Position numbers and translations under genes: made by a program | From: an uncultured Anaerolineaceae bacterium | GTDB lineage: Bacteria > Chloroflexota > Anaerolineae > Anaerolineales > Villigracilaceae | Direction: 5' to 3' | DNA: 40,068 bases | Assembly: GCA_964403635.1 (NCBI GenBank) | Contig: CAYOGW010000005.1 | Coordinates: 6,289-46,356, forward strand | Notes under the pieces: model-generated | The model's input: the letters and a program-made list of their open reading frames with translations, nothing else | Database searches by the model: none | What the model was told of the DNA's origin: nothing | Shown here: positions 1-40,068 of the stretch, in pieces | Layout of the letters: each line of letters begins with the position of its first letter | Numbering within the stretch: position 1 is the first letter of the stretch

Positions 1-644
1 ACCGTTTTTTAAACGAAAAAGATGTTTTAAATTGGGCATCTCAAATTAGCGAAGCTTTAACTTTTATGCATCGCCAAGACCCGCCCATTGTCCATCGTGA
101 TATTAAACCTTCCAACTTAAAAATTACTCCCGATGGTGTCATTAAATTAGTCGATTTTGGTTTGGTTAAAGTGCTCGCACCAGATGAAGAAACCATTACC
201 ATTATTCAAGGGCAAGGAACTGTTCTATACACCCCGTTAGAACAATATGGCGGTTCTGAAATGCATACAGATGCACGGTCAGATATTTACTCCCTCGGTG
301 CAACACTCTACCACCTTTTAACTACTCAAGCCCCCATAGACGCCAGACAACGGTTTTTATATCCCGAAAACCTTGTACCACCACGACGAATCAATCCGTC
401 CATCAGCATTCGTGTCGAAAAATCAATTTTATGGGCCATGGAATTGCACCCAGATGACCGTCCAGATTCTGTCGAATCACTTCGGCAATATCTCTTTGGT
501 ACCAAAGAACTACCAACCCGCCCCATGATTAAACCACGCCGCGGCTTCACCCTGCAAGCCTTGCTTGCCCCCCCAGAAAGCATTTTATTGGGTATTTCAA
601 CCGCCCTATTACTGCTTAGTTTGCTCAGCACGCTCAGCAGATAA
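1..644 (+). CDS. Ser/Thr protein kinase, 5'-partial (N-terminus upstream of window); C-terminal hydrophobic anchor
   Basis: Frame is open from window position 3. Translation shows kinase subdomain VIb 'HRDIKPSNL', the activation-loop motif 'DFG', and 'GT..Y..PE'. The C-terminal 'ILLGISTALLLLSLLSTL' is a predicted TM segment. The 3' end overlaps the convergent GH3 gene by 36 nt. Confidence 0.85.
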   Translation, partial: RFLNEKDVLNWASQISEALTFMHRQDPPIVHRDIKPSNLKITPDGVIKLVDFGLVKVLAPDEETITIIQGQGTVLYTPLEQYGGSEMHTDARSDIYSLGATLYHLLTTQAPIDARQRFLYPENLVPPRRINPSISIRVEKSILWAMELHPDDRPDSVESLRQYLFGTKELPTRPMIKPRRGFTLQALLAPPESILLGISTALLLLSLLSTLSR

Positions 645-3374
645 CTTCCATCCCCAGCCCCCTACAAACCCCATTAATTGTCCAAAAACAATCGCTTGCA
701 AAAATGCGGTGAAATCTCTATCCTGCAGCCATTCTATACTGCCAGGGAAACTTAAAATTAAATAGTTATACGCTAACAAGCCTCCCATAAAAGCCAGCAA
801 CCCCCAACGAATGGCCCAACGCATATCAGCCAATTGCAAGCCTAACCAATAAAAAAGCCAACTGCCCGCCAAAACAGCCAGCATGGCAATAAACCAACCC
901 AACACTGTTGGATATCCATTTTGGGTAATCGGCACCCCATTTTCTGCAAAATCATTCGCTGGGGTTGGCTCAAAAGCTGTTTGAGTAACTTCAGCAGGGA
1001 TTAAAGTAGGCGTGACGATAACGGGAATAGAACCTTCATTGGAAATAGAAAGCTGAATTGTGGCAGAAATTCGGGCAGGCTCACTCTCAGCGCGAATCTC
1101 AATAAAGCCAGGTTGATCCAAGCTGAAAACCGTAGCCGCGACCCCATCTTGGGTAAGAGCATCCACTTGCTGGGTTAAACCACTCTCGCTCCGAGAAAGA
1201 ATAAATCGCACCACGGTTCCATCGGGTACCGGGTTAGCATTTCTATCCAATACAATTCCCGTTCTTACTGCAATCGAATCGCCCACCTTATACAAAACTG
1301 GCGGAATAGGCTCAGGCGTAGCTGTTTGCGAAACCGAACCCGGGGTTGCCTGCTCAACAAATAACGGAATCACCTGCGTTGCATTAGGTAATAAAGTCGT
1401 TAATAAATCATATCCAATGCCATGAATCGAAACTGGAGAAGCACCAACCGGCGTAATCTCCTGAAAAAGCAAGCGGGCGGCCACCTCAACAAATGGATTC
1501 GATTCGGAGTACAAACTGTAATACGCGGTCACACGGGCAATATCAGTAGCATCCATATAATAAGGGGCACCAAAAGAAAACAAAATTACCTTTTTGTTTT
1601 GTAACAACTCTTGCTTCTCAGTCAAAAACTGACGAAGGGTATTAACTTGGTTAGAACCTTCACTTAAATCCAAAGCCGAAATAACAATCCAATCTGCTCG
1701 TCCCAACGAATCAGAGAAATTGGTTGTTTGTAATTGATTATCTAAAAGCAAACGCATATCTAAAAAGGAAAAAGATGATAAATGAGATTGTCTTACCAAA
1801 CTTCCTGTTTGAGGACCATACAATCGCAAAATGGCATTCTGTAAAGCATCCTGCGCAAGAATAGGAACATCTACACAAGTACTACACTGCCGCGCAGGCG
1901 TATTATCCGTAATAAAAACCATATACTCCCGATCTAAAGGCGGGTCTGGCAAAATAGATGGGAAATCTGCCTTTGATGGGCTGATTAAAGTTGCCGATTG
2001 CCTCGCAATGTCAAACACAACCGCATCCGACTGCCCCAAGCGTTGAAATCGATTCGCTTCGGGGGTAATAACACTTAAAGCAAACGCCCCATACAAACGA
2101 TACTTTAAAACCAAAATTCTCATCACAGAAGCATCCACCCGTTGAGCAAAAGCCGGGTCTTCTCGATATTTCTGTACAAAAAAGTCTAGGGTTCGCAAAA
2201 TGGTTGTGTAATTATCCGGCGCATCACTAGAGACAATTTCACCCATATACAACAAATCATTGCCAGCCAAAAATGCATCGCGGGCTACCAAACGCGCCGC
2301 AAAACCAGCTTGATTTGGGTCATAAAACTTTCGAATTGCTTCAGTACCTAAATTTTCACTCACCACAATGCCGCCAGAAGATCGCCAAATCGAAAGTTCT
2401 GGCAAGCTCATCATGGCATCTAAAGCCGCCTGATCAAAACTTACAGGGCGGGTTGTTGCGCGAATATTGCCCTGAAAACCCTGATACCGAATATGGGAAA
2501 CCAACAAACCATCCACTGTTTTATCTAAGGAAGGAGCCAAGCCCGTCACTGAAAAAAAGGGAAATAAATCAATTTGTTTTAGTTCTTCCAGAGATTTTCG
2601 CACAGTCGCAACTTCTATTTCAGGAGAGCGGTCTGAAGCCCCGCGCCCAGGAAAGTGCCTCGCAATAACCGCCATACGGCTTTGGCTGCCCAAATGCAAA
2701 CCAGAAACGTAAGCCTGCCCCATTTTGGCTACCCAATAAGGGTCACCACCAAAAACGCGGGTACTTAAATCAGAACTTAATGATGGATTCGGGTTTTCCA
2801 AAACGTCTAAAGACAAGCCCAAATATAAATTAAATCCAAGCGCGCTTAATTCTTGCCCCATAACCTCACCGGCTCGCTTGGCATTAATGGGTTGCCAGGT
2901 TGCTCCAATCGCCATTTGATCTGGCAAAACCGTTAAACCGCTTAAAATTTGGTCATTGGGATAACCGCCGCCTTCTTGAGCAATCCCTACAAATAATGGG
3001 ATATATTGAGCCGATGGAATAGGTTGCCTTTCCGTCGGTTGAGCCGCATCCCACTCGGTTTGCTGAAGTTTGTTAATTAATTGCTGTGCCGCCAAAGTTG
3101 TATCAGGCGCGGCAATAAAATTATCATTGCGCGCCGCAAGCATTACCCCGCCCACATGATGATTTGTAATTAAATCGGCAATTTGCGATTCTGTATTAAA
3201 GTCACTTCCATTAAATGTCACTAAAAATAACTGCCCCACTTTTTCTTCTGGTGACATTTGCGATAACAAAACCTGGGCCTGAATATTTGGCACGGGAACT
3301 TGAGCAGCGGCAGTGCCAGGCAAAGAAATTAAAATTAACATAACCATTACAGCAGAAAAGATTTTTACTTTCAT
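609..3374 (-). CDS. Glycoside hydrolase family 3 (NagZ-like beta-N-acetylhexosaminidase) with signal peptide, extra beta-sandwich domains and a C-terminal multi-TM anchor
   Basis: N-terminal signal peptide 'MKVKIFSAVMVMLILISLPGTAAAQ'. GH3 N-domain with the NagZ-type motif 'RHFPGRGASDRSPEIE' (cf. KHFPGHG..DSH). A long C-terminal extension ends in hydrophobic helices ('WFIAMLAVLAGSWLFYWLGL', 'GLLAFMGGLLAYNYLIL'). Start codon overlaps the stop of the upstream GDPD gene (ATGA). Confidence 0.8.
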   Translation of the reverse strand: MKVKIFSAVMVMLILISLPGTAAAQVPVPNIQAQVLLSQMSPEEKVGQLFLVTFNGSDFNTESQIADLITNHHVGGVMLAARNDNFIAAPDTTLAAQQLINKLQQTEWDAAQPTERQPIPSAQYIPLFVGIAQEGGGYPNDQILSGLTVLPDQMAIGATWQPINAKRAGEVMGQELSALGFNLYLGLSLDVLENPNPSLSSDLSTRVFGGDPYWVAKMGQAYVSGLHLGSQSRMAVIARHFPGRGASDRSPEIEVATVRKSLEELKQIDLFPFFSVTGLAPSLDKTVDGLLVSHIRYQGFQGNIRATTRPVSFDQAALDAMMSLPELSIWRSSGGIVVSENLGTEAIRKFYDPNQAGFAARLVARDAFLAGNDLLYMGEIVSSDAPDNYTTILRTLDFFVQKYREDPAFAQRVDASVMRILVLKYRLYGAFALSVITPEANRFQRLGQSDAVVFDIARQSATLISPSKADFPSILPDPPLDREYMVFITDNTPARQCSTCVDVPILAQDALQNAILRLYGPQTGSLVRQSHLSSFSFLDMRLLLDNQLQTTNFSDSLGRADWIVISALDLSEGSNQVNTLRQFLTEKQELLQNKKVILFSFGAPYYMDATDIARVTAYYSLYSESNPFVEVAARLLFQEITPVGASPVSIHGIGYDLLTTLLPNATQVIPLFVEQATPGSVSQTATPEPIPPVLYKVGDSIAVRTGIVLDRNANPVPDGTVVRFILSRSESGLTQQVDALTQDGVAATVFSLDQPGFIEIRAESEPARISATIQLSISNEGSIPVIVTPTLIPAEVTQTAFEPTPANDFAENGVPITQNGYPTVLGWFIAMLAVLAGSWLFYWLGLQLADMRWAIRWGLLAFMGGLLAYNYLILSFPGSIEWLQDRDFTAFLQAIVFGQLMGFVGGWGWKLSAERAEQTKQ

Positions 3375-4147
3375 GGTGTATTCCCCTCTGCAACAAAATG
3401 TTCATGCGCCAACAAAGGGTCATCTGTAAAAATAGCATCCACACCCATCTTTTTTAATCGGCGCATTTCTTGCGGGTCATTCACCGTCCAAACTTGAACA
3501 GCCCGTTTTTTGGTATGAGCATTTATCACCATTTGCGGATTAACATCTTCATAATAAGGATGCACCGCTTCAATAGCCATCCACTGACCTGCCAGCCTTT
3601 GCCACCAACCTGCATTTTTTGGCAGGGCAAGCTGACCACACGCCGCCGTTGGCGAGAGCTTTTTCACAGCCACTAAGTTATGCGGCAAAAATGACGAATA
3701 CAAAACCCTGTCTTGAAGATTAAATTTCTTTACCAAATTAACCACTTGCTTAACAAGTGAATCAAACGGGCTGGCATAGTTTGTTAGTTCAATATTCATT
3801 AATATTTTTTGACCAAACGTTTCAAATACATCATCTAATGTAGGGATGGGTTGGTTCCGAAACTGCTCTCCAAACCAAGAACCCGCATCCAGTTCACGCA
3901 GGGCGGCTAGGGGGAGCCCGCGAGCAGAGCCGGTACCATTGGTCGTCCGATCCACTGTATCATCATGAAGCACAATCACCCGCGAATCAGATGTCAATTT
4001 AACATCAAACTCTATTGCTGGTGCGTTTTGTTTTAACGCCGTCTCAAATGCCGCCAGCGTATTTTCTGGGGCATAGGCCGAGGCGCCACGATGGGCATAA
4101 AACAGGGGAAATGGGTATGAAGTAGTCATAGAAAAAGATAACCGCAA
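3371..4147 (-). CDS. Glycerophosphodiester phosphodiesterase (GDPD / UgpQ-GlpQ family)
   Basis: 'YAHRGASAYAPENTLAAFETAL...AIEFDVKLTSDSRVIVLHDDTVDRTTNGTG' matches the GDPD catalytic His/Arg/Glu/Asp signature. The 258-aa size is typical. Confidence 0.85.
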   Translation of the reverse strand: MRLSFSMTTSYPFPLFYAHRGASAYAPENTLAAFETALKQNAPAIEFDVKLTSDSRVIVLHDDTVDRTTNGTGSARGLPLAALRELDAGSWFGEQFRNQPIPTLDDVFETFGQKILMNIELTNYASPFDSLVKQVVNLVKKFNLQDRVLYSSFLPHNLVAVKKLSPTAACGQLALPKNAGWWQRLAGQWMAIEAVHPYYEDVNPQMVINAHTKKRAVQVWTVNDPQEMRRLKKMGVDAIFTDDPLLAHEHFVAEGNTP

Positions 4148-4172
4148 TACGCTCGATTATAGCGTACTGCGG
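4142..4172 (-). terminator. Putative rho-independent terminator downstream of the AAA ATPase gene (minus strand)
   Basis: Inverted repeat 'ccgcaatacgct'/'agcgtactgcgg' with a 7-nt loop. On the minus strand it is followed by 'ttatcttttt'. Confidence 0.45.
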
Positions 4173-4197
4173 TTTAAGATTAAAAACGGCTACGGAT

Positions 4198-5538
4198 TTA
4201 TAACTCTACAAAGTAGGCTTGTGCCGCTTTCTCCAAAAGTTCACGAGTCATGGCTGGCTCTAAAGACGAATAACGAGCAATATCAATAATCTGGTCACAC
4301 AAATCTCTTGGGTGTGAAGCGCGTAATTTGCGATTACGCTTGATATACCATTCTTGAAGAAGATAGGCTAACCCTTGGTCATCATATTGCACGCCTTTGC
4401 CTTGAGCAACCCGTTTAAATATCTCTCGATATTCTTCATAAGAGGGGTCACCAATTTCAATTTTATGGCGTAAGCGTCTTAAAAAGGCTTCGTCCACAAG
4501 GTCTTTGGGCGGCAGGTTTGTAGAGAAAACGACCAACACATCAAATGGCACTTCCATTTTACGGCCAGTATGCAGGGTTAAAAAGTCTAAGCGATTTTCC
4601 AGTGGAACAATCCAACGATTTAACAAATCGCGCGGGCGAACTTGCTGGCGGCCAAAGTCATCAATTAATAAAATTCCGCCATTGGCTTTCACCTGAAACG
4701 GGGCTTCGTAAAATTTATTGGTGTCATCAAAAACCAAATCTAAGCCTGCTAAGGTTAATTCACCACCTACCACAATAAATGGCCGTTTAATATGTACCCA
4801 CCGAGGGTCACGACGGGTATTCGAGCGCAATGAGCCTGTTCCAGAAGCGGTGGAATCTTCATCGTGCGCCCGTTGATGATTAACACTGTCATATAACTTA
4901 ATTACTTGCCCGTCTACATAAAGAGCAAATGGGATATACATATCTTGCTGCAAAATTAAATTACCAAACGCGCGCGCCACACTGGTTTTACCGTTACCGG
5001 GCGGGCCATACAAGAAAATGGATGTACCCGAATTAAGCGCAGGACCGAGCCGCTCAAAGGTGGTATTAGATAACACCAACTGAGATAACAATTGTCGCAT
5101 CGTACGTGAAGTAACTGCTACACGGTGATGGCTCTGTTTTTTAACAGATTCGTTATACACTTCTATCGGCACAGGCGCGGGTCCAGCGTATTGGCTTCTT
5201 TCCAAGGCTTCACGGGCTCGGGCTGTGCCAGCCCCTGTAATCGCATATTGATAAGAACCTTCTCCCAGACCCGCCTGAGAAGACTTAACTTCAACCAATT
5301 TTTCACGCTTTAAGGCTTCTAAAATTTGGTCTGTCACCCCAGCAAATGGCAAAGCAATGACCTCCGCAATTTTAAAGCCAGATAAAAACCCTTGAAAATA
5401 TAATATTTTTAAAGCCAAGTCTTGTAACCAAAGGAAAGACAAGCCTGTATCATCTAAGTTGGCAATAGGCGGCGGCACAAAAGCTGGGCCGTTAGACATA
5501 CCAGATGTGGTGCGAGGGGGTGAGTTGGTTAATGACAT
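4198..5538 (-). CDS. AAA+ ATPase, MoxR/AAA_5-like core with an N-terminal winged-helix-like domain; function unknown
   Basis: Walker A 'GPPGNGKTS' and Walker B 'ILLIDDFG'. The downstream 'RQQVRPRDLLNRWIVPLENR...VLVVFSTNLPP...AFLRRL' follows the AAA_5/MoxR pattern (DEINRA..LL..MEER...ATMNP...ALLDRF). Start chosen at ATG 5538, preceded by SD 'AGGAA'; the ORF is open to GTG 5595 (alternative). Confidence 0.7.
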   Translation of the reverse strand: MSLTNSPPRTTSGMSNGPAFVPPPIANLDDTGLSFLWLQDLALKILYFQGFLSGFKIAEVIALPFAGVTDQILEALKREKLVEVKSSQAGLGEGSYQYAITGAGTARAREALERSQYAGPAPVPIEVYNESVKKQSHHRVAVTSRTMRQLLSQLVLSNTTFERLGPALNSGTSIFLYGPPGNGKTSVARAFGNLILQQDMYIPFALYVDGQVIKLYDSVNHQRAHDEDSTASGTGSLRSNTRRDPRWVHIKRPFIVVGGELTLAGLDLVFDDTNKFYEAPFQVKANGGILLIDDFGRQQVRPRDLLNRWIVPLENRLDFLTLHTGRKMEVPFDVLVVFSTNLPPKDLVDEAFLRRLRHKIEIGDPSYEEYREIFKRVAQGKGVQYDDQGLAYLLQEWYIKRNRKLRASHPRDLCDQIIDIARYSSLEPAMTRELLEKAAQAYFVEL

Positions 5539-5639
5539 AAAGTTCCTGCCTGCGAAATTAATTAAAAAGAACAATAAGATTATAGCATGTGCCACTCACA
5601 TACAACATCAACCCAATACCAAAAATTTCATTAATCTCT

Positions 5640-5645
5640 TATAAT
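5640..5645 (+). promoter_or_regulatory. -10-like TATAAT box 6 nt upstream of the GT2 ATG (possible leaderless transcript)
   Basis: 'tataat' at 5640-5645, ATG at 5652, no Shine-Dalgarno between. Confidence 0.3.
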
Positions 5646-5651
5646 GCCTTC

Positions 5652-6335
5652 ATGAAACTTTCAGTCATAATCCCTGTCTATAACGAAAAAAATACTGTTC
5701 GAGAAATTGTTAGCCGAGTAACAAACATGAAAATGGCCGATGAAATCTTAATGATTGATGACGGCTCTAAAGACGGCACTCGCGAAATTTTAGCAGAGCT
5801 GGATGGCAAGAATAAAGTGCGGGTTATCTTACATGAAAAAAATATGGGCAAAGGCGCGGCGGTAAGAACCGGCATTCAGGCTGCTAAAGGCGATATTATG
5901 CTCATTCAAGATGCCGATTTAGAATATGACCCACGCGAGTACCCAAACCTACTCAAGCCGCTAGATGAGGGGCTGGCCGATGTGGTATACGGCTCCCGTT
6001 TCCTCGGCGCGCCGCGCCGCCCTATTCTGTTCTGGAATATGATTGCCAACAAACTATTAACGTTAATGACCAATATTCTCTACAACAACATCCTTACTGA
6101 TATGGAAACAGGGTACAAAGTGTTTCGCCGAGAAGTAGTAGAAAATATGAAATTAAACGCCAACCGCTTTGACTTTGAACCCGAATTTACAGCAAAAATT
6201 TTGAAAAGAAAAGTTCGATTGTATGAAGTGCCAATCGTATTTAACCCACGCGAATATTCTGAAGGCAAAAAAATCGGTTTACGAGATGCCTTCGAAGCCG
6301 TTTGGGCGCTGCTAAAATACCGCTTTGTTGATTAA
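5652..6335 (+). CDS. Family 2 glycosyltransferase, DPM1-like polyprenyl-phosphate sugar synthase type
   Basis: 'MKLSVIIPVYNEKNTV...DDGSKDGT...IQDADLEYDP' shows the GT-A fold DxD/DAD motifs. A 227-aa soluble GT2 is typical of dolichyl/polyprenyl-phosphate mannose or glucose synthases. ORF-track start 5589 rejected in favour of ATG 5652. Confidence 0.8.
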   Translation: MKLSVIIPVYNEKNTVREIVSRVTNMKMADEILMIDDGSKDGTREILAELDGKNKVRVILHEKNMGKGAAVRTGIQAAKGDIMLIQDADLEYDPREYPNLLKPLDEGLADVVYGSRFLGAPRRPILFWNMIANKLLTLMTNILYNNILTDMETGYKVFRREVVENMKLNANRFDFEPEFTAKILKRKVRLYEVPIVFNPREYSEGKKIGLRDAFEAVWALLKYRFVD

Positions 6336-6337
6336 AT

Positions 6338-6367
6338 AAAAAAACCGCCAAAAAGGCGGTTTTTTTA
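6338..6367 (+). terminator. Rho-independent terminator
   Basis: 'aaaaaaccgcc-aaaaa-ggcggttttttt': GC stem ccgcc/ggcgg plus a T-tract. Confidence 0.75.
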
Positions 6368-6410
6368 TTTGCGCATGCACAGACGAAAATTCTGTTATAA
6401 AATCAAATTC

Positions 6411-7826
6411 ATGAACGAAAATATCCCCTTCTACAATAAGCCGCTTAATCGCGCTATTTTCTTAATCTTTCTTGGGTTTTTGTTATACACACTATTGCAA
6501 TTTGGGTTAAGCCCGGTCGTACCAGAAAACAGCAGCGAAACAGCACTGTTACGCGCTCAACAAGATTTATTTAATCGAACCTTAATTAATAATATTCCGC
6601 TAGACAGTTTTATTTTTATCGTGTCAATGGTTATTTGGCTTATATTTTTCGCCCAATTCATCTTACCTGTCAAAACAAGAGGGCAACGCCAAGCAATTGT
6701 AGAACGTATGGTAGAGTACTTATCCGGTTTTCATGGACCCGCCATTTTCATTGAAAATGGCATCGTTCGTGCCCGTGAAAGTGACAGCGAGAATAAACGC
6801 CGAGGCTTAGGCGTTATCTGGTTAGATTCAGCCAGCGCGGCGATGCTTCGAACCCAAGTGGCATTTACCAGGGTAGTCGGCCCGGGTGTTCACTTCACCA
6901 AAAATCATGAATATATCGCCGCAACGGTTGATTTGCACACCATGACCCAATCCATTGGGCCCAAAGACAGTGACCAACCATTTACCATTCGCAAAGAAGA
7001 TGAAACTTACAATGAAGTACAAAAAAGACGTTGGGAAACCAGCGCGTTAACACGCGATGGAATAGAAGTGGTTGCCATTTTGTCTATAACATTCCGAATT
7101 AAAGCAAATCCCAACGAAGGTGGTACACCCTTCGGCTTCAACCCCGAAAGCACCCGCCTTGCCATTACAGCCTCTTTAACCAAAGATTCAAAACTCGATG
7201 CCCCTGTTTGGAGTGAATTGCCCGCCAAAATGGCGGTGGATGTTTGGCGGGAATATTTAAGACGATTTAAATTAAGCCAATTGTTTGAAGAATCAGACGA
7301 TGATGAAACAACAATTTTACAAATGATTAATGCTCAAATCAAAGAAAGATTAAGTAAACCCAATGTGATGGCGCTGGACGAATTTGGCAAACCAATTATT
7401 GAAAATAAACAACCAAAATTAATTCCCAGCCGCGAATTTCAACAACTAGAAGAAATTGGCTATCAAGTGTATAGCGTTAATATTAAAAAGTTAATTTTTG
7501 CGCCAGAAGTGGAAGACAAAATAATTAATCAATGGAGCAGTTTGTGGCTTAAAAACGCTCAAAAAGAACGACAGCAAGTGGAAAGAAAACGCAAATTAAA
7601 AGAGATGGATGGTCAAAAAAATGCGCTCAAACAATTTGCAACGAGTTCAAGCGTGGATCTTTCACAAAATAACCCCAGAAACAAAGCCCATGCTTTAGAA
7701 ATGCTCTATCGCTCTACCCATCGCGGCATTATTCGCAATAACGAATTACTGCGTAAAATGAACACAGAGCCCAGCGATTTAAATGACTTTGCAAATTGGA
7801 TGAAAGACAAAGCGGAGAATCAATAA
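6411..7826 (+). CDS. SPFH/band-7 (stomatin/flotillin/HflKC-like) membrane protein with N-terminal TM hairpin and C-terminal coiled coil
   Basis: SPFH signature segments 'VVGPGVHFTKNHEYIAATVDL', 'TRDGIEVVAILSITFRIKANP' and 'IGYQVYSVNIKKLIFAPEVEDKI' (G-I-x-V-x-S-V-x-I-x-x-I-x-x-P-x-E-V). Two N-terminal TM helices and a K/E/Q-rich C-terminal coiled coil. The ORF is open from 6369, but ATG 6411 (MNENIPFY) with upstream 'tataaa' is the more plausible start. Confidence 0.6.
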   Translation: MNENIPFYNKPLNRAIFLIFLGFLLYTLLQFGLSPVVPENSSETALLRAQQDLFNRTLINNIPLDSFIFIVSMVIWLIFFAQFILPVKTRGQRQAIVERMVEYLSGFHGPAIFIENGIVRARESDSENKRRGLGVIWLDSASAAMLRTQVAFTRVVGPGVHFTKNHEYIAATVDLHTMTQSIGPKDSDQPFTIRKEDETYNEVQKRRWETSALTRDGIEVVAILSITFRIKANPNEGGTPFGFNPESTRLAITASLTKDSKLDAPVWSELPAKMAVDVWREYLRRFKLSQLFEESDDDETTILQMINAQIKERLSKPNVMALDEFGKPIIENKQPKLIPSREFQQLEEIGYQVYSVNIKKLIFAPEVEDKIINQWSSLWLKNAQKERQQVERKRKLKEMDGQKNALKQFATSSSVDLSQNNPRNKAHALEMLYRSTHRGIIRNNELLRKMNTEPSDLNDFANWMKDKAENQ

Positions 7827-7827
7827 C

Positions 7828-9399
7828 ATGGCTGAAACCGCGATTCCTTCTACCAATTGGTTCCAAAGCACTGGGCAATGGATTTCCACTCAACTTGATA
7901 ATTTTCTTAATTGGATATTTTCACTAACCCATGAAAACGCCGTTTTACGAAATTCTATCCGTTTAATTTTGTTCTTCTTAATCTATGTTGTATTTGTCAC
8001 AACCCAATATAGTAGCGAAGAATGGCAAATTTTGTGGTCAATCTGGTTTCCTGCCGGGTTTACTATTCCACAAGACCCTACTCTTTTGTTAAATATCTTT
8101 TTTGGGATTTTTTTATCCCCCACGGTCGTTCGGCATCTCTTGGCGCTTGTTATTCCTTATTTTTTTATGCGAGAACTTGCTGCGGTTTACTTAGCCGATA
8201 TTTTTGAAAAAGAACACCACATTGCTCGAGACTTCATTGGTCGGGCCGCTTTTGCTCAATCGTATTCCAGTATTCGTATTAGCCAAGGTAAAGTAGTAGA
8301 AGAATATGAAGAATCACCTATAATTCAAATTGGCGGACCAGGGAATATCATTGTTGAACTAGACAGCGCAGTTCTTTTTGAAAAACCAGATGGAACCTAT
8401 ACCATTATCGGACCTACCCCCAATAACACGCGCCAACGCGTTCGATTAGATGGGTTTGACCGCATTCGCCAAGGATTTGACCTAAGAGATTTTTCTGGAG
8501 ACCAGCTTGTTTCTGCCCGCAGCCGAGACGGTATTTTGGTCACAGCAAAAGATGTTCGCTATACTTTTAGTGTGTACCGTGGAGAAAACCCTAAAAAAAC
8601 CCTCGCTCAACCCTATCCATTTGATACAGAAATAATCGCCAATCAGGTTTATAAAGAAGTCCGTGTGGTCATGCCAGAAAAGGTTCCAGATAAACAACAA
8701 CCGGAATGGAAAAAACCCAAGCCGGGTAATATTTACACGAACATTAATACACAATTAGGTAGTTTTATCAGCGAGCACGGCTTAAGTGAATTCCTTTCAG
8801 CGACGGGCTCTCCAGAGCAGACTGAATCAGATAAAACGGAAAAAGAACTGCGGGGAGGTTCGCTAAACGGGGTAGATGGGCACGAAAACGGAAATGGCAA
8901 GGCGGAACTCAATGAAAAAATTCGTGAATTTACATCGCGAGACAAAATTACAAAAATGTTTTATGAAGATGAAGATTTTAAGAAAAACTTAAAAAATAAG
9001 GGATTGCAGCTTAATTGGATCGGGGTAGGCACTTGGGATATTCCGCACGAAATTATTCCTCAGCGACATCTCGAAGCATGGAAAATTAGCCGCGAAAACT
9101 TTGTAAATAAAGACAAAGCAGAATTGGAAAAATTAGAAAAAGAAGCGTTGTTAACTGAATTTGTTCGGCTTATTGATAGTTTAATTTTAACTTGGCAAGA
9201 TACAAAAAATAAATCGTTTGAAGAACAATGTAATATTTTAATTTCAGAGTATCACGAAAAATTAATTGCCGCGCATGATATTTACGAACGAAACGGAGAA
9301 CCGGTGCCGCAAAATCTTTCGGTTGCTATTTATAAACTTAATCAATTGCTGGGTATTAAGTCTTATACGATCAATCCATCTGACCCCGGAGTAGGATAA
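7828..9399 (+). CDS. Membrane protein, divergent SPFH-like paralog of the upstream gene
   Basis: N-terminal TM helices, then 'IIQIGGPGNIIVELDSAVLF...' and 'SRDGILVTAKDVRYTFSVYR' resembling SPFH beta-strand motifs, and a C-terminal K/E-rich coiled coil. Start ATG 7828 lies 1 nt after the stop of the preceding SPFH gene. Confidence 0.4.
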   Translation: MAETAIPSTNWFQSTGQWISTQLDNFLNWIFSLTHENAVLRNSIRLILFFLIYVVFVTTQYSSEEWQILWSIWFPAGFTIPQDPTLLLNIFFGIFLSPTVVRHLLALVIPYFFMRELAAVYLADIFEKEHHIARDFIGRAAFAQSYSSIRISQGKVVEEYEESPIIQIGGPGNIIVELDSAVLFEKPDGTYTIIGPTPNNTRQRVRLDGFDRIRQGFDLRDFSGDQLVSARSRDGILVTAKDVRYTFSVYRGENPKKTLAQPYPFDTEIIANQVYKEVRVVMPEKVPDKQQPEWKKPKPGNIYTNINTQLGSFISEHGLSEFLSATGSPEQTESDKTEKELRGGSLNGVDGHENGNGKAELNEKIREFTSRDKITKMFYEDEDFKKNLKNKGLQLNWIGVGTWDIPHEIIPQRHLEAWKISRENFVNKDKAELEKLEKEALLTEFVRLIDSLILTWQDTKNKSFEEQCNILISEYHEKLIAAHDIYERNGEPVPQNLSVAIYKLNQLLGIKSYTINPSDPGVG

Positions 9400-9421
9400 C
9401 TATACTAGGTGAAATTTAATT

Positions 9422-10366
9422 ATGCTATTTAATCATCCCAATTATCAACCATTCAAACTTTCGTTTGAAGTTAACCGTGCAAATGCTCAAAAACAACCGA
9501 TTGTAGCCCTTGAATCAACCGTAATAACCCATGGCTTACCTCGCCCGCAAAACTTAAATTTGGCACAAGAGATGGAAACCATGGTTCGCGAGAATGGCGC
9601 GACCCCGGCGACCATTGCGCTAATGGATGGATATATTCGCGTTGGTTTAAGCGAAGATGAAATGGAAAAACTCGCGAATGCCCAACAACCCATTAAAGTA
9701 AGCTTGCGAGATTTTGCCACAGGGTTAGCAGGTAAAAGAACCGGTGGAACAACTGTGGCGGGAACCATGTTTGCGGCTCATCGCTGTGGAATACCCGTTT
9801 TTGCAACCGGCGGCATTGGCGGTGTGCATCACGAAGCCCGCTTTGATGTTTCTACTGATTTACAAGCATTATCTAACACCCCAATGATTATTGTCTGCGC
9901 TGGTGCAAAACGAATTTTAGATTTACCCGCCACCTTAGAATATCTCGAAACGATGGCAGTTCCGGTAGTCGGGTATCAAACCAACCATTTCCCAGAGTTT
10001 TATGTTCAAGGCAAAACCTTGCCCGTCAGTGTAAGTTTAGACAGCCCCCAAAATATTATCGAGTTTGCTCACTACCACTGGAATGTGCTAGGAATGAAAT
10101 CGGCTATTTTGGTTTGCCAACAAATTGACGCCAGCCACGCCTTAGATGTGAATCTCGCGGATGAAGCAGAACAGCAGGCATCTCAAGAAATCCGTGAAAA
10201 AGGAATTCGTGGTCAGGCTATTACTCCTTTTGAATTGCAACGTGTCGCCGAACTAACCAACGGAAAATCAATGCGTGCCAACATTGAACTCCTTAAAAAC
10301 AATGCGCGGCTGGCTGCAAAAATTTCAGTAGCCCTGCAAACTCAAAATCATCAACGAATGGCTTAA
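9422..10366 (+). CDS. psuG: Pseudouridine-5'-phosphate glycosidase (PsuG / IndA family)
   Basis: 'IVALESTVITHGLPRPQNL', 'GGTTVAGTMFAAHRCGIPVFATGGIGGVHH' and 'MIIVCAGAKRILDLPATLEYLET' are diagnostic for PsuG. About 310 aa. SD 'aggtga' 9 nt upstream. Confidence 0.85.
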   Translation: MLFNHPNYQPFKLSFEVNRANAQKQPIVALESTVITHGLPRPQNLNLAQEMETMVRENGATPATIALMDGYIRVGLSEDEMEKLANAQQPIKVSLRDFATGLAGKRTGGTTVAGTMFAAHRCGIPVFATGGIGGVHHEARFDVSTDLQALSNTPMIIVCAGAKRILDLPATLEYLETMAVPVVGYQTNHFPEFYVQGKTLPVSVSLDSPQNIIEFAHYHWNVLGMKSAILVCQQIDASHALDVNLADEAEQQASQEIREKGIRGQAITPFELQRVAELTNGKSMRANIELLKNNARLAAKISVALQTQNHQRMA

Positions 10367-10385
10367 TTAATTCCTTCTTACCATA

Positions 10386-10414
10386 AAATAAAAAGCGCCG
10401 AGGCGCTTTTTATT
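10386..10414. terminator. Bidirectional rho-independent terminator between convergent psuG and the repeat-protein gene
   Basis: 'aaaataaaaagcgccgaggcgctttttatttt': GC hairpin gcgc/gcgc flanked by an A-tract and a T-tract. Confidence 0.6.
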
Positions 10415-11377
10415 TTATGGGGTTTTTGTCGGAGTCAAACTAGGCCATGCCGTATCCGTCGGTCTTGGTGTACGGGTTGGCGCTCGGGTAGAGGTTGGCG
10501 GCACCGTTTTGGTTGGCGTTAAAACTGGGGTTGGGCTTGCCATGGCAGTAGCCGTTAAAGTAGGCGTGTCTGAAGCAAGCGGCGTTGGGCTTTCTGTCGG
10601 AACCGGCGTTGGAGCATCTCCGGTAACCACAAAGCGCCCAACCGACTTCCACTCCATACCTACAAAAATCTGCACTTCATAATTCCCCGGCAGCCATTGG
10701 TCTGGTGACGGCTGCCAAAAGGTAGAGCCATAGCCGCCAGTTGTTCCATCCCACGGCGCGGTTTCATAATAAACCAACTGGCCATCACGGTACCACAGCG
10801 CCGTCCACTGCACACCTGGGATCATTTGGTTATAGCTGTACAATACATAAATTCTCCGCAACGGGTTTGCAAATACCGTTGCCTCCCCCAACGGATTAAA
10901 ATTATTATCAATCCCTAGCGCAAACACCAAAGGGCTAAAAACCGCATCTGGGTTGGGGGTCACTTGGCTTTCAAAAGCCACTTCCAAAGCCAACGGAATA
11001 AACGGAGTTGTTGTAATGGTCGGGGTATCCGTTACCAGCGGCGTTTCGGTAATCGTTGGTGTTAAAGTAATCGTTGGGGTCAACGTAATGGTTGGGGTTA
11101 AAGTAATCGTTGGCGAAACGCTTGGGCTCGGTGAAGGCGGAAAATACTGATACGCCACCGGTTCACCATAAAGGCTTAACCCATAACCCCCAGCAAACAA
11201 CACCAATCCAAAGATAATCTGAAACCACCCCCCAGCCACCCGCTGCTGCCGCAACTGAAAAAATGTCAGTTTGCGGCCAGACTGAATGGATTGAAAGCCC
11301 AGCCATATCATCAACAACCCACCGATAACCGCCAAAAAAACAGCGGTTTCTACCCCAGCTTTAATATCCATGTTCAA
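10415..11377 (-). CDS. Membrane-anchored protein with Thr/Pro-rich hexapeptide repeats and a PT-rich C-terminal tail; unknown function
   Basis: Two N-terminal TM helices, then '(TITLTP)x3-TITETP-LVTDTP-TITTTP', a globular Trp/Tyr-rich domain, and a C-terminal 'PTPVPTESPTP...TPRPTDT' low-complexity tail. Confidence 0.65.
   Translation of the reverse strand: MNMDIKAGVETAVFLAVIGGLLMIWLGFQSIQSGRKLTFFQLRQQRVAGGWFQIIFGLVLFAGGYGLSLYGEPVAYQYFPPSPSPSVSPTITLTPTITLTPTITLTPTITETPLVTDTPTITTTPFIPLALEVAFESQVTPNPDAVFSPLVFALGIDNNFNPLGEATVFANPLRRIYVLYSYNQMIPGVQWTALWYRDGQLVYYETAPWDGTTGGYGSTFWQPSPDQWLPGNYEVQIFVGMEWKSVGRFVVTGDAPTPVPTESPTPLASDTPTLTATAMASPTPVLTPTKTVPPTSTRAPTRTPRPTDTAWPSLTPTKTP
11003..11110. repeat. 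Imperfect 18-bp tandem repeats (about 5-6 copies) encoding TPTITL hexapeptides
   Basis: Units 'ggtgttaaagtaatcgtt', 'ggggtcaacgtaatggtt', 'ggggttaaagtaatcgtt' and similar on the + strand. The antisense shadow ORF 10953-11150 is 'VGV' rich. Confidence 0.7.
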
Positions 11378-11418
11378 AATTATACTCGTAACCCTCTTTC
11401 ACTCGTTATAATCAAGTG

Positions 11419-12216
11419 ATGAATGAACTCATTTTTCTAAAATTAGGCGGTTCTTTAATTACTGAGAAAAGCCAGCCGTACACCGTTCGCTTATCCCTGC
11501 TTGCAGATATCGCGGCACAAATCGCCGCCGTTCGGCAGGCTACCCCCAGCCTGTCTCTGGTGCTGGGGCATGGTTCTGGCTCCTTTGGGCATACCGCTGC
11601 CAAACAACACGGCACCAAAGGCGGGGTTTCTAGCCCGCAAGGCTGGCAAGGCTTTAGCGAAGTGTGGTTTCAAGCCGCGACACTTAATCGCCATGTCATG
11701 CAGGCGCTCCACACGGCTGGTTTACCAGCCATCGCTTTTGCTCCTGTTTCAAGTATTACTGCCAAAAATGGTCAAATTTTGTATTGGAACTTAACCCCGA
11801 TTCAAGCTGCCCTGAAAGCTGGTTTAATCCCTGTCGTCTATGGGGATGTAATTTTTGACGAAGCTCTTGGCGGAACCATTCTCTCTACCGAAGATTTATT
11901 TGAACACTTGGCTTATCAGCTAAAACCAAAACGAATTCTGTTAGCTGGCATCGAGGAAGCAGTCTGGGCTGATTTTCCAGCAAAAAAGGAACGGGTGAGC
12001 CAGATTACTCCGAGCTCATTTAATGAGATTAAAGCAGGGGTTGGCAAATCTCAATCAGCAGATGTGACCGGCGGGATGGAATCAAAAGTAAAACAAATGC
12101 TTAATTTAATAGCGAATATTGATGGGTTAACTGCCGAAATTTTTAGCGGTGAAGCTCCAAATAACATCCAAAGAAGCATTAATCACGAACAAACTGGCAC
12201 GCTTATTTGCAAATAA
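11419..12216 (+). CDS. ipk: Isopentenyl phosphate kinase (amino-acid kinase fold; alternative mevalonate pathway)
   Basis: 'LIFLKLGGSLITEK', 'LVLGHGSGSFGH' (catalytic His motif, cf. archaeal IPK 'VHGGGAFGH'), 'LIPVVYGDVIFD' and 'SADVTGGM' all parallel archaeal IPK. A TATAAT at 11407-11412 lies 6 nt before ATG 11419 (GTG 11416 also possible). Confidence 0.7.
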   Translation: MNELIFLKLGGSLITEKSQPYTVRLSLLADIAAQIAAVRQATPSLSLVLGHGSGSFGHTAAKQHGTKGGVSSPQGWQGFSEVWFQAATLNRHVMQALHTAGLPAIAFAPVSSITAKNGQILYWNLTPIQAALKAGLIPVVYGDVIFDEALGGTILSTEDLFEHLAYQLKPKRILLAGIEEAVWADFPAKKERVSQITPSSFNEIKAGVGKSQSADVTGGMESKVKQMLNLIANIDGLTAEIFSGEAPNNIQRSINHEQTGTLICK

Positions 12217-12225
12217 CTTAAAATT

Positions 12226-12258
12226 AAAAACCCCCAGCAAAGGCTAGGGGTTTTTAAT
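12226..12258. terminator. Bidirectional rho-independent terminator between convergent genes
   Basis: 'aaaaacccccagcaaaggctaggggttttt': stem cccc(a)gc/gctagggg with flanking A- and T-tracts. Confidence 0.6.
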
Positions 12259-12274
12259 TTTAAGCATTAATTAA

Positions 12275-13114
12275 CTAAAAGGGGAAAGGTCCAATCCCGC
12301 AATCAACAAACGTGTAGAAAATTGAACCAATGCCGTGATAAGCTGGAATATCAATCGCGCATGAGTCAGGAACAATGGTATCTGGTTCACCGATAAATAT
12401 AGCTGGCAAATCACCTTCTAATTCATCTAAGCAGCCGGGGCCACAGATATCTTCAAAAATAAAATAAAAGACATCGGTAATCTGCTCGTCAGGATGAACA
12501 AAGAAAATCGTATCGCCAGTTTCAGGTTCAGATTCTGAACAATAGTTTCCAACACTAATGGGTGTCATATAATCTTCATCCATCAGGTAGAAAACAAACA
12601 TGGCCATATCTTCACCATCGCCAGTGTCCATAATATCATCAAGTTCTTCTTGAAGGGCTATAAGGGCTGCTTCTTCAGACAAACCTTCACCGATCATGAT
12701 ATTCTCAATATTAAATTGAACACCCCATACAGGGTAGCAAAAATTCTCATTATTCTTTTGCGGAATTACTTCATAGGCAATCCCTTGACCGTCAAATACC
12801 ACCCAGCCCGCCTTACCGGCTTGACCGCCAGAACCGCTTTCAGCCACACAGATCAACATAGTACCGTCGTCGCTGAAATTACAATCCAGACTATATTCAA
12901 CGCCGTCTACCAACAAGTAGCCAGCATCCAATTCAGCTTGAGTCCATTCGCCTGTTACAGCAAATTTAAAAATCAAACCTTTTCCATCACGATGAATGAC
13001 TTCGAGCAAAGTGATCGAACGCCCGCCGTCTGCAAAGGCTGGGCTTGCCTGTGCAAAAAGAAAAATAATAACCATAAAGAAAGCAATAATTCTGGATAGT
13101 AATGTTTTAGACAT
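12275..13114 (-). CDS. Secreted acidic Cys-containing hypothetical protein
   Basis: Signal peptide 'MSKTLLSRIIAFFMVIIFLFAQASPAFA', a strongly acidic (D/E-rich) mature region with 11 Cys, and a 'GPFPF' C-terminus. I recognise no family. Confidence 0.55.
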   Translation of the reverse strand: MSKTLLSRIIAFFMVIIFLFAQASPAFADGGRSITLLEVIHRDGKGLIFKFAVTGEWTQAELDAGYLLVDGVEYSLDCNFSDDGTMLICVAESGSGGQAGKAGWVVFDGQGIAYEVIPQKNNENFCYPVWGVQFNIENIMIGEGLSEEAALIALQEELDDIMDTGDGEDMAMFVFYLMDEDYMTPISVGNYCSESEPETGDTIFFVHPDEQITDVFYFIFEDICGPGCLDELEGDLPAIFIGEPDTIVPDSCAIDIPAYHGIGSIFYTFVDCGIGPFPF

Positions 13115-13301
13115 TTAAATTCTCCTCTTAGAACTAATATAAAATAATTGTACATGAAAAGTCTCATTTTTAATCTAGGATTAATTTATAGTATCAATGA
13201 TTTAATGCTTCAATTAAACAACTCTCTCTTGTAAAACCATGAAATTACACCCATAATAAAGATAGATTAATCAATACAAAACTCGCTTCACGGAGAAATG
13301 A

Positions 13302-15212
13302 ATGAGTAAAAAATTTACCCCAACCAAACTAAACCTGCTCCGCCCCGTCCCTTCTGACATTGATATTGCCCAAGCAGGCACCTTAAAACCCATTTTGCAA
13401 GTTGCTGAAGAGCTTGGCTTGAATGCAGATGAATTAGAACTCTTTGGCAATTACAAAGCCAAAATTAAATTAGAAGTGCTAGACCGTTTAAAAAATGCCC
13501 CCAACGGAAAATATATTGATGTAACCGCCATTACGCCCACCCCGCTGGGTGAAGGCAAAACCACCACCACAGTGGGGTTAAGCCAAGCCTTAGGCGCCCA
13601 CTTAGGAAAGAAAGTGGTCACAGCCATCCGTCAGCCATCACAAGGCCCCACCTTTGGCATTAAAGGTGGCGCGGCGGGCGGCGGATATAGCCAAATTATC
13701 CCCATGGAAGATTTTAATTTACACCTCACCGGCGATATTCATGCCATTACAGCCGCCAACAACCTGTGCGCCGCAGCCATAGACGCGCGCATGTTTCATG
13801 AGAGTCAGCAAGATGATGAAAAATTGTTTAATTCATTATGCCCTCCCAACAAGCAAGGCAAACGGACTTTTTCGCCGCCCATGTTAAAACGCTTGAAAAA
13901 ACTAGGCATTAACAAAACAGACCCAGACCAATTAACGGCTGAAGAACAAAGCCGTTTTGCCCGCTTAGATATAGACCCATCTACCCTGACTTGGCGGCGT
14001 GTTATTGATACAAATGACCGCTTTTTACGCGAAATTGAAGTGGGTCTTGGCCCAGAAGAGAAGGGGAAATCTCGGCGAACGGGATTCGACATCACCGTAG
14101 CCAGCGAGGTCATGGCTATTTTGGCGTTGACCACTTCTTTAGCGGATATGCGCGAACGTATGGGCAATATCGTTTTGGCGACCAACTCCAAAGGTGAAGC
14201 CGTCACCACCGAAGATATCGGCGTGGCGGGTGCCATGACTGTTTTAATGCGCGATGCGATTAAACCCAACTTGCTGCAAACGCTGGAAGGCACCGCCGCC
14301 ATTGTACACGCTGGACCATTTGCCAATATTGCCCACGGACAGTCTTCCATTATTGCGGACAAAATTGCATTAAAACTGGTCGGAGAAGATGGGTACGTGG
14401 TCACAGAATCTGGCTTTGGCGCAGACATTGGCATGGAAAAATTCTTTGGCATTAAGTGCCGCTACAGCGGATTAATCCCGCATGTGGTGGTGTTGGTAGC
14501 CACGGTGCGGGCGCTTAAAATGCACGGCGGCGGCGCGAAAGTTGTTGCCGGAAAACCCCTCGCCAAAGAATATACCGAAGAAAATTTAGACCTTTTAAAA
14601 GCGGGTTTGCCCAACCTAGAACGCCACATTCAAAACGCGCTGAAATATGGCGTTAATGTAGTCGTAGCCGTGAACTCGTTTAAAGATGACACCCCCGCCG
14701 AAGTGGAAATGGTCTGCAAAGCCGCCATGGCTGCCGGAGCAATGGACGCGATTGTTTCTACTCACTGGGCAGATGGCGGCGCTGGCGCAGCCAAATTAGC
14801 CGAAGCCGTGGTAAAAGCAGCTGAAATGCCCAGCAACTTTAAACAACTCTACCCGCTAGAAATGTCTATTAAAGAGAAAATCGAAATCATCGCCCGCGAA
14901 ATCTATCGCGCAGATGGAGTAGATTACAGCCCAGAAGCCGAAAAGAAGATAGAAAGTTACACCAAGCTTGGCTTCGACAAATTGCCCATTTGTAACGCCA
15001 AAACCCACCTTTCGTTTAGTACTGATTCCGAATTAAAAGGAGCCCCCACCGGCTTCAGAATCATGGTTCGAGATGTTCGCGCCAGCGTCGGCGCTGGCTT
15101 CTTATACCCCTTACTCGGAACAATGCGTACCATGCCTGGCTTGCCTACCCGCCCATCCTTCTATGATGTAGACCTAGACCTTGAAACCGGCAAAGTTTTA
15201 GGCTTGTTTTAA
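13302..15212 (+). CDS. fhs: Formate--tetrahydrofolate ligase (long form with internal insertion)
   Basis: '[21 protein letters not shown]' P-loop, '[11 protein letters not shown]' and the overall FTHFS pattern. SD 'ggag' upstream. 636 aa against about 556 aa for classic bacterial Fhs, because of an insertion of about 55 aa after '[11 protein letters not shown]'. Confidence 0.9.
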
Positions 15213-15226
15213 TTAATTCACACTTA

Positions 15227-15257
15227 AACAGCCCCTGTATGCAGGGGCTGTTTATTT
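15227..15257 (+). terminator. Rho-independent terminator after fhs
   Basis: Perfect 9-bp stem 'cagcccctg'/'caggggctg' with loop 'tatg', followed by 'tttattttt'. Confidence 0.75.
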
Positions 15258-15306
15258 TTAACCCGCTTTAAACTGATTTCATAATTTTTTATACACGCAG
15301 CAAGAC

Positions 15307-15312
15307 TATAAT
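15307..15312 (+). promoter_or_regulatory. -10-like TATAAT box 7 nt upstream of the wzm ATG (possible leaderless transcript start of the glycan cluster)
   Basis: 'gactataattaattaaATG': tataat at 15307-15312, ATG at 15320, no SD. Confidence 0.3.
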
Positions 15313-15319
15313 TAATTAA

Positions 15320-16147
15320 ATGGATACTCCCCGCTTGCACACCCGTATTTTGCCTGCCAGCCGCCCAACGTTAGGAATAAAAGAGTTATGGGCATACCGA
15401 GAATTGCTTTATTTTATGGTCTGGCGAGATATTAAAGTTCGCTACAAACAAACCTTGTTAGGCGCGGCTTGGGCTATCTTGCAGCCACTTTTAACCATGC
15501 TGGTCTTTAGCTTGTTTTTTGGCAAACTGGCTGGCTTACCTTCAGACGGCATTCCCTATCCCATTTTTAGTTTTGCTGGTCTTGTCCCATGGACATTTTT
15601 TGCCAACGGTTTAACCCAATCTACCGCCAGTTTGGTCAACAGTGCCAACTTAATTAAAAAAGTGTACTTTCCGCGCTTAATTATTCCCATCTCAGCCGTA
15701 CTTTCAGGGCTGGTAGATTTCGCCTTGGCGTTTTTCGTGCTTCTTCTCTTGATGGTCTATTACGGCATACAACTCAACATTAACATTTTTTGGCTGCCGG
15801 TTTTTTTACTGTTAGCCTTAGTTACCTCCCTGGGCGCTGGGTTATGGCTGGCTGCCTTAAACGTCAACTACCGAGATGTTCGCTACATCGCCCCCTTCCT
15901 CGTCCAATTTTGGATGTTTGCTTCACCAGTGGCTTACTCCAGCGGCTTACTTTCAGAACCTTGGCGCACACTGTACGGCATTAACCCGCTGGTTGGCGTT
16001 TTAGACGGCTTCCGCTGGGCTTTACTCGGTATTCAAACCGCCCCCACTGCCATTGTTTGGGTTTCAGCCGCCGCCGCCAGCCTGCTCTTCCTCAGCGGAT
16101 TAATTTACTTTCGCGCCGCCGAAAAAACCTTCGCGGATGTGGTTTAA
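15320..16147 (+). CDS. wzm: ABC-2 type polysaccharide export permease (Wzm / TagG / KpsM family)
   Basis: 'ELLYFMVWRDIKVRYKQTLLGAAWAILQPLLTM' is the canonical ABC-2 N-terminal motif. Six predicted TM helices, 275 aa. Confidence 0.85.
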   Translation: MDTPRLHTRILPASRPTLGIKELWAYRELLYFMVWRDIKVRYKQTLLGAAWAILQPLLTMLVFSLFFGKLAGLPSDGIPYPIFSFAGLVPWTFFANGLTQSTASLVNSANLIKKVYFPRLIIPISAVLSGLVDFALAFFVLLLLMVYYGIQLNINIFWLPVFLLLALVTSLGAGLWLAALNVNYRDVRYIAPFLVQFWMFASPVAYSSGLLSEPWRTLYGINPLVGVLDGFRWALLGIQTAPTAIVWVSAAAASLLFLSGLIYFRAAEKTFADVV

Positions 16148-16149
16148 AA

Positions 16150-17412
16150 ATGAGTAACATAGCCATCTCCGTTCAACAGTTGGGTAAGCAATATACCATC
16201 GGCGAAAAGCAGCCCCCCTATCAAACCCTGCGCGATTCTCTCAGCCGCGCCGCCAACCGCTTGTTCTCGCCCCAACATACAGCATCTACCCGCTCATTTT
16301 GGGCGTTACAAAACATTAATTTTGAAATTAATCAGGGCGATGTGGTCGGGATAATTGGCAAAAACGGAGCTGGAAAAAGCACCCTGCTTAAAATACTTTC
16401 TCGCATTACCGAACCCACCCTTGGGTCTGTAGATTTGTATGGCAAGGTTGGTTCACTTCTGGAGGTAGGTACCGGCTTCCACCCCGAACTTACCGGACGA
16501 GAAAATATATTTTTAAACGGCGCCATTTTAGGCATGCACCAAATAGAAATTAAACAAAAATTAGATGAAATCATCGCCTTTGCCGAAATTGAGCCGTTTA
16601 TAGACACCCCTGTAAAACACTACTCCAGCGGCATGTACTTACGGTTGGCTTTCTCAGTGGCGGCTCATTTAGAGCCAGAGATTCTACTGGTAGACGAAGT
16701 ACTAGCCGTTGGCGATTTGGCTTTTCAAAAAAAATGTCTCGGCAAAATGAGTGCTGTTGCCAAGCAAGGCCGTACGATTTTATTTGTCAGCCACGACATG
16801 ACCAGCATTTCCGTTTTATGCCCCACCGCCATTCTGCTAGAAAAAGGACAAATCAACAAGCAGGGACCCACCCTAGAAGTCATTGCAGATTATTTAAAAA
16901 GTAGCACATCTGAAAATGCGGTTACCCGCTGGGACGAACAAACCGCCCCCGGCAACCAACAAGTGCGATTAATTTTAGTGCAAGCCTGTTTAAACGGTCA
17001 AAATAAACCACAAGAAAACTTCTTCATCGAGCAATCCATTTCGCTTCAACTTAGCTTTAAAGTAACAGCTGGTGCAAAAAAACCGCGATTAAACCCGGTA
17101 TTTCGGGTAAGAAATTTAACCGGTTTAACCATCTTCACCACTGCCAATTATGACGACCCAAGCTGGGGTAAAAAGAAATATGAAAACGGAAACTATCATG
17201 TCAGTTGTAAGATTCCAGCACACCTATTTAATGATGGAACCTATTTAATTGATGTGTTGCTTGTGCACGAAAGCCGCGAGGTCTGGGCAGAAGCCGAAGG
17301 CGCGATTCGATTTTCGGTAGCCGATAACGGCAGCACTCGTGGAGATTATGTGGGCGATTGGCACGGCGCGGTTCGCCCCTATTGCACCTGGAACGGAGAG
17401 AAAATTAATTAA
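16150..17412 (+). CDS. wzt: Polysaccharide export ABC transporter ATP-binding protein with C-terminal carbohydrate-binding domain (Wzt / TagH type)
   Basis: Walker A 'GKNGAGKST', signature 'YSSGM', Walker B 'ILLVDE'. An extra C-terminal beta-rich domain of about 170 aa, as in Wzt proteins that read a terminal cap. Start ATG 16150 lies 2 nt after the wzm stop; the overlapping ORF-track start 16057 was rejected. Confidence 0.85.
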   Translation: MSNIAISVQQLGKQYTIGEKQPPYQTLRDSLSRAANRLFSPQHTASTRSFWALQNINFEINQGDVVGIIGKNGAGKSTLLKILSRITEPTLGSVDLYGKVGSLLEVGTGFHPELTGRENIFLNGAILGMHQIEIKQKLDEIIAFAEIEPFIDTPVKHYSSGMYLRLAFSVAAHLEPEILLVDEVLAVGDLAFQKKCLGKMSAVAKQGRTILFVSHDMTSISVLCPTAILLEKGQINKQGPTLEVIADYLKSSTSENAVTRWDEQTAPGNQQVRLILVQACLNGQNKPQENFFIEQSISLQLSFKVTAGAKKPRLNPVFRVRNLTGLTIFTTANYDDPSWGKKKYENGNYHVSCKIPAHLFNDGTYLIDVLLVHESREVWAEAEGAIRFSVADNGSTRGDYVGDWHGAVRPYCTWNGEKIN

Positions 17413-18191
17413 TGAGTGAAATCCCTGAAAGAATTGTGCCCGGCTCGGCAGACTGGGAACACTACTATTACGAGCACAGCCAGCGCTACGAATTTTTTGC
17501 AGACCAATGCAAAGAAAAAACCGTGCTAGATGCGGCTTGTGGTGTGGGCTATGGTAGCCAACTATTAGCCAAAGCCGGAGCCAAACGTGTGCTGGGGGTA
17601 GATATCTCGGAGGAAGCCATTCAGCTAGCCAAAAGCCAATTTAACGGCGAGAAGGTTTCTTTTGAGCCAGCCGATGTCACTCATCTGCATGTGCCAAATG
17701 ATTCTTTTGATGTAGCCGTTAGTTTTGAAACCCTTGAACACATTGCCAAGCCCGAAGCGTTTGTAAAAGAATTAAAACGGGTGCTAAAACCAAACGGGCT
17801 ATTAATCATCAGCACACCCAACAGCCAGTTTGGCAACAAAAGCCAAACAGCCAACCCCTATCACCTTTCTGAATTAACGTTTAATCAATTTAAACTGTTA
17901 ATTAATCAATATTTTCAGATTGAACAAATTTACGCCCACAGCCATACACCCGCTTATTTAAGACACCTACAATTGCTGGAACATCTGAATCAATTGGATC
18001 GTATGGTTCGCTATAGCCCTTTTATTAAATTAGAAAATACCCTACGGCGTTGGTTAGGGCGTTGGCACAGCCAGTTACCGAACTTTCCGGCTGGGTTGGG
18101 TAATGTGCTGCCCGGCGATTTTGAAATTAAACCAATTAATGAAGGCTTACCAGAACACTTAACTTTTATTATTAAGGCTACCAAAAAATAA
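17412..18191 (+). CDS. Class I SAM-dependent methyltransferase
   Basis: Motif I 'VLDAACGVGYGS', an acidic 'VDIS' motif II, 'LKPNGLLIIST' post-I. Start overlaps the wzt stop by 1 nt. Confidence 0.8.
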   Translation: MSEIPERIVPGSADWEHYYYEHSQRYEFFADQCKEKTVLDAACGVGYGSQLLAKAGAKRVLGVDISEEAIQLAKSQFNGEKVSFEPADVTHLHVPNDSFDVAVSFETLEHIAKPEAFVKELKRVLKPNGLLIISTPNSQFGNKSQTANPYHLSELTFNQFKLLINQYFQIEQIYAHSHTPAYLRHLQLLEHLNQLDRMVRYSPFIKLENTLRRWLGRWHSQLPNFPAGLGNVLPGDFEIKPINEGLPEHLTFIIKATKK

Positions 18192-18192
18192 A

Positions 18193-19386
18193 ATGCCAAA
18201 ACCCCTGCATGTTGCCTTTGTTTCGCAAGAATACCCGCCAGAAACTGGCTGGGGCGGCATTGGCTCGTACACCTACGAAATGGCAAACGGGCTGGCAGAG
18301 ATGGGCGTACAAGTGAGCGTAATTTGCTTGGCGCTAGTACAAGAAACACAAACCCAAGAGAAAAATTTAACCATCTACCGTGTGAGACCAGCCCCCCGCT
18401 GGGAACGCCTGCGCGGCGGCTGGCGGATTAACCGATTTTGGCCGGGTTTTGCTTGGGCAGCTGCTCAGCAACTGAGATTAATTAATCAGACTAAGCCGAT
18501 TGATTTGATCGAATATGCCGAAATTCGCGGCGATGGGTTTTTTCTTCCGTTTTTACTACCAGCCATTAAACGAGTGGTGCGCCTGCATACCGCTTGGATT
18601 TTTGTAGATGAATTAAATAAAATTAAACCCAATACTGCTAAAAAATTAATCTACTGGCAAGAAAAACAAAGTGTTTACGCTGCCCATTCTGTCAGTTCGC
18701 CCAGCCACGCCATGTTTGAAAAAACGCTCACTTGGCTGCCGAGCTTAAAAAAGAAGCCGCGTTTTATTTTGCCAAACCCTGTAGATGCCGAAACCTTTTT
18801 ACCAAAAACCAAAACACCCAAACAACAAGAGATTGTATTCATTGGGCGCCCTGAAATTCGCAAAGGGATTGAAACGCTCACCCAAGCCTTGCCAAATATA
18901 TTAGAAAATAATCCACAGGTTGTCTTTCGTTTAATCAGCGACCCGCAAACCGAATTAATGGGTGAACCCGCACAAGAATGGGTTTTAAAACAAATGCCCC
19001 AAAACCTGCACCCGCGCATCACCTTTGAAGCGGTAACCCGAGACCAATTGCCAAAAACGCTCTCCAGCGCCAGCCTCGCCGTGCTGCCCTCGCTTTGGGA
19101 AAACTTTCCCTACGCGATACTCGAAGCCATGTCTTGCGGCTTGCCTGTAGTGGTTACGCGCATTGGCGGCTTACCAGAAATCGTCACCGATTTAGAAAAC
19201 GGGCTGCTTGTGCCTGTCGGTAACACGGCAGCCCTTAGCCAAGCGGTTACGTCTCTACTGCAAAACCCAACCCTACGCGCCAACTTGGGGGCAGCCGCCC
19301 GCCAACAAGTGTTACAAAATTTCAGCCGAAAGGCGGTATTACCCGCTATGCTTTCTTATTATCAAACCCTTGCGAGCCAGCCATGA
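18193..19386 (+). CDS. GT4-family glycosyltransferase (GT-B fold)
   Basis: N-terminal 'FVSQEYPPETGWGGIGSYTYEMANGLAEMG' and C-terminal 'ENFPYAILEAMSCGLPVVVTRIGGLPEIV' (E-x7-E motif region). Confidence 0.8.
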   Translation: MPKPLHVAFVSQEYPPETGWGGIGSYTYEMANGLAEMGVQVSVICLALVQETQTQEKNLTIYRVRPAPRWERLRGGWRINRFWPGFAWAAAQQLRLINQTKPIDLIEYAEIRGDGFFLPFLLPAIKRVVRLHTAWIFVDELNKIKPNTAKKLIYWQEKQSVYAAHSVSSPSHAMFEKTLTWLPSLKKKPRFILPNPVDAETFLPKTKTPKQQEIVFIGRPEIRKGIETLTQALPNILENNPQVVFRLISDPQTELMGEPAQEWVLKQMPQNLHPRITFEAVTRDQLPKTLSSASLAVLPSLWENFPYAILEAMSCGLPVVVTRIGGLPEIVTDLENGLLVPVGNTAALSQAVTSLLQNPTLRANLGAAARQQVLQNFSRKAVLPAMLSYYQTLASQP

Positions 19387-20291
19387 CCTTAATCAGCGTT
19401 GTCATTTGCACCCATAACCGCGCGCCATATCTGCGCGCCGCCTTACAAAGCCTCAGCCAGCAAAGTATGTCAAAATCTCGCTTCGAGGTGCTGGTCATTA
19501 ACAACGCTTCCAGCGATTCTACGGTTCAAGTTGCTGAGAGCTTTCAGCAGTCATTAAATATAAAATTAATTAACGAACCCAACCTAGGGCTTTCTTTGGC
19601 TCGCAATCGCGGGTTAGAAACCAGTAAAAGCGAAATTATTTGTTATATGGATGACGACGCGATAGCCAGCCGAGATTACTTAAAAGCGATTCTTTCCGCT
19701 TTTCGGGCGGTCTCCCCCCAGCCTGCTCTCGTTGGTGGGAGAGTTTTGCTCCACTGGAACGGCCCGCTGCCCAACTGGCTGCCAGAAAAATATCTCAGCC
19801 TATACTCCATGCTCGATTATGGCGAACAAGCCAAATTTATTTCTGAAAGTGAGTACCTTGTTGGTGCAAACTTCGCTGCTCAAACTAGCTTTCTGCGCAG
19901 CATTGGCGGCTTTCAGCCAAGCCTAGGCCGTCAAGGCGGAAACCTGCTCTCGGGAGAAGAAACGCAGGTTCTGCTGAAGGCCCGTCAATTGGGGTTACCC
20001 ATCTATTATCAACCCAGCGCGTTGGTTTGGCATACGGTTACCCCAGGGCGGAAAACACGCGCCTGGCTACGAAAGCGGATTTTTTGGGATGGCGCTTCTC
20101 AACCCTTAATTAATTGGAAAGCCGAGCAACCAAAAAGTTATTACTTTAAACAAAGCCTCATCGACCTGCGCCGTATGATTCGCTTTTGCTGGGACCTGCT
20201 TCAAGGCTCTCCGGATGCTTTTTATCATTTGATTCAGCGCAGCGGACGGCTGCGCACCCATTTAATGCTGTGGCTGGGAATTAATCGTTAA
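19383..20291 (+). CDS. GT2-family glycosyltransferase (GT-A fold)
   Basis: 'ISVVICTHNRAPYLRAALQSLSQQ' and the 'YMDDDA' DxD motif. Start overlaps the previous stop (ATGA). Confidence 0.8.
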   Translation: MTLISVVICTHNRAPYLRAALQSLSQQSMSKSRFEVLVINNASSDSTVQVAESFQQSLNIKLINEPNLGLSLARNRGLETSKSEIICYMDDDAIASRDYLKAILSAFRAVSPQPALVGGRVLLHWNGPLPNWLPEKYLSLYSMLDYGEQAKFISESEYLVGANFAAQTSFLRSIGGFQPSLGRQGGNLLSGEETQVLLKARQLGLPIYYQPSALVWHTVTPGRKTRAWLRKRIFWDGASQPLINWKAEQPKSYYFKQSLIDLRRMIRFCWDLLQGSPDAFYHLIQRSGRLRTHLMLWLGINR

Positions 20292-20292
20292 G

Positions 20293-22947
20293 ATGCATAT
20301 TTGTTTTGTCTCTTTAGATTATCCTTCGGAAACTTCTGGCGGCGGCGTAGGAACAATTATGCAGCTGCTGGCAAAGGGATTTTCAGAAGACTGTCAACAA
20401 GTCAGTGTGATTGCGCTTCAACAAGAAGGTGAAGCCCCTTTCTCGCGGGATGGCGATGTGCTTATTTGGCGGTTTAAACCTTCTCACTTGCATTGGTATG
20501 TTTCAAAAATTCCATGGCTGGGAAAGAACTTAAGCCCCGTGGTGAGAGAATTAGAACGAAGCTGGGGCGCTTGGCGGCTGCTACAAAAAATTAATCAACA
20601 AAAAGAAGTTCATGCCGTTGAATTAATTGAAACCGGCGGGCTGTTTATTTCGCTTTTAGAAAGAGCCAAATTAATCGCGGTGCGCTTACACGGCGAACAA
20701 TATACTTTTCAAAAATATACACCTTTCCTTCAACTCAATTGGGGGTTAAAACTCACCCGTTTCATCCAACGTGTTGCCATCCGCAATGCCAATTTAAGAA
20801 TTTCCCCCAGCCACTGGCACGCCCAAGAAATTGCTGAAGAAACCGGTTTAAATAAGCAATCTATTCTGGTTTTATCGAATGCCATTGCTATTCCAACCAA
20901 GTTTCAGTTTTCAAATAATCACGCCAACCCTTTAATTCTTTTTGCTGGACGTTTAGAGCAATTAAAAGGTGTGCCATTGTTATTAGAAGCGTTTGCTTTA
21001 CTGCGAAAAGAAATGCCGCATGTTCGGCTTGCCTTAGCAGGAACATCTCACCCCAGCTTGCCAGAAAGCCAATTGAAAGAACTCATCCATCAATACCACC
21101 TTGAAAAATCAGTTCAACTGCTGGGATACATCCCCAACCAACAGTTAAAAGATTGGTTTAAAAAATCATCTGCGCTGGTGCTGCCTTCGTATTACGAAAG
21201 CTTTGGCTTAGCCGCCTTAGAAGCCATGGCGCACGGTTTACCAGTGGTTGCCTCTACAGCGGGCGCTTTACCCGAATTAATTAAAGAGAATGAAACTGGC
21301 TTGTTATTTAAAAGCGGAGACGCGCAAGCTTTGGCTGGTCAACTAAAAAAAATATTAAGTAGCCCCAAGCTACAAAAGCATTTGGCAAAAAATGCTCACC
21401 GCTTTAGTTTGCAACACTTTAATGCAAAAGAAAGCATTCTGCAAAACTTAACCCTTTATAAAAATAACTTAAAAATCCCGCCAAGCCCCAAACATGTGTT
21501 TTTTTCTCCACATTTGGATGATGTCATCCTTTCGTGCGGTGGAACAGTGAAAGAATTAAATAAAAACGCGCCTGTTGAAGTGGTGACAGTTTTTAGCGGT
21601 CAACCCAAAACCGCCGCAATAGGCACATTTGCAGAACACATTCATGCCAAGTGGAACTTGCCGCCGCAGACCGCAATTCTTTCTCGCCGCGATGAAGACC
21701 TGCTGGCTTTTTCAATTCTGTCTCCTACTATCCAAGTGACCCATTGGGGTTATCTAGAGGCGTTATACCGTCAGGAAAAAAACCACCAACCCCTGCATTC
21801 CGCTTATCAAAGCCTGCGTGGACCTCTACATCAGCAAGAAGAAGCCTTGATACCAACCCTTGTTTCACAAATCGAAAACCATTATTCAAAAGAAAATCAA
21901 CTTTATTTTCCAATGGGTTTGGGCACTCATGTAGACCACCGCATCTTATTTAAAACAGGCTACCAATTAAATCAACGGGGCTGGCCAGTGTTTTTTTATG
22001 AAGACTGGCCCTATGCAGAAAATTACGAACCTATTAGTAAGAAAAATTGGCAAGTTCTTGATCAACCAATTTCGCTTACCGAAAAAATTAAAGCGGCCGA
22101 AGCCTATGGATCTCAGCAAAAAGGGCTTGGGTATAGCCTAGCCGACCGATTAACAAACTATGCTCATCAAAACAAAAACCCATTGAAGACCAGTGAACGC
22201 ATTTGGCAGGCACAGCCCAACGATGAAGAAGTACCATTTAAACTCAAAAAGAAACAATGGCAGCTTGCCGATTTTTTAATTTTTTATAAAAGCCTTAACT
22301 GGAGAGATCTCTCCGAGCGGCTGCCGTTGGGCAGCGGTTACTGTTTAGATATTGGCAGTGGCAGCGGCAGAAACCAAGTAGCCATTGAAACCAAAGGTTA
22401 CACTTGGCTAGGGCTGGATTTAAACCGTCAGCGGAGGCAACACCTGCAAGCCAGCGCCAGCCGCCTGCCGGTAGCCAGCCAAAGCGTTGAGGCGGCTATT
22501 CTTTGGCAAGTGCTAGAATATCTCGAAAACCCTCAACAAGCGTTAGCAGAAGCCATCCGCACTTTAAAACCTGGCGGCGTGCTCTGCGGTAGCGTTTCAT
22601 TTTTAGAGCCGGTTCATGGACAAACCTATTATGGCATCAGCCATCACGCCATTCAAAAATTATTAATAGACCAACCTTTGCTGGATATTCAGATTCAGCC
22701 GGGCATTTCTGGCTTTACCCTGCTGATATGGACCTGGCTTAATCGTCTAGGCTTAAGCAGGCTAAGCGGATTGTGCCTGCCGTTATCGAGGTTTTTTTTG
22801 GTGCCCCCAGCCGCTTTGCTATTTTTGGTCAGTTGGCTGCAATGGCGGTTAGGCTGGGGCAGCGGGCATTTTATGGCGTGGCTGACAGAACGCGCCCCGC
22901 TGGAATTTGCAGGGCATATTCACTTTATTGCCAGAAAAGCAAGCTAA
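20293..22947 (+). CDS. Tri-domain enzyme: GT4 glycosyltransferase / LmbE(PIG-L)-family N-acetylglucosaminyl deacetylase / class I SAM methyltransferase, with C-terminal hydrophobic segment
   Basis: aa 1-390 GT4 ('ESFGLAALEAMAHGLPVVASTAGALPELI'). aa ~400-640 LmbE-like ('VFFSPHLDDVILSCGG' resembling the HPDDE zinc motif, and 'GLGTHVDHR' resembling HxDH). aa ~650-884 MTase ('CLDIGSGSGRN', 'LKPGGVLCGSV'), followed by a hydrophobic tail. Confidence 0.75.
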   Translation: MHICFVSLDYPSETSGGGVGTIMQLLAKGFSEDCQQVSVIALQQEGEAPFSRDGDVLIWRFKPSHLHWYVSKIPWLGKNLSPVVRELERSWGAWRLLQKINQQKEVHAVELIETGGLFISLLERAKLIAVRLHGEQYTFQKYTPFLQLNWGLKLTRFIQRVAIRNANLRISPSHWHAQEIAEETGLNKQSILVLSNAIAIPTKFQFSNNHANPLILFAGRLEQLKGVPLLLEAFALLRKEMPHVRLALAGTSHPSLPESQLKELIHQYHLEKSVQLLGYIPNQQLKDWFKKSSALVLPSYYESFGLAALEAMAHGLPVVASTAGALPELIKENETGLLFKSGDAQALAGQLKKILSSPKLQKHLAKNAHRFSLQHFNAKESILQNLTLYKNNLKIPPSPKHVFFSPHLDDVILSCGGTVKELNKNAPVEVVTVFSGQPKTAAIGTFAEHIHAKWNLPPQTAILSRRDEDLLAFSILSPTIQVTHWGYLEALYRQEKNHQPLHSAYQSLRGPLHQQEEALIPTLVSQIENHYSKENQLYFPMGLGTHVDHRILFKTGYQLNQRGWPVFFYEDWPYAENYEPISKKNWQVLDQPISLTEKIKAAEAYGSQQKGLGYSLADRLTNYAHQNKNPLKTSERIWQAQPNDEEVPFKLKKKQWQLADFLIFYKSLNWRDLSERLPLGSGYCLDIGSGSGRNQVAIETKGYTWLGLDLNRQRRQHLQASASRLPVASQSVEAAILWQVLEYLENPQQALAEAIRTLKPGGVLCGSVSFLEPVHGQTYYGISHHAIQKLLIDQPLLDIQIQPGISGFTLLIWTWLNRLGLSRLSGLCLPLSRFFLVPPAALLFLVSWLQWRLGWGSGHFMAWLTERAPLEFAGHIHFIARKAS

Positions 22948-22948
22948 C

Positions 22949-24121
22949 ATGCAGATACTCTTTTTAAGCATCGAATCACCCTATGACCCAAGCCGCGGCG
23001 GAGGGATTGCTTCTTATTTGCGGGCTATCATTCCCTATTTAATTAATGAGGGGCATCAGGTCACTTTAATTAGCCATGCCTATTTGCCGCCTAAAAACCA
23101 ACCAAAAAGCGTAAATTTTATTATTCAACATATTCAACTACCAAGCCTGCATTGGTATTTGGCAAAATTGGGCAGTCTTGTCAAACCATTGGTCTTGCCA
23201 TTAAGACAACTGGAGTGGTCGATTGGGTTTTACTGGACAGCGAGAACTGTTTTAAAACAACAGCCCAACTGTGTGATTGAATCCGCTGAAAGCGGGGCGC
23301 TTTTGTTCGGGCTGCTGCACCCCAAAAAACTGGTCATCCGTTTGCATGGCAGCGAATATATATTTAGAAAATTTTTAAACCAGCCATTAACTTTAGGAAC
23401 AAAAATTAATTTTTGGCTAGAAAAACAAGCTTTAAAACGAGCGGCGCTGGTAACCGCCCCCAGCCGTTTTCAGGCGGAATATGTTGCAAATCTGCTGGGC
23501 TGGCCTGCCGACAAAATTAAAGTAATTCCCAACCCATTAAGTGAAGATTATTTTCTACCGTTACCAGCGGCAAAAAAACACGCCCGCCCAATGATTTTAT
23601 TTGCTGGCCGCTTGGCAAGCATTAAAGGGGTTGACACCTTAATACAAGCCTTTCCACTGGTTCAAAAAAAGTATCCGCAAGCTTTGTTGGTGTTGGCAGG
23701 ACCCAACCAATTGCCCAATTTAAACTTAACACTAGATGCCAAAGTAGGTATAAACAAAGGCTTGCTTTGGTTGGGGCACCAAACACAAACTCAAATGCAA
23801 GTGTGGTATCAGCGGGCAAGTGTGTTGGCGATGCCTTCTTTTTATGAAACCTTTGGCTTAGCCGCCTTAGAAGCCATGGCTTGCGGCTTACCTGTGGTTG
23901 CCACCCATGTTGGCGGCATTGCTGAATTGATTAAAGACCAGCAAAACGGATTATTGGTTTCTGTTGGAGACGAAAAAGAGTTAGCAGATGGTATATGCAA
24001 AATATTGGAAAACCCTTCATTAAGGCAAACATTGGCTGAAAATGCTCAAAAAACTATCCAACAATATCACCCGCAGCGAGTAAGCTTGCAATTAATGAAA
24101 GCCTATCAGGGATTAATGTGA
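22949..24121 (+). CDS. GT4-family glycosyltransferase
   Basis: 'ETFGLAALEAMACGLPVVATHVGGIAELI' and 'ILFAGRLASIKGVDTLIQAF'. ATG 22949 lies 1 nt after the previous stop; ORF-track start 22907 rejected. Confidence 0.8.
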   Translation: MQILFLSIESPYDPSRGGGIASYLRAIIPYLINEGHQVTLISHAYLPPKNQPKSVNFIIQHIQLPSLHWYLAKLGSLVKPLVLPLRQLEWSIGFYWTARTVLKQQPNCVIESAESGALLFGLLHPKKLVIRLHGSEYIFRKFLNQPLTLGTKINFWLEKQALKRAALVTAPSRFQAEYVANLLGWPADKIKVIPNPLSEDYFLPLPAAKKHARPMILFAGRLASIKGVDTLIQAFPLVQKKYPQALLVLAGPNQLPNLNLTLDAKVGINKGLLWLGHQTQTQMQVWYQRASVLAMPSFYETFGLAALEAMACGLPVVATHVGGIAELIKDQQNGLLVSVGDEKELADGICKILENPSLRQTLAENAQKTIQQYHPQRVSLQLMKAYQGLM

Positions 24122-25281
24122 AAATACTGTTAATATCTGCTTCCTATTTGCCAGTAAAAGGGGGCCTACAAACGGCTACCCATGCGCTTGCCAAAGAATG
24201 GCAAAAAAACGGGCATACGGTGCGAGTCTTAACCAACCATTATCCGCGTGGATTAAAGAGCGCTGAAATGGTTGAGAATATTTCCGTTGAGCGGGAGTTG
24301 TTTTTATCTCCATCGATTGAATTAATTAAGCGTGGGCGCTGGGATATATGGCTTGCCAGCCTTTTTTATCAGCCACTTGTTTTATTGAAACTATTTATAT
24401 TAATGAAACAGTTTCAACCCGATGTGATTAATCTCCATTTCCCTTCATCCCAAGTGCCTTTTGTGCTTTGGTTAAAAAAACATTTTGCATTTAAATTAAT
24501 CGTTTCGTTGCACGGAACTGACATTGAACAATGGTTGAAAGAAGACAAACTAAGCCTTATAACTGAAAAACAAAATAATCCATCTTTTCTTCAGTTGCGG
24601 CGGGTTTTAAAAGAAGCCATGATTATTACCGCTTGTTCTGCCGATTTATTAAACAAAGCTTGTTTTATTGAACCTGAAATTAAAAATAAAAGCCATGTCG
24701 TGCATAATGGAGTGGATTGGAAGTTATTTCAAAGCAAAGAGCAACACTTGCACCCTGCCCCTTATCTTTTTGCTTTTGGGCGTTTAACCGCCGCCAAAGG
24801 GTTTGATCTCTTAATTAAAGCCTTTGACGGTTTAACCAGCCTGCAACCCAACCTAGATTTGCTTTTGGCAGGAGATGGTTCGGAAGCGGCAGCATTAAAA
24901 GAGCAAGTAAAAAAGCTGGGGCTGAGCCAGCGGGTCTTCTTTTTGGGCGCGCTTAACCCGCCAGAGATTGTGAAACTCTTAAATGGCTGTCTGTTTGCAG
25001 TCATTCCATCTCGAAAAGAACCATTTGGCATTGCCGCTTTAGAAGCCATGGCAGCTGGCAAAGCCGTTTTAGCAACAAAGGTTGGCGGATTAAATGAATT
25101 TGTACCAAAAAGAAACAGGCTAGTAAACCCCAATGCCGAATCACTGCTAGAAGGGATGCAACAAATGCTTCAACTCAATTTAACAGAAATCGGTGAAGTA
25201 AACCGGCGAGTGGCAAAAAAACTTTCGTGGGCGGCGGCGGCAGAAAAATTTATTGCGTTATTTAACGAAGCAGGAGTGTAA
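24118..25281 (+). CDS. GT4-family glycosyltransferase
   Basis: 'VKILLISASYLPVKGGLQTATHALAKEW' (GTG start) and 'EPFGIAALEAMAAGKAVLATKVGGLNEFV'. Confidence 0.8.
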   Translation: MKILLISASYLPVKGGLQTATHALAKEWQKNGHTVRVLTNHYPRGLKSAEMVENISVERELFLSPSIELIKRGRWDIWLASLFYQPLVLLKLFILMKQFQPDVINLHFPSSQVPFVLWLKKHFAFKLIVSLHGTDIEQWLKEDKLSLITEKQNNPSFLQLRRVLKEAMIITACSADLLNKACFIEPEIKNKSHVVHNGVDWKLFQSKEQHLHPAPYLFAFGRLTAAKGFDLLIKAFDGLTSLQPNLDLLLAGDGSEAAALKEQVKKLGLSQRVFFLGALNPPEIVKLLNGCLFAVIPSRKEPFGIAALEAMAAGKAVLATKVGGLNEFVPKRNRLVNPNAESLLEGMQQMLQLNLTEIGEVNRRVAKKLSWAAAAEKFIALFNEAGV

Positions 25282-25284
25282 ACG

Positions 25285-26724
25285 GTGGCATCTCAGAAAA
25301 AATCGTTAGGCGGTTTAAAACCCATTCCCAAAAGTGACCTTTCTTTACCCGCGCCATTTATTGTGCTTTTTTTAGTTTGGGGGGTTGCGTTTGCTTTATT
25401 GGCTTCCCCTTTGGTTGCCAGCATGAGCACTGTAGAAAAAATTATTGTATTAGCAATTCCCGCCGTTTTATCTGTTTTGGTAGTGTTGTTAGACATTGAG
25501 CATGGCATGACGTTTTGGGTATTAGGGTTAACGCTGCTGGTAACCCAAACTGGTTTTCAATTAGATATTTCTACTTTAAGAACCAGCGCTTTAGAATTAA
25601 TGACTATTTTGCTAATGGTCATTTTATTTTTTGACCGCACGGGTTTGTTTAAGCGCGTTTGGGCGTTGTTTCCGGGGCGTGTACCGGTTACTTTATTTGC
25701 GTTGTTTTCATTATTAATGTTATTTGTTGGGGTTATTCAAGGCGACAATTTATTACAAGCTCTTTCTCAATTAAAAGGATTTTTAATTTACCCGTTAATG
25801 GGAATTTTGCTGGCGGCGGGCATTCGGTCTACCGCTATGTTGCGCTGGGTCATTGGCATTGTTTTGGCTTGGTATGTTTTAGTGGCTGGCTGGGGCATTC
25901 TTCAATTTGTTCAGGGACAAAATATGTTGGCTCAAGACTATTTGTTCCGTGCATCTGGCGAATATGCCCCGATTAATATTTATGGTATTACTTTAATGGC
26001 TTGTGCATTATTGTTAGCGGGCATTGTCATCAGTACGCGCGGATTTCGCAGCCGTGTGCTGGGCAGTGGATTAATGATTTGGCTCATTATTGGCATGCTG
26101 GTTTCTGTTTCTCGCTCGGCTTTGCTTGGCTTGGTAATTGGCTTAATTGTCTTGTTTTTAGAAAGAAAAAGCCTTCGTATGATTATTGTTGGCTTGATAT
26201 TGGTGGGTCTCGCCGCTTGGGCGCTTTCAGACCTGCTTCCGCACGAAATCACCAACCGTTTATTTCAACTATCCGATTCATCCACTGTCCGGCGCGAATT
26301 CTACCTAGAATCAGGTTGGCAAGCTTTGCTCACTTTTTGGGCGTACGGCGGCGGCTGGGGCAATGGCTATTGGTATGTTTCTAACGCGGGCTTGGTGAAA
26401 TCTGGTTTTATGCCTTGGTATCACAATGATTTTTTAAACCTAGCGGTTCAAATTGGCGTTTTTGGCGCTTTTTTATATATCCTTTTTTGGGGGCGGGTCG
26501 TTCAAACCGGTTGGCTTTGGCTGCGCACCTACGCCACTAGTCAGCCAGAACTAGTTCCATTTGCGCGCGGCGCGCTGGCCGCGTTAATCGGCTTGCTGGT
26601 GGCCGCGGTTTTTGAACATGTTTTATGGCGCCCAGATATTGCCGGTTTGGTGGGTTGGATGCTCGGCATTTTAATTGCCATAATCACTTTGCAAAAACGC
26701 TTTGCTGAAGATACACCCGCATGA
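25285..26724 (+). CDS. Wzy_C / O-antigen ligase family polytopic membrane protein (polymerase, WaaL-like ligase or O-oligosaccharyltransferase)
   Basis: About 11 predicted TM helices. 'SVSRSALLGLVIGLIVLF' and 'WYHNDFLNLAVQIGVFGAF' resemble the Wzy_C loop/helix motifs with conserved R and H. GTG start with SD 'aggagt'. Confidence 0.65.
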   Translation: MASQKKSLGGLKPIPKSDLSLPAPFIVLFLVWGVAFALLASPLVASMSTVEKIIVLAIPAVLSVLVVLLDIEHGMTFWVLGLTLLVTQTGFQLDISTLRTSALELMTILLMVILFFDRTGLFKRVWALFPGRVPVTLFALFSLLMLFVGVIQGDNLLQALSQLKGFLIYPLMGILLAAGIRSTAMLRWVIGIVLAWYVLVAGWGILQFVQGQNMLAQDYLFRASGEYAPINIYGITLMACALLLAGIVISTRGFRSRVLGSGLMIWLIIGMLVSVSRSALLGLVIGLIVLFLERKSLRMIIVGLILVGLAAWALSDLLPHEITNRLFQLSDSSTVRREFYLESGWQALLTFWAYGGGWGNGYWYVSNAGLVKSGFMPWYHNDFLNLAVQIGVFGAFLYILFWGRVVQTGWLWLRTYATSQPELVPFARGALAALIGLLVAAVFEHVLWRPDIAGLVGWMLGILIAIITLQKRFAEDTPA

Positions 26725-27869
26725 AAAAAATTGTTTTTATCGATGAGACAGCAGAAATTGGCGGAGCAGAAATTAATTTATTGTTGCTTGCCGAACAATT
26801 AAACCAATTAAACTGGGATATAGAAGTCTGGCTGCCTAAGCTTGGACCTTTAGTGCAAAAACTAGAAGCGCGCTCTATCCCCGTTAAAATCATCCCTGCT
26901 TTTCGGTGGTTTTCTGTTTCATTTTATCTATTCGGCAAAAAAATAATTAACCCAGCCGCGCTGATTGTTAATTTGATCAGCGGTTTAATTTGGAGTTATC
27001 GATTACGAACAGCTTTAAAAGAAACCCGCCCTCAGGTTGTACAAACGGTCAGTTTATGGGGGCACGCTTGGGGTGGGTTCGCCGCCCGTTCCTTCAATAT
27101 CCCGCATGTGGCTCATTTTCAAGATATCGTTTCGAAAGGGCTGTTTCAATTTTTGGTTAATCAATGGGGCAATTCCATCCCCACTAAAATTATTTGCATC
27201 TCTAAACCGGTAGCCAAGCAATTTAATTTAAATGCATCAAAGAAATTAATCACACTACCCAATATCGTTGATATTAATAAATTTACCCCAGCAACAAACA
27301 AGCCAAAAAACAATATTTTAACCATTGGCACAGTGGCGCGCATCACCCGCTGGAAAGGGCAAGACCAAGCCTTAAAAGTAGCCGCCCTGCTTAAGCAAGA
27401 GAACATTCCATTTCAATGGTGGTTTATTGGCAGCGCGGCGCTCGGCTCAGAAGACTTTTTTGAAGAATTAAAGGATTTCATTAATAAGCATCAATTAACC
27501 GAAGTGGTTACACTGGCGGGCTGGCACGAAAACATGCCCGCCTTTTACCAAAGCCTCGATCTGCTGGTTCATTTGCCAACTGAAACAGAGCCTTTTGGGC
27601 TGGTATTAGCGGAAGGTTTAGCCAGTGGTCTTTCGGTGATTGCCACCGAAGGCGGCGGCGCAGATGAATTGGTGCGGGCGGGCGGCGGTTTTTTAGTTTC
27701 CAAAACCAACCCCGTTGTAGAAGCCCGCAATAGAGTGGTTGACCTTTGGCAAAACCCATCCCTCTTAAGCCAAAGCAAGCAAGAAGCCCGCCGTATAGCA
27801 GAAAATCTATTTAGCCTTTCGGTTTACATTTTTAATTGGCAAACCATTTATAAGGAGTTAGGCGCATGA
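26721..27869 (+). CDS. GT4-family glycosyltransferase
   Basis: 'MKKIVFIDETAEIGGAEINLLLLAEQL' and 'EPFGLVLAEGLASGLSVIATEGGGADELV'. Confidence 0.8.
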   Translation: MKKIVFIDETAEIGGAEINLLLLAEQLNQLNWDIEVWLPKLGPLVQKLEARSIPVKIIPAFRWFSVSFYLFGKKIINPAALIVNLISGLIWSYRLRTALKETRPQVVQTVSLWGHAWGGFAARSFNIPHVAHFQDIVSKGLFQFLVNQWGNSIPTKIICISKPVAKQFNLNASKKLITLPNIVDINKFTPATNKPKNNILTIGTVARITRWKGQDQALKVAALLKQENIPFQWWFIGSAALGSEDFFEELKDFINKHQLTEVVTLAGWHENMPAFYQSLDLLVHLPTETEPFGLVLAEGLASGLSVIATEGGGADELVRAGGGFLVSKTNPVVEARNRVVDLWQNPSLLSQSKQEARRIAENLFSLSVYIFNWQTIYKELGA

Positions 27870-28681
27870 GCAGACAAAAAATATCGGTCATTGTGCCAAC
27901 CGGCAACCGCATGGATACCCTAGAAGATTGTTTAAACAGTGTTCATTGGGCAGATGAAATACTGGTCATCGATTCGTATTCAACAGACGGTTCTTTTAAA
28001 TTGGCAGAAAAACTTGCCACCAAAGTGATAAAACACGAATATGGCTTTTCTGCTTTGCAAAAAAACTGGGCTATTCCACAAGCCGCTCACCAATGGGTTT
28101 TATTGCTGGATACCGATGAACGTGTGACCGAAACCCTTAAACAAGAAATTTTGACCATTCTAGAAAAAAACCCGCCGCTGGCTGGCTATAAAATTGCCCG
28201 TGTTAATTATTTGTTTGGTAAAAAAGTAAGCCACGCGGGCTACTTTCCAGATTATCAAGTGCGGTTGTTTCGGCGAGATTTAGCCAAGTATGAGCTTCGC
28301 CAAGTGCACGCCCATATGATAGTAGAAGGCGACTGCGGCGCCTTAAATGCTCCGCTGGTTCATTATGCTCACCGCAGCTTAAACCAAACTTTGCAAAATT
28401 TATTAATCCAAATGACCACCTGGGAAGCCGAAGAACGGGCAAAAAAGCCCGTTCGTTTCTTGGCTTTCCATTTAATTTTTAGACCCATCGCCGCCTTTTT
28501 GTTGCGTTATTTTTGGCAAGGCGGCTGGCGCAGCGGATTTCACGGTTTCGTTGTGAGCTTACTGTGGGCGATGTATGTTTGTATTACCTACCTAAAAATT
28601 TGGGAAAGCCAATTAAATTTAGCGCCTAATTGGTGGCAAGCCCACTGGCAGCAGCCGCAGGTTCAACATGACGGCGGATAA
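27866..28681 (+). CDS. GT2-family glycosyltransferase
   Basis: 'ISVIVPTGNRMDTLEDCLNSV' and the 'LLDTDE' DxD motif. Hydrophobic C-terminal region. Confidence 0.75.
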   Translation: MSRQKISVIVPTGNRMDTLEDCLNSVHWADEILVIDSYSTDGSFKLAEKLATKVIKHEYGFSALQKNWAIPQAAHQWVLLLDTDERVTETLKQEILTILEKNPPLAGYKIARVNYLFGKKVSHAGYFPDYQVRLFRRDLAKYELRQVHAHMIVEGDCGALNAPLVHYAHRSLNQTLQNLLIQMTTWEAEERAKKPVRFLAFHLIFRPIAAFLLRYFWQGGWRSGFHGFVVSLLWAMYVCITYLKIWESQLNLAPNWWQAHWQQPQVQHDGG

Positions 28682-29666
28682 ACCTCGTTTATTATTCCTT
28701 CACAACGGGCAAGAACGATTTGTACAACAGGATTTACAGTTGCTGCAAAGCGATTTTCAAGTCACCGATTTTTACATGCCTAACAAATTCCCACAAAACG
28801 GGTTTAAACTCTGGCAGGCTATTCAGGCTGCCGATGTGATTTTTATTTGGTTCGCCAGTTGGAATGCCTTTTGGGCTATCCAAATCGCAAATTTATTCAA
28901 TAAAAAATCGGTCTTGGTAGTTGGCGGTTACGACACAGCCAACCTGCCAATTGCCAACTATGGCAGCCAGCGCGGCGGGCTGACAAAATGGATGAGCCAA
29001 AACACCATGAAAACAGCCGATTTAATTTTGCCATTTTCAGAATATAGCCGTAGCGAAGCCCACACCCAAGCTGAGATTAATTTACAAAAAATGCATACCG
29101 TTTACCTAGGCGTGCCCGACCTTTTTGCTGATTCGCAAAACTTCTCTAAAAACGGTTCGGTATTAACCGTTGGCAATGTAGAATGGGCCAACCTACAACG
29201 CAAAGGGTTAGAACCATTTGTACAAACAGCCAGCCGATTACCAGAAACCAATTTCATCTTAATTGGCGCGTGGCGAGACGATTCGATTAATTATTTAAAA
29301 AAAATTGCCACCCCCAATGTTACGTTTACTGGGAAATTAAGCGATACTGAATTAATAAATTACTATCGCGAAGCCAGCGTTTATGTGCAAGCCTCGCTGC
29401 ACGAGGGCTTTGGCTTAAGCGTTGCAGAAGCCATGCTGGCAGAATGTGTACCCGTGGTAACCAAAGTTGGCTCGCTGCCAGAAGTAGTTGGCGAATGCGG
29501 AATTTATGCAGACTCACCCGAGCCTGCCCACCTCGCCACAAGCATTCAACAAGCTTTTAACGCTCAACCCGAACAAGGGAAAAAAGCCCGTCAAAGGATA
29601 TTAATTAAATTCCCACCAGAAAACCGTCAAAAAGCGCTCAGTGATTTCATTAAGGGGCTGCTATGA
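28668..29666 (+). CDS. GT4-family glycosyltransferase (short N-domain)
   Basis: 'EGFGLSVAEAMLAECVPVVTKVGSLPEVV' and 'FILIGAWRDDS'. Overlaps the previous gene by 14 nt. Confidence 0.7.
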   Translation: MTADKPRLLFLHNGQERFVQQDLQLLQSDFQVTDFYMPNKFPQNGFKLWQAIQAADVIFIWFASWNAFWAIQIANLFNKKSVLVVGGYDTANLPIANYGSQRGGLTKWMSQNTMKTADLILPFSEYSRSEAHTQAEINLQKMHTVYLGVPDLFADSQNFSKNGSVLTVGNVEWANLQRKGLEPFVQTASRLPETNFILIGAWRDDSINYLKKIATPNVTFTGKLSDTELINYYREASVYVQASLHEGFGLSVAEAMLAECVPVVTKVGSLPEVVGECGIYADSPEPAHLATSIQQAFNAQPEQGKKARQRILIKFPPENRQKALSDFIKGLL

Positions 29667-30715
29667 AAACCAAACAACCGTTAGTCAGCATTGTCATCCC
29701 CATCCGCAATGGAGAGAAACATATCGGCGAAACCCTGCGAGCCATTTGCAGCCAAGATTACCCGCTTAAGCGGATGGAAGTTTTGGTTGTAGACGGCCTG
29801 TCTACCGATGGAACACGCATAGTGGTAGAACAAACTGCCAGCCAAAATCCGAACTTATTAATTAAATTTTTAATTAATCAAAAACAAATAACCCCCTGTG
29901 CATTAAATATTGGCATTTTACAATCGCATGGCGATTTCATCCTGCGGGTTGATAGCCGCACCCAAATTGCGGTGGATTATGTTTCGGCATGTGTGGCGGC
30001 TCATTTGCGCAGCGGCGCAGAAAATGTGGGCGGGCCGCTCACTTCACAAGGGTTAACCTTGTTCGGAAAAGCCTCGGCGTTGGCAACCAGTGACCGTTTT
30101 GGAGTTGGCAATGCACTCCACCATTATGCAAAAGAAGATGTGTGGGCAGATACGGTTTACATGGGTGCTTGGCCGCGCACCGTTTTTGAAAAAATAGGGC
30201 TTTTTGACGAGGAACAAGTGCGCAACCAAGACGATGAATTTAATTATCGTCTGCAAGCCGCGGGCGGGCGTATTTTGGTTTCACCCCTCATTAAATTAAT
30301 GTACACCGTTCGAACCGATTCTCCTGCTCAACTGTGGCAGCAATTTTATGAATATGGCTTTTGGAAAGTGCGCGTTTGGCAAAAACACCCAAGCCAAATT
30401 CGCCCCCGCCAATTCATTCCTCCGCTATTTGTTTTTTGTCTTTTCATCGGCTTAATCATTAGCCTTCTATATCCAATAGCTTGGTTTTTATGGCTGCCCG
30501 TTTTCTCTCTTTACCTTATTCTTAATTTATTTTCATCCATTGCCATTGCACACCAAACCAACTGGAACGTACTGCCAGTATTACCCATTGCCTTTGCCAT
30601 GCTGCACTTTGGCTATGGCTCAGGGCTGCTGTGGGGGTTAATTAAATTTGCAAACCACTGGCAAGACCGCCAAGGAATTATTCCCAGCCTCCCCAAAAAA
30701 GAAGCCCATGAATAA
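29663..30715 (+). CDS. GT2 polyprenyl-phosphate glycosyltransferase, GtrB/ArnC-like, with C-terminal TM helices
   Basis: 'VSIVIPIRNGEKHI...VVDGLSTDGT' and 'DDEFNYRL' fit a GT-A domain. Two C-terminal TM helices ('FIPPLFVFCLFIGLIISLLYPIAWFLWLPVFSLYLILNLFS') are characteristic of GtrB-type enzymes. Confidence 0.7.
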   Translation: MKTKQPLVSIVIPIRNGEKHIGETLRAICSQDYPLKRMEVLVVDGLSTDGTRIVVEQTASQNPNLLIKFLINQKQITPCALNIGILQSHGDFILRVDSRTQIAVDYVSACVAAHLRSGAENVGGPLTSQGLTLFGKASALATSDRFGVGNALHHYAKEDVWADTVYMGAWPRTVFEKIGLFDEEQVRNQDDEFNYRLQAAGGRILVSPLIKLMYTVRTDSPAQLWQQFYEYGFWKVRVWQKHPSQIRPRQFIPPLFVFCLFIGLIISLLYPIAWFLWLPVFSLYLILNLFSSIAIAHQTNWNVLPVLPIAFAMLHFGYGSGLLWGLIKFANHWQDRQGIIPSLPKKEAHE

Positions 30716-31412
30716 CGACTTCGAACGACTACAAAAAGAATACCTAGCGCGAGAAAATCGCTTTGCAAACGACTCTCGATATTCACCTTTTAATCAAGAA
30801 TATTTGTTTACAAAGAGCCAACTTAATCGCCATCTCTTAAACATGCTCTCCAAACACGGGGTTCAAAACCTCGGCACTTCTAAAATTTTAGAAGTAGGCT
30901 GCGGAACCGGCGGCGTTTTAGTAGATTATTTAAGCTATGGAGCATCAGCCAATCACATTCACGGGGTAGATGTACTGCCCCACCGGCTGACCCAAGCCCG
31001 CAGCCGCCTTCCGTTTTTACAAATATCCCAAGCGGATGGTATCGCCCTGCCATTCGCTGCCGAACAGTTTGATATTGTCTGCCAATACACCATGTTTTCA
31101 TCCATTTTAGACGAATCCATTAAACAAAAAATTGCCCAAGAAATGCTCAGAGTGCTTAAAACAAACGGCATCTTAATTTGGTACGACTTCTGGTGGAACC
31201 CAACCAACCCAGCCACAAAAGGCATTCGCCAATTAGAAATTAAACTGTTATTTGCACCATTTAAAACATCCATCCAGCGGGTTACCTTAGCGCCGCCCAT
31301 CGCAAGGAAAACCGTGCCATTCTCTTGGGGCTTCTCGCTCATGCTAGAAAACCTGAAAATCTTCAACAGCCATCTTTTAGTGGTTATCCGCAAGGATTCT
31401 GCAATTGATTAG
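30706..31412 (+). CDS. Class I SAM-dependent methyltransferase
   Basis: 'ILEVGCGTGGVLVDYL' motif I and 'LKTNGILIWYDF' post-I. Start 30706 (MNNDFERLQ) overlaps the previous stop by 10 nt; the ORF track's GTG 30648 lies deeper inside the upstream gene. Confidence 0.7.
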
Positions 31413-31482
31413 CCCGATGTTGCAATGTTCTTATACGCATTGAATTGGCATAATGGGGCTACTCTATAAAGGAAAGACGCTT

Positions 31483-32994
31483 ATGAAAAGTTTACCCATT
31501 ACACGCCCAATTATCCAAATTGAAGAAAACGCCGGCCTGCAAAAATGGATTAATGTTGTCCTTAAACGCAGTTTCGATATCTTTGCTTCTCTGTTTGGGC
31601 TTTTGCTTCTTGCTCCATTTTTTGTATTAATTGGCTTCTTTATAAAACGCGAATCTCCCGGCCCGGTCTTCTTTAAAGGGCCTCGCATGGGCAAAAACCA
31701 ATCTATTTTTTACATTTGGAAATTCCGCACCATGTACGAAAGAGTAGAAAGTTATGAAGGGCCTTCCATCACAGCCAAAGGAGATGCCCGTATCACACCC
31801 CTTGGTCACTGGTTACGATTAACAAAAATAAACGAATTACCTCAATTAATTAATGTTTTGTTTGGGGAAATGAGTTTGGTTGGGCCTCGCCCTGAAGTGC
31901 CAGAAATTGCCCAAGACTGGCCCAAAGACGCCAAGCGAGAAGTGCTTTCCGTTCAACCTGGCATTACCAGCCCCGCTTCTATTCTCTATCGAGATGAAGA
32001 AGCTATGTTAATTGGCAATAACAGCATGGATGATTACCTGCGAAAAATATTGCCAGATAAACTTCGCCTCGACCAGCTTTATGTTCGCAATCACACCTTC
32101 TTATCCGATTTAGATGTCATTTTGATGACATTAATCGTGCTGCTGCCAACTGTTCGCAACACACCCATTCCTGAAGCGCGCTTATACGTTGGTCCACTTT
32201 CTATCTTTACCCACCGCATCTGGAATTGGTTTGTCATTGACAGCTTAATTGCTTTTACTGCCATCGCCGCCGCAGGTATTTTGTGGCGCACAGGCGGCCC
32301 GCTAGAACTAGGCGTTGATGTAGCCCTATTGGTGGGGTTAATCATGGCATTAATATTCAGCCTATCAAATTATCTCTTAGGCCTGCATCGTGTCGCTTGG
32401 AGATACGCCCCACCGGCTCTGGCGATTGACTTGGCATTTTCTGGCTTCTTAGCCACCCTAAGCATTGTTGCAGTTAATTTCTCGTGGCCTGGGCAGCAAC
32501 TGCCACTAGGAATGCTTTTATTTTCTGGCTTTTTCACCTTTATCGGTTTTACAGCCGCCCGCTACCGCGAGCGCCTTCTTATGGGCTTGGCCTCCCGCTG
32601 GGTATACCACCGTAACCGCTTTAGCCCGATTGGCGAACGTGTCTTAATTGTTGGCGCCGGTGAATATGGTCAAATGGCCGCTTGGCTTATGCAAAAAAGC
32701 GCCTTCGCTTCGGCTTATGTAATTTTAGGCATGGTCGACGATGACATTCACAAACAAGGCATGTTAATTGACGGTTACCCGGTAGTTTGCGGCTCACGAG
32801 AATTAGCCCGCATGGTTAAAGACAAAGATGTAGGTTTAATTTTATTTGCCATCTCAAACATTAATCCGCGAGAACGAGAGCGAATTTTAAACATCTGCCG
32901 CAAAACCAACGCAAGGGTTGTCATCATGCCCGATATTTTGCAAATTTTACACACCCAATTAGCACAAGAGACTCCTTACCAAACCTATGCCTAA
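31483..32994 (+). CDS. Polyprenyl-phosphate phosphoglycosyl transferase (bacterial sugar transferase family) with atypical order: catalytic domain, then 4 TM, then Rossmann-like domain
   Basis: N-terminal 'KRSFDIFASLFGLLLLAPFFVLIGFFIKRESPGPVFFKGPRMG...FYIWKFRTM...NELPQLINVLFGEMSLVGPRPEVPE' is the PGT catalytic core. Four TM helices then follow, then 'LIVGAGEYGQMAAWLM...ILGMVDDD', which resembles the cytoplasmic Rossmann-like domain of WbaP/PglF-type proteins. SD 'ggaaag' before ATG 31483. Confidence 0.75.
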   Translation: MKSLPITRPIIQIEENAGLQKWINVVLKRSFDIFASLFGLLLLAPFFVLIGFFIKRESPGPVFFKGPRMGKNQSIFYIWKFRTMYERVESYEGPSITAKGDARITPLGHWLRLTKINELPQLINVLFGEMSLVGPRPEVPEIAQDWPKDAKREVLSVQPGITSPASILYRDEEAMLIGNNSMDDYLRKILPDKLRLDQLYVRNHTFLSDLDVILMTLIVLLPTVRNTPIPEARLYVGPLSIFTHRIWNWFVIDSLIAFTAIAAAGILWRTGGPLELGVDVALLVGLIMALIFSLSNYLLGLHRVAWRYAPPALAIDLAFSGFLATLSIVAVNFSWPGQQLPLGMLLFSGFFTFIGFTAARYRERLLMGLASRWVYHRNRFSPIGERVLIVGAGEYGQMAAWLMQKSAFASAYVILGMVDDDIHKQGMLIDGYPVVCGSRELARMVKDKDVGLILFAISNINPRERERILNICRKTNARVVIMPDILQILHTQLAQETPYQTYA

Positions 32995-34150
32995 CCCATC
33001 TGCATCATCCCCCCAATGGCGGGTACCGCTCGCCGAAGTAGACTTTGGTCCCGAAGAACCCGCTGCTGTTTTAGCCGTTTTAAAGAGCCGTTGGCTTAGC
33101 ATGGGTGCTGTTACTAAAGCCTTCGAAGATGAGTTCGCAGCCTTTTGCGGTGCAAAACACGCTTTTGCCCTCACCAATGCCACAGCCGCCCTGCATCTCT
33201 CTTGCTTGGCAGCTGGCGTAGGCAGCGGAGATGAAGTCATTCTCCCGAGTCTTACCTTTGTTGCCACTGCCAACGCTATTCGATACACTGGCGCAAAACC
33301 GGTTTTCGCAGATGTGAACAGCTTAAACGACTGGACATTATCACCTGAAGCAGCAGAAGCCTTAATTACCCCCCGTACGCGTGCCATCATGCTCATGCAC
33401 TACGCGGGTTACGCATGCAATATCTCTGCTTTTCAAGCGCTTGCCGAGAAGCACAATTTAATTTTATTAGAAGATGCAGCCCATGCTGTAGGCGGCACCC
33501 TCAACAATCAGCATCTTGGAACGTTTGGACAAAGCGGCAGTTATAGCTTCTTTCCGAACAAAAATATGACCACCGCCGAAGGCGGCATGTTGGTTACCAA
33601 CGATGATGCCATCGCCGAAAAATTTCGCATCCTGCGCTCGCACGGCATGACCAGCCTAACCTGGGACCGCCACCGCGGTCACGCTTTCAGTTACGATGTT
33701 GTTGATTTAGGTTATAACTACCGAATGGATGAGTTAAGGTCTGCCTTAGGGCGGGTTCAACTTAACAGAATAACAGCAGGCAACCAAAAGCGCCGCCAGC
33801 TCACCGAGCAATATCGCAGCCAATTAAATGGTCTACAAATTCCATTTGATCATCACACCGGTACATCGGCCTGCCATATATTGCCCGCTTTATTACCCGA
33901 AGGCGTTAACCGAAATCGATTTATGGAAGTGATGAAAGAAAACGGGATTCAAACCAGCATTCACTACCCGCCCATCCATACATTTAGTGAATTTAACAGG
34001 CAGACTCCCGAAGGCCGCCTACCCATTACCGAAGCCATTGGCCAGCGAGAAGTAACCCTGCCGCTCTTCCCCGCCATGAGCGCAGAACAATTAAACTGGG
34101 TTATCTCAGCGGCGAAAGACGCGTTAGAAACTTGTTTGCAAGAAGGATAA
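32987..34150 (+). CDS. DegT/DnrJ/EryC1/StrS-family PLP-dependent sugar aminotransferase
   Basis: 'DEVILPSLTFVATANAIRYTGAKPVFADV', 'LEDAAHAVGG' and 'SFFPNKNMTTAEGGM' (PLP-lysine region, aligned by context). Confidence 0.85.
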   Translation: MPNPSASSPQWRVPLAEVDFGPEEPAAVLAVLKSRWLSMGAVTKAFEDEFAAFCGAKHAFALTNATAALHLSCLAAGVGSGDEVILPSLTFVATANAIRYTGAKPVFADVNSLNDWTLSPEAAEALITPRTRAIMLMHYAGYACNISAFQALAEKHNLILLEDAAHAVGGTLNNQHLGTFGQSGSYSFFPNKNMTTAEGGMLVTNDDAIAEKFRILRSHGMTSLTWDRHRGHAFSYDVVDLGYNYRMDELRSALGRVQLNRITAGNQKRRQLTEQYRSQLNGLQIPFDHHTGTSACHILPALLPEGVNRNRFMEVMKENGIQTSIHYPPIHTFSEFNRQTPEGRLPITEAIGQREVTLPLFPAMSAEQLNWVISAAKDALETCLQEG

Positions 34151-34158
34151 TGAATTAA

Positions 34159-36036
34159 ATGGAAATTAAGTTTTATATTGCCATTCTTAAACGCTGGGCT
34201 TGGTTGCTCATCGCTGGCTTAATCATAAGCAGCTTATTGGGGTATGGTATTTCACTTTTAGAAACCCCCACCTACCAAGCCAGTACCAAAGCGTTGGTTA
34301 TGCGCCCTTCGCAAAATAACAGCACCGAATTGGGTTATTTATCTGACCAGCAATTGGTGCAAACCTTTATGCAGCTATTAACCACCACTCCAGTGGTCGA
34401 TACCGCATCGCAGCGATTAAGCTTCCCCATTGACCGAACCAAAATAACCGTTCAGCAAGTGCGCGATACCCAAGTGATTTTGGTAACAGTTGAAGACACC
34501 GAACCTTTACGCGCAGCCATGATTGCTAATGTGATGGTAGAAGTATTGGTCGAACAAAATGAAAACCTGCAATCTGGGCGATACCTTTCGATTGAAGAAT
34601 CATTAAACAGCCAAATTTCTCAAGTAGAAGCTCAAATTAACGAATTACAACTAGAAATTGACCAAATTTCTACTGCGCGCGTACAAGACCAAACCGACCA
34701 AATTCAGGCACAAATTAACACATTACAAAGCCAAATTGTGGCCTTAGAAAGTGAAAATGGGCGATTATCTGCCGCACCGGCACAAAACGCATCTCAAATT
34801 GCTGAAAATAATGCCCGCATTGCTCAAAGTAAATCCCTGCTCAATGTCTATCAAGAAATTTTTACCAACTTGGTCATTTTGGGTAAACCGGCAGAAAGTT
34901 CCGGGTCAGATTATGTCACCCGCTTACAATCTACCTTAAAACTATATCAAGAAATTTATTTGCAATTGCTCACCAACCTAGAGAATGTACGCCTTGCTCG
35001 GCTGCAAAACACCCCTAACTTGGTTCAAATTGAAAAAGCAGAAGTGCCTTTTATACCCATTAGCCCCAAGCCTTTTGTTAACATGGCCATTGCCGGAGCG
35101 ATTGGTTTAATGCTGGCCGCCAGCGGCGTGTTTATTTACGAATATTTAAATGACACACTGCGTACCCCTCATGATGTTGAGAAGATGCTCGACTTGCCAG
35201 TCTTAGGCTATATCTCAGAAATGACAAACACAGCCGAAAATAAAGTAACCGGTTTAACCGTTTTAGACCAGCCTCGGTCGCCCATTTCTGAAGCCTTTCG
35301 TGTGCTGCGAACTAATTTAGAATTCGCAGCAACGGACCAAGCCTTACAAACCCTGCTGGTTACCAGTTCACGCCCATCCGAAGGAAAAACAACCGTAGCC
35401 GCCAACCTAGCCGCCAGCTTTGCTCAGCGCGGAAAGCGCGTTTTATTGGTAGATTGTGACCTGCGCAGACCCGCAGTTCACCGCATCATGCGCATCCCAA
35501 ACCGAACCGGTTTAAGCACCCTCTTCCGCGGAGAAGTTCACCTCGATGCGGTAATCCGTAATATCGAAAACGGCATCACAGAAATTGGTGTTATTACCAG
35601 CGGAAGTATTCCCGCCAATCCCGCAGAGTTATTACAGTCGGACCGCATGTTAATGATTTTGGCAGAATTAAGAAACGCAGCCGATATTATCATATTAGAC
35701 AGCCCCCCCATTATGCTGGCAGATGCTCAAGTGTTAGCCGCTTTGGTAGATGGTGTAATTTTAGTGATGCAGCCCGGCCGCTCCAAAAACGAAGAATCTC
35801 GCTCCACTCTTGCGCAACTTAATCGCGCGGGCGCGCGGGTATTGGGTACTGTCTTTAATCGAATACCCAAAGACAACCGAGAATATTATGGCGGCTACCA
35901 ATACTATTCTACTGAAGGCTACGGGGCATACGCATCCCCTACTGACCGCCCTATCCAAACCATTTCTACCTATAAAGAGCCTTCTACCCGCCCGAACTTA
36001 AATCCAACCAACTCACATCGCCGATCCAATAGGTAA
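34159..36036 (+). CDS. wzc: Polysaccharide co-polymerase fused to bacterial tyrosine autokinase (Wzc-type; Wzz domain + BY-kinase + C-terminal Tyr cluster)
   Basis: TM1 'WAWLLIAGLIISSLLGYGISLL', a long coiled-coil ecto-domain, TM2 'MAIAGAIGLMLAASGVFIY'. Kinase Walker A 'SSRPSEGKTTVAANLAASFA', Walker A' 'VDCDLRRP', Walker B 'IILDSPP'. Tyr-rich tail 'EYYGGYQYYSTEGYGAY'. Confidence 0.85.
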   Translation: MEIKFYIAILKRWAWLLIAGLIISSLLGYGISLLETPTYQASTKALVMRPSQNNSTELGYLSDQQLVQTFMQLLTTTPVVDTASQRLSFPIDRTKITVQQVRDTQVILVTVEDTEPLRAAMIANVMVEVLVEQNENLQSGRYLSIEESLNSQISQVEAQINELQLEIDQISTARVQDQTDQIQAQINTLQSQIVALESENGRLSAAPAQNASQIAENNARIAQSKSLLNVYQEIFTNLVILGKPAESSGSDYVTRLQSTLKLYQEIYLQLLTNLENVRLARLQNTPNLVQIEKAEVPFIPISPKPFVNMAIAGAIGLMLAASGVFIYEYLNDTLRTPHDVEKMLDLPVLGYISEMTNTAENKVTGLTVLDQPRSPISEAFRVLRTNLEFAATDQALQTLLVTSSRPSEGKTTVAANLAASFAQRGKRVLLVDCDLRRPAVHRIMRIPNRTGLSTLFRGEVHLDAVIRNIENGITEIGVITSGSIPANPAELLQSDRMLMILAELRNAADIIILDSPPIMLADAQVLAALVDGVILVMQPGRSKNEESRSTLAQLNRAGARVLGTVFNRIPKDNREYYGGYQYYSTEGYGAYASPTDRPIQTISTYKEPSTRPNLNPTNSHRRSNR

Positions 36037-36041
36037 CCCGT

Positions 36042-36545
36042 ATGCCATCTGTATTATTTGTCTGCCGCGCCAATCAATTTCGTTCTCCCATCGCGGCAGC
36101 GTGTTTTGAAAGAAAATTAAAAAGCCTAAACTGGAAACAAACTTGGGTCATTGACAGCGCTGGTACTTGGGCGTCAGATGGCCTAGCTGTTGCAGCCTTA
36201 CCCAAACAAGTTGCCAACCAATTAGGGCTTTCATTAGAAACTCATATTGCGAACTTAATCACTGCCGAGTTATTAGAAAAATTTGACTTAATTCTGGTGA
36301 TGGAAGATGGACAAAAAGAAGCCCTGTGGGTTGAATTTCCTGAAGCACAGAACAGAATTAAAATGTTAACCGAATTAGTTAGCAATGAAAGCTATAACAT
36401 CATCGACCCAGATGGCGAAAGCCTAGAGTTTAGCCAAGCCCTCGCCGAAGAAATATGCCGATTAATTGAAAGTGGATTTTTTAGAATTGTTACACAAGCC
36501 TTAACGCTACACAGTATGCGCTTAAAAACACAAGTCTTTAATTAA
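36042..36545 (+). CDS. Low-molecular-weight protein tyrosine phosphatase (Wzb-like)
   Basis: P-loop 'VLFVCRANQFRSPIA' (C-x5-R-S) and the Asp loop 'IIDPDG'. 167 aa, immediately after the BY-kinase gene. Confidence 0.7.
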   Translation: MPSVLFVCRANQFRSPIAAACFERKLKSLNWKQTWVIDSAGTWASDGLAVAALPKQVANQLGLSLETHIANLITAELLEKFDLILVMEDGQKEALWVEFPEAQNRIKMLTELVSNESYNIIDPDGESLEFSQALAEEICRLIESGFFRIVTQALTLHSMRLKTQVFN

Positions 36546-36557
36546 GCAGGAGTAAAA

Positions 36558-37571
36558 ATGAAAATCTCATCAAACACTTGGTTACTTTTTACCTTAATCG
36601 CTTTAGTCGCTTCGGCTTGTATCGGTGGCTTTATATTTGTAAGCCAGTTTTTGCAAACAGGCGCACCCCTTAACGTAAACACCAACCCAACCCTACTGCC
36701 TACCACAGTGGCATTAACTGTGCTTAATACACCTACCTTGGTAGCAGAAAATACGGCTACATCCATCCCACCGGTAGGCACTTGTGGACAAACCGGAAAA
36801 AATCAAGTCTTAATTGTCGTTTTTGCCAGCGCTGGTGAAGAGCCTGTCGGATCAGAAGCCATTTATCTAATTCAAGCCAATTATGCCAACCCACAAATTA
36901 AAGGGCTTGCCTTCGACCGTGAATTAACGGTACAAACCCCCAGCCAATCAGGCTACCCAAGTAGCACTGCCAAATTAAACGACCTGTATAATTTTCGCTT
37001 AAACCAATTCGGCGGCGTAAGCCAACCACAAGCCCACCCCGGCGCTGTAAATTTAATCTCGCAGGCTATTTTTGACAATTATGGTTTAGTACCTAATAAT
37101 TACATTGCCTTTGATGCCTTAATGTTGCCCAACATTGTTAATGCCATTGGCGGGCTGGATGTAAACCTTCCGGCTGCCTACCGATACGGTGCTTTTTCTG
37201 TTCCTGCAGGCGTTCAAAAATGGAATGGAGCAACCACCCTTGCTTATGTCAGCGCCTTGGCAGATAACGAAACAGAAGTTCAGCGGCGTGAAAGGCAAAT
37301 ATTGGTATTAAACGCTTTATTGCTGAACCCAACCTTTATTGGTCGCTTACCAGAATTAACTGACCGAATTAAAAACAGCATCATCACCGATTTAGATGCC
37401 ACCCAAATTACCAACCTAGCCTGCTTAGCCAGCCAACTGGGCTCCTTTGATGCCCCCATTACAAGCGTCAATGGGGATAATGGCGTCCGAAAGCCAGATG
37501 GCAGTATTTCATTCTTTTTAGCAAGTGATTTAAAAGCCTATCTTCTGGAGTGGCAAGGGCAACTCCCTTAA
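36558..37571 (+). CDS. LytR-CpsA-Psr (LCP) family glycopolymer-to-peptidoglycan ligase
   Basis: N-terminal TM anchor, then 'VLIVVFASAGEE...AIYLIQANYAN' and 'AYVSALADNE...ERQILVLNALL', consistent with the LCP catalytic domain pattern (moderate similarity). SD 'aggagt' upstream. Confidence 0.55.
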   Translation: MKISSNTWLLFTLIALVASACIGGFIFVSQFLQTGAPLNVNTNPTLLPTTVALTVLNTPTLVAENTATSIPPVGTCGQTGKNQVLIVVFASAGEEPVGSEAIYLIQANYANPQIKGLAFDRELTVQTPSQSGYPSSTAKLNDLYNFRLNQFGGVSQPQAHPGAVNLISQAIFDNYGLVPNNYIAFDALMLPNIVNAIGGLDVNLPAAYRYGAFSVPAGVQKWNGATTLAYVSALADNETEVQRRERQILVLNALLLNPTFIGRLPELTDRIKNSIITDLDATQITNLACLASQLGSFDAPITSVNGDNGVRKPDGSISFFLASDLKAYLLEWQGQLP

Positions 37572-37583
37572 TTATCTCTAATT

Positions 37584-37620
37584 AAAATAAAGCATCACTC
37601 AAAAAGTGATGCTTTATTTT
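37584..37620. terminator. Bidirectional rho-independent terminator between the glycan cluster and the convergent surface-protein gene
   Basis: 'ataaagcatcac-tcaaaaa-gtgatgctttatttt': 10-12 bp stem with A/T tracts on both sides. Confidence 0.7.
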
Positions 37621-37635
37621 AATTAAGAATTGATA

Positions 37636-40068
37636 TTACTCAGTCTCAATTTTAATTAATACAGCCCGTACAACGGTACGATAGCGGTATGTTTTCGTTA
37701 TCGGGTCAAATTGCTGGCAAGTAATTAACGTAATCCAGTCATATTCTTCGTGTTTGGTTAGCAGCCGTGTATCAAAAGCAGTTACCAAACCATTCGTCCG
37801 AATAGCATAAGTGTATTTCTGACCATCAGCATGAATAACCACTGTATCGCCATATTTCAAATCTTTAATTAATGCAAATGGGCCGCTTAATCCATCAGCC
37901 GTGTACGAGTGAGCAGTAAGAACTGTGTTACCTTCCCAAGTTGGGTATGCCGTGCCTTCAAGCCAACCCACCGAACGATTAAGCCAGGTCAAATCCCATC
38001 CTTGTGCTTCTAAGGGAATTCCCGTAATAGCAGATTTGACATTTAAAGATGGAATCTCAATCCATAAGTTGCCCAAGGCTTGATAGGCTTTTTCGGCTGG
38101 CTGGGCTGGTAACTTGGTCACCACTCCTGGAGCAAATCCGGTTTCTGGGTTGCTACGCACTGAAATTAACACCGAGAATGTTAATTGTTGGTCTACACCG
38201 CCATTCAGTTCGTTCCCTGCCAAATCGACAATAGAAGTGGAACCACAAATAAATAATCGATAGGTTCCATTGGATAAGCCGAGCCCATTATTAATAGTTA
38301 CCTTCGCAATAGATGTATTGCTATCATAATCAACTGGTCCGGTTGGGATCAATACATCATCCCCAGCTACCGAACCGGAACAACTAACCGTATCAAATAC
38401 ATTATTTAATCCGCCATTGACCAAAAGGTAATTGGCGGGGTTGGTTACATCATCTGGGTCGCTATCACCAGCTGGGTCATACGCTTCTTCATTAAACTTC
38501 ACCCAAATTTCTGTGGGGTTTTTATTGATGGAAGAACCATTCACAATTAATGTGTTGTCTGGCAATGTAACGCCGCCAGCCATTACCTGAATACCAGTCG
38601 TATCTACATAAAAGACCCGCACGAAATCTGCTGGTAACGGATAACCAAATGAATCGGTGATTGTGTTTTTAACTGTCAGCGTATATTTACCTTCTGTCAG
38701 CGCAACACTACCATTGATATCTAAAGTAACCGTATCATTTAAATTATTGTAAGTAGCTGTATTAATCGTTATCGGGGTGGCGACATCTTTAATTAAGCTG
38801 TAATTACTGACATTCTCAGCATCTGCCGAAGTCATCGCTTTGTTAAATTCAACGATTAATTGGGTGATTGCAACAGCTGTATATTCATCTTCGCTTACCT
38901 GACCATCACCGGTATCTGCACTACTATCAATATTTATAACCCCAGCGGGGCCATCAACAATTAAGCTGAAAGATTGAATATCATCGCTGCCAACACCATT
39001 GGATGCGGTAATGGTTAATGGGTAACTCCCCGTTGTACTGGTAGCTGGCGTACCCGATAAGATAGCCGTACCATCCCCTTGGTCGACAAAGGTTAATCCG
39101 CTAGGAAGGCTGCCCGCTTTGGATAAAGCTGGTGTTGGTGAACCGGTTGTCGTGACGGTGAAGCTGCCAAATGCACCTTCTACCATAGTGAAGTTATCCG
39201 CGCTGGTAATGGCTGAAGCTTGATTAATCGTCAGAGTTAAGGTTTGAGATGCGTTTGGAGAAATACCATTGTTCCCGGTTAGGCTGAGCACATATACACC
39301 CGCATCACCAGATAATGGAGTACCACTTAATGTTGCCGAACCATCGCCATCATCTGTAAAGGTAATGCTGGCTGGTAAGGTTGGATTAATTAAAGCTGAA
39401 ATGGCTGCATCTGGGTAACCTGTAGTGGTGACATCAAAACTTTCGGAGGTGCCAACGGTGAAGGTGGTGGTATTGGCGTTTGTAAAGGTAGGCGCTAAAT
39501 TAACGGTCTGCGTAAGCACAGACGAGGTGCTAGTAGCAAAGGTGCTGTCTCCAGAATAGACGCCGCTGATTAAATGGGAGCCAGCTGAGAGCGTAGAAAG
39601 CCCAAGCGCGGCTTGTCCGCTACTATCGATTGTTTGAGTGCCAAGGCTGGTCGCGCCATCAAAAAACTCAACATTACCCGAAAGCGTTAAGGGCGAAGAT
39701 TCGCTGACAGTAACCGTAAATGTAACCACTTGCCCATAAACGGATGGATTTAAGTTAGAAACAACGCTGCTGCTGGTTGCCGTTTTATTGACTAAAACGC
39801 TATCACTACAATCGTTATTGGTTTCGTCTGATTCAGTTTGAACATCAATCGGGTCAATTACACATACGCCCGCAGCACGCGGATTATCATAATCACCGAT
39901 AGCCGAAGGCGTTACTGAAAAGGTGACATCGACTTCTCCGGTGGTATCTGCGATAGTTACAGACCCACCACTAGCGGTACAAGTGAGATTGCTGCTGACA
40001 TCAATGCTGCAGCTAATGCTGCCAGTGCCGCCGATGCCGCTTGGGTTGGCGGTGCTGACCGAACCATA
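37636..40068 (-). CDS. Large surface protein (N-terminus beyond window) with putative Ig (He_PIG-like) repeats and a C-terminal sortase catalytic domain
   Basis: Frame is open to the window end with no stop through 40068; the ORF-track 'M' at 39729 is a GTG. Repeats 'FTVGTSESFDVTTTGYP...SITFTDDGDGSATLSGTP' and 'FGSFTVTTTGSP...GLTFVDQGDGTAILSGTP' are putative Ig-type. C-terminal sortase motifs: 'WIEIPSLNV', 'NTVLTAHSY' (His) and 'ITLITCQQF' (TLxTC Cys), with Arg in 'YRYRTVVRAV'. Confidence 0.75.
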   Translation of the reverse strand, partial: YGSVSTANPSGIGGTGSISCSIDVSSNLTCTASGGSVTIADTTGEVDVTFSVTPSAIGDYDNPRAAGVCVIDPIDVQTESDETNNDCSDSVLVNKTATSSSVVSNLNPSVYGQVVTFTVTVSESSPLTLSGNVEFFDGATSLGTQTIDSSGQAALGLSTLSAGSHLISGVYSGDSTFATSTSSVLTQTVNLAPTFTNANTTTFTVGTSESFDVTTTGYPDAAISALINPTLPASITFTDDGDGSATLSGTPLSGDAGVYVLSLTGNNGISPNASQTLTLTINQASAITSADNFTMVEGAFGSFTVTTTGSPTPALSKAGSLPSGLTFVDQGDGTAILSGTPATSTTGSYPLTITASNGVGSDDIQSFSLIVDGPAGVINIDSSADTGDGQVSEDEYTAVAITQLIVEFNKAMTSADAENVSNYSLIKDVATPITINTATYNNLNDTVTLDINGSVALTEGKYTLTVKNTITDSFGYPLPADFVRVFYVDTTGIQVMAGGVTLPDNTLIVNGSSINKNPTEIWVKFNEEAYDPAGDSDPDDVTNPANYLLVNGGLNNVFDTVSCSGSVAGDDVLIPTGPVDYDSNTSIAKVTINNGLGLSNGTYRLFICGSTSIVDLAGNELNGGVDQQLTFSVLISVRSNPETGFAPGVVTKLPAQPAEKAYQALGNLWIEIPSLNVKSAITGIPLEAQGWDLTWLNRSVGWLEGTAYPTWEGNTVLTAHSYTADGLSGPFALIKDLKYGDTVVIHADGQKYTYAIRTNGLVTAFDTRLLTKHEEYDWITLITCQQFDPITKTYRYRTVVRAVLIKIETE

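Follow-up and report, generated by a model that had tools for sequence, protein, structure and literature searches.

The window, the whole 40,068-nucleotide stretch of DNA analysed, contains an operon-like cluster of 19 genes by which a methylated surface sugar polymer is made, exported and attached. Most of the cluster follows the known pattern of an ABC-exporter pathway, and its departure from that pattern is the pairing of the exporter with a tyrosine-kinase module, in which the genes for priming (PGT) and wall ligation (LCP) have lost some family-defining residues. The reading favoured here, at about an even chance, is that of a mainly ABC-transporter-dependent surface-glycan pathway of the slg/O-antigen type joined to a separable initiation and regulation module.

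All 19 consecutive ORFs in the ORF listing of the window lie on the + strand (15320..37571), as do all features given below, and with corrected starts neighbouring genes overlap or are separated by at most 14 nt, with the sole exception of 70 nt between MT3 and PGT, in keeping with the tight packing described in the sequence-only reading. The starts of Wzt (16150), GT4b (22949), MT3 (30708) and PGT (31483) were reset with the help of orthologues and of Met codons inside the ORFs. The left flank is an FTHFS gene, whose relatives at 81-82% identity, where they bear names, all belong to Anaerolineales/Chloroflexota, the group to which the source organism is assigned on this basis, and the left boundary is formed by a terminator-like hairpin 3' of this gene (15225..15254; 13-bp stem with 7 GC pairs, then a T-run), an equivalent of which also follows FTHFS in sister genomes. 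A promoter-like site 5' of wzm (15258..15285; TTAACC-16-CATAAT, 9/12 consensus matches) is a consensus match only, such sites being in total not above shuffled controls. The right flank is a convergent sortase-domain gene. HMM annotation with Pfam and NCBIfam, the check proposed by the sequence-only reading, upheld each domain call in the 19 products, Wzy_C, Wzc and LCP included, as well as the predicted three methyltransferase and ten GT domains, the latter comprising nine Leloir GTs (six GT4 and three GT2) and the PGT.

The first gene encodes the ABC-2 permease Wzm (15320..16147; PF01061, 82 bits), with 61% identity to its homologue in the related locus L004. It is followed by Wzt (16150..17412; start set at Met32 of its ORF), an ATPase with a C-terminal carbohydrate-binding domain (ABC_tran and Wzt_C). 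The Wzt_C score of 28.5 bits is slightly under the Pfam gathering cut-off of 30.4, which counts against the ABC-export reading, and Wzt residues 48-373 align to the full-length, CBD-bearing Wzt 8dku/7k2t (E 1e-67); judged from this alignment, the domain is homologous to that of the solved full-length protein. The adjoining SAM methyltransferase MT1 (17412..18191; Methyltransf_11, 93 bits) is a candidate chain-end capping enzyme that probably caps the non-reducing end, and the Wzt-MT1 adjacency is kept in L004, with 50% identity for MT1.

Downstream are the glycosyltransferases GT4a (18193..19386; Glycos_transf_1, 114 bits) and GT2a (19383..20291; Glycos_transf_2, 94 bits), followed by a trifunctional protein of 884 aa (20293..22947) with GT4, PIG-L de-N-acetylase and methyltransferase domains (Pfam; residues 1-390, 403-556 and 674-768), which carries the SPHLDD and HVDH motifs of PIG-L, and by GT4b (22949..24121; Glycos_transf_1, 145 bits; start set at Met15 of an ORF that opens at 22907). 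GT4c (24118..25281) opens a conserved core, GT4c-Wzy_C-GT4d-GT2b-GT4e, and is syntenic in four related loci, L002, L004, L006 and L007, at 40-47% identity; the corresponding values are 40-44% for GT4d (26721..27869), 56-61% for GT2b (27866..28681), the best-conserved gene of the block, and 43-56% for GT4e (28668..29666). GT2c (29663..30715), a GT2 with two C-terminal TM helices, and the methyltransferase MT3 (30708..31412), both assigned by Pfam/NCBIfam, precede the gap.

ABC export is normally partnered by a Wzy_C ligase, and the core contains a WaaL/PglL-like, Wzy_C-domain polytopic membrane protein (25285..26724; PF04932, 43.7 bits). WaaL 7tpg was the top and sole significant PDB fold match of its AF2 model (pLDDT 84; E 6e-7). 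The family-invariant residues are R277, R325, R337 and H380-N-D, an Arg/Arg/His pattern that agrees with the catalogued triad of WaaL/PglL, the ligase family to which PF04932 corresponds (PMC3643930). As the protein is WaaL/PglL-like with WaaL as its best fold match, a role as en-bloc ligase once Wzm/Wzt have exported the glycan, the arrangement known from slg loci, is more likely than one as polymerase. Fold and motifs do not separate the two, the PDB matches having included no Wzy structure, which counts against the ABC-export reading. On the same side, PglL-specific Pfam models gave no match at E <= 0.01, and no acceptor protein (S-layer or pilin-like) was evident near the cluster. No Wzx flippase was detected in the 40-kb window, among the 18 polytopic ORFs of 80 related loci (733 kb), 12 of which are Wzy_C proteins, or in four Wzy_C-centred loci. 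The Wzy-dependent logic ascribed to the cluster by the sequence-only reading is thus not borne out, given the lack of Wzx in the window and related loci, the PF04932 ligase assignment and the WaaL fold match.

The 70-nt intergenic region (31413..31482) carries a conserved promoter-like element (TTGCAATGTTCTTATACGCAT..GGCATAATGGGG) that is shared by the window, L008 and L011 and absent from the wider PGT family; neither a terminator-like hairpin nor an Rfam match was found in it. The PGT-like protein (31483..32994; Bac_transf, 181 bits) is circularly permuted, its order being catalytic core, four TM helices and PF13727 Rossmann domain, and its fold matches PglC (TMt 0.75-0.78). Alignment to PglC and WbaP places Asn-Glu where the family has an Asp-Glu dyad, and this Asn is invariant in orthologues and present in 113/120 homologues. 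The lack of the nucleophilic Asp puts the priming enzyme in doubt and weighs against the ABC-export reading. The PGT clade is large, and its members with names are all Chloroflexota. The DegT-family sugar aminotransferase (32987..34150; PF01041, 388 bits) is linked to the PGT family in 28/29 informative loci. The Wzc-type fused PCP/BY-kinase (34159..36036; Wzz, GNVR and TIGR01007, 178 bits) has intact Walker A', Walker B and GKT motifs and a tail with seven Tyr, and the Wzb-like LMW phosphotyrosine phosphatase (36042..36545; PF01451, 80 bits) carries CRANQFRS (CX5RS) and the DP loop.

The last gene encodes an LCP-domain protein with one N-terminal TM (36558..37571; PF03816, 52.7 bits) and a degenerate active site. 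Both the family and the solved LCPs conserve the positions at which this protein has Ala90 and Glu100 for Asp and Ser232 for Arg; an Asp that ligates Mg and an Arg that binds phosphate are thereby lost in the window and the sister alike. Peptidoglycan attachment, which had been deduced from this gene, is consequently not assured: the LCP domain itself was confirmed, and the deduction is weakened by the loss of defining active-site residues.

In the favoured ABC-export reading, a polyprenyl-linked primer would be formed and a hetero-glycan extended in the cytoplasm by the nine GT domains, with an amino sugar de-N-acetylated by the PIG-L domain and the chain modified by the methyltransferases. 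The finished chain would then be recognised by the Wzt C-terminal domain and exported via Wzm/Wzt, after which the Wzy_C protein would move the glycan en bloc, outside the membrane, off its lipid carrier and onto an acceptor, which may be a protein, a lipid or a different wall polymer. The 3' module (PGT-like protein, DegT, Wzc, LMW-PTP and LCP) would provide an amino-sugar step, and tyrosine phosphorylation would control initiation or precursor flux, comparable to CapAB acting on the PGT CapM, a BY-kinase having been found to activate a monotopic PGT in S. aureus (PMC6441080). Wzc would accordingly not serve as a Wzy co-polymerase, and the LCP protein may link some product to the wall, degenerate though its active site is.

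The nine GTs and the PCP-type Wzc would also suit a large repeat unit polymerised extracellularly, and this counts against the ABC-export reading and in favour of a true hybrid, the strong form of the sequence-only reading. In this rather unlikely alternative, Wzm/Wzt take the place of Wzx, flipping repeat units or blocks on their lipid carrier, Wzy_C polymerises outside with Wzc as co-polymerase and length regulator, and LCP ligates the product to peptidoglycan. Wzy_C, the PCP-2-type Wzc and the PTP are all intact, Wzy_C lies within the conserved GT core like wzy genes, and Wzy_C recurs 5' of the PGT family in 11/23 informative loci and Wzc in 11/24, Wzx never. However, the Wzt C-terminal binding domain and the adjoining methyltransferase suggest that chains are finished and capped before they are exported, PF04932 and the WaaL match favour a ligase/OTase, and a non-polymerase role of Wzc, namely PGT regulation, is documented. 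The degenerate LCP active site also speaks against such a hybrid, as does LCP-PGT linkage in only 1/18 informative loci, to which a profile HMM added just the sister L011.

Similarly improbable are two independent neighbouring systems, a 14-gene ABC/GT/Wzy_C block primed from elsewhere and a five-gene module for a different wall polymer. The cluster is indeed modular, since PGT-DegT-Wzc-PTP-LCP stand alone directly 3' of FTHFS, without the block, in the two sister genomes L011 and L008, and the module has retained a 70-nt gap and a conserved element of its own upstream. The block is strain-variable, the nearest database homologue of Wzy_C having 51% identity against 72-81% between module genes and their sister orthologues, and in L006 the Wzy_C core precedes GT2c and MT3, with no adjoining PGT. 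Yet the 14-gene block contains no initiating transferase, no terminator-like hairpin separates MT3 from PGT, homologues of GT2c and MT3 abut the PGT on its 5' side in 20/40 and 19/58 informative, distant loci, and L004 retains the full order from Wzm to Wzc at 42-61% identity. Gene-order comparison, as called for by the sequence-only reading, shows the order from Wzm to Wzc to be conserved in L004 and the 19 genes to be divisible, the sisters having only the 3' five.

A partly vestigial tail module, with the Asn-dyad PGT and LCP as pseudo-enzymes serving as scaffolds or regulators while canonical paralogues elsewhere prime and ligate, is the least probable account: it fits the catalytic Asp-to-Asn change, the residues gone from LCP in window and sister, and the rank of LCP as the least conserved module gene (52% identity), but more than 100 PGT homologues (50-80% identity) all share the Asn and every other active-site motif, which indicates strong selection on that site, both ORFs are intact and syntenic, and LCP keeps R121, R243, R246, Q247 and the conserved Cys pair.

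The slg clusters of Geobacillus stearothermophilus NRS 2004/3a and Paenibacillus alvei offer a precedent, as Wzm/Wzt occur there together with the Wzy_C O-OTase WsaB, a PGT of the WbaP type and a methyl cap (PMC2943079). Common to them and the window are a monoderm host, overlapping packed genes, wzm/wzt 5' of the GTs, methyltransferase capping (putative in the window), a multi-domain MT-GT enzyme, a WbaP-family PGT where the ABC pathway usually has WecA, and a Wzy_C-domain transferase (WsaB/WsfB) with no Wzx, so that the slg-like features named earlier (Wzm/Wzt, methyltransferases, WbaP-family PGT and Wzy_C protein) are all present. Different from slg loci, the window lacks rml genes and an S-layer protein gene in the neighbourhood of the cluster, adds BY-kinase, LMW-PTP and LCP, none of which occurs in slg loci, has a GT4/PIG-L/MT enzyme instead of MT-GT-GT and a permuted Asn-Glu PGT, and contains far more GT domains (nine).

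The cps-like features, PGT, BY-kinase, phosphatase and LCP, were likewise recognised correctly: the CpsA-E / CapA-C module of Gram-positive capsule loci also groups LCP, tyrosine phosphatase, PCP plus BY-kinase and monotopic PGT (PMC12220298, PMC6441080). Those loci are Wzx/Wzy-dependent, whereas the window is without Wzx and exports by Wzm/Wzt, with a fused (PCP-2a-like) kinase, an LMW-PTP rather than PHP-type phosphatase, a reversed gene order and a degenerate LCP active site. The rhamnose-rich loci (Lactococcus cwps, Enterococcus epa, streptococcal rgp/gac) share a monoderm host and an ABC-exported polymer, LCP-ligated to peptidoglycan, and combine ABC export, extra-cytoplasmic polymerase/ligase-type membrane proteins and Wzz-like proteins within single loci (PMC9574508); unlike the window, they have second-chain flippases, GT-C enzymes and a TagO/WecA-type initiator, and no BY-kinase/PTP. 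The L. lactis lcp genes are not near the cwps cluster (PMC9574508). Gram-negative ABC O-antigen systems with WaaL (E. coli O8/O9a type; 7tpg) likewise pair Wzm with a Wzt that ends in a binding domain, close their chains by methyl-type termination and use a Wzy_C-family ligase once the glycan has been exported, while the window belongs to a monoderm without a lipid A-core acceptor, has its ligase gene inside the glycan locus and adds BY-kinase, PTP and LCP.

Against the ABC-export reading, Wzm/Wzt were found in only 4/80 PGT-family loci, whose flanks extend 10 kb at most, the window's own Wzm/Wzt sitting 16 kb from the PGT. In its favour, L017 and L034 bring together Wzc, PGT, DegT, Wzm and Wzt, though in a differing order. 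The claim that two pathway types are combined is sustained in part, without its Wzy-dependent component: related Chloroflexota loci again pair a BY-kinase with Wzm/Wzt, the latter in several arrangements, and despite the modularity of the cluster the combination of an ABC exporter with Wzy_C/Wzc recurs.

The 19 consecutive genes running from 15320 to 37571 all lie on the + strand, and once four start codons had been re-set with the help of orthologues and internal Met codons (Wzt at 16150, GT4b at 22949, MT3 at 30708 and the phosphoglycosyl transferase (PGT) at 31483), every junction was found to overlap or to leave a gap of at most 14 nt, the only exception being the 70 nt 5' of the PGT gene. 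The sequence-only reading had described the cluster accurately, the cluster is real, and annotation of all products with Pfam and NCBIfam HMMs upheld every domain call, giving three methyltransferase, six GT4 and three GT2 domains in addition to Wzm, Wzt with a C-terminal domain, Wzy_C, a Bac_transf PGT, a DegT aminotransferase, a fused Wzz-GNVR-BY-kinase (Wzc), an LMW-PTP and LCP, the candidate wall ligase. The left edge is marked by a strong terminator hairpin (15225-15254) 3' of the FTHFS gene and the right edge by an Ig-domain/sortase fusion gene on the - strand (37636-39729), convergent with the LCP gene. A promoter scan returned no more sites than shuffled controls and has no bearing either way on the operon.

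Every named FTHFS relative at 81-82% identity belongs to the Anaerolineales of the Chloroflexota. The FTHFS of the window (13302-15212) has 636 aa against 556 positions in the Pfam profile, and this long form, common to Anaerolineales relatives, suggests a lineage-specific insertion. Further upstream, a co-directional group at 5589-9399, encoding a GT2 of 248 aa, a Band_7/SPFH protein and a 523-aa membrane protein without Pfam match, is kept in L008, a locus from one of two sister genomes, and the 5' end of the window falls inside a Ser/Thr protein kinase gene (66-644). The sortase fusion protein of 697 aa carries N-terminal Ig-like domains (Big_3_5 and He_PIG) and a C-terminal sortase domain, and its gene is missing at the corresponding position in L011, the locus from the other sister genome.

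The exporter genes lie 2 nt apart and match Pfam as Wzm (PF01061, 82 bits) and Wzt (PF00005, 78 bits), with WzmWzt, TarH/TagH and RfbE as closest PDB relatives, and the permease and cognate ATPase of an ABC-dependent pathway are encoded together. The Wzt_C domain scores 28.5 bits, just under the Pfam cut-off of 30.4, and Wzt aligns with the solved full-length Wzt 8dku/7k2t, which bears the carbohydrate-binding domain, up to residue 351 of 404 (E 1e-67). This binding domain and the adjoining methyltransferase, an arrangement kept in the distantly related locus L004, argue by analogy that finished, capped chains would be exported, which is the same capped-chain export as in the O8/O9a and S-layer glycan (slg) systems (PMC2943079). 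The standard slg architecture consists of Wzm/Wzt, a methyl-capping multi-domain enzyme, a WbaP-type PGT and the Wzy_C O-OTase WsaB (PMC2943079); neither an S-layer structural gene nor rml genes were found in the 40-kb window. In L004 a TPR protein is encoded between Wzm and Wzt, recalling WsaA of slg loci. A literature search on a peptidoglycan-bound O-methyl polysaccharide of Chloroflexus gave nothing usable.

No Wzx is encoded in the 40-kb window, where the only polytopic ORFs are those of the Wzy_C protein and the PGT and where none of the 19 products matches Polysacc_synt or MurJ in Pfam, nor was one found in the related loci L002, L004, L006 and L007. The same holds for 80 related loci (733 kb), in which the 18 polytopic ORFs comprise, by Pfam, 12 Wzy_C, one PMT_2, one LPG_synthase_TM, one MatE, which is the lone MOP-superfamily match, and three without match, none being a Polysacc_synt-type Wzx. 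The flippase of a Wzx/Wzy pathway is therefore missing, and the Wzy_C-domain protein is present with the fold and motifs of WaaL/PglL.

The Wzy_C protein matches PF04932 with 43.7 bits against a cut-off of 31.7; the WaaL ligases and PglL O-OTases of this family have an essential Arg/Arg/His triad in common, consisting of R215, R288 and H338 in E. coli WaaL (PMC3643930). R277, R325, R337 and H380-N-D do not vary among 15 members of the window protein's family and, being compatibly spaced, are candidates for this triad. A sequence-level PDB match was not obtained for the protein, and Foldseek with the AF2 model (pLDDT 84, pTM 0.86) returned the WaaL structure 7tpg as sole significant PDB match (E 6e-7, TMt 0.66), followed by FtsW. 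The motifs specific to PglL (PglL_A PF15864; PglL_B) are absent, Wzy_C being the sole Pfam family at E <= 0.01, and by that criterion the protein is not a PglL-type O-OTase. Because of the absence of Wzx, the PF04932 family, the invariant Arg and His residues, the WaaL fold match and the Wzt binding domain beside a methyltransferase, the Wzy_C protein is read as a putative en-bloc ligase; the PDB matches included no Wzy structure for comparison, and a polymerase would be the less likely reading. The best model, to which we give about an even chance, is ABC-dependent synthesis with a ligase like WaaL and an initiation module under kinase regulation. A hybrid in which Wzy and Wzc would polymerise the glycan without Wzx could draw on the Wzy_C and Wzc proteins that are both encoded here, and is considered unlikely beside the points that favour a ligase.

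The PIG-L de-N-acetylase domain sits within an 884-aa GT4/PIG-L/MT fusion, a combination which suggests that one polypeptide may add an amino sugar, de-N-acetylate it and possibly methylate it. In the fusion (20293-22947) the PIG-L motifs SPHLDD and HVDH are intact and the C-terminal segment is hydrophobic. The best match in L004 spans the GT4 domain only, in separate GT4 genes of ~400 aa, and a search of reference-genome contigs with the 884-aa protein matched only an irrelevant Flavobacterium GT4. GT2c matches ArnC in the PDB only weakly (25 bits), and a GtrB/ArnC-like polyprenyl-phosphate GT is therefore no more than a possible identity. PMT_2 (GT-C) membrane glycosyltransferases are encoded in the related Wzy_C/GT loci L006 (5989-7830, 14637-16667 and 16819-18090) and L015 (3111-4364), which hints that some variants may glycosylate outside the cytoplasm, with polyprenyl-phosphate sugars as donors. 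Most loci of the PGT family, including L012, L017 and L004, carry an RmlB-like dehydratase and an RmlA-like nucleotidyltransferase gene between PGT and DegT; in the window and the sisters both are missing and DegT overlaps PGT, which leaves the local amino-sugar pathway incomplete.

The PGT matches PF02397 with 181 bits and aligns with PglC and WbaP, including the re-entrant helix, KFRTM and PRP. At the site of SLDELPQL in PglC and WbaP its sequence is KINELPQL, and it thus carries Asn-Glu in place of the Asp-Glu dyad, which has been stated for all members of the monoPGT superfamily and goes with a covalent intermediate (PMC10519829). Four orthologues and 31 aligned relatives have this Asn without exception, as do 113 of the 120 best homologues; in the other seven the motif pattern was unmatched (six) or matched the wrong site (one). 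Asn-type PGTs are encoded at 31483-32994 in the window, at 13241-14761 in L008, at 3417-4934 in L011 and at 16247-17977 in L004, and are represented by the homologous proteins P0138-P0257; the homologues have ~505 aa, nearly all named ones are from Chloroflexota, and all other active-site motifs are conserved in the clade. The domain order is unusual as well, with the catalytic core at residues 38-231, four TM helices at 259-368 and PF13727 at 316-493. In the WbaP-type large PGTs, the four-TM bundle and PF13727 are N-terminal to the catalytic core (PMC10312794), whereas in the present PGT this order is reversed, the protein being circularly permuted with respect to them. Foldseek with the PGT model matched the N-terminus to PglC (E 3e-12, TMt 0.75-0.78) and the C-terminal domain to the Rossmann folds of Rex and 3nkl. 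Should the Asn enzyme prove active, the proposed covalent-intermediate mechanism could not apply to the superfamily as a whole.

The PGT gene also opens a tail of five genes (PGT, DegT, Wzc, LMW-PTP and LCP) which behaves differently from the preceding 14 genes, Wzm to MT3. In the two sister genomes (the MAGs GCA_024710905.1 and the SRR31730565 assembly) FTHFS is 88-89% identical, the upstream region is syntenic and the first 14 genes are missing; DNA homology ends at window position 15212 and resumes at ~31390. L011 runs from FTHFS straight to PGT, DegT, Wzc, LMW-PTP and LCP and then to unrelated iron-uptake genes, and in L008 a galactokinase gene lies between FTHFS and PGT. The products of the tail are 72-81% identical to their sister orthologues, LCP only 52%, and for Wzy_C the nearest database homologue reaches no more than 51% identity. 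A non-coding element of ~45 nt (TTGCAATGTTCTTATACGCAT..GGCATAATGGGG) lies 5' of PGT (window 31413-31482; L011:3350-3416; L008:13165-13240) and is conserved in these three genomes, whose coding DNA is only ~70% identical; it was not found in the wider PGT family and has no Rfam match, so it is not a known RNA. The conserved element and the free-standing sister versions therefore make the tail a separable unit, which probably has its own promoter, judging from the sequence; read-through from upstream stays possible, the 70-nt gap holding no terminator-like hairpin. That two independent systems happen to be neighbours would fit such separability and is thought improbable, L004 keeping the whole gene order from Wzm to Wzc.

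The FTHFS/PGT junction of the three close genomes holds the 14-gene block (15213-31390), ~65 nt (L011:3267-3331) or the galactokinase gene (L008:11912-13150), and resembles a glycan slot with variable content and conserved flanks. Recent insertion of the 16-kb block was considered and its polarity rejected, as the GT2c-MT3-PGT adjacency and an upstream Wzy_C are common in distant loci and ~20 nt of the MT3 3' end are still recognisable in the sisters. Given this common adjacency and the MT3 remnant, loss or replacement of the block in the sisters is most likely.

The Wzc of the tail is a BY-kinase of PCP-2 type with Wzz, GNVR and TIGR01007 (178 bits) matches, TM helices at 16-34 and 309-327 on either side of the Wzz/GNVR loop, Walker A, A' and B motifs (GKT at 409-411, VLLVDCDLR at 428 and IIILDSPP at 510) and seven Tyr in residues 574-592, and the LMW-PTP (PF01451, 80 bits) has the CX5RS motif as CRANQFRS at 8-15 and DP at 132-133. 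PCP-2 BY-kinases belong to Wzy-dependent systems, and ABC-dependent capsules have been described only in Gram-negative bacteria, according to a 2025 review (PMC12220298); by this split, the recurrent pairing of Wzc with Wzm/Wzt is unusual. Under the ABC/ligase model a role for Wzc without Wzy is plausible by analogy, following the precedent of S. aureus CapAB, which phosphorylates the monotopic PGT CapM and raises priming four-fold (PMC6441080). From Firmicutes, ABC-exported polymers that LCP enzymes ligate are known, as are loci in which extracellular polymerase-type proteins occur together with ABC export, though none of these with kinases (PMC9574508).

The LCP (gene at 36558-37571) has its domain (PF03816, 52.7 bits against a cut-off of 24.6) and an N-terminal membrane anchor (TM 10-28), its family profile aligns with TagV, LcpA and Cps2A (E 1e-21 to 1e-30), and GxD, GAD, PRD, YxR and RxxRQ motifs are kept in a 61-member alignment, as is an invariant Cys pair (C76 and C289). 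Cps2A coordinates Mg through the Asp pair D234 and D246 and binds phosphate through R267, R362 and R374 (PMC7831098). The window LCP has Ala90 and Glu100 at the positions of D234 and D246, where 77% and 93% of the 61 relatives have Asp, and Ser232 in place of the YxR arginine (Cps2A R362), and hence lacks both the Mg-binding Asp pair and the full set of three Arg, while retaining R121, R243, R246 and Q247. The sister LCP P0258 has the same Ala, Glu and Ser substitutions. The proposal that the LCP implies covalent attachment to peptidoglycan is consequently not secure. That the tail is partly vestigial, as such substitutions might suggest, is very unlikely, the Asn and all other PGT active-site motifs being conserved across the homologues.

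The combination recurs outside the close relatives. L004, of metagenomic origin, is distant (PGT 45%, Wzt 57%, Wzy_C 43% identity) and keeps the whole order of Wzm, Wzt, MT, GTs, Wzy_C, GTs, GT2, MT, PGT, sugar-nucleotide genes, DegT and Wzc. The 80 related loci were found by a scan based on a PGT-family alignment; counting only those with enough flank to be informative, DegT follows PGT in 28 of 29, a GT2c homologue precedes it in 20 of 40 and an MT3 homologue in 19 of 58, making GT2c-MT3-PGT a common arrangement; Wzc occurs anywhere in the locus in 11 of 24, and Wzm/Wzt in four loci at varied positions. L017, for example, has Wzc, a LysM protein, PGT, dehydratase, NTP-transferase, DegT, Wzm, Wzt, GNAT and three GT4s in this order. 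A tblastn count of Wzy_C near the PGT family (0/80 loci) was discarded as a divergence artefact, since a TM-based screen with Pfam gave 12, most of which a custom Wzy_C HMM also missed. Of the 23 loci whose upstream flank reaches 7 kb or more, 11 carry a co-oriented Wzy_C gene 2.4-9 kb 5' of PGT, compared with 4.8 kb in the window. Linkage of LCP to the PGT family is rare, being detected by profile HMM in L011 and L080 only. The idea of an slg/cps fusion thus stands insofar as slg-like and cps-like parts co-occur repeatedly in the lineage, and fails insofar as no complete Wzx/Wzy pathway is encoded, the parts can come apart in evolution and two key enzymes are non-canonical.

It is a tentative, rather doubtful proposition that Anaerolineae-type Chloroflexota possess a distinct glycan assembly, in which a permuted Asn-Glu PGT-family enzyme with non-covalent or altered priming would be combined with a BY-kinase/PCP, a Wzy_C enzyme and Wzm/Wzt, and with no Wzx. 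If true, known parts would be combined in yet another way, and the PGTs would gain a new mechanistic subclass. Knowledge of the envelope glycans of Chloroflexota is scant, although these filamentous bacteria are abundant in sludge, sediments and soils, where flocs and granules are believed to owe some of their shape to the surface polymers (PMC9942424). Judging by this type of locus, the textbook split, with BY-kinase/PCP-2 proteins accompanying Wzx/Wzy and ABC exporters lacking them (PMC12220298), does not hold in Chloroflexota, and the locus offers a testable gene set that includes a PGT clade without a residue deemed universal for the superfamily.

Follow-up and report, generated by a model that had tools for sequence, protein, structure and literature searches.

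Organization of the locus

Our analysis covered a window of 40,068 nucleotides, meaning the whole stretch of DNA under study (contig CAYOGW010000005.1, positions 6,289 to 46,356), from an uncultured Anaerolineaceae bacterium. The window encodes a glycan operon. Its 5′ boundary is marked by an intrinsic terminator that belongs to the formate-THF ligase gene upstream (15225..15254, +) and consists of a 13-bp stem, with GC pairs at 7 positions, and a T-run after it. A promoter-like site lies before wzm (15258..15285, +; TTAACC-16-CATAAT, 9/12 consensus matches), which is a consensus match only, such sites being no more frequent in this region than expected from shuffled sequence. The ABC-2 permease Wzm, the partner of Wzt, is encoded at 15320..16147 (+; PF01061, E 5e-23), and its gene ends two nucleotides before the start of wzt. 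The wzt gene (16150-17412, +) begins with an ATG, encodes 420 aa and ends with a TAA at 17410-17412. It is followed by the gene for MT1 (17412..18191, +), a stand-alone class I SAM methyltransferase of 259 aa (Methyltransf_11, E 1.9e-26). The coordinates of both genes in the original prediction were exact, and its description of the second product as a small stand-alone SAM methyltransferase was borne out. The ATG of MT1 shares one base with the wzt stop codon (TAATG, a 1-nt overlap), and from this arrangement MT1 is predicted to be translationally coupled to wzt.

Pfam matches identify the next two products as the GT4 glycosyltransferase GT4a (18193..19386, +) and the GT2 glycosyltransferase GT2a (19383..20291, +). 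Both are members of a conserved module with collinear orthologs in the related loci described below, at 33-49% identity for GT4a in the 11 loci that extend that far. They are followed by a trifunctional protein of 884 aa with a hydrophobic C-terminus (20293..22947, +), in which Pfam domains of a GT4 glycosyltransferase (residues 17-369), a PIG-L-type de-N-acetylase (residues 403-556) and a methyltransferase (residues 685-765, within a methyltransferase region at ~674-768) were found. A third methyltransferase is encoded at 30648-31412, beside the initiating transferase and a DegT aminotransferase gene that is also part of the operon. These are the two further methyltransferase domains that had been expected downstream.

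Downstream of the trifunctional protein a Wzy_C-family membrane protein is encoded (25285..26724, +; PF04932, 43.7 bits). The initiating polyprenyl-phosphate glycosylphosphotransferase, Bac_transf (31453..32994, +), matches PF02397 (E 2.3e-53) and TIGR03025 (261 bits), and its C-terminal region resembles CoA_binding_3/PglD_N. A Wzc-like PCP/BY tyrosine autokinase (34159..36036, +) shows Wzz, GNVR and CbiA/ParA Pfam matches and scores 178 bits, over the cut-off, with TIGR01007. It is followed by a low-molecular-weight protein tyrosine phosphatase (36042..36545, +; PF01451, E 3.2e-22), which is likely its partner, and by an LCP (LytR-CpsA-Psr) glycopolymer transferase (36558..37571, +; PF03816, E 6.8e-14) that reaches 40.8 bits with TIGR00350, under the cut-off of 62.3.

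Domain structure of Wzt

The N-terminal half of Wzt (residues 1-247; 16150..16890, +) is a canonical ABC ATPase (PF00005, E 1.2e-21), and the Walker A (GKNGAGKST), signature (YSSGM), Walker B (ILLVDE) and H-loop (SHD) motifs can all be read from the sequence. The best PDB match to full-length Wzt is Wzt of Aquifex aeolicus (8dku, E 1e-67), with an alignment that reaches into the tail domain. ATPases of uncapped systems, such as the exporters of mycobacterial galactan and of teichoic acid, are short (234-280 aa in PDB) and match only the nucleotide-binding domain (NBD), at residues ~24-265.

The remainder of the protein forms a C-terminal carbohydrate-binding domain (CBD; residues ~258-420; 16921..17409, +). 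Its AF2 model (pLDDT 91.8) has the jelly-roll/beta-sandwich fold of such domains, and in a Foldseek search with this model ranks 1-11 were all Wzt CBDs, the nearest structure being the A. aeolicus CBD at a sequence identity of only ~17%. The expected Wzt-type beta-sandwich was thus recovered, and of the proposed recognition as a Wzt-C module the structural part held while the sequence part fell short: the match to Pfam Wzt_C (PF14524) amounted to 28.7 bits (E 1.5e-6), under the gathering score of 30.4. A PDB sequence search with the tail alone returned no Wzt CBD and one chance match to a xylanase (E 0.89), a PDB search with a 32-sequence profile of the tail subfamily found nothing and hence no solved CBD, and hhalign against the E. 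coli O9 Wzt tail gave a probability of 1.6%. Given the sub-threshold Wzt_C score and the empty profile search, Wzt_C membership rests on fold and not on sequence.

The A. aeolicus CBD has 3-O-methyl-mannose or -rhamnose as its ligand and does not bind mannose, and the domain is essential for the export of capped O antigen (PMC9445017). In the characterised terminated O-polysaccharide systems all transporters carry such a module, which reads the terminal residue (PMC11231755). Thr346, Ala348, His350 and Trp362, which belong to the methyl pocket in A. aeolicus, are not conserved in the CBD subfamily studied here, and the aligned Wzt positions D368, L370, H373 and W380 vary even within the query's own subfamily. 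For this reason a transfer of ligand specificity from A. aeolicus is ruled out. The tail does carry a strongly conserved motif, RGDYxGxWxGxVRP, in a loop at residues 397-410, together with invariant Trp residues (W261, W339, W414) and an invariant APG at 266-268.

The methyltransferase MT1

The AF2 model of MT1, built from database homologs (pLDDT 91.4), shows one compact Rossmann-fold domain with a helical lid, and the SAM motifs (VLDAACGVGYGS, D64), with G44/G46, are intact. In fold it comes nearest to the sugar O-methyltransferases RebM and AtmM, amid many generic methyltransferases, and MT1 orthologs are automatically annotated as UbiE, UbiG or SAM-dependent methyltransferase. A scan of genome contigs with MT1 gave unrelated methyltransferases only. 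The original prediction had pointed to capping enzymes of the WbdD type. MT1 aligns with residues 9-147 of WbdD at 24% identity over 144 aa (BLASTP, E 3e-6) and with the WbdD methyltransferase domain over 123 columns (hhalign, probability 95%), a likeness that, judged from these alignments, would be no closer than that of any two generic class I methyltransferases. WbdD was absent both among the 60 PDB sequence matches listed (of 63) and from the top 50 fold matches, and the same two sets contained no named NDP-sugar methyltransferase. Membership of MT1 in the WbdD family and its assignment as an NDP-sugar methyltransferase are accordingly both unsupported by the sequence and fold match lists.

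The architecture of WbdD is not reproduced either. A kinase domain of the O9a/O3 type is absent from MT1, and by Pfam no gene of the operon encodes one. The MT1 model contains neither a coiled coil nor a membrane anchor; all it offers are two short helices, at residues 180-200 and 203-214, that pack against the catalytic domain. None of the operon proteins screened had an unassigned stretch of sufficient length to form a coiled coil in the cytoplasm. With kinase, coiled coil and anchor all missing from MT1, the WbdD-type part of the original prediction has to be given up, and a chain length set by a ruler is unsupported. MT1 nevertheless is our candidate for the chain-end capping enzyme.

Pairing of wzt and MT1 in related loci

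Close MT1 orthologs (at least 41% identity, most full-length) were found in 14 loci, the window included. In 14/14 of these a Wzt with the same CBD subfamily is encoded directly upstream of MT1. Stop/start overlap of the two genes is usual in this set and extends to 4-8 nt in L001, L004 and L005. In about 60 further loci the similarity to MT1 is confined to its generic Rossmann part, and a single one of these (L040) encodes a Wzt, which lies on the other strand and matches the CBD weakly. Where the CBD of a Wzt relative has diverged, other genes follow, namely an FkbM-type methyltransferase (L086), sugar-nucleotide genes (L087) or a GT2 (L088). Judged from these gene neighborhoods, the pairing of wzt with the methyltransferase is not a coincidence of the window.

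Wzm orthologs (58-68% identity) lie upstream of wzt in related loci, and in L001 a TPR gene is situated between the two. The Wzc-like gene is found directly upstream of wzm/wzt in L004, L005, L006, L010 and L011. Full-length orthologs of the 884-aa fusion occur in L004, L005, L010 and L011, only its GT4 part is encoded in L001 and L007, and the fusion is absent from L013 and L014. These last four loci retain both CBD and MT1 without the PIG-L-methyltransferase fusion, which makes MT1 the constant partner. In a comparison of pairwise identities (mirror-tree style) the CBD-MT1 correlation (rho 0.74) was no better than that between NBD and MT1 (rho 0.68) and hence reflects shared ancestry. The correlation was therefore discarded as evidence for a specific co-evolution of CBD and MT1.

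Host envelope and polymer attachment

The host is, judged from homologs of its formate-THF ligase, a member of the Anaerolineales (Chloroflexota). It has LCP and sortase genes and is without Wza, and on these grounds it looks monoderm. It follows that the polymer would be a wall- or protein-linked glycan and not an LPS O antigen. The LCP gene suggests attachment to the cell wall. In this ABC-dependent pathway the Wzy_C protein, which has an ortholog of 43% identity in L001, most likely functions, by analogy to WsaB of Geobacillus, as a ligase of the WaaL/WsaB kind and not as a polymerase; a PDB sequence search with the protein, aimed at telling these two roles apart, returned no match.

Comparison to known systems

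The WzmWzt structures of A. aeolicus (PDB 6o14, 8dky, 7k2t, 8dku) share with our Wzt the architecture of NBD, linker and C-terminal jelly-roll. What they bind is a methyl cap (3-O-methyl-Man or -Rha), and no capping methyltransferase is named in the same work (PMC9445017). A. aeolicus is a diderm that makes LPS O antigen, in contrast to the Anaerolineales genome described here, which carries LCP and sortase genes but lacks Wza. The proposed logic is the same as in E. coli O8/O9a (Klebsiella O5/O3), where methylation of the chain end is read by the Wzt CBM, and the gene order wzm-wzt-wbdD of E. coli HS O9 corresponds to wzm-wzt-MT1 in the window. WbdD, however, is a protein of 708 aa that in O9a includes a kinase and that further has a long coiled-coil ruler and a C-terminus by which it is anchored to the membrane and recruits WbdA, whereas MT1 consists of a single domain.

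The slg pathway for the S-layer glycan of Geobacillus stearothermophilus NRS 2004/3a (Wzm, Wzt, WsaE, WsaB, WsaP) comes from a monoderm, as seems to be the case here. Stop and start codons of wzm-wzt-wsaE overlap, as those of wzt and MT1 do in the window, the chain ends in a 2-O-methyl cap that Wzt is proposed to recognize, and a WbaP-type (Bac_transf) initiator occurs together with a Wzy_C-domain transferase in an ABC-dependent cluster (PMC2943079), again as in the window. Geobacillus also has a TPR protein, WsaA, as L001 has its TPR gene. The two systems differ in that the WsaE methyltransferase is fused to two rhamnosyltransferase domains while MT1 stands alone, in that the window adds a BY-kinase, an LMW phosphatase and an LCP gene to the Geobacillus set, and in that neither an S-layer target protein nor rml genes were identified in the window. 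By description MT1 can also be likened to PA5457 and PA5459 of the Pseudomonas aeruginosa CPA, small methyltransferases without membrane- or glycosyltransferase-interaction domains that are encoded in a Wzm/Wzt-dependent rhamnan locus, but not adjacent to wzt. Polymer production requires at least one of the two, and their over-expression does not lead to WbdD-like chain shortening; they do not act in the way of WbdD as chain-length regulators.

Proposed pathway and alternative explanations

We propose an ABC-transporter-dependent glycan pathway with cap-gated export and MT1 as the capper. As a whole this explanation has, in our estimate, an even chance of being correct, while cap-gated export by itself is well supported by inference. 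From the domain content, the polymer would be built in the cytoplasm on polyprenyl-phosphate, with Bac_transf starting the chain and the GT4/GT2 enzymes extending it. MT1, co-translated with Wzt, would O-methylate the sugar at the growing non-reducing end and thereby halt elongation. The Wzt CBD, whose fold matches that of cap-reading modules, might then recognize the capped end and load the chain into the Wzm/Wzt channel, and export would be powered by ATP hydrolysis at the NBD with its canonical motifs. Once outside the membrane, the polymer may be joined to a wall or protein acceptor by the ligase-like Wzy_C protein, the LCP enzyme or both. As no coiled-coil ruler protein was found, chain length would result from kinetic competition between capping and elongation and not from a WbdD-type ruler, with a possible contribution of the Wzc-like PCP. 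Of the predicted coupling of a methyl cap to export and length, the export part is thus strengthened by the pairing in 14/14 loci and by a gene order shared with E. coli O9 and Geobacillus, and the length part, as far as it implied a WbdD-like ruler, is not retained.

The cap read by the CBD might be made by a protein other than MT1, which would then decorate internal residues. The two other methyltransferase domains of the operon could be cap makers, and a special chain end might come instead from the 884-aa fusion, which would add an amino sugar, de-N-acetylate it and methylate it; another glycosyltransferase might also supply a unique sugar as the cap. The fusion is conserved and collinear in most related loci, and multidomain terminators in which a methyltransferase is fused to glycosyltransferases are known from WsaE (PMC2943079) and Klebsiella O7 ORF6 (PMC11231755). 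Sugars can likewise serve as caps, e.g. Kdo in O12 and O4 (PMC11231755); Raoultella, listed in the original prediction as a methyl-cap example, is in fact such a case, as the Raoultella/Klebsiella O12 cap is Kdo added by a glycosyltransferase (PMC11231755). The gene coupled to wzt in every one of the 14 loci is nonetheless MT1 and not the fusion, and the four loci with a reduced or missing fusion all keep MT1 and the CBD subfamily, and we regard another cap maker as somewhat improbable. More distant is the explanation that MT1 acts on an NDP-sugar precursor or a non-glycan substrate, the methyl sugar being incorporated along the whole chain by a glycosyltransferase. The generic Methyltransf_11 character of MT1 with its UbiE/UbiG-named orthologs would fit, as would the DegT aminotransferase, by which modified sugars appear to be made. 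It is the methyltransferase at 30648-31412, however, that adjoins DegT and the initiating transferase, whereas MT1 is tied to wzt and lacks a named NDP-sugar methyltransferase among its matches, so that this explanation seems very unlikely.

The Wzt tail could also be a beta-sandwich without any role in cap gating, serving general binding of repeat units, dimerisation or regulation of the ATPase, in which case the linkage of wzt and MT1 would be that of an inherited compact operon. The sub-threshold Wzt_C score and the missing A. aeolicus pocket residues are in line with such a role, and the co-variation test does not discriminate. Against it, every terminated O-polysaccharide system characterised so far has a CBM that reads the terminal cap (PMC11231755), capped O antigen export needs the CBD (PMC9445017), the ATPases of uncapped systems are short and match the NBD only, and the RGDYxGxWxGxVRP motif with its invariant Trp residues argues for a specific binding or interface role. 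We consider a tail without cap gating unlikely.

Significance of the wzt-MT1 pair

Cap-gated export with MT1 as the capper appears to be a further instance of a system already known, in which the end of the chain is capped before export, and not a new mechanism, and the known mechanism is unchanged by our findings. A more far-reaching and rather doubtful reading is that the Wzt-CBD/MT1 pair is the signature of a widespread uncharacterised hybrid pathway, in which a cap-reading ABC exporter acts alongside a BY-kinase co-polymerase of the Wzc type and a ligase-like Wzy_C protein, with Wza added in diderm relatives, LCP used instead here, and no coiled-coil ruler. If true, such a pathway would cut across the textbook split between ABC-dependent and Wzy-dependent assembly.

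Cap-gated ABC export was established before for O antigens of Gram-negative bacteria and for a single S-layer glycan, that of Geobacillus. If the proposed pathway is confirmed, it would reach Chloroflexota and a family of environmental loci with one conserved gene module. MT1 would then represent a minimal terminator of 259 aa with no ruler, and a clean system for chain-length control without a coiled-coil spacer. The constant pairing of one CBD subfamily with one methyltransferase family would furthermore provide a practical genomic marker to predict methyl-capped polymers in uncultured bacteria.

Organization of the glycan operon

Our analysis confirmed the wzt-methyltransferase pair named by the original prediction, whose limits coincide exactly with two ORFs, 16150-17412 (+; wzt, 420 aa from ATG) and 17412-18191 (+; 259 aa, hereafter MT1). 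The wzt stop and the MT1 start codon have one base in common (TAATG), and only 2 nt separate wzt from the ABC-2 permease gene wzm (15320-16147, +; PF01061, E 5e-23). Both the Wzm/Wzt transporter and the SAM methyltransferase are intact, the latter being translationally coupled to wzt in a conserved pairing. The upstream formate-THF ligase gene (13302-15212, +; 636 aa) is followed by a strong terminator (15225-15254, +; 13-bp stem plus T-run) and, just 3′ of it and ahead of wzm, by a promoter-like site, and a new transcription unit therefore starts with wzm. Same-strand genes run on from there to 37571, with small gaps or overlaps in nearly all cases. MT1 is followed by GT4 and GT2 glycosyltransferases, a GT4/PIG-L deacetylase/methyltransferase fusion (20293-22947), two further GT4 enzymes, a Wzy_C protein, four further glycosyltransferases, a third methyltransferase, a Bac_transf initiating enzyme (31453-32994), directly thereafter a PseC-like DegT aminotransferase and, at the operon end, a Wzc-like BY-kinase, a low-molecular-weight tyrosine phosphatase and an LCP protein (34159-37571), all on the plus strand. 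The two additional downstream methyltransferase domains that had been predicted are thus those of the fusion and of the third methyltransferase gene. Neither a Wzx flippase nor Wza was found among the operon genes through 37571. A module with BY-kinase and Wzy_C in which no Wzx was seen is an unusual mix of ABC-dependent and Wzy-dependent parts.

Several genes deserve separate mention. The mechanical ORF 22907-24121 (+) starts at TTG with a 41-nt overlap with the preceding gene; the ATG at 22946 (MQILFLS...) is probably the true start, because its 2-nt overlap with the preceding stop better matches the tight coupling of the operon. In the initiating phosphoglycosyl transferase the domains are unusually ordered, with Bac_transf N-terminal (residues 38-231) and a CoA_binding_3/PglD_N-like (NeuD/PglB-type) region C-terminal (residues 316-493). 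No 4,6-dehydratase was found in the operon, although the PseC-like aminotransferase follows the Bac_transf gene. Convergent with the operon end lies a gene for a 697-aa protein (37636-39729, -) with Big_3_5 and He_PIG Ig-like domains and a C-terminal sortase domain. The other flank carries a gene of the amino-acid-kinase family (11416-12216, +), whose product may be an isopentenyl phosphate kinase, and a 279-aa ORF (12275-13114, -) with a hydrophobic, signal-like N-terminus and an acidic body that contains Cys; the latter had no Pfam match, nor did ORFs 7828-9399 and 10415-11377.

The Wzt tail

The N-terminal half of Wzt is a canonical ABC ATPase (PF00005, E 1.2e-21). Its best solved relative is the full-length Wzt of A. 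aeolicus (8dku, 7k2t; E ~1e-67), with an alignment that reaches residue 373, within the tail. Sequence comparison identifies the tail only weakly: Pfam Wzt_C scored 28.7 bits (E 1.5e-6), below the gathering score of 30.4, the isolated tail retrieved no Wzt carbohydrate-binding domain (CBD) from the PDB (a xylanase at E 0.89 being a chance match), a 32-member subfamily profile gave no PDB matches, and hhalign against the E. coli O9 Wzt returned a probability of 1.6%. The question was settled by structure. An AF2 model from the subfamily alignment (pLDDT 91.8, pTM 0.86) has ten beta-strands, and Wzt CBDs fill Foldseek ranks 1-11 (best E 9e-7). The modelled tail thus has the Wzt-type CBD fold, a CBM-like beta-sandwich, as the predicted glycan-binding tail would have it.

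Within the subfamily the tail is far more variable than the ATPase (median identity 31% vs 65%), with invariant Trp residues and the C-terminal motif RGDYxGxWxGxVRP being kept. Residues 392-414 (about 17323-17391) are nearly invariant as D-x-G-x-x-R-G-D-Y-x-G-x-W-x-G-x-V-R-P-x-x-x-W and form the sole low-confidence loop of the model (pLDDT ~64); this loop may be a ligand trap, or an interface to the ATPase domain or partner protomer that is formed only in the dimer. The residues of the A. aeolicus methyl pocket, Thr346, Ala348, His350 and Trp362 (PMC9445017), are not conserved in the subfamily, and the ligand is therefore not readable from homology.

MT1 and its pairing with Wzt

As expected for a small stand-alone methyltransferase, MT1 belongs to the class I SAM enzymes (Methyltransf_11, E 1.9e-26) and has intact SAM-binding motifs. 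Its AF2 model (pLDDT 91.4) is a single compact domain in which a Rossmann core is joined by a short hairpin of helices (residues 180-214) and by two strands that close the fold, with no kinase, coiled coil or separate membrane anchor. The nearest folds include the sugar O-methyltransferases RebM (E 3e-15) and AtmM (E 9e-15), by a small margin over a long list of generic small-molecule methyltransferases. WbdD itself has 708 aa and comprises a kinase, a coiled-coil ruler and a C-terminus with a recruiting function. MT1 aligned only with the N-terminal Rossmann part of the WbdD encoded in the E. coli HS O9 cluster (24% identity over 144 aa, E 3e-6; hhalign probability 95%), and WbdD was absent from the 60 PDB sequence matches listed (of 63) and from the best 50 fold matches. 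The predicted WbdD-type terminator did not hold in this respect: MT1 does not share the WbdD architecture, and a WbdD-like ruler fixing chain length is not supported. In function, MT1 may resemble a capping enzyme of the WbdD-O8 type.

The family of close, full-length MT1 orthologs is small (roughly 25 clusters), and outside it matches cover the generic N-terminal part only. We retrieved 80 metagenomic loci with MT1 relatives and screened them with profiles of the NBD and the CBD that were built from Wzt homologs. Wherever the MT1 ortholog showed at least 41% identity, a Wzt of the CBD subfamily ended at the MT1 start (14 of 14 loci: L006-L014, L016, the Wzt-derived L001, L004 and L005, and the window). 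Four remoter full-length relatives (34-37% identity) also follow a Wzt, whose tail is diverged or of another kind. Of the about 60 loci that match in the Rossmann core only, L040 alone encodes a Wzt; this one lies on the opposite strand and matches the CBD weakly. Behind Wzt with more diverged tails we found an FkbM-type methyltransferase (L086), sugar-nucleotide genes (L087) or GT2 (L088). Pairwise identities of CBD and MT1 correlate (rho 0.74), which we rejected as evidence for specific co-evolution since the value hardly exceeds that for NBD and MT1 (rho 0.68). The closest related locus, L001, has a NusG paralog ahead of the cluster (4534-5046), possibly an operon-specific antiterminator, and a TPR protein inserted between wzm and wzt (6251-7090) that recalls the Geobacillus TPR protein WsaA; neither is present in the window.

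Host envelope and related pathways

All close homologs of the formate-THF ligase (81-89% identity) come from Anaerolineales or Chloroflexi MAGs, and this gene is the sole taxonomic anchor of the window. The LCP enzyme at the operon end, the adjoining sortase gene and the lack of Wza among the operon genes point to a monoderm-type envelope, in which the polymer would be a glycan linked to wall or protein, as opposed to an LPS O antigen. In its overall make-up the locus comes closest to the Geobacillus slg pathway for S-layer glycan, which combines Wzm/Wzt with a methyltransferase that caps the chain, a WbaP-type initiator and a Wzy_C transferase; its genes follow the order wzm-wzt-terminator with overlapping codons, and the methyltransferase domain of WsaE makes a 2-O-methyl cap (PMC2943079). 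The same order occurs in E. coli O9 (E. coli HS cluster). Many environmental loci show collinearity over the entire block Wzm-Wzt-MT1-GT4-GT2-(GT4/PIG-L/methyltransferase)-GT4-GT4. A Wzc-like BY-kinase/PCP consistently accompanies the Wzm/Wzt module (34159-37571, +, in the window; L004, L005, L006, L010, L011, L086). Its companions are the phosphatase and LCP in the window and Wza in diderm-looking loci; in related loci with Wza it lies directly upstream of wzm/wzt.

A model for cap-gated export

In analogy to characterised systems, MT1 would methylate the non-reducing terminal sugar and thereby halt elongation, and the Wzt CBD would bind the capped end and license export. If chain length is set by the cap, capping would compete with elongation, and the PCP might modulate this. 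We give this complete scheme, with MT1 as writer and the CBD as reader of the cap, an even chance. The main rival, which we consider rather unlikely, is that another enzyme provides the cap, notably the trifunctional fusion, and that MT1 decorates internal residues. The 884-aa fusion combines GT4, a PIG-L/LmbE-type de-N-acetylase, a SAM methyltransferase and a hydrophobic C-terminus, and could attach an amino sugar, remove its acetyl group and methylate it. L004, L005, L010 and L011 have full-length orthologs (37-40% identity) in collinear position. To our knowledge there is no characterised equivalent. Four loci (L001, L007, L013, L014) have kept CBD and MT1 and are missing the PIG-L/methyltransferase fusion, so that MT1 is the CBD's constant partner.

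The observation behind the original prediction is hence confirmed and its interpretation partly supported. As we read it, the locus is a case of cap-gated ABC export, a known mechanism, with a stand-alone, ruler-less methyltransferase in Chloroflexota. Unsurprising to the specialist, it can serve as a genomic marker and a minimal model.

Follow-up and report, generated by a model that had tools for sequence, protein, structure and literature searches.

The results establish that an open reading frame in a 40,068-nucleotide stretch of DNA from an uncultured Anaerolineaceae bacterium (the window) encodes a single polypeptide in which a GT4 glycosyltransferase, an LmbE/PIG-L-type de-N-acetylase, and a class I SAM-dependent methyltransferase (MT) are fused, and that the fusion is genuine, rare, and conserved across phyla. 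The enzyme is assembled from well-known enzyme families, and we infer its chemistry. GT4-then-LmbE logic is known from mycothiol, bacillithiol, GPI anchors, aminoglycosides, and glycopeptides. The first-pass annotation of the window knew of no characterized enzyme that combines GT4, LmbE/PIG-L, and MT domains, and full-text literature searches likewise found none.

Results

The three-domain fusion is genuine

The open reading frame is complete (20293..22947, + strand; ATG start, 884 aa plus stop; ORF listing), and its ATG is separated by a 1-nt gap from the stop codon of the upstream GT2 gene. The reading frame is unbroken from GT4 through LmbE/PIG-L to MT, with short linkers. A Pfam scan of the 884-aa protein places all three domain families above gathering cut-offs, with Glyco_transf_4, Glycos_transf_1, PIG-L, and Methyltransf_11 in the order that had been predicted, and an AF2 model of the whole protein is confident (mean pLDDT 89.3, pTM 0.70). 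The public gene call, P0001, is 862 aa and starts at M23; we prefer M1, and thus the 884-aa form, because the family consensus opens with MHICFxSLxYP.

The contig comes from a metagenome assembly, and other genomes carry split versions of these genes, both of which would be compatible with a sequencing or assembly frameshift that joined two or three separate genes. However, the same continuous, full-length architecture is present in ~50 independent protein clusters that have 33-44% identity to the window protein and that derive from different assemblies, projects, phyla, and sequencing technologies; in addition, the window frame is continuous across its short linkers, and the AF2 model is confident across the domain junctions. 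Because the fusion recurs in this way, we reject a frameshift or assembly artefact, the probability of which we consider negligible. The fusion had been described as unusual; it is indeed rare, but, with ~50 clusters sharing it, it is not unique.

The GT4 domain retains its catalytic residues

The GT4 domain (aa 1-392; 20293..21468, +; Pfam, Foldseek, conserved residues) is of GT-B fold and retaining type. It matches Glyco_transf_4 at aa 17-198 (34.1 bits vs. a cut-off of 28.5) and Glycos_transf_1 at aa 204-369 (2e-44; 151.6 bits vs. a cut-off of 26.4), and the AF2 model and Foldseek reveal the two Rossmann domains of the GT-B fold. The 40 relatives compared all share residues H133, R220, K225, E302, and E310. 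E302 and E310 are the two Glu residues of the EX7E motif (ESFGLAALE; 21196..21222, +; both conserved 40/40), and R220 and K225 (40/40) are the predicted Arg/Lys pair for binding of the donor diphosphate. Judged by these residues, the domain looks catalytically competent.

Structural comparison by Foldseek yields TM(target) values of 0.80-0.83 with MshA (3c4q), BshA (5d00/5d01), and SPS (6kih), and the nearest GT4 neighbours, at equal significance, include UDP-GlcNAc enzymes (MshA, BshA), UDP-Glc enzymes, and GDP-Man enzymes. Matches to the MshA equivalog (TIGR03449; 101.4 bits vs. a cut-off of 462.5) and the BshA equivalog (TIGR03999; 97.9 bits vs. a cut-off of 273.7) are confined to the C-terminal half and lie far under the NCBIfam cut-offs, and membership in either family is rejected. 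Sucrose-phosphate synthase, which uses UDP-Glc, and MshA and BshA lie equally close to the domain; the nearest structures do not tell UDP-GlcNAc from UDP-Glc enzymes, and we dropped them as a basis for assigning the donor sugar. The GlcNAc donor of the earlier assignment is, to this extent, a candidate only.

The LmbE/PIG-L domain retains a complete deacetylase active site

The middle domain (aa 401-652; 21493..22248, +; Pfam, phmmer, DSSP of AF2 model) matches PIG-L PF02585 at aa 403-556 (41.2 bits vs. a cut-off of 28.2). The two motifs on which its original identification relied, SPHLDDVILSCGG (aa 405-417) and GTHVDHR (aa 544-550), are both present in the protein sequence. In a phmmer search against solved structures, the closest relatives are the glycopeptide deacetylases Dbv21 (3dfi; 1.7e-15) and Orf2* (2x9l; 6e-13), which align over ~245 residues, including the capping-loop region, with an identity of only ~30%.

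In LmbE enzymes the motif is HxDD plus H, in which the two His and the second Asp are metal ligands and the first Asp is the general base (PMC4101496). In the window protein, the H-x-D-D motif (H407-L-D409-D410; 21511..21522, +) aligns with Orf2* H16/D18/D19 and is conserved in 40/40, 39/40, and 40/40 relatives, respectively, and the H-x-D-H motif (H546, D548, H549; 21928..21939, +) aligns with Orf2* H161/D163/H164 and is conserved at all three positions in 40/40. By this alignment, H546 is the predicted oxyanion-stabilizing residue and H549 is the predicted third metal ligand. Across the full alignment, Orf2* H16/D18/D19/R75/D97/H161/D163/H164/Y190 correspond to H407/D409/D410/R465/E489/H546/D548/H549/Y574, such that a conserved counterpart exists for all Orf2* residues, catalytic or substrate-binding, that mutagenesis showed to be essential or that serve as metal ligands or general base. 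The auxiliary catalytic residues R465 (which orients the base), H546, D548, and Y574 are invariant among the 40 relatives, and E489, at the position of the sugar-binding acid Orf2* D97, is E in 31/40 and D in 8/40. The anticipated His/Asp/His zinc triad is therefore intact, as is the general-base Asp (D409, with its single exception among the 40), and we reject a degenerate, non-catalytic middle domain because every catalytic residue is conserved. The domain looks competent, from its residues, as a metal-dependent de-N-acetylase.

When the middle domain was scanned alone (aa 392-654), no LmbE-family NCBIfam model matched at E <= 0.01, and membership in the MshB, BshB, or Mca families is rejected. 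A specific likeness to MshB, BshB, and PIG-L, as previously suggested, does not hold, since Dbv21 and Orf2* are closer. Nor does the domain fall in the glycopeptide-deacetylase class, given the ~30% identity, the polysaccharide cassette, and the absence of NRPS genes from the locus.

The methyltransferase domain contains a hydrophobic insertion

The MT domain (aa 655-884; 22255..22944, +) matches Methyltransf_11 at aa 685-765 (49.8 bits vs. a cut-off of 21.2) and has the features of a class I MT: a GxGxG motif I, an acidic residue ending strand beta2 (D709, intact), and a seven-stranded Rossmann-like fold. SAM-binding motif I (LDIGSGSG, aa 685-692; 22345..22368, +) is intact in the window protein and in ~30 relatives and is degenerate in one subclade. 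In the window protein the domain looks, by these motifs, catalytically competent. Structural neighbours are a mixture of N-, O-, S-, and C-methyltransferases, and NCBIfam matches are generic and all sub-threshold; because the neighbours are mixed, we abandoned a call of N- vs. O-methylation from sequence or fold.

The first-pass annotation placed a hydrophobic tail at the C-terminus. The hydrophobic segment is present, but lies inside the MT fold: three helices (aa 807-871; 22711..22905, +) are inserted between beta6 and beta7, ahead of the last strand (aa 873-882) and a conserved C-terminal FxARK. An internal helical insertion of the MT fold thus replaces a C-terminal transmembrane tail, and, by hydropathy and the model, it is probably a monotopic or re-entrant membrane anchor. 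The insertion is conserved only in relatives with an intact MT motif. One subclade retains an intact deacetylase alongside a decayed MT motif and insertion, and methylation is therefore dispensable; by this pattern, the deacetylated residue need not be the target of the MT.

The fusion gene has a fixed position in a conserved glycan-assembly cassette

The gene occupies a fixed position in a ~16-kb cassette with the order Wzm-Wzt-MT-GT4-GT2-fusion-GT4-GT4-membrane protein-GTs. At least 14 uncultured species, from Acidobacteriota, Chloroflexota, and Planctomycetota, share this cassette in collinear form, and Omnitrophota carry it in part. The FTHFS gene points to an Anaerolineales-like genome as the source of the window. 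At the cassette head is an exporter comprising Wzm (ABC-2 permease) and Wzt (ATPase) (15320..17412, +; Pfam), orthologues of which in related loci have 58-70% (Wzm) and 45-59% (Wzt) identity. The C-terminal domain of the window Wzt matches Wzt_C with 28.5 bits, under the Pfam cut-off of 30.4 (the score is better in locus L002), and gave no match in the PDB. Between the exporter and the fusion lie a stand-alone MT, a GT4, and a GT2 (17412..20291, +; Pfam), an order repeated in L001, L010, L012, L015, L017-L019, and L022; matches of the stand-alone MT in the PDB are to generic MTs, with WbdD absent among them. Downstream of the fusion are GT4, GT4, a Wzy_C-like membrane protein, GT4, GT2, GT4, GT2, and an MT (22907..31412, +; Pfam), for which the related loci have collinear orthologues with 25-58% identity. 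These genes are followed by an initiating polyprenyl-phosphate glycosylphosphotransferase, consisting of Bac_transf plus a PglD_N/CoA_binding_3-like domain, and a DegT-type aminotransferase (31453..34150, +; Pfam, NCBIfam); genes for DegT and Bac_transf likewise border the cassette in L002, L015, and L017-L019. In sum, the cassette contains Wzm/Wzt, ten GTs, the glycosylphosphotransferase, and the aminotransferase, and the assignment of the gene to a polysaccharide locus is confirmed by the Pfam content of its neighbours.

The three modules also occur in split and variant forms. In L005, a GT4-PIG-L protein is followed directly by a separate orthologous MT (41% identity, 1e-54, insertion included), in an orthologous cassette that has a Wzx-type flippase and lacks Wzm/Wzt. 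In L007 and L008, PIG-L-MT is a single protein adjoining a GT9 gene; we rejected these loci as natural GT4/PIG-L-MT splits because the upstream gene is a GT9 and not a GT4 orthologue, and, with a GT9 as the neighbour, the GT4-LmbE pairing is not obligatory. Other independent architectures elsewhere comprise PIG-L-MT, GT4-PIG-L, and PIG-L-GT4. Taken together, the fused and split gene arrangements support a predicted functional coupling of the three modules.

Discussion

We propose that the protein is a trifunctional, membrane-tethered tailoring enzyme that acts at the cytoplasmic membrane face on a polyprenyl-diphosphate-linked glycan intermediate, a proposal that in our judgement could fall either way. 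According to this proposal, the retaining GT4 domain would extend the growing lipid-linked glycan by an N-acetyl-hexosamine, in the simplest case GlcNAc donated by UDP-GlcNAc; the LmbE/PIG-L domain would strip the N-acetyl group, using a His2-Asp-bound metal and an Asp general base, to leave a free amine; and the class I MT would methylate the same residue with SAM. The new amine would be the most economical methyl target, and a hydroxyl would be equally compatible with the data. The hydrophobic helical hairpin in the MT would hold the enzyme at the membrane beside its lipid-linked substrate, Wzm/Wzt would export the finished glycan, and the Wzy_C-like protein or the LCP enzyme would then attach it to the envelope. 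From what is observed (domain identity, intact catalytic residues, the conserved fusion and cassette, and the natural split forms) we infer the donor sugar, the common target residue of the three domains, the methyl-acceptor atom, the membrane anchoring, and the lipid-linked acceptor. For the substrate class, analogy with the closest solved deacetylases and with the MshA/BshA GT4 neighbours counts for the GlcNAc-linked reading; the substrate of Orf2* and Dbv21 is a GlcNAc already on a large aglycone (PMC4101496).

It is possible, if doubtful, that the three active domains instead serve different steps or residues of the same glycan, with, for example, the GT adding one sugar, the deacetylase editing another HexNAc (reducing-end or primer), and the MT O-methylating a third, and that the fusion merely keeps tailoring activities together at the membrane. 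Such an arrangement would accommodate the interchangeability of the GT partner (fused GT4 or GT9 neighbour), the decay of the MT in a subclade with an intact deacetylase, the many further HexNAc-capable GTs in the locus, and the frequent use, in ABC-transporter glycan pathways, of multi-domain enzymes with independent activities, such as trifunctional WsaE (PMC2943079). It accounts less well for the observation that these same three modules recur as fusions, or as neighbours in every split state, beyond what unrelated steps would lead one to expect, and for the fact that characterized GT/LmbE pairs all act consecutively on one sugar (PMC4101496). Because the locus holds, besides the tri-domain enzyme, two stand-alone MTs and nine other GTs, assignment of individual steps to individual residues is guesswork. 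Quite unlikely, in our view, is a chain-terminator role in which methylated GlcN is a non-reducing-end cap that stops elongation and is read for export by Wzt through its C-terminal domain. Models for such a cap are WbdD of E. coli O8/O9a and the MT domain of WsaE. The Wzm/Wzt head of the cassette, the Wzt_C-like C-terminal extension of Wzt, and the precedent of GT+MT multi-domain terminators (PMC2943079) are in keeping with a cap; however, L005 keeps the split enzyme yet has a Wzx-type flippase, the presence of ten GTs in collinear order fits a defined hetero-oligosaccharide better than a polymer whose length must be controlled, the window Wzt_C match is sub-threshold with no solved relative, and the stand-alone MT directly after wzt is an equally good terminator candidate. 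The suggestion in the first-pass annotation of a cap recognized by Wzt thus lacks specific support, given the relative in which a Wzx flippase takes the place of Wzm/Wzt.

If the GT4-LmbE pair did not modify a polysaccharide, it could make a GlcN metabolite, such as a thiol akin to mycothiol or bacillithiol or a compound of the aminoglycoside type; MshA/MshB and BshA/BshB share its order of steps, and the best structural matches include MshA and BshA. We nevertheless consider this highly improbable: the scores for MshA (101 vs. 462 bits) and BshA (98 vs. 274 bits) are far under equivalog cut-offs, there is no MshB/BshB/Mca match, a cysteine ligase and other thiol-pathway genes are absent, a membrane anchor is predicted, and the gene has a fixed place in a conserved cassette for glycan assembly that also encodes an exporter and a glycosylphosphotransferase.

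The proposed trifunctional enzyme can be compared with several known systems. By analogy with Orf2* and Dbv21, deacetylases of the teicoplanin and A40926 pseudoaglycones, the middle domain probably deacetylates an aglycone-attached GlcNAc after glycosyl transfer and before further modification of the amine. Orf2* and Dbv21, however, are stand-alone, soluble enzymes in NRPS antibiotic clusters, and the amine they expose is N-acylated, not methylated, whereas in the window protein the domain is flanked by fused GT4 and MT domains and is encoded in a cassette for a cell-surface glycan. MshA/MshB, BshA/BshB, PIG-A/PIG-L, and BtrM/BtrD have the same order of chemistry, GT4 transfer of GlcNAc and then LmbE exposure of the amine, but are separate polypeptides with small-molecule or phosphatidylinositol acceptors, and the window locus differs from the Msh and Bsh systems in being a polysaccharide-assembly locus without a downstream Cys ligase. 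WsaE of the Geobacillus stearothermophilus S-layer glycan is trifunctional, has GT and MT domains, is encoded in a Wzm/Wzt-dependent, Wzy_C-ligase-containing cluster of a monoderm, and by methylation tailors or terminates a lipid-linked glycan (PMC2943079). It combines an MT with two rhamnosyltransferases and no deacetylase, is described as soluble, and has its MT at the N-terminus, producing a 2-O-methyl cap; the likeness seen to the window protein is one of domain content and generic folds. In Pseudomonas aeruginosa, WaaG (a GT4 that can transfer GalNAc) and DnpA (PIG-L family) are encoded in the same LPS core cluster, and sequential action followed by amine modification has been proposed, a link that is itself speculative (PMC10579960). 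WaaG and DnpA differ in being products of separate genes, in that DnpA is only a putative de-N-acetylase, and in that the follow-up step is alanylation, not methylation. Literature searches for an LmbE enzyme in O-antigen/Wzt pathways found nothing directly relevant, and the enzyme in a paper on a Bacteroides CPS deacetylase is a CE4.

In its most far-reaching form, which we advance tentatively and consider unlikely, our proposal makes the fusion the signature enzyme of an undescribed ~16-kb, ten-GT, cross-phylum cassette and a membrane-anchored line that places a cationic N-methyl-glucosamine in a glycan: GlcNAc would be added, its acetyl group removed, and the exposed amine N-methylated, so that the residue would occupy a set position in a conserved glycan of the cell surface. 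To our knowledge, neither an N-methyl-glucosamine residue nor polymer-level N-methylation of an amino sugar has so far been described for bacterial envelope polysaccharides. If the proposal is correct, a single polypeptide adds, de-N-acetylates, and methylates on a lipid-linked glycan, GT4-then-LmbE logic extends to envelope polysaccharides, and a positively charged, possibly N-methylated amino sugar is introduced. The large cassette for which the enzyme is a marker is collinear over distant phyla of abundant uncultured soil and sludge bacteria, and the enzyme is therefore a handle for finding and defining their surface glycan. A self-contained trifunctional enzyme could also serve glyco-engineering, and the helical insertion may be a new kind of membrane tether for a class I MT.

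The tri-domain protein is encoded by a genuine, conserved, and rare gene

The protein is encoded by an uninterrupted ORF of 884 codons (20293–22947, + strand) whose ATG start lies 1 nt after the stop codon of the upstream GT2 gene. All Pfam families matched exceed their gathering scores and stand in the order that the first-pass annotation had proposed from sequence alone: Glyco_transf_4 (aa 17–198) and Glycos_transf_1 (aa 204–369; 2e-44) in the GT4 domain, PIG-L (aa 403–556; 41.2 bits vs. a cut-off of 28.2) in the LmbE/PIG-L domain, and Methyltransf_11 (aa 685–765; 49.8 bits vs. a cut-off of 21.2) in the class I SAM-dependent methyltransferase (MT) domain. The two peptides quoted in that annotation are present, SPHLDDVILSCGG at aa 405–417 and GTHVDHR at aa 544–550. 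The public call of this gene (P0001) is 862 aa long and starts at M23 of the 884-aa ORF, omitting window positions 20293–20358 and, with them, the conserved first β-strand and Gly-rich loop of GT4. Because the family consensus N-terminus is MHICFxSLxYP, the relatives support the upstream ATG, and the 884-aa start is the better of the two.

Searching 5.8 billion proteins by word index, we recovered ~50 clusters whose matches span the entire fusion at 33–44% identity with an identical Pfam set. Different projects contributed these clusters, which belong to Chloroflexota (Kouleothrix/Ca. Ribeiella), Acidobacteriota (Pyrinomonadaceae, Bryobacterales, Terriglobia), and Planctomycetota (Gemmataceae). 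This recurrence excludes a frameshift, the artefact that the first-pass annotation had raised, as the origin of the fusion. When one genome per species was scanned, the PIG-L+MT arrangement was present in only 16 of 185,579 species, all 16 represented by MAGs, and among 1.84 billion cluster representatives, searched exhaustively by HMMER with the PIG-L+MT half as query, only 41 matches reached E ≤ 1e-30. From recurrence in the first search and scarcity in the others, we conclude that the fusion is genuine, conserved, and rare.

The glycosyltransferase and deacetylase active sites are intact

In a 40-sequence alignment of the fusion and its relatives, H133, R220, K225, E302, and E310 of the GT4 domain are invariant, the two glutamates forming the EX7E motif of GT4. 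MshA, BshA, and sucrose-phosphate synthase all match the GT4 model at a TM-score of ~0.8, and their E-values are statistically equal; by NCBIfam scores, the fusion falls outside the MshA and BshA equivalogs.

Among solved structures, the middle domain is closest to two glycopeptide pseudoaglycone GlcNAc deacetylases, Dbv21 (3dfi; 1.7e-15) and Orf2* (2x9l; 6e-13), which align over ~245 residues. An HxD1D2 + H metal site is the defining feature of the LmbE superfamily, and R75, D97, H161, D163, H164, and Y190 of Orf2* are essential by mutagenesis (review PMC4101496). The counterparts of Orf2* H16, D19, R75, H161, D163, H164, and Y190 are H407, D410, R465, H546, D548, H549, and Y574, each conserved in 40 of 40 sequences; D18 corresponds to D409 (39/40), and D97 corresponds to E489 (E in 31/40, D in 8/40). 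The His/Asp site by which the first-pass annotation proposed to judge this domain is thus kept on the Orf2* alignment, at 39 or 40 of the 40 sequences. NCBIfam places the middle domain outside the MshB and BshB equivalogs.

The methyltransferase domain contains a helical insertion

In the MT domain, motif I (LDIGSGSG) is intact, an acidic residue, D709, ends β2, and the segments WQxxEY and FLEPxHG are invariant. AlphaFold2 models of the full-length fusion (mean pLDDT 89.3, pTM 0.70) and of the MT domain alone (pLDDT 89.4, pTM 0.83) place three helices (aa 807–818, 822–852, and 859–871) between the penultimate and final MT strands. What had been described as a hydrophobic tail is therefore, in the models, an insertion inside the MT domain, followed by the last strand (aa 873–882) and by an extreme C-terminus, FxARK, that is kept family-wide. 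No other stretch of the protein is as hydrophobic as the central helix of the insertion (Kyte-Doolittle 19-residue mean 1.87; 1.3–2.9 in relatives), which has a conserved Pro midway along it and lies between Trp-rich amphipathic helices. Because the insertion begins and ends in one and the same cytoplasmic domain, we infer a putative monotopic or re-entrant membrane anchor, not a transmembrane tail.

About nine relatives (P0033, P0034, P0037, P0038, P0040, P0041, P0044, P0045, and P0047; e.g., locus L006, 48–2645) have a decayed motif I and retain the deacetylase motifs and GT4. The entire helical insertion is absent in exactly this subclade, which includes Gemmataceae/Planctomycetota and in which the C-terminal domain is an apparent pseudo-methyltransferase.

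The domains also occur in split and alternative forms

At L005, a related locus from another genome, the orthologue is a 669-aa GT4-PIG-L protein followed directly by a separate 231-aa MT, which matches the window MT domain at 41% identity (1e-54), helical insertion included. The L005 cassette (L005 4196–7154 and 10001–12698) contains a Wzx-type flippase (Polysacc_synt) and a Wzy_C protein and lacks Wzm/Wzt; therefore, one glycan-building module serves two export routes. In two MAGs, one from Omnitrophota (L007, 492–3207) and one from Pyrinomonadaceae (L008, 3209–6002), PIG-L-MT is a separate protein of 510–543 aa. The gene just upstream in each is of the GT9 family (heptosyltransferase-like) and is not the GT4 orthologue; in L007, the PIG-L-MT gene is followed by one for a B12-binding radical-SAM protein. 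The exhaustive search also recovered stand-alone MTs with the insertion, stand-alone PIG-L proteins, and independent PIG-L-MT, GT4-PIG-L, and PIG-L-GT4 architectures. The deacetylase has therefore been paired repeatedly both with an MT and with a glycosyltransferase, and the tri-domain protein is a union of these two recurrent pairings.

The fusion is part of a collinear cross-phylum glycan cassette

As the first-pass annotation had noted, the fusion gene lies within a polysaccharide locus, here a long co-directional operon of glycan-assembly genes. The order is Wzm, Wzt (with a sub-threshold Wzt_C-like domain), MT, GT4, GT2, the fusion, GT4, GT4, a Wzy_C-like membrane protein, GT4, GT2, GT4, GT2, and MT, and then a polyprenyl-phosphate glycosylphosphotransferase, a DegT aminotransferase, Wzz/BY-kinase, an LMW phosphatase, and an LCP ligase; a sortase is encoded on the opposite strand at the end of the locus. 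The gene for formate-tetrahydrofolate ligase has its best named matches, at 81–83%, in Anaerolineales, which places the host in the Chloroflexota, with a monoderm-type envelope toolkit.

Comparison of window proteins with related loci by tblastn defines a cassette of ~16–19 kb (window 15320–34150) with counterparts in loci L001, L002, L010–L013, and L015–L022. From Wzm to the last GT2, and often to DegT, the cassette is collinear gene for gene at ~40–50% identity (Wzm, 58–70%) in at least 14 uncultured species-level genomes from three to four phyla (Acidobacteriota, Chloroflexota, Planctomycetota), and the fusion always lies between a GT2 and a GT4. The conserved unit is therefore far larger than the fusion gene. 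This collinearity implies a probable conserved complex glycan, not described before, and the cassette may spread horizontally.

A membrane-tethered, three-step enzyme is the best-supported hypothesis

According to the best-supported hypothesis, to which we give about even credence, the fusion is a membrane-tethered enzyme that acts on a cytoplasmic polyprenyl-diphosphate-linked glycan: the GT4 domain would transfer a HexNAc (in the simplest case GlcNAc), the LmbE domain would then free its amine, and the MT would methylate the same residue, on N or O. The observations behind the hypothesis are the identity of the domains, their intact active sites, the conserved fusion, its split forms, and the cassette context; we infer the donor sugar, the action of all three activities on one residue, the acceptor atom, and membrane anchoring. 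Two observations oppose a strict three-step line, that the partner is a GT9 in some genomes and that the pseudo-methyltransferase subclade has lost the MT, and both favor the main rival, a less probable yet substantial one, that the domains work on different residues and are fused for co-localization only.

The first-pass annotation described the fusion correctly, and its interpretation holds in part. A cap recognized by Wzt, one of the roles it suggested, is unlikely: the L005 cassette is of the Wzx type, the window Wzt_C match is sub-threshold and has no solved relative, and the ten collinear glycosyltransferases suggest a defined hetero-oligosaccharide, not a length-controlled polymer. A small-molecule role, of the thiol or aminoglycoside type, is contradicted by both NCBIfam scores and gene context and is highly improbable.

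The working order of glycosyltransferase and then LmbE enzyme is that of MshA/MshB, BshA/BshB, PIG-A/PIG-L, and BtrM/BtrD, and, among such systems, the closest likeness is to the glycopeptide route whose last enzyme is Orf2* or Dbv21. In pathway logic, the fusion resembles WsaE, a trifunctional enzyme from the S-layer glycan cluster of Geobacillus. This cluster depends on Wzm/Wzt and has a Wzy_C-type transferase, and an MT domain caps its chain (PMC2943079). WsaE lacks a deacetylase. The pair proposed for the Pseudomonas aeruginosa LPS core, WaaG and DnpA, is also comparable (PMC10579960). A full-text literature search, incomplete in coverage and thus giving absence of evidence only, returned no study of a GT4-LmbE-MT protein, in line with the earlier statement that no enzyme of such architecture is known to have been characterized, and none that places an LmbE enzyme in a Wzm/Wzt pathway. 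The fusion is an uncharacterized combination of known enzyme kinds, rare and conserved and not categorically new. It has an unusual MT insertion, a putative membrane anchor, lies in a notable cross-phylum glycan cassette, and is worth biochemical follow-up.

Additional features of the locus

Upstream of the glycan locus, two ORFs, of 523 aa (7828–9399, + strand) and 320 aa (10415–11377, − strand), gave no Pfam hit at E ≤ 1e-5. Called mechanically, the ORF of the GT4 downstream of the fusion (22907–24121, + strand) has a TTG start and a 41-nt overlap with the fusion gene; an in-frame ATG at 22949, 2 nt past the fusion stop codon, is the more likely start, since it fits tight operon packing. In a 697-aa protein (37636–39729, − strand) whose gene is convergent with that of the adjoining LCP ligase, Big_3_5 and He_PIG Ig-like domains occur together with a sortase domain at the C-terminus. 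The initiating glycosylphosphotransferase (31453–32994, + strand) has an N-terminal, catalytic Bac_transf domain (aa 38–231) and a CoA_binding_3/PglD_N-like Rossmann domain (aa 316–493), the reverse of the usual WbaP/WcaJ order.

What the first reader, a model, noticed from the sequence alone, without database searches (positions are those of the whole stretch)
25285..26724. Wzy_C-family membrane protein in an ABC-transporter context: candidate ligase or O-oligosaccharyltransferase rather than polymerase
Wzy_C proteins are polymerases (Wzy), lipid-A-core ligases (WaaL) or protein O-oligosaccharyltransferases (PglL, PilO, WsaB). With an ABC exporter and Wzt-type cap control the polymer is finished in the cytoplasm, so a Wzy-type polymerase is not needed. 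The protein is therefore more likely to transfer the completed lipid-linked glycan to an acceptor. With an LCP ligase also present, one of the two may glycosylate a surface protein (S-layer-type O-glycosylation) while the other attaches polymer to peptidoglycan. The giant surface protein encoded 900 bp downstream (37636-40068) is a conceivable glycosylation target.
Basis: inference. Interest (0 to 1): 0.55.

Follow-up and report, generated by a model that had tools for sequence, protein, structure and literature searches.

The report
WaaL-like glycan ligase, Chloroflexota ABC-export cassette
The gene encodes a membrane enzyme of the O-antigen-ligase (WaaL) type, carried with an ABC polysaccharide exporter in a 16-kb sugar-coat cassette of an Anaerolineales (Chloroflexota) bacterium. 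It most likely attaches the finished, exported sugar chain to a still unknown surface acceptor rather than polymerising it.

Summary

The gene sits in a conserved 16-kb cassette: Wzm, a Wzt with a carbohydrate-binding tail, methyltransferases, nine glycosyltransferases and Wzy_C. This cassette recurs in other Chloroflexota.

The two closest relatives lack the whole cassette. They keep the adjacent PGT-DegT-tyrosine kinase-phosphatase-LCP genes, so the Wzy_C gene is inherited with the ABC exporter, not with the kinase or the LCP.

No Wzx flippase occurs in the window or in the nine related loci that extend beyond the Wzy_C gene and its immediate neighbours.

Sequence and fold cannot exclude a polymerase. 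The family profile scores S. meliloti ExoQ, a Wzy_C polymerase that also keeps the His, about as well as it scores WaaL.

The acceptor (protein, glycolipid or another glycan) is unresolved. The proposed target protein lies 10.9 kb away, not 900 bp, on the opposite strand. It carries a sortase domain and is not conserved beside the cassette.

Verdict: new member of a known kind, moderate interest.

The parts
15225..15254 (+). Intrinsic-terminator-like hairpin after the formate-THF ligase gene. It marks the upstream edge of the accessory cassette. A promoter-like site follows at 15258-15285.
   Evidence: 13-bp stem, T tract; sequence. DNA homology to relatives L013 and L015 stops at 15212.
15320..16147 (+). 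Wzm, the ABC-2 permease of the glycan exporter.
   Evidence: Pfam ABC2_membrane E 5e-23. Weak NCBIfam hits to galactan Wzm and KpsM. Orthologues at 61-69% identity in L004 and L009.
16150..17412 (+). Wzt, the ATPase with a C-terminal carbohydrate-binding-type domain.
   Evidence: ABC_tran E 1e-21; Wzt_C 28.7 bits (cut-off 30.4). phmmer to full-length Aquifex Wzt 8DKU/7K2T gives E 1e-67 over residues 48-373.
17412..18191 (+). SAM methyltransferase MT1, directly after wzt. Candidate chain-end capping enzyme (inference).
   Evidence: Methyltransf_11 E 2e-26. Conserved next to wzt in L004 and L010, and fused to a GT4 in L017.
18193..25281 (+). Five cytoplasmic glycosyltransferase genes: GT4 18193-19386; GT2 19383-20291; GT4 + PIG-L deacetylase + methyltransferase 20293-22947; GT4 22907-24121; GT4 24118-25281.
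   Evidence: Pfam. Synteny with L004, L010 and L017.
25285..26724 (+). The finding: a Wzy_C / WaaL-fold membrane transferase. Putative active-site residues are R277, R337 and H380. A family-specific outer-loop motif is RLxQLSDSSTxxR...GWGWG...PWYHNDYLNL.
26721..31412 (+). Conserved downstream half of the cassette: GT4 26721-27869; GT2 27866-28681; GT4 28668-29666; GT2 with C-terminal TM helices 29663-30715; methyltransferase MT2 30648-31412.
   Evidence: Pfam. The GT4 and GT2 directly downstream of Wzy_C follow it in every locus that extends that far, the third gene (GT4) in all but the three short contigs, and the upstream GT4 in most; the TM-GT2 and MT2 are found in only some loci. Identities 36-63%.
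31453..32994 (+). Polyprenyl-phosphate sugar-1-phosphate transferase (Bac_transf). It makes the Und-PP-linked primer. It lies outside the cassette and is present in relatives that lack the cassette.
   Evidence: Bac_transf E 2e-53. 79-81% identical orthologues in L013 and L015.
32987..34150 (+). DegT-type sugar aminotransferase.
   Evidence: E 7e-116.
34159..36545 (+). Wzz/GNVR + BY-kinase (34159-36036) and LMW phosphotyrosine phosphatase (36042-36545).
   Evidence: Present without the cassette in L015.
36558..37571 (+). LCP (LytR-CpsA-Psr) glycopolymer phosphotransferase.
   Evidence: E 7e-14. L015 orthologue is 52% identical.
37636..40068 (-). Ig-like-repeat protein with a C-terminal sortase domain, N-terminus beyond the window. 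There is no evidence of any link.
   Evidence: Sortase E 2e-21, Big_3_5, He_PIG. Reading frame open to position 40068. Absent beside the LCP gene in L015 and absent from related cassettes.

Best explanation
The protein is a WaaL-type (Wzy_C, GT-C fold) ligase that performs the last membrane step of an ABC-transporter-dependent glycan pathway.

Proposed sequence of events:
1. The Bac_transf enzyme primes undecaprenyl phosphate.
2. The nine cytoplasmic glycosyltransferases, the PIG-L deacetylase and the methyltransferases build and probably cap the whole chain on Und-PP.
3. Wzm/Wzt exports it, with the Wzt C-terminal domain reading the chain end.
4. On the outer face, R277 and R337 hold the diphosphate and H380 activates an acceptor hydroxyl, so the finished chain is moved en bloc from Und-PP to an acceptor other than Und-PP.

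Shown here: gene, family, fold, conserved outer-face Arg/Arg/His, the cassette, co-inheritance with Wzm/Wzt, and the absence of Wzx. Inferred: the donor, the capping, the catalytic roles and the ligase activity itself.

The acceptor is unresolved. My ranking is a surface protein Ser/Thr/Tyr (about 0.25), because the parts list matches WsaB/WsfB of Bacillales S-layer glycosylation. Next comes a membrane glycolipid as for TacL (about 0.2), then another glycan (about 0.1). The neighbouring LCP would separately attach Und-PP-linked polymer to peptidoglycan.
For: Family and fold:
- Wzy_C above threshold.
- AF2 model with pLDDT 83.9 and pTM 0.86.

Active site:
- In an alignment of 115 relatives plus E. 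coli WaaL, R277, R337 and H380 fall on EcWaaL R215, R288 and H338. They are conserved in 116/116, 114/116 and 113/116 sequences.
- The profile alignment to Cupriavidus WaaL pairs the same three residues with its TRG, VRL and HAHND motifs, at 94.4 bits.
- These are the Und-PP-binding arginines and the acceptor-activating histidine according to PMC10920833.

Context:
- The same cassette, from Wzm/Wzt through the GTs, Wzy_C, further GTs and a methyltransferase, occurs in L004, L009 and L017 and partly in L010.
- The closest relatives, L013 and L015, lack window 15213-31388 but keep PGT-DegT-BYK-PTP-LCP.
- No MOP flippase is present anywhere examined. The other multi-TM proteins in related loci are weak, mostly sub-threshold GT-C matches (PMT_2 or ALG6-like), apart from two that match no Pfam family.
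- Wzt homology runs into the CBD of Aquifex Wzt.

Precedents:
- WsaB/WsfB in ABC-dependent S-layer glycan clusters with a WbaP-type PGT and a methyl cap (PMC2943079).
- TacL working alongside LCP enzymes on one precursor (PMC5727136).
- Near relatives include a Wzy_C-heptosyltransferase fusion, that is, an LPS-type ligase.
Against: No biochemical data exist for any member of this clade.

Sequence similarity does not separate ligases from polymerases:
- S. meliloti ExoQ is a Wzy_C protein assigned by genetics as the succinoglycan polymerase (the assignment is from my own knowledge of the exo literature). It keeps the His and the second Arg.
- It scores 87.7 bits with the broad family profile, as high as WaaL.
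- It is the only reference that the tight family profile detects at all (12 bits).

A Wzz-domain BY-kinase, the usual partner of Wzy, lies in the same gene string and also follows the cassette in L004.

Wzt_C is slightly below the Pfam threshold.

A Wzx could be encoded elsewhere in the genome; only 46 kb of this MAG contig exists.

For the protein-acceptor variant, there is no PglL_A or Wzy_C_2 domain, no TPR in the window, and no conserved acceptor gene nearby.
Confidence: 0.55

Rival explanations
1. It is a Wzy-type polymerase. Und-PP-linked oligosaccharide blocks reach the outer face, via Wzm/Wzt acting as a flippase or via a Wzx encoded elsewhere. The Wzy_C protein joins them under chain-length control by the Wzz/BY-kinase and phosphatase, and the LCP enzyme attaches the polymer to peptidoglycan. 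This would mirror streptococcal cpsA-E plus a variable region.
For: - PCP/BY-kinase, LMW phosphatase, LCP and a WbaP-type PGT lie directly downstream, and the kinase also follows the cassette in L004.
- The conserved PGT-to-LCP block with a variable block beside it resembles cps loci.
- The family profile scores the polymerase ExoQ at 87.7 bits, and ExoQ keeps the His.
Against: - No Wzx is present in the window or in the nine related loci that extend beyond the Wzy_C gene and its immediate neighbours.
- The kinase, phosphatase and LCP persist in close relatives that lack the Wzy_C gene, so they are not tied to it.
- The exporter is a CBD-bearing Wzt with an adjacent methyltransferase, the signature of chains finished and capped in the cytoplasm. 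A capped end would not be a polymerase acceptor (inference).
- Nine glycosyltransferases are many for one repeat unit.
- All three WaaL residues are present, whereas ExoQ lacks the first Arg (Ser in its place).
- There is no hit to NCBIfam polymerase models.
Confidence: 0.25
2. It is a TacL/WaaL-like lipid ligase. It couples the exported chain to a membrane glycolipid, giving a lipoglycan, while the LCP enzyme puts the same precursor on peptidoglycan.
For: - The protein is compact (479 aa) with no extra soluble domain, like WaaL and TacL.
- It coexists with an LCP gene, as in the TacL precedent (PMC5727136).
- It is translationally coupled to conserved GT4 genes, and a membrane-embedded GT2 lies in the cassette; these could build an acceptor.
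- A GT2-Wzy_C fusion among relatives recalls the WadA ligase-GT fusion.
Against: - No glycolipid-anchor synthase is identified; the only such hit is 41 bits against a 460-bit cut-off.
- No lipoglycan has been reported for Chloroflexota, to my knowledge.
- tacL itself is not embedded in an ABC-exporter cluster.
Confidence: 0.2
3. One reading: the enzyme O-glycosylates the neighbouring large surface protein (37636-40068).
For: Only proximity to the LCP end of the gene string and the presence of Ser/Thr-rich Ig-like repeats.
Against: - The gene is 10.9 kb from the Wzy_C gene, on the opposite strand, outside the cassette, and carries a sortase domain.
- It is absent beside the LCP gene in L015 and absent from every related cassette locus.
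Confidence: 0.04

Closest known systems
WaaL O-antigen ligase (CAZy GT121; Cupriavidus metallidurans WaaL, PDB 7TPG/7TPJ; E. coli K-12 WaaL)
   Different: About 13-15% identity and two extra N-terminal helices. The host is an Anaerolineales bacterium; the phylum lacks LPS genes according to the literature, so the acceptor cannot be lipid A-core. The gene lies inside the glycan cassette, not in a core-oligosaccharide cluster.
WsaB / WsfB, predicted S-layer O-oligosaccharyltransferases of Geobacillus stearothermophilus and Paenibacillus alvei
   Same: A Wzy_C protein encoded in one cluster with Wzm/Wzt, a WbaP-type PGT, multidomain GT-methyltransferase enzymes and a methyl-capped chain, in a monoderm host (PMC2943079). 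This is the best match of parts.
   Different: No S-layer or acceptor gene lies nearby. There is no TPR domain or TPR neighbour in the window (one related locus, L004, has a TPR gene between wzm and wzt). A direct sequence comparison was not possible because the reference sequences are not in the collections.
TacL (RafX), lipoteichoic acid ligase of Streptococcus pneumoniae
   Same: A Wzy_C protein of similar size in a monoderm. It competes with LCP enzymes for one Und-PP-linked precursor (PMC5727136).
   Different: The teichoic acid precursor is made by a Wzx/Wzy-type route, and tacL is not part of an ABC-exporter cassette. No anchor glycolipid gene is identified here.
ExoQ, succinoglycan polymerase of Sinorhizobium meliloti (Wzy_C family)
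   Same: Wzy_C domain (E 2.5e-19), and the His and second Arg are conserved. It scores 87.7 bits with the broad family profile.
   Different: exoQ sits with an OPX gene (Poly_export) and a Bac_transf PGT and, from my knowledge of the exo cluster rather than anything seen here, with the Wzx-like exoT and the BY-kinase exoP. ExoQ lacks the first Arg. The target sits with Wzm/Wzt and no Wzx.
PglL-type O-oligosaccharyltransferases (solved chain 9RMK_A, 'Oligosaccharyltransferase')
   Same: Shared Arg/Arg/His motifs in the profile alignment.
   Different: A weaker match than WaaL (51.1 versus 94.4 bits). There is no PglL_A or Wzy_C_2 domain and no C-terminal extension.

Membership tests
Pfam Wzy_C / CAZy GT121 O-antigen-ligase-like | HMM match above the curated threshold | tested here: met
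   PF04932 scores 43.7 bits against 31.7, E 3e-11. All 15 close homologues carry it.
Pfam Wzy_C / CAZy GT121 O-antigen-ligase-like | WaaL (GT-C, subclass B) membrane fold | tested here: met
Pfam Wzy_C / CAZy GT121 O-antigen-ligase-like | Two Und-PP-binding Arg plus an acceptor-activating His on the outer face | tested here: met
   R277/R337/H380 align to EcWaaL R215/R288/H338 and to the CmWaaL motifs. The positive-inside pattern places them outside. Caveat: ExoQ, a polymerase, also has the His.
WaaL sensu stricto (LPS ligase) | Lipid A-core acceptor; host makes LPS | not testable with these tools
   The host is Anaerolineales by FTHFS identity of 81-83%. The phylum is reported to lack LPS and BAM genes (PMC13319060). 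The whole genome is not available.
Wzy polymerase of a Wzx/Wzy-dependent pathway | Wzx (MOP) flippase encoded with it | tested here: not met
   There are no MOP Pfam hits. The only proteins of 280 aa or more with six or more predicted TM segments in the window are Wzy_C and the PGT. In related loci the others are weak, mostly sub-threshold GT-C matches, apart from two with no Pfam match.
Wzy polymerase of a Wzx/Wzy-dependent pathway | PCP (Wzz-domain) co-polymerase functionally linked | tested here: inconclusive
   A Wzz/GNVR/BY-kinase is present. However, it is retained with the LCP and PGT in L015, which lacks the Wzy_C cassette.
Wzy polymerase of a Wzx/Wzy-dependent pathway | Asp/Glu instead of His at the catalytic position (inverting BP-Pol families of clan GT-C1, PMC10920833) | tested here: not met
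   His in 113/116 relatives. The rule is not universal, because ExoQ has His.
PglL/PilO-type O-oligosaccharyltransferase | PglL_A and/or Wzy_C_2 accessory domains | tested here: not met
   Only Wzy_C is reported at E <= 0.01. The profile match to solved OTase 9RMK is weaker than the match to WaaL.
WsaB/WsfB-type S-layer O-OTase system | Wzy_C with Wzm/Wzt, a WbaP-type PGT and a capping methyltransferase in one cluster | tested here: met
   description of the system in PMC2943079.
WsaB/WsfB-type S-layer O-OTase system | TPR domain or TPR partner; glycoprotein acceptor | tested here: inconclusive
   No TPR in the window. A TPR gene lies between wzm and wzt in L004 only. No acceptor gene is conserved nearby.
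TacL-type lipoteichoic acid ligase | Glycolipid acceptor; same precursor also used by LCP enzymes | not testable with these tools
   An LCP gene is present. No anchor synthase is identifiable.
CBD-type Wzm/Wzt O-polysaccharide exporter (context of the finding) | C-terminal carbohydrate-binding domain on Wzt | tested here: inconclusive
   Wzt_C scores 28.7 bits, below the 30.4 cut-off. The alignment to full-length Aquifex Wzt extends to residue 373 of 420. The C-terminal 170 aa alone find nothing in the PDB.

The most novel reading that the evidence does not exclude
Chloroflexota, which lack LPS, may use this WaaL-type ligase to couple an ABC-exported, methyl-capped polysaccharide to a membrane glycolipid. 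That would make an LPS-like or LTA-like lipoglycan that helps form the unexplained outer layers of their 'neoderm' envelopes. The 16-kb cassette would be a transferable unit conferring it.
Probability: 0.12. Interest if true: 0.7.

Novelty: new member of a known kind. Interest (0 to 1): 0.35.

Why it matters
The envelope of Chloroflexota is poorly understood. It has layered, sometimes diderm-like walls without LPS or BAM genes.

This cassette is a conserved, self-contained unit of about 14 genes that is present or absent between close Anaerolineales relatives. It probably specifies a major methylated surface glycoconjugate. Knowing whether its WaaL-like enzyme loads proteins, lipids or another glycan would say what that outer material is.

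A protein-directed enzyme from a new phylum could also serve as a glycoengineering tool.

The case also shows that Wzy_C annotation, fold and catalytic residues cannot by themselves tell a ligase from a polymerase. Here the gene context carries the argument.

Tried and rejected
- PDB sequence searches with the single protein and with the tight 15-member profile found nothing. Only a 115-member profile reached WaaL and an O-OTase.
- hhalign against single E. coli WaaL and WbbH sequences was not significant. WbbH belongs to a different clan (GT131), so it is uninformative.
- The afdb50 fold library was unavailable.
- tblastn against plasmids gave no match.
- NCBIfam gave no equivalog-level name for the target or for any cassette glycosyltransferase. 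The weak IctB C-terminal hit (25 bits against a 366-bit cut-off) was dismissed.
- I first took 'His means ligase, Asp/Glu means polymerase' (PMC10920833) as a discriminator. I then tested it on S. meliloti ExoQ, recovered from pSymB and identified by its neighbours. ExoQ has the His, so I downgraded this argument.
- I considered the BY-kinase to be evidence for a polymerase. I rejected it as a specific link after finding relatives with the kinase, phosphatase and LCP but no cassette.
- I looked for a conserved acceptor protein or S-layer gene beside related cassettes and found none.
- The 'Methylothermaceae' label on homologue P0005 sits on a 2.9-kb contig and is probably a binning error.
- Internal alternative-frame ORFs (25659-25976 and 26001-26384) have no support.
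Full report
**Observation.**
The ORF at 25285-26724 (+) exists exactly as reported: GTG start, 479 aa. An AGGAG ribosome-binding site lies 8 nt upstream. The start is 3 nt after the stop of the preceding GT4 gene, and the stop overlaps the start of the next GT4 gene by 4 nt. The product matches Pfam Wzy_C above the curated threshold (43.7 against 31.7 bits, E 3e-11, residues 263-399) and nothing else at E <= 0.01.

**Surroundings.**
The gene lies in a same-strand, tightly packed string from 15320 to 37571. In order:
- Wzm
- Wzt
- a methyltransferase
- GT4
- GT2
- a GT4 + PIG-L + methyltransferase fusion
- GT4
- GT4
- Wzy_C
- GT4
- GT2
- GT4
- a GT2 with C-terminal TM helices
- a methyltransferase
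- a Bac_transf phosphoglycosyl transferase
- a DegT aminotransferase
- a Wzz/GNVR/BY-kinase
- an LMW phosphotyrosine phosphatase
- an LCP transferase

Wzt's C-terminal Wzt_C match is just under threshold (28.7 against 30.4 bits). However, the protein aligns to full-length Aquifex Wzt (8DKU/7K2T) through residue 373, that is, into the carbohydrate-binding domain.

The 'giant surface protein' is 10.9 kb downstream of the Wzy_C gene, not 900 bp. It is on the minus strand, open to the window end, and has Ig-like repeats and a C-terminal sortase domain.

**Host.**
The window's formate-THF ligase is 81-83% identical to proteins named from Anaerolineales and Villigracilaceae MAGs. All four genome hits for the Wzy_C family are Chloroflexota. 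The literature describes the phylum as lacking LPS and BAM genes and as having unexplained multilayered envelopes (PMC13319060).

**The protein.**
- Only 15 homologues (37-51% identity) turned up in the word-indexed search.
- An exhaustive profile search found 54 representatives at E < 1e-30 and about 13,000 at E < 1e-3. This is therefore a small, distinct clade within the very large Wzy_C superfamily.
- Family-invariant residues include R277 (SVSR), R325, Q328, D331, S333, R337, GWGWG, and W378-H380-N381-D382 (PWYHNDYLNL).
- The AlphaFold model is confident (pLDDT 83.9, pTM 0.86).
- In an alignment of 115 full-length relatives plus E. coli K-12 WaaL, R277, R337 and H380 fall on WaaL R215, R288 and H338. 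They are conserved in 116/116, 114/116 and 113/116 sequences.
- A 115-member profile aligns the same three residues with the corresponding motifs of CmWaaL (94.4 bits) and of a solved O-oligosaccharyltransferase, 9RMK (51.1 bits).
- According to PMC10920833, these are the two Und-PP-binding arginines and the acceptor-activating histidine.
- The distribution of Lys and Arg places them on the outer face.

The enzyme therefore very probably uses an Und-PP-linked glycan donor outside the membrane. This fits the Bac_transf primer enzyme encoded nearby.

**Can sequence tell ligase from polymerase?**
PMC10920833 reports that inverting Wzy families of the same clan carry Asp or Glu where ligases carry His. 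I tested this on a polymerase I could retrieve. The pSymB ORF at 1,170,226-1,171,533 is a 435-aa Wzy_C protein. It lies between an epimerase gene on one side and, on the other, a Poly_export gene, a Bac_transf gene, a pyruvyl transferase gene and a GT2 gene. From my knowledge of the exo gene order, this is ExoQ.

ExoQ keeps the His and the second Arg and has Ser in place of the first Arg. It scores 87.7 bits with the broad family profile, against 43.1 for E. coli WaaL. It is also the only reference the tight profile detects at all.

Sequence, fold and catalytic residues therefore place the protein among WaaL-like Und-PP-glycan transferases but do not decide between ligase and polymerase.

**Context decides more.**
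1. The GT4 and GT2 genes directly downstream of Wzy_C follow it in every related locus that extends that far, the next GT4 in all but the three short contigs, and the upstream GT4 in most; the TM-GT2 and the methyltransferase were found in only some loci. Identities are 36-63%. The full cassette including Wzm/Wzt is seen in L004, L009 and L017, and in L010 up to the locus edge.
2. The two closest relatives (FTHFS 88-89% identical, same upstream genes) go from FTHFS directly to PGT-DegT-BY-kinase-phosphatase-LCP. DNA homology to the window jumps from 15212 to about 31390. Window 15213-31388 is therefore a 16.2-kb accessory cassette, bounded upstream by a strong terminator and a promoter-like site. 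The Wzy_C gene is inherited with the ABC exporter, whereas the kinase, phosphatase, LCP and PGT exist without it.
3. No MOP/Wzx flippase occurs in the window or in the nine related loci that extend beyond the Wzy_C gene and its immediate neighbours (most with 10-kb flanks). Most of the other multi-TM proteins there give weak, mostly sub-threshold GT-C matches (PMT_2 or ALG6-like), and two match no Pfam family.
4. A CBD-bearing Wzt with an adjacent, co-conserved methyltransferase is the signature of chains completed and capped in the cytoplasm. A capped chain is a poor substrate for Wzy-type block polymerisation (inference).

**Conclusion on mechanism.**
The best-supported reading (about 0.55) is a terminal ligase that moves the finished, exported chain from Und-PP to a non-Und-PP acceptor. 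The polymerase reading stays at about 0.25. It rests on the neighbouring Wzz/BY-kinase, on the cps-like layout of a conserved block next to a variable block, and on the similarity to ExoQ.

**Which acceptor?**
This is unresolved.
- The closest match of parts is the S-layer glycosylation system of Geobacillus and Paenibacillus: Wzm/Wzt, a WbaP-type PGT, a multidomain GT-methyltransferase, a methyl cap, and the Wzy_C O-OTase WsaB/WsfB (PMC2943079).
- TacL shows a second monoderm solution: a Wzy_C ligase puts the precursor on a glycolipid while LCP enzymes put it on peptidoglycan (PMC5727136).
- Against a PglL-type enzyme: no PglL_A or Wzy_C_2 domain, and a weaker profile match to the solved O-OTase than to WaaL.

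**Novelty and interest.**
This is a divergent clade of a known enzyme family, so far seen only in Chloroflexota, in a known kind of pathway. I rate it a new member of a known kind, with interest of about 0.35. The most novel reading not excluded is a WaaL-made lipoglycan in an LPS-less phylum (probability about 0.12).

Noticed in passing
window 15213-31388; L013, L015: The whole Wzm-to-methyltransferase block (16.2 kb, 14 genes) is missing from the two closest relatives. In L015 it is replaced by about 150 bp of spacer, and in L013 by a galactokinase gene. No repeats, tRNA or integrase were looked for at the edges.
   Followed up: partly
window 31453-32994 (+): The phosphoglycosyl transferase has its Bac_transf catalytic domain at the N-terminus (38-231) and the CoA_binding_3/PglD_N-like domain at the C-terminus (316-493). 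This is the reverse of the usual WbaP/CpsE order. The L013 and L015 orthologues have the same order.
   Followed up: no
window 37636-40068 (-): A large protein of Ig-like repeats (Big_3_5, He_PIG) ends in a sortase domain with a TLITC motif. Sortase as the C-terminal domain of a long extracellular repeat protein is unusual. The N-terminus lies beyond the window.
   Followed up: no
window 20293-22947 (+); L010, L017: An 884-aa fusion of GT4 glycosyltransferase, PIG-L de-N-acetylase and methyltransferase with hydrophobic C-terminal segments. It is conserved in two related cassettes and resembles the multidomain chain-building and capping enzymes of ABC-dependent pathways.
   Followed up: partly
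L001 5989-7830 and 14592-16667; L006 4233-5396 and 8679-9878; L007 6631-7665; L010 2948-4792 and 15990-18077: Related cassettes carry multi-TM genes with weak, mostly sub-threshold matches to GT-C glycosyltransferases (PMT_2 or ALG6-like). In L001 and L010 one lies beside the TM-anchored GT2 orthologue. This hints at extracytoplasmic side-chain glycosylation from polyprenyl-P-sugars. The window's cassette has none.
   Followed up: partly
P0044 and P0128 (relatives): P0044 is a GT2-Wzy_C fusion (785 aa), and P0128 is a Wzy_C-GT9 heptosyltransferase fusion (723 aa). They recall the WadA ligase-GT fusion and hint that these ligases work closely with the enzyme that completes their acceptor.
   Followed up: partly
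L004 762-1601: A TPR protein is encoded between wzm and wzt in one related cassette. This is reminiscent of the TPR protein WsaA next to the O-OTase WsaB. It is absent from the window.
   Followed up: no
window 10415-11377 (-): A membrane protein with Pro/Thr repeats (TPTITLTPTITLTPTITETP...) and a Pro/Thr/Ser-rich tail, a composition typical of O-glycosylated linkers. It is conserved (72%) in L013, which lacks the cassette.
   Followed up: no
L019 10227-11534 (-) (S. meliloti pSymB 1,170,226-1,171,533): The ExoQ succinoglycan polymerase keeps the WaaL-type His and second Arg but has Ser at the first Arg position. The published rule of His for ligases and Asp/Glu for polymerases therefore does not hold across the Wzy_C family.
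   Followed up: yes
P0005 / HEB77037.1: One family member is labelled 'Methylothermaceae bacterium' but sits on a 2.9-kb contig. All other taxonomically placed members are Chloroflexota, so this is probably a binning error.
   Followed up: no

Follow-up and report, generated by a model that had tools for sequence, protein, structure and literature searches.

The window, a 40,068-nucleotide stretch of DNA from an uncultured Anaerolineaceae bacterium, encodes a predicted monotopic phosphoglycosyl transferase (monoPGT) with an unusual C-terminal extension and with Asn in place of its nucleophilic Asp. A catalytic domain of the small, PglC/WbgY-type class is followed by a four-helix bundle and a cytoplasmic nucleotide-binding PF13727 domain, and this C-terminal module corresponds to the one that normally heads UDP-sugar 4,6-dehydratases of the PglF/CapD/WbpM type. 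On balance, we lean towards a joint reading in which a small PGT was fused to the N-terminal module of a PglF-type protein and the SDR domain was lost later, the product being an initiating enzyme with a regulatory or anchoring module. Most likely, neighbouring PGT and PglF-type genes would have fused into a PGT-4TM-DUF-SDR protein. Subsequent loss of the SDR dehydratase domain would then give an outcome that mimics a permuted large PGT (Lg-PGT) without descent from one.

Gene and domain organisation

The gene is a single open reading frame on the + strand (31453..32994, 513 aa). Its second in-frame ATG, at 31483, had been given as the start by an earlier reading of the sequence alone, and it is the likely start codon. 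A Shine-Dalgarno-like AAAGGAAAG lies 7 nt 5' of this ATG, and a database entry of 503 aa (P0001) is 100% identical to the fusion protein over 503 aa. The features of the gene and its surroundings are as follows.

15320..31412, + strand: upstream part of a co-directional glycan cluster, with a Wzm/Wzt ABC transporter, methyltransferases, GT4 and GT2 glycosyltransferases, a Wzy_C-type polymerase/ligase and a GT4-PIG-L-methyltransferase fusion
31483..32994 (stop codon counted), + strand: C-terminally extended monotopic PGT gene, 503 aa (513 aa from ATG 31453)
31564..32145, + strand: Bac_transf (monoPGT) catalytic domain, residues 38-231
31573-31644, + strand: re-entrant membrane helix inside the Bac_transf domain, residues 41-64
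31831..31836, + strand: dyad position N127 (codon AAC)-E128, replacing the canonical Asp-Glu catalytic dyad
32194..32562, + strand: four TM helices, residues ~248-370 (hydropathy, charge distribution, AlphaFold2 helices)
32635..32967, + strand: cytoplasmic Rossmann-like nucleotide-binding domain (PF13727 'DUF'), residues ~395-505
32987..34150, + strand: DegT/DnrJ/EryC1-family aminotransferase (DegT), overlapping the PGT stop codon by 8 nt; conserved downstream neighbour
34159-36036, + strand: Wzz/GNVR-BY-kinase (Pfam); conserved downstream gene
36042-36545, + strand: LMW phosphotyrosine phosphatase (Pfam); conserved downstream gene
36558-37571, + strand: LytR-CpsA-Psr (LCP) ligase (Pfam); conserved downstream gene

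Pfam assigns residues 38-231 to Bac_transf (E 2.3e-53) and residues 316-493 to CoA_binding_3 (E 3.8e-9, 37.2 bits against a cut-off of 25), with a PglD_N-like Rossmann sub-domain (PF17836) weakly detectable (E 1.5e-6). Hydropathy places four TM helices within residues 256-368, and from the positive-inside charge pattern both soluble domains are predicted to be cytoplasmic. The TM segment aligns with the TM region of PglF/CapD N-modules and with that of the Lg-PGT profile TIGR03025. An AlphaFold2 model (pLDDT 85.1, pTM 0.61) has the re-entrant helix and PGT fold in the N-terminal half, membrane helices at 248-281, 288-308, 322-344 and 352-370, and an alpha/beta Rossmann domain at 395-505. Neither the protein nor any other part of the window gave a match to an SDR or Polysacc_synt_2 domain. 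The sequence-only reading had described precisely this arrangement, i.e. a catalytic core at the N-terminus, four TM helices, a Rossmann-like domain and no SDR dehydratase, with Bac_transf and CoA_binding_3 expected at the respective ends, and Pfam, hydropathy and the model bear it out. The strings it quoted are all present, namely FDIFASLFGLLLLAPFFVLIGFFI (residues 41-64), LIVGAGEYGQMAAWLM (398-413) and GMVDDD (426-431), as are its KR..DI.. motif (K38R39..D42I43) and VGPRPE (143-148).

Searched for elsewhere, the same architecture proved common: 120 of 120 close homologs, mostly from Chloroflexota/Anaerolineae, carry both modules in this layout. Their mean identity to the fusion protein is 60% in the catalytic half and 49% in the C-terminal half, and their alignment (A1) has invariant residues in both; G401-A402-G403 and D429-D430 of the PF13727 domain are invariant in the family. 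Some members additionally bear a degenerate GGDEF domain in which an RxxD motif is conserved.

Were the gene a product of misassembly or misannotation, or a pseudogene of recent origin, a tri-domain PGT-PglF gene would have been cut by a frameshift or nonsense mutation in this one genome. Tri-domain relatives do occur in the same phylum, and the window is devoid of a dehydratase. Still, hundreds of sequences have kept the ~500-aa form, with its stop at the same place and DegT directly 3', and no SDR remnant was found downstream in any frame, where the DegT reading frame fills the space. This explanation is refuted by the conserved architecture, and we assign it a vanishingly small probability.

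Origin of the two halves

The module set of the fusion protein equals that of Lg-PGTs in cyclically shifted order (catalytic domain, four TM helices, CoA_binding_3/Rossmann). The sequence-only reading had offered two explanations: a circular permutation of a WbaP/WcaJ-type large PGT, or a small PGT fused to the N-module of a PglF-type protein whose dehydratase part is missing. A true permutation would have started from a tandem duplication, the copies then fusing in frame and the outer halves being lost. The order of modules, as an exact cyclic shift, agrees with such a history, and so do the reciprocal matches of TIGR03025 (profile positions 244-439 on residues 22-231, and 2-232 on ~262-503), likewise observed with the Lg-PGT profile TIGR03023. 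Moreover, the three module classes are all homologous, as illustrated by an hhalign score of 296 for CapD against Lg-PGT modules. However, both halves are nearer to relatives other than Lg-PGTs.

Among reference proteins, the catalytic domain scores best in phmmer with the small PGT WbgY (139.6 bits, compared to 76-97 for Lg-PGTs), with which it shares an insertion. The family HMM of this domain reaches a median of 197 bits on small PGTs (n=35) and 150 bits on Lg-PGTs (n=23; p = 6e-9). The genomic context points in the same direction, in that DegT is linked to 26/35 of the small-PGT relatives and to 0/23 Lg-PGTs, and the link is kept in the family of the fusion protein. Judged by these comparisons, the catalytic domain is closest to WbgY-like small PGTs that adjoin genes for DegT and a PglF-type dehydratase.

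For the C-terminal module, phmmer gives 44-53 bits with four PglF/CapD-type references, 23 with WbgZ and at most 10 with N-modules of Lg-PGTs. The corresponding HMM medians are 54 bits on PglF/CapD modules and 0 on Lg-PGT modules (p = 3e-4), although one Lg-PGT module (L066) scores level with many PglF modules. In hhalign, the module scores 216 (26% identity) with PglF/CapD and 174 (17% identity) with Lg-PGTs, and in a tblastn search of plasmids the best 60 matches are all PglF/CapD-type dehydratases. On sequence similarity, its nearest kin is found in PGT-4TM-DUF-dehydratase fusions, followed by free-standing PglF/CapD and, as the least related, Lg-PGTs.

Alignment to reference proteins hence associates the catalytic half with WbgY and the C-terminal module with PglF/CapD, and for neither of them is the Lg-PGT counterpart the nearest relative in the HMM, phmmer, hhalign or tblastn comparisons. 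Of the two readings offered earlier, the fusion of a small PGT to a PglF N-module with the dehydratase missing is retained; circular permutation in the evolutionary sense is not, and we consider it highly improbable.

Tri-domain relatives and direction of events

The best 150 cluster representatives include 80 proteins with the order catalytic domain-module, 30 with catalytic domain-module-SDR and 0 with the Lg-PGT order, module-catalytic domain, which further argues against a permutation. The PGT-4TM-DUF-SDR fusion is abundant in Chloroflexota. Such tri-domain proteins (P0167, P0176, P0178; L036) are collinear with residues 37-500 of the fusion protein at 33-39% identity; their domains were confirmed by Pfam and their modules score up to 156 bits with the family HMM. 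As the nearest outgroups, they too speak against descent from an Lg-PGT. Database labels for these proteins read 'FlaA1/EpsC-like NDP-sugar epimerase / ... glycosyltransferase' (JGI) and 'polysaccharide biosynthesis protein' (NCBI).

In a neighbour-joining (NJ) tree of the modules, the sister group of the family consists of fused classes only in 200/300 bootstraps and of Lg-PGTs only in 16/300, to be read as an NJ-only result at ~20% identity with the fused outgroups included. When these outgroups were left out (capped distances), the sister group was CapD-only in 108, Lg-only in 143 and mixed in 49 of 300. The unfused order of DegT, small PGT and PglF-type gene is observed in S. sonnei, Rhizobium and loci L014, L019, L020 and L043. 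Fusion followed by loss of the SDR domain is the direction suggested by parsimony; conversely, a di-domain protein could have come first and gained the SDR later. A full-text literature search on circular permutation or fusion of PGTs found nothing relevant, the SSN survey of O'Toole et al. 2021 being outside its scope.

Genomic context and proposed function

DegT adjoins the fusion gene in L091, L092, L096 and L013 as it does here, and the order of the genes at 34159..37571 is the same in family loci. In seven family contexts, the 10 kb on either side of the fusion gene hold no other PF02397 or PF00953 gene. As the cluster has no further PGT-like gene, we infer that the fusion protein is the initiating enzyme of the surrounding Wzy/BY-kinase/LCP glycan cluster. 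Its substrate is probably a UDP-sugar of the amino or N-acetyl-hexosamine type, as the neighbouring DegT gene and the WbgY-like relatives suggest. In WbaP, the DUF binds UMP, UDP and UTP and mediates dimerisation (PMC10942596); by analogy, the 4TM/PF13727 module would serve in membrane anchoring, oligomerisation and sensing of uridine nucleotides.

NCBIfam matches DegT best to PseC (335 bits) and ArnB (305 bits), both under their cut-offs. Since DegT-PGT-PglF is the common order in relatives, it appears plausible that the dehydratase now missing was linked by ancestry to the DegT gene downstream. Still, in three family loci DegT sits with RmlA/RmlB-like genes, so that it may act on a dTDP-sugar destined for a downstream glycosyltransferase and not on the PGT substrate. 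In L093, L094 and L095, an SDR gene of 331-348 aa follows the fusion gene. It was considered as a detached PglF dehydratase domain and rejected, as this SDR is RmlB-like (GDP_Man_Dehyd 225 bits, Epimerase 183, Polysacc_synt_2 only 74) and adjoins an RmlA-like nucleotidyltransferase.

Active site and the Asp to Asn change

The DX12P motif of the monoPGT re-entrant helix, as defined in PMC12802240, is found as D42 and P55, with 12 residues between them and both invariant in A1. K90 and R122, the counterparts of the substrate-orienting K59 and R88 of PglC, are invariant together with the PRP motif (P145-R146-P147), and the R-to-dyad spacing of 5 is kept. The one departure among the listed active-site residues concerns the dyad Asp: N127-E128 occupies this position in the fusion protein and in 120/120 close homologs, and is invariant in A1. 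A D-E dyad is found in 81/87 aligned catalytic domains (80 locus ORFs, 6 reference PGTs and the fusion protein). Asp is retained in P0154, one close family member, and in many fused relatives, and Asn recurs in other lineages. Compared to D-E relatives, no second-site change that would compensate for Asn, or indicate decay, was found beyond position 221, and the substitution at 221 is not a common feature of independent N-E lineages. The distribution of the two residues suggests that the Asp and Asn states are functionally interchangeable.

In monoPGTs, the Asp of the dyad forms the covalent intermediate and binds Mg2+ (bioRxiv 10.1101/2023.09.19.558431), and the Asp-Glu dyad with its covalent phosphoglycosyl-Asp mechanism has been presented as universal for this class (PMC10519829; bioRxiv 10.1101/2023.09.19.558431). 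With Asn in place of the nucleophile, the protein may not be an active PGT. As the replacement is family-wide and the other active-site residues are invariant, catalysis, if occurring, must depart in detail from the canonical phosphoglycosyl-Asp ping-pong.

Accordingly weighed was a pseudo-enzyme, i.e. a PGT domain that binds UDP-sugar and/or Und-P without turnover and acts as scaffold, sensor or regulator, with a PGT elsewhere (e.g. of the WecA/TagO type) initiating the glycan. The loss of a residue that is both covalent nucleophile and Mg2+ ligand is the principal argument for it, and the sensor-like architecture of the GGDEF-bearing members would fit such a role. The cluster also includes an LCP ligase, and in monoderms TagO/WecA-type enzymes often initiate the substrates of such ligases. 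Conversely, a catalytic half that is better conserved than the C-terminal one, an otherwise invariant active site and an invariant Asn at position 127 in place of drift speak against a pseudo-enzyme. The missing second-site changes, the occurrence of Asp in P0154 and fused relatives, the recurrence of Asn in other lineages and the lack of a second PGT within 10 kb in seven contexts add to this. We therefore regard the pseudo-enzyme as unlikely, albeit far from negligible, and retain the initiating enzyme as the preferred reading.

Implications

The Asn-Glu family with its otherwise intact site would represent either a new class of PGT pseudo-enzymes or evidence for an alternative mechanism. 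It is possible, though doubtful, that in this large, mostly chloroflexotal clade the glycan clusters are still initiated by the fusion protein alone despite Asn for Asp, with the module as a portable regulatory and oligomerisation unit. If true, the monoPGT fold could transfer a phosphoglycosyl group without phosphoglycosyl-Asp, either because polyprenol phosphate attacks directly or because Glu takes the part of the nucleophile. A PglF-type module is here carried by a PGT in opposite order and is maintained under selection after the probable loss of the dehydratase domain. This argues that the module is self-contained and portable, serving to anchor the protein in the membrane, to oligomerise it and to sense nucleotides, and also that PGT and PglF work close to each other in the cell. 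At present, such fusion proteins are annotated only as 'sugar transferase'.

Comparison with known systems

The tri-domain fusions run from catalytic domain through four TM helices to DUF, as does the fusion protein, and stem from the same phylum, Chloroflexota. They differ in that the PglF-type SDR is kept at the C-terminus and that 28/30 representatives carry Asp-Glu. The UDP-HexNAc 4,6-dehydratases PglF, CapD, WbpM and WbgZ possess the 4TM + PF13727 module at 27-31% identity from end to end, with a structure match to 3nkl, and PglF/CapD-type genes are often located directly 3' of a WbgY-like small PGT and a DegT gene. In these enzymes, however, the module is N-terminal and followed by the SDR, whereas here it is C-terminal to a PGT and lacks an SDR.

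Large monoPGTs (WbaP, WcaJ, CpsE, EpsZ) are built from the same three types of module and share the predicted topology, their soluble parts being cytoplasmic. By analogy, the PF13727 domain of the fusion protein plausibly has WbaP-like roles in dimerisation and uridine-nucleotide sensing (PMC10942596). Conversely, the module order of Lg-PGTs is reversed, their dyad is Asp-Glu rather than Asn-Glu, and both halves of the fusion protein are less similar to them than to other classes. The beta-hairpin that follows the DUF in Lg-PGTs has no counterpart in the predicted model, which ends after a helix at 495-505 with the protein stopping at 513. Small monoPGTs of the WbgY/PglC type end after the catalytic domain and carry Asp-Glu. 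Bifunctional monoPGTs (e.g. Neisseria PglB, PGT + acetyltransferase) resemble the fusion protein in having an extra domain C-terminal to the PGT core, and the weak PglD_N-like match (PF17836) is a further parallel. Their partners are additional catalytic domains (PMC11626204), unlike the membrane bundle and nucleotide-binding domain described here, which are without known catalytic activity. The SDR-bearing relatives, in turn, would fit the bifunctional class.

Domain architecture of the PGT-fusion protein

The query protein, for which the sequence-only reading had proposed a circularly permuted large phosphoglycosyl transferase (Lg-PGT, WbaP/WcaJ type), is encoded by a single ORF of the window:

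31453–32994 (+): PGT-fusion ORF, 513 aa

Position 31483, taken as the start in that reading, is the second ATG of the ORF and the likelier start, because AAAGGAAAG is found 7 nt upstream and the identical database entry (P0001) has 503 aa. Pfam places Bac_transf at residues 38–231 (E 2.3e-53) and CoA_binding_3 (PF13727) at residues 316–493 (E 3.8e-9, exceeding the gathering score). Hydropathy indicates four TM helices within residues 256–368, and both soluble domains are predicted to be cytoplasmic from the charge distribution. The AlphaFold2 model, computed from a 37-sequence family alignment (pLDDT 85.1, pTM 0.61), confidently shows a re-entrant helix, the PGT fold and four long helices (248–370), followed by a connecting helix and a Rossmann-like domain (395–505). 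The Lg-PGT profile TIGR03025 matches reciprocally, with profile positions 244–439 on residues 22–231 and 2–232 on residues ~262–503. The proposal that the three Lg-PGT modules stand in cyclically shifted order is thereby confirmed, as is the stated absence of an SDR dehydratase domain from the protein.

A search of 5.8 billion proteins returned more than 5,000 matches, the best 120 of which, here called close homologs, are all ~500 aa long, share 50–81% identity with the query across more than 87% of its length and derive mostly from MAGs of Chloroflexota/Anaerolineae. Both halves are present in 120/120; relative to the query, the catalytic half averages 60% identity and the C-module (four TM helices and PF13727 part) 49%. 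Each half contains invariant residues, among them G401-A402-G403 and D429-D430 of the nucleotide-binding domain. The architecture is family-wide and no accident. In public sources, the family proteins are labelled ‘sugar transferase’ and nothing more.

A sub-group of the family, outside the window (P0111, P0123, P0126, P0127, P0131, P0135, P0137, P0151 and P0154), carries an extra C-terminal GGDEF domain of ~180 aa. The GG[DE]EF motif of this domain has degenerated (ADNI, EDDL, GEND, GENS, GENE), RxxD is conserved at the inhibitory-site (I-site) position, and the domain resembles a c-di-GMP receptor more than a cyclase. P0127 (1021 aa) combines this domain with an additional GT2 glycosyltransferase domain N-terminal to the PGT, the latter also present in P0092 (878 aa). 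In the tri-domain relatives P0388 and P0384, PilZ and receiver domains take the place of GGDEF.

Fusion or permutation

Besides a permuted Lg-PGT, the sequence-only reading had considered a small PGT joined to the N-terminal module of a PglF-type protein (PglF/CapD) whose dehydratase part is missing. The best annotated relatives of the catalytic domain are small PGTs. A 196-aa S. sonnei plasmid PGT, which we take to be WbgY, reaches 45% identity and 139.6 bits, compared to 76–97 bits for Lg-PGT catalytic domains, and the alignment reveals an insertion common to this protein and the query that is missing from other PGTs. Across 80 species-representative loci, the family catalytic HMM gave median scores of 197 bits for small PGTs (n = 35) versus 150 for Lg-PGTs (n = 23, p = 6e-9). 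DegT genes are located within 5 kb of 26/35 small-PGT relatives, as in the family itself, versus 0/23 Lg-PGTs.

The C-module points away from Lg-PGTs as well. With phmmer, four PglF-type N-module references were matched end to end at 44–53 bits and WbgZ at 23 bits, versus at most 10 bits for Lg-PGT N-modules. On the family C-module HMM, 16 PglF-type proteins had a median score of 54 bits and 23 Lg-PGTs a median of 0 (p = 3e-4), with overlapping ranges, as one Lg-PGT reached 62 bits; hhalign scored 216 (26% identity) for the PglF-type profile versus 174 (17% identity) for the Lg-PGT profile. A tblastn search of 72,556 plasmids, more than 1,100 of which carry PGTs, returned 140 records for the C-module. 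PglF/CapD/WbpM-type ‘NDP-sugar epimerase/dehydratase’ genes make up the entire top 60 (27–31% identity), with alignments that include the TM helices as well as the Rossmann domain.

The most telling result came when 1.84 billion cluster representatives were searched exhaustively. Local HMM classification of the top 150 gave 80 catalytic domain-module proteins, 30 catalytic domain-module-SDR proteins, 23 catalytic-only proteins and 17 module-only fragments, and none in Lg-PGT order. The tri-domain proteins (817–940 aa; Bac_transf, CoA_binding_3 and Polysacc_synt_2 by Pfam) align to query residues 37–500 in a single collinear stretch at 33–39% identity, and this fusion is abundant in Chloroflexota, the query's own phylum. 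The family module HMM gives their modules as much as 156 bits, well above those of free-standing PglF (up to 78) and Lg-PGTs (up to 62). In a neighbour-joining module tree including the fused classes, the sister group of the family consisted of fused classes only in 200/300 bootstrap replicates and of Lg-PGTs only in 16/300; the smallest clade holding the family and 80% or more of the remaining fusions took in a median of 17/21 PglF-type modules, but only 4/17 Lg-PGT modules. The unfused order DegT, small PGT, PglF-type gene is the precursor arrangement and is common, as seen in S. sonnei (14-nt gap), Rhizobium and loci L014, L019, L020 and L043.

The collinear tri-domain relatives, the module scores and the tree thus bear out the second reading, and the architecture very probably arose when a PGT and a PglF-type protein were fused and the SDR domain was lost; parsimony suggests that the tri-domain form preceded the di-domain form. 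Conversely, a true Lg-PGT permutation is not upheld: both halves are closer to other classes, no representative among the 150 has the Lg-PGT order, and the query is only a look-alike. The ‘permutation’ has an ordinary domain-shuffling explanation.

The two-part architecture with an Asp–Glu dyad is also found in other phyla (L034, Deltaproteobacteria; P0172; P0177). In a Verrucomicrobiota MAG (L031:8695-13338), DegT is followed by a PGT with a C-terminal 4TM/DUF module and an Asp–Glu dyad and, 33 nt further, by a PglF-type dehydratase that is complete and carries a module of its own. The two module copies in adjacent genes suggest hetero-oligomerisation of both products as a possibility.

The active-site dyad

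In the catalytic-domain alignment, the query has N127-E128 (N127 codon AAC) where all reference PGTs have Asp–Glu. Asn–Glu is present in 120/120 close homologs. Among 87 aligned catalytic domains (80 locus ORFs, six reference PGTs and the query), 81 have Asp–Glu, the exceptions being the query, three family loci, one Neolewinella small PGT (Asn–Glu) and L036 (Asp–Val). Close-family cluster representatives comprise 43 Asn–Glu versus 1 Asp–Glu and tri-domain representatives 28 Asp–Glu versus 2 Asn–Glu; Asn–Glu also occurs in eight more-distant fused representatives, including these two.

The Asp–Glu dyad has been stated for all superfamily members (PMC10519829). In the described mechanism, attack of the Asp carboxylate on the beta-phosphate yields a covalent phosphoglycosyl-Asp intermediate, and the same Asp binds Mg2+ (bioRxiv 10.1101/2023.09.19.558431). 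The other conserved PGT residues, i.e. DX12P, K59, R88 and the PRP motif (PMC12802240), are present and invariant in the family as D42/P55, K90, R122 and 145–147. Comparison of the family with Asp–Glu fused relatives revealed no second-site change tracking the Asp-to-Asn exchange. The catalytic half is better conserved than the C-module, position 127 is fixed as Asn without drift, and no other PGT gene was found within 10 kb in seven contexts. These observations argue for a functional Asn–Glu site; they fit a non-canonical catalyst and a substrate-binding pseudo-enzyme alike and cannot distinguish the two.

L036:1-2436 (Flavobacteriales MAG), cut at the 5' end of its contig, is another C-terminally fused PGT with a non-canonical dyad (PGT-4TM-DUF-Polysacc_synt_2; Glu lost). 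The Neolewinella protein (L048:9971-10699, KINELPQL) is a small PGT in a 243-aa stop-to-stop ORF, adjoining DegT and a Polysacc_synt_2 gene without TM module. Its host, the cultured Bacteroidota strain Neolewinella aquimaris DSM 105137, could be tractable for testing the Asn variant.

Gene neighbourhood and proposed role

The conserved product is a membrane protein in which a domain with the monotopic PGT fold is joined to a bundle of four helices and a nucleotide-binding domain on the cytoplasmic side. Its gene occupies a set position within a glycan cluster of the Wzy/BY-kinase/LCP kind. The gene order of the window recurs at six family loci on long contigs: GTs, Wzy_C, GTs, (methyltransferase), PGT-fusion gene, DegT, Wzz/BY-kinase, LMW-PTP, and LCP or NTP_transf_5.

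Within the window, Wzy-pathway genes (Wzy_C protein, 25285-26724; Wzz-BY-kinase, 34159-36036) share the cluster with ABC-transporter-pathway genes (Wzm ABC-2 permease and Wzt ATPase with Wzt_C, 15320-17412), and a flippase of the Wzx type was not detected. An 884-aa ORF (20293-22947, +) combines GT4 glycosyltransferase, PIG-L-type de-N-acetylase and SAM methyltransferase domains. Directly after the LCP gene and convergent to it lies a gene for a 697-aa protein (37636-39729, −) with Big_3_5 and He_PIG Ig-like domains and a sortase domain at its end. Pfam at E ≤ 0.01 gave nothing for ORFs 7828-9399 (+, 523 aa), 10415-11377 (−, 320 aa) and 12275-13114 (−, 279 aa).

The protein would most likely start the repeat unit on polyprenol phosphate. 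The sugar would probably be an amino or acetamido hexose, as indicated by the WbgY-like character of the catalytic domain and by the neighbouring DegT. The latter is most similar to PseC/ArnB-type UDP-sugar 4-aminotransferases, albeit below all equivalog cut-offs, and a dehydratase to feed it is absent from the window. In three family loci DegT is found beside RmlA/RmlB-like genes instead, so the DegT–PGT substrate link is weak. By analogy with WbaP, the C-module would anchor and oligomerise the enzyme and sense uridine nucleotides; the WbaP DUF binds UMP/UDP/UTP and mediates dimerisation (PMC10942596).

Comparison with known classes

Neither this architecture nor the Asn–Glu variant was found described in the literature searched, which did not extend to the SSN paper of O'Toole et al. 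2021, so an earlier mention may exist. PGT specialists would have reason to test both the portable module of PglF type and the loss of the nucleophile throughout the family. The monoPGT hallmark, the Asp–Glu dyad, is missing from the query. PglF requires an SDR domain, which the query lacks, and the definition of Bi-PGTs (PMC11626204) calls for a second catalytic domain; the module fused here has no known catalytic activity. By analogy, the protein would work like Lg-PGTs and PglF-type dehydratases, with which it shares its parts, while having the defining layout of neither.

Follow-up and report, generated by a model that had tools for sequence, protein, structure and literature searches.

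A C-terminal LPxTGF-sortase module in proteins of the Anaerolineae as a candidate self-anchoring tag

In sortase biology, a membrane-anchored enzyme acts repeatedly on separate substrates, each of which is held by its own C-terminal membrane anchor. The last gene of the window (the whole stretch of 40,068 nucleotides that was analysed, from an uncultured Anaerolineaceae bacterium) combines a sorting-signal-like motif and a sortase catalytic domain in a single polypeptide. This locus raises the question whether such a protein could cut and anchor itself, as considered in an earlier note on the same DNA, or whether the fused enzyme has another role.

Domain layout of the gene product

An ORF of 810 codons extends without interruption up to the edge of the window. 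The following features were assigned to it:

37636–40068, minus strand: 3' portion of the gene (810 codons and the stop codon); the frame is open to the window end and the N-terminus lies beyond it
39499–39756, minus strand: Big_3_5 bacterial Ig-like domain of the passenger, aa 105–190 (PF16640, E = 3e-20)
38956–39486, minus strand: two He_PIG putative Ig domains of the passenger, aa ~195–371 (PF05345, two stretches)
38596–38955, minus strand: beta-rich stretch, aa 372–491, putatively Big_5/SbsA-like by sequence pattern
38164–38595, minus strand: conserved Ig-like domain immediately upstream of the motif, aa 492–635 (conservation and AF2 model)
38134–38151, minus strand: NPETGF recognition motif, aa 640–645, with the putative scissile bond T643–G644 (family consensus LPxTGF)
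38065–38133, minus strand: ordered linker, aa 646–668, APGVVTKLPAQPAEKAYQALGNL, packing against the sortase domain (conservation, pLDDT and lid-position alignment)
37639–38064, minus strand: sortase catalytic domain, aa 669–810, an eight-stranded barrel without membrane segment or basic tail
37909–37911, minus strand: predicted catalytic His720 (TAH), 100% conserved
37717–37719, minus strand: predicted catalytic Cys784 (TLITC), 100% conserved
37678–37680, minus strand: predicted catalytic Arg797, 99% conserved

The He_PIG repeats expected in the earlier note were recovered as two PF05345 stretches, the better of which covers aa 287–371, while the outer limit at aa 195 is an estimate. Between these repeats and the pre-motif domain, the Pfam scan gave no match at E < 0.1 for aa 372–491, a stretch whose reading as Big_5/SbsA-like is putative. 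PF13205 (Big_5) is recorded in relatives of the query. The Ig-like domain preceding the motif was modeled by AF2 with pLDDT values above 90, and many of its residues (N546, Y547, L549, C563, D571, Y581, G601, Y603, C608, G609, G624, D626, and F631) are 97–100% conserved among 149 family representatives. The two near-invariant cysteines, C563 and C608, probably form a disulfide. A promoter and terminator scan of positions 37400–37800 yielded no significant signal.

The sortase domain, its motif and the linker

By profile, fold, and triad the C-terminal domain is a member of the sortase superfamily, with a predicted transpeptidase activity. The query scored 76.3 bits with PF04203 (cutoff 26.6), the scan that had been proposed to verify the domain, and 43.2 with TIGR01076 (cutoff 39.35), and the domain has the eight-stranded beta-barrel sortase fold. 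On alignment, the His-Cys-Arg triad (H720, C784 within TLITC, and R797) is present and 99–100% conserved in 213 sequences. The continuous ORF, which has no interrupting stop, together with fold and triad bears out the earlier claim that a giant protein of Ig repeats ends in a fused sortase domain with intact catalytic residues.

None of the class-specific NCBIfam models scored (C, SrtD, D, F, E, and GN; the list contained none for class A or B) reached its cutoff, with scores and cutoffs of 51.2/160 for class C, 45.9/140 for SrtD, 44.1/165 for class D, 37.3/166 for class F, 36.3/160 for class E, and 34.1/158 for GN. The best sequence and profile matches were class C pilus sortases (PDB 24rr, 6bwe/5k9a, 2xwg, and 6ixz). 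An own N- or C-terminal membrane anchor beside the catalytic domain, as present in the small enzymes of classes A–F, is absent; the domain ends the protein and has a passenger of more than 660 aa upstream. No membrane-like segment follows the motif in the 149 representatives either, the maximum 19-aa Kyte-Doolittle hydropathy within the last 175 aa being 1.79. The module resembles the canonical Gram-positive sortase/LPXTG sorting system (classes A–F, PF04203) in its fold, its His-Cys-Arg triad, the TLxTC pattern, and an L-P-x-T-G motif with a free x position, and the family shares with this system a Sec-secreted, adhesin-like cargo of Ig domains and stalks. It differs in that enzyme and substrate form one polypeptide in a 1:1 ratio, that the motif is followed by the enzyme instead of a membrane segment and a basic tail, and that the sortase is not itself anchored in the membrane and scores 36–51 bits with the class models, against cutoffs of 140–166. 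The query likewise lacks the canonical (TIGR01167-type) signal layout, in which motif, hydrophobic segment, and basic tail lie within ~40 residues of the C-terminus; its motif is located 171 aa before a C-terminus that reads ...KIETE.

That the linker contains a sorting-signal-like motif was confirmed and extended to the whole family. The query sequence NPETGFAPG corresponds to a family consensus of LPxTGFAPG, and P641, T643 (Thr, Ser, or Ala), G644, and F645 are 99–100% conserved in the 213 sequences, equal to the catalytic residues. The pattern [LIVNM..]Px[TS]G[FL] occurs within the last 215 residues of 148 of the 149 representatives, the remaining one carrying LPEAGF, and in 146 of these 148 it is placed 166–175 aa before the stop; the pentapeptide L/I/N/V-P-x-T-G is present in all 149 if conservative Ser or Ala at the Thr position is counted. 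The x position is free, with A, K, D, Q, S, and N all occurring, and in this resembles that of genuine LPXTG signals. Motif and sortase domain are always paired, occur once per protein, and keep a fixed spacing. The similarity to SrtB-type signals proposed in the earlier note did not hold at the family level, as the consensus is a classical LPxTG with an invariant Phe after it, and NPxTG is a minority form found in 19 of the 213 sequences, all of them from the query's own clade. The Asn at motif position 1 covaries with positions 723, 770–771, and 785–786 near the active site. This covariation (L versus N) was not counted as evidence, because all NPxTG sequences belong to one clade and shared descent confounds the comparison.

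The linker that follows the motif is ordered. Its residues T651 and Y662 show a conservation of 95% or more, and aa 646–668 retain pLDDT values of 92–97 even in a model of the module that lacks the Ig domain. In this model the linker stays ordered on the sortase domain with confidence, the first ten residues reaching 86 and the next ten 96. As in class C sortases bearing a lid, the domain is covered by an ordered segment ~25–30 residues upstream of strand 1, and LPxTGF aligns at the lid position: when the profile was aligned with a class C pilus sortase, TGF was placed, at low posterior probability, beside the DPF of the lid and at equal distance from strand 1. The module differs from class C in having a sorting-signal pattern (NPETGFAPG in the query) in place of the DP[FWY] lid motif, which is absent from the query, and in having neither a membrane anchor flanking the domain nor a conserved pilin-type lysine upstream of the motif. 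This arrangement admits the alternative that LPxTGF rests uncleaved in the substrate groove as an autoinhibitory pseudo-substrate, comparable to the class C DP[FWY] motif, while the enzyme acts in trans and is positioned or targeted by the N-terminal region. The lid position of the motif, the linker ordered on the domain, the lid-bearing class C sortases as closest PDB sequence matches, and the invariant Phe after Gly, which is foreign to ordinary sorting signals, all agree with such a lid. A lid would have no need, however, of a complete L-P-x-T-G with a free x, and the composition of the family provides further arguments against it.

Distribution and passengers of the module

A profile built from alignment A1, which is headed by the query module region (aa 492–810), was searched against 1.84 billion cluster representatives (clusters at 50% identity) and matched 1,602 clusters at the threshold of E ≤ 1e-30. 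In the best 150 of these 1,602 clusters the module is located at the extreme C-terminus of proteins of 300–2,735 aa, and all named members belong to the class Anaerolineae of the Chloroflexota. We propose to regard these proteins as a family defined by an Anaerolineae C-terminal LPxTGF-sortase module, which includes the query by the position of its motif at -171 and its intact triad. The closest full-length relative, P0236, comprises 1912 aa and starts with a Sec signal peptide; it is a cluster member of P0088, a protein sharing 50% identity with the query across 82% of the query length. The closest locus in the GTDB representative set is 35–57% identical.

In the databases, many relatives bear the annotation of a short, stand-alone "sortase" of 134–366 aa, which could suggest that the fusion arose by mis-assembly or by loss of the stop codon that had kept a surface-protein gene apart from an independent sortase gene. 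The short entries examined turned out, however, to be fragments on short contigs or to result from a frameshift (L015/L016) or an in-frame TAA (L017/L018), and the passenger continues directly upstream of each of them; among the candidates for stand-alone enzymes, P0003, P0066, and P0015 proved to be fragments of longer genes. Together with the continuous ORF in the window, complete fused relatives with signal peptides, and a fused layout in more than 1,000 independent clusters (all of the best 150 of 1,602 being C-terminal), these findings refute an artificial origin of the fusion, the probability of which we regard as negligible.

Export of the family members is indicated by their N-termini. 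Of 129 representatives beginning with Met, 92 have an N-terminal hydrophobic segment, in many cases followed by an AxA-type site, and a Sec signal peptide is evident at the start of most complete ORFs of at least 650 aa in the retrieved loci. The N-terminus of the query itself is situated outside the window; its relatives P0236, L001, and L008 have Sec signal peptides. The passengers are mutually unrelated and include Ig, TIG, and CLIPPER isopeptide domains, beta-helices, propellers, a lectin, and phospholipase C, a pattern expected of a portable sorting tag. In the tandem paralogues (L032, L006), every copy has kept its own enzyme domain.

The earlier idea of Ig repeats holding a class E/F sortase at a distance from the membrane is disfavored by the cleavable-looking signal peptides, the diverse passengers including enzymes and lectins, the existence of tandem paralogues, and class E and F scores far below their cutoffs. 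Against the pseudo-substrate lid stand the unrelated enzymes, lectins, and stalks, which hardly fit the scaffold of one enzyme, the relatives with cleavable-looking signal peptides but no anchor, and the domain retained by each tandem paralogue. The genomic neighborhoods point weakly in the same direction, as a canonical LPXTG motif with membrane segment and basic tail, the substrate that a trans-acting enzyme would be expected to use, was found neither in the window nor in 0.99 Mb (1,273 ORFs) of related gene neighborhoods. On balance, we consider a lid unlikely.

No conserved operon partner of the module gene was detected in the contexts examined, and the adjacency to a glycan and LCP cluster, to which the earlier note had drawn attention, was not seen again in them. 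The only recurrent neighbor is the putative sortase NF053836, which adjoins the module gene in nine loci and may be the enzyme that actually carries out processing at these sites.

Another conceivable role is polymerization between molecules in the manner of pilus sortases, in which the sortase domain of one molecule would link the Thr of a neighboring one to a Lys or the N-terminal amine of another to yield covalent fibers or a cross-linked layer. The pilus-assembling class C sortases among the best sequence and profile matches and the occurrence of tandem paralogues would be in line with this possibility. We regard polymerization as very improbable.

Proposed self-anchoring and comparison with known systems

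The recurrence of this layout across more than a thousand Anaerolineae protein clusters suggests that each protein may cut and anchor itself. Our preferred reading, which we hold to be somewhat more probable than its opposite, is that of a self-contained C-terminal anchoring module that would cleave the T-G bond of its own chain, form a thioester, transfer the passenger to an envelope amine, and release the sortase. It draws on the architecture, the conservation of motif and triad, their one-to-one pairing, the diversity of the passengers, the ordered linker, the lack of a membrane anchor, and the signal peptides of the relatives, all of which were observed; from these we infer the cleavage, whether it is intra- or intermolecular, the acceptor, and what becomes of the sortase domain. 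The self-processing considered in the earlier note is now better grounded by the constant pairing, the single module per protein, the fixed spacing, and a motif conserved at the level of the triad, with self-cleavage itself still a matter of prediction.

According to this model, the gene product would be a large secreted surface protein whose last ~175 residues comprise the motif with its Phe, a short linker of ordered structure, and a catalytically active sortase. The protein would be exported by the Sec system and its N-terminal signal peptide removed. As the C-terminal sortase domain then folds, its motif would come to lie in the substrate groove or close to it, at the place of the class C lid, and Cys784 would attack the Thr643–Gly644 bond, leaving the passenger linked to the sortase domain as a thioester. 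An envelope amine, most likely of a peptidoglycan stem peptide or of lipid II, would resolve this thioester and thereby attach the passenger covalently, whereas the sortase domain, now starting with Gly-Phe, would be released after a single turnover. The broader interpretation, that this single-turnover "autosortase" tag constitutes both a new sorting system without a separate membrane sortase and a new sortase class outside A–F, may be right with about even chances.

Some points weigh against self-anchoring. The module has no membrane anchor that would bring it to lipid II, and the invariant motif might just as well serve as a pseudo-substrate lid that is never cleaved. The former also bears on a further alternative, in which the T-G bond is cut but water resolves the thioester, so that the passenger is freed and the module acts as a removable pro-domain or secretion aid. 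Sortases can hydrolyze their substrates in the absence of a nucleophile. Such a release or maturation function shares the architectural evidence for self-anchoring, agrees with the lack of an element retaining the protein in the membrane near lipid II, and has a parallel in engineered fusions that release their cargo (PMC2901362). However, the Ig, TIG, and CLIPPER isopeptide passengers are typical of wall-anchored adhesins and stalks, and a transpeptidase of 170 residues would be a costly tool for one proteolytic cut. We judge this function to be quite unlikely.

Engineered self-cleaving tags (Mao's method; BISOP, PMC2901362) resemble the module in that sortase and LPXTG are on one chain, and these fusions cut themselves at the motif. 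Their order is sortase-LPXTG-target with the target as leaving group; in the order passenger-LPxTG-sortase of the module, the passenger would be the transferred acyl donor and the enzyme the leaving group. A search of the full-text literature, in which subscription journals are thinly covered, retrieved such engineered tags only and no natural sortase-substrate fusion. Other systems offer partial parallels. The C-terminal domains of Hedgehog and HINT proteins form a thioester at the passenger junction by an N-to-S acyl shift, pass the passenger to a nucleophile, and are discarded. The proposed single-turnover logic would be common to both, which is an analogy only. The two are unrelated in fold and in chemistry and similar neither in sequence nor in structure, and the module would employ the attack of a cysteine transpeptidase on an upstream Thr-Gly bond. 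The T9SS C-terminal domain and the PEP-CTERM/exosortase and GlyGly-CTERM/rhombosortase systems represent portable C-terminal tags that are processed by a separate enzyme. Like these, the module is a conserved element on many unrelated secreted proteins of one lineage; unlike them, it contains its enzyme.

If the module is self-cleaving, it would be a compact natural self-ligating unit of ~175 residues that could serve protein engineering; compared with the sortase self-cleavage tags in present use it would work in the opposite sense, with the cargo as the part that is transferred. If the self-anchoring reading is true, the Anaerolineae would possess a natural family with an enzyme on every substrate and neither of them anchored in the membrane, and thus a different route of protein attachment to the envelope. 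This would help explain how surfaces are built in the filamentous Anaerolineae of digesters, sediments, and soils, which are poorly studied yet abundant in the environment.

Query gene and sortase domain

The query gene lies on the minus strand, where one frame stays open for all 810 codons from base 40068 of the window to a stop codon at 37636-37638; because this frame runs off the window, the N-terminus of the protein is missing. All Pfam domains of the translation (Big_3_5, He_PIG, and Sortase) were found within this single frame, and the G + C content of the gene (0.449) is at the same level as that of the window (0.447). The following features, all on the minus strand, were located:

aa 105-190: Big_3_5 (Pfam)
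between about aa 195 and 371: He_PIG, two stretches (Pfam)
aa 640-645, window 38134-38151: NPETGF
from aa 669: WIEIPSLNV
aa 670-804: Sortase PF04203 (Pfam, E 2e-21)
aa 720, window 37909-37911: His720
aa 784, window 37717-37719: Cys784, in TLITC
aa 797, window 37678-37680: Arg797

Every sequence string named in the earlier note (the motif, WIEIPSLNV, His, Cys, and Arg) was recovered in the translation, and Pfam detected both PF04203 and He_PIG, for which an HMM check had been proposed. The gap between motif and sortase had been put at about 45 residues, but only 25-30 residues separate the motif from the first sortase strand; NPETGF sits 171 residues before the end of the protein. Beta-rich sequence also occupies aa 372-491 and 492-635, two stretches for which Pfam gave no match at E < 0.1. 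Residues 1-104 (window 39757-40068) have relatives of 48-57% identity in Solirubrobacterales and Wenzhouxiangellaceae MAGs (loci L011-L013), and this domain type of the passenger, i.e., the protein upstream of the motif, is therefore shared well beyond the Chloroflexota.

The C-terminal domain is a genuine sortase that matches no described class. Its confident AlphaFold2 models (aa 492-810, pLDDT 92.9 and pTM 0.84; aa 636-810 by itself, pLDDT 95.7, pTM 0.91, and eight strands), its catalytic triad, and a model score above cutoff all place it in the sortase superfamily. The generic TIGR01076 was the only sortase model to exceed its cutoff, with classes C, D, E, F, and GN reaching 34-51 bits against cutoffs of 140-166, and the membrane anchor typical of classes A-F is absent.

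Sortase-terminated proteins as a family

C-terminal fusion of the sortase is the rule in a very large family. A profile of the module (motif, linker, and sortase domain) searched against 1.84 billion cluster representatives retrieved 1,602 clusters at the threshold of E ≤ 1e-30, and in all of the 150 best of these matches the match reached the last residues, at protein lengths of 300-2,735 aa. In species-representative genomes, the sortase domain terminates proteins of 817, 1,375 (from a Brevefilum fermentans MAG), 1,971, and >2,395 aa. All members with a taxon name are Chloroflexota, mostly Anaerolineae or Anaerolineales, and the databases call them just "sortase family protein". That the fusion is an artefact is refuted, and we assign this reading practically no probability.

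The first homologue search had brought up 85 short entries (134-366 aa) labelled "sortase", which came from Chloroflexi and Anaerolineales. Their reading as stand-alone enzymes was rejected: the sequences open partway through Ig-like or DUF11/CLIPPER domains, and the genomic contexts of the homologues P0003, P0066, and P0015 identified the short entries as gene fragments. P0003 is preceded by a run of frameshifted Ig-domain gene pieces. P0066 (a 318-aa "sortase") overlaps an upstream 2,739-aa CLIPPER-domain gene by 59 nt (locus L015 9968-10059, and L016), which indicates a frameshift; it is the same in both assemblies and could be an assembly error or real. P0015 (a 176-aa "sortase") is parted from an upstream 1,407-aa passenger gene by an in-frame TAA alone. 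This codon lies inside a conserved Ig-like domain (locus L017, about 9880-9890; the same sequence in L018, identical in two assemblies); the gene could be a pseudogene or a strain variant, or the codon could be read through. A separate case is the homologue P0034 (254 aa, from a contig of 224 kb), whose beta-helix-like N-terminal region joins the sortase domain directly and partway through, at GGWDVTWL..., with LPxTGF and the first sortase strands missing; recombination or truncation of the gene could account for it, as could chimeric assembly.

Motif, passengers, and gene surroundings

Among 149 cluster representatives, each pair of which is <50% identical, 148 carry [L/I/N/V/M..]-P-x-[T/S]-G-[F/L] inside the last 215 residues, 146 of these at 166-175 residues from the C-terminus; the sole exception has LPEAGF. 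The consensus is LPxTGF with a free x (A 53, K 17, D 16, Q 12, S 12, N 9), a pattern characteristic of genuine LPXTG signals. In an alignment of 213 sequences P641, T643, G644, and F645 are 99-100% conserved, equal to H720, C784, and R797, and the post-motif residues T651 and Y662 at least 95%. Asn at the first position, as in the query, is a minority state (19/213), found only within the query's own clade, so that shared descent confounds its covariation with residues near the active site. Compared with a cell-wall sorting signal the pentapeptide is present, but the module has neither hydrophobic segment nor basic tail, and its motif is far from the C-terminus; downstream of the motif, none of the 149 representatives has a membrane-like segment.

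The linker is ordered even when modelled by AlphaFold2 without the Ig domain (pLDDT 86 over its first ten residues and 96 over the ten that follow) and is therefore part of the sortase fold. Profile alignment with the Ebp class C pilus sortase (24rr) set "lPaTGFapg" opposite "GSNPGLDPF", i.e., at the place of the active-site lid of class C enzymes and equally far from strand 1; since posterior probability is low there, a lid position of the motif is suggestive only. Canonical sorting signals were absent from the 0.99 Mb of gene neighbourhoods scanned for them.

The passengers are mutually unrelated and include Big_12, seven TIG domains, a right-handed beta-helix, PQQ-like and Vgb-lyase-like propellers, a Laminin_G_3 lectin, DUF1565, zinc phospholipase C, and CLIPPER isopeptide stalk domains; the non-module part looks like cargo. 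An N-terminal hydrophobic segment is present in 92/129 Met-starting representatives, and a clear Sec signal peptide opens most of the complete ORFs of at least 650 aa at the loci retrieved, as it does most full-length relatives, many of which have AxA-type sites. The nearest full-length relative, P0236 (1,912 aa), belongs to the cluster of P0088, a protein that shares 50% identity with the query across 82% of the query. P0236 has the N-terminus MKRSVSIIVLIIIFLMQSILTMPVTARA and NPNTGF 171 residues before its end. In one large subfamily, to which the query belongs, the motif is immediately preceded by a shared Ig-like domain; some other members have CLIPPER domains in that place. In the Ig-like domain, C563 and C608 (window 38245-38382) are 99% conserved across the 149 representatives and probably form a disulfide. 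Adjacent paralogues (loci L032 and L006) each have their own module. The L032 tandem pair (6363-8792 and 8819-10903, plus strand; 810 and 695 aa) shares near-identical signal peptides and beta-helix passengers, with an LPKTGF-sortase module in each.

The query gene converges, as the earlier note had described, on a plus-strand Wzy-type polysaccharide cluster that contains glycosyltransferases, a Wzy_C protein, and the following:

20293-22947, plus: 884-aa ORF with GT4 glycosyltransferase, PIG-L deacetylase, and methyltransferase domains
31453-37571, plus: cluster end, genes in a row converging on the query gene, in the order sugar transferase (PglD-like N-terminal domain), DegT aminotransferase, Wzz/GNVR and P-loop tyrosine-kinase-like protein, low-molecular-weight phosphotyrosine phosphatase, LCP (LytR_cpsA_psr) protein

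This neighbourhood did not recur in the relatives' contexts examined, which differed from one another, and when the ORFs of about 92 loci were clustered, no partner gene proved to be widely shared. The sole recurrent neighbour, at nine loci, encodes a ~215-aa secreted or anchored protein that matches NCBIfam NF053836 ("sortase_YLP, putative sortase"; E 7e-66) and has no Pfam match. Its gene, absent from the window, directly adjoins the module-bearing gene and is followed by a recurring ~485-aa membrane-protein gene; it could encode a functional partner or reflect mere synteny within one clade:

L001, about 5848-6861, minus: NF053836 gene
L054, about 11038-11682, minus: NF053836 gene
L067, about 9798-10442, minus: NF053836 gene
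L034, L043, L049, L068, L075, and L078: NF053836 gene

Proposed processing of the passenger

The observations agree with a portable tag at the C-terminus that holds its own processing enzyme. We consider a five-step sequence of export, self-cleavage, and transfer the most likely course and, on balance, a probable one, its chemical steps being a proposal. Sec would export the protein and the signal peptide would be taken off; the module would fold so that its own LPxTG occupied the lid position; Cys784 would attack the T643-G644 bond, yielding a thioester with the passenger; the passenger would be passed to an envelope amine; and the sortase domain, now starting with Gly-Phe, would be set free. 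The strict ratio of one enzyme per motif, tandem paralogues included, argues for stoichiometric over catalytic use. Self-cleavage occurs in engineered single-chain sortase-LPXTG fusions (PMC2901362). Among the rival readings, an uncleaved pseudo-substrate lid, with the sortase acting on other proteins, is rather unlikely. Self-cleavage followed by hydrolysis, which would release the passenger, is quite improbable, and polymerisation between molecules, which would have to do without a conserved lysine, is very improbable.

In the full-text literature covered, with subscription journals mostly outside it, no natural sortase fused behind its own signal was found, and an earlier description is possible. 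The chemistry is familiar and the organisation is new, and the module family is large, lineage-specific, and unnamed.
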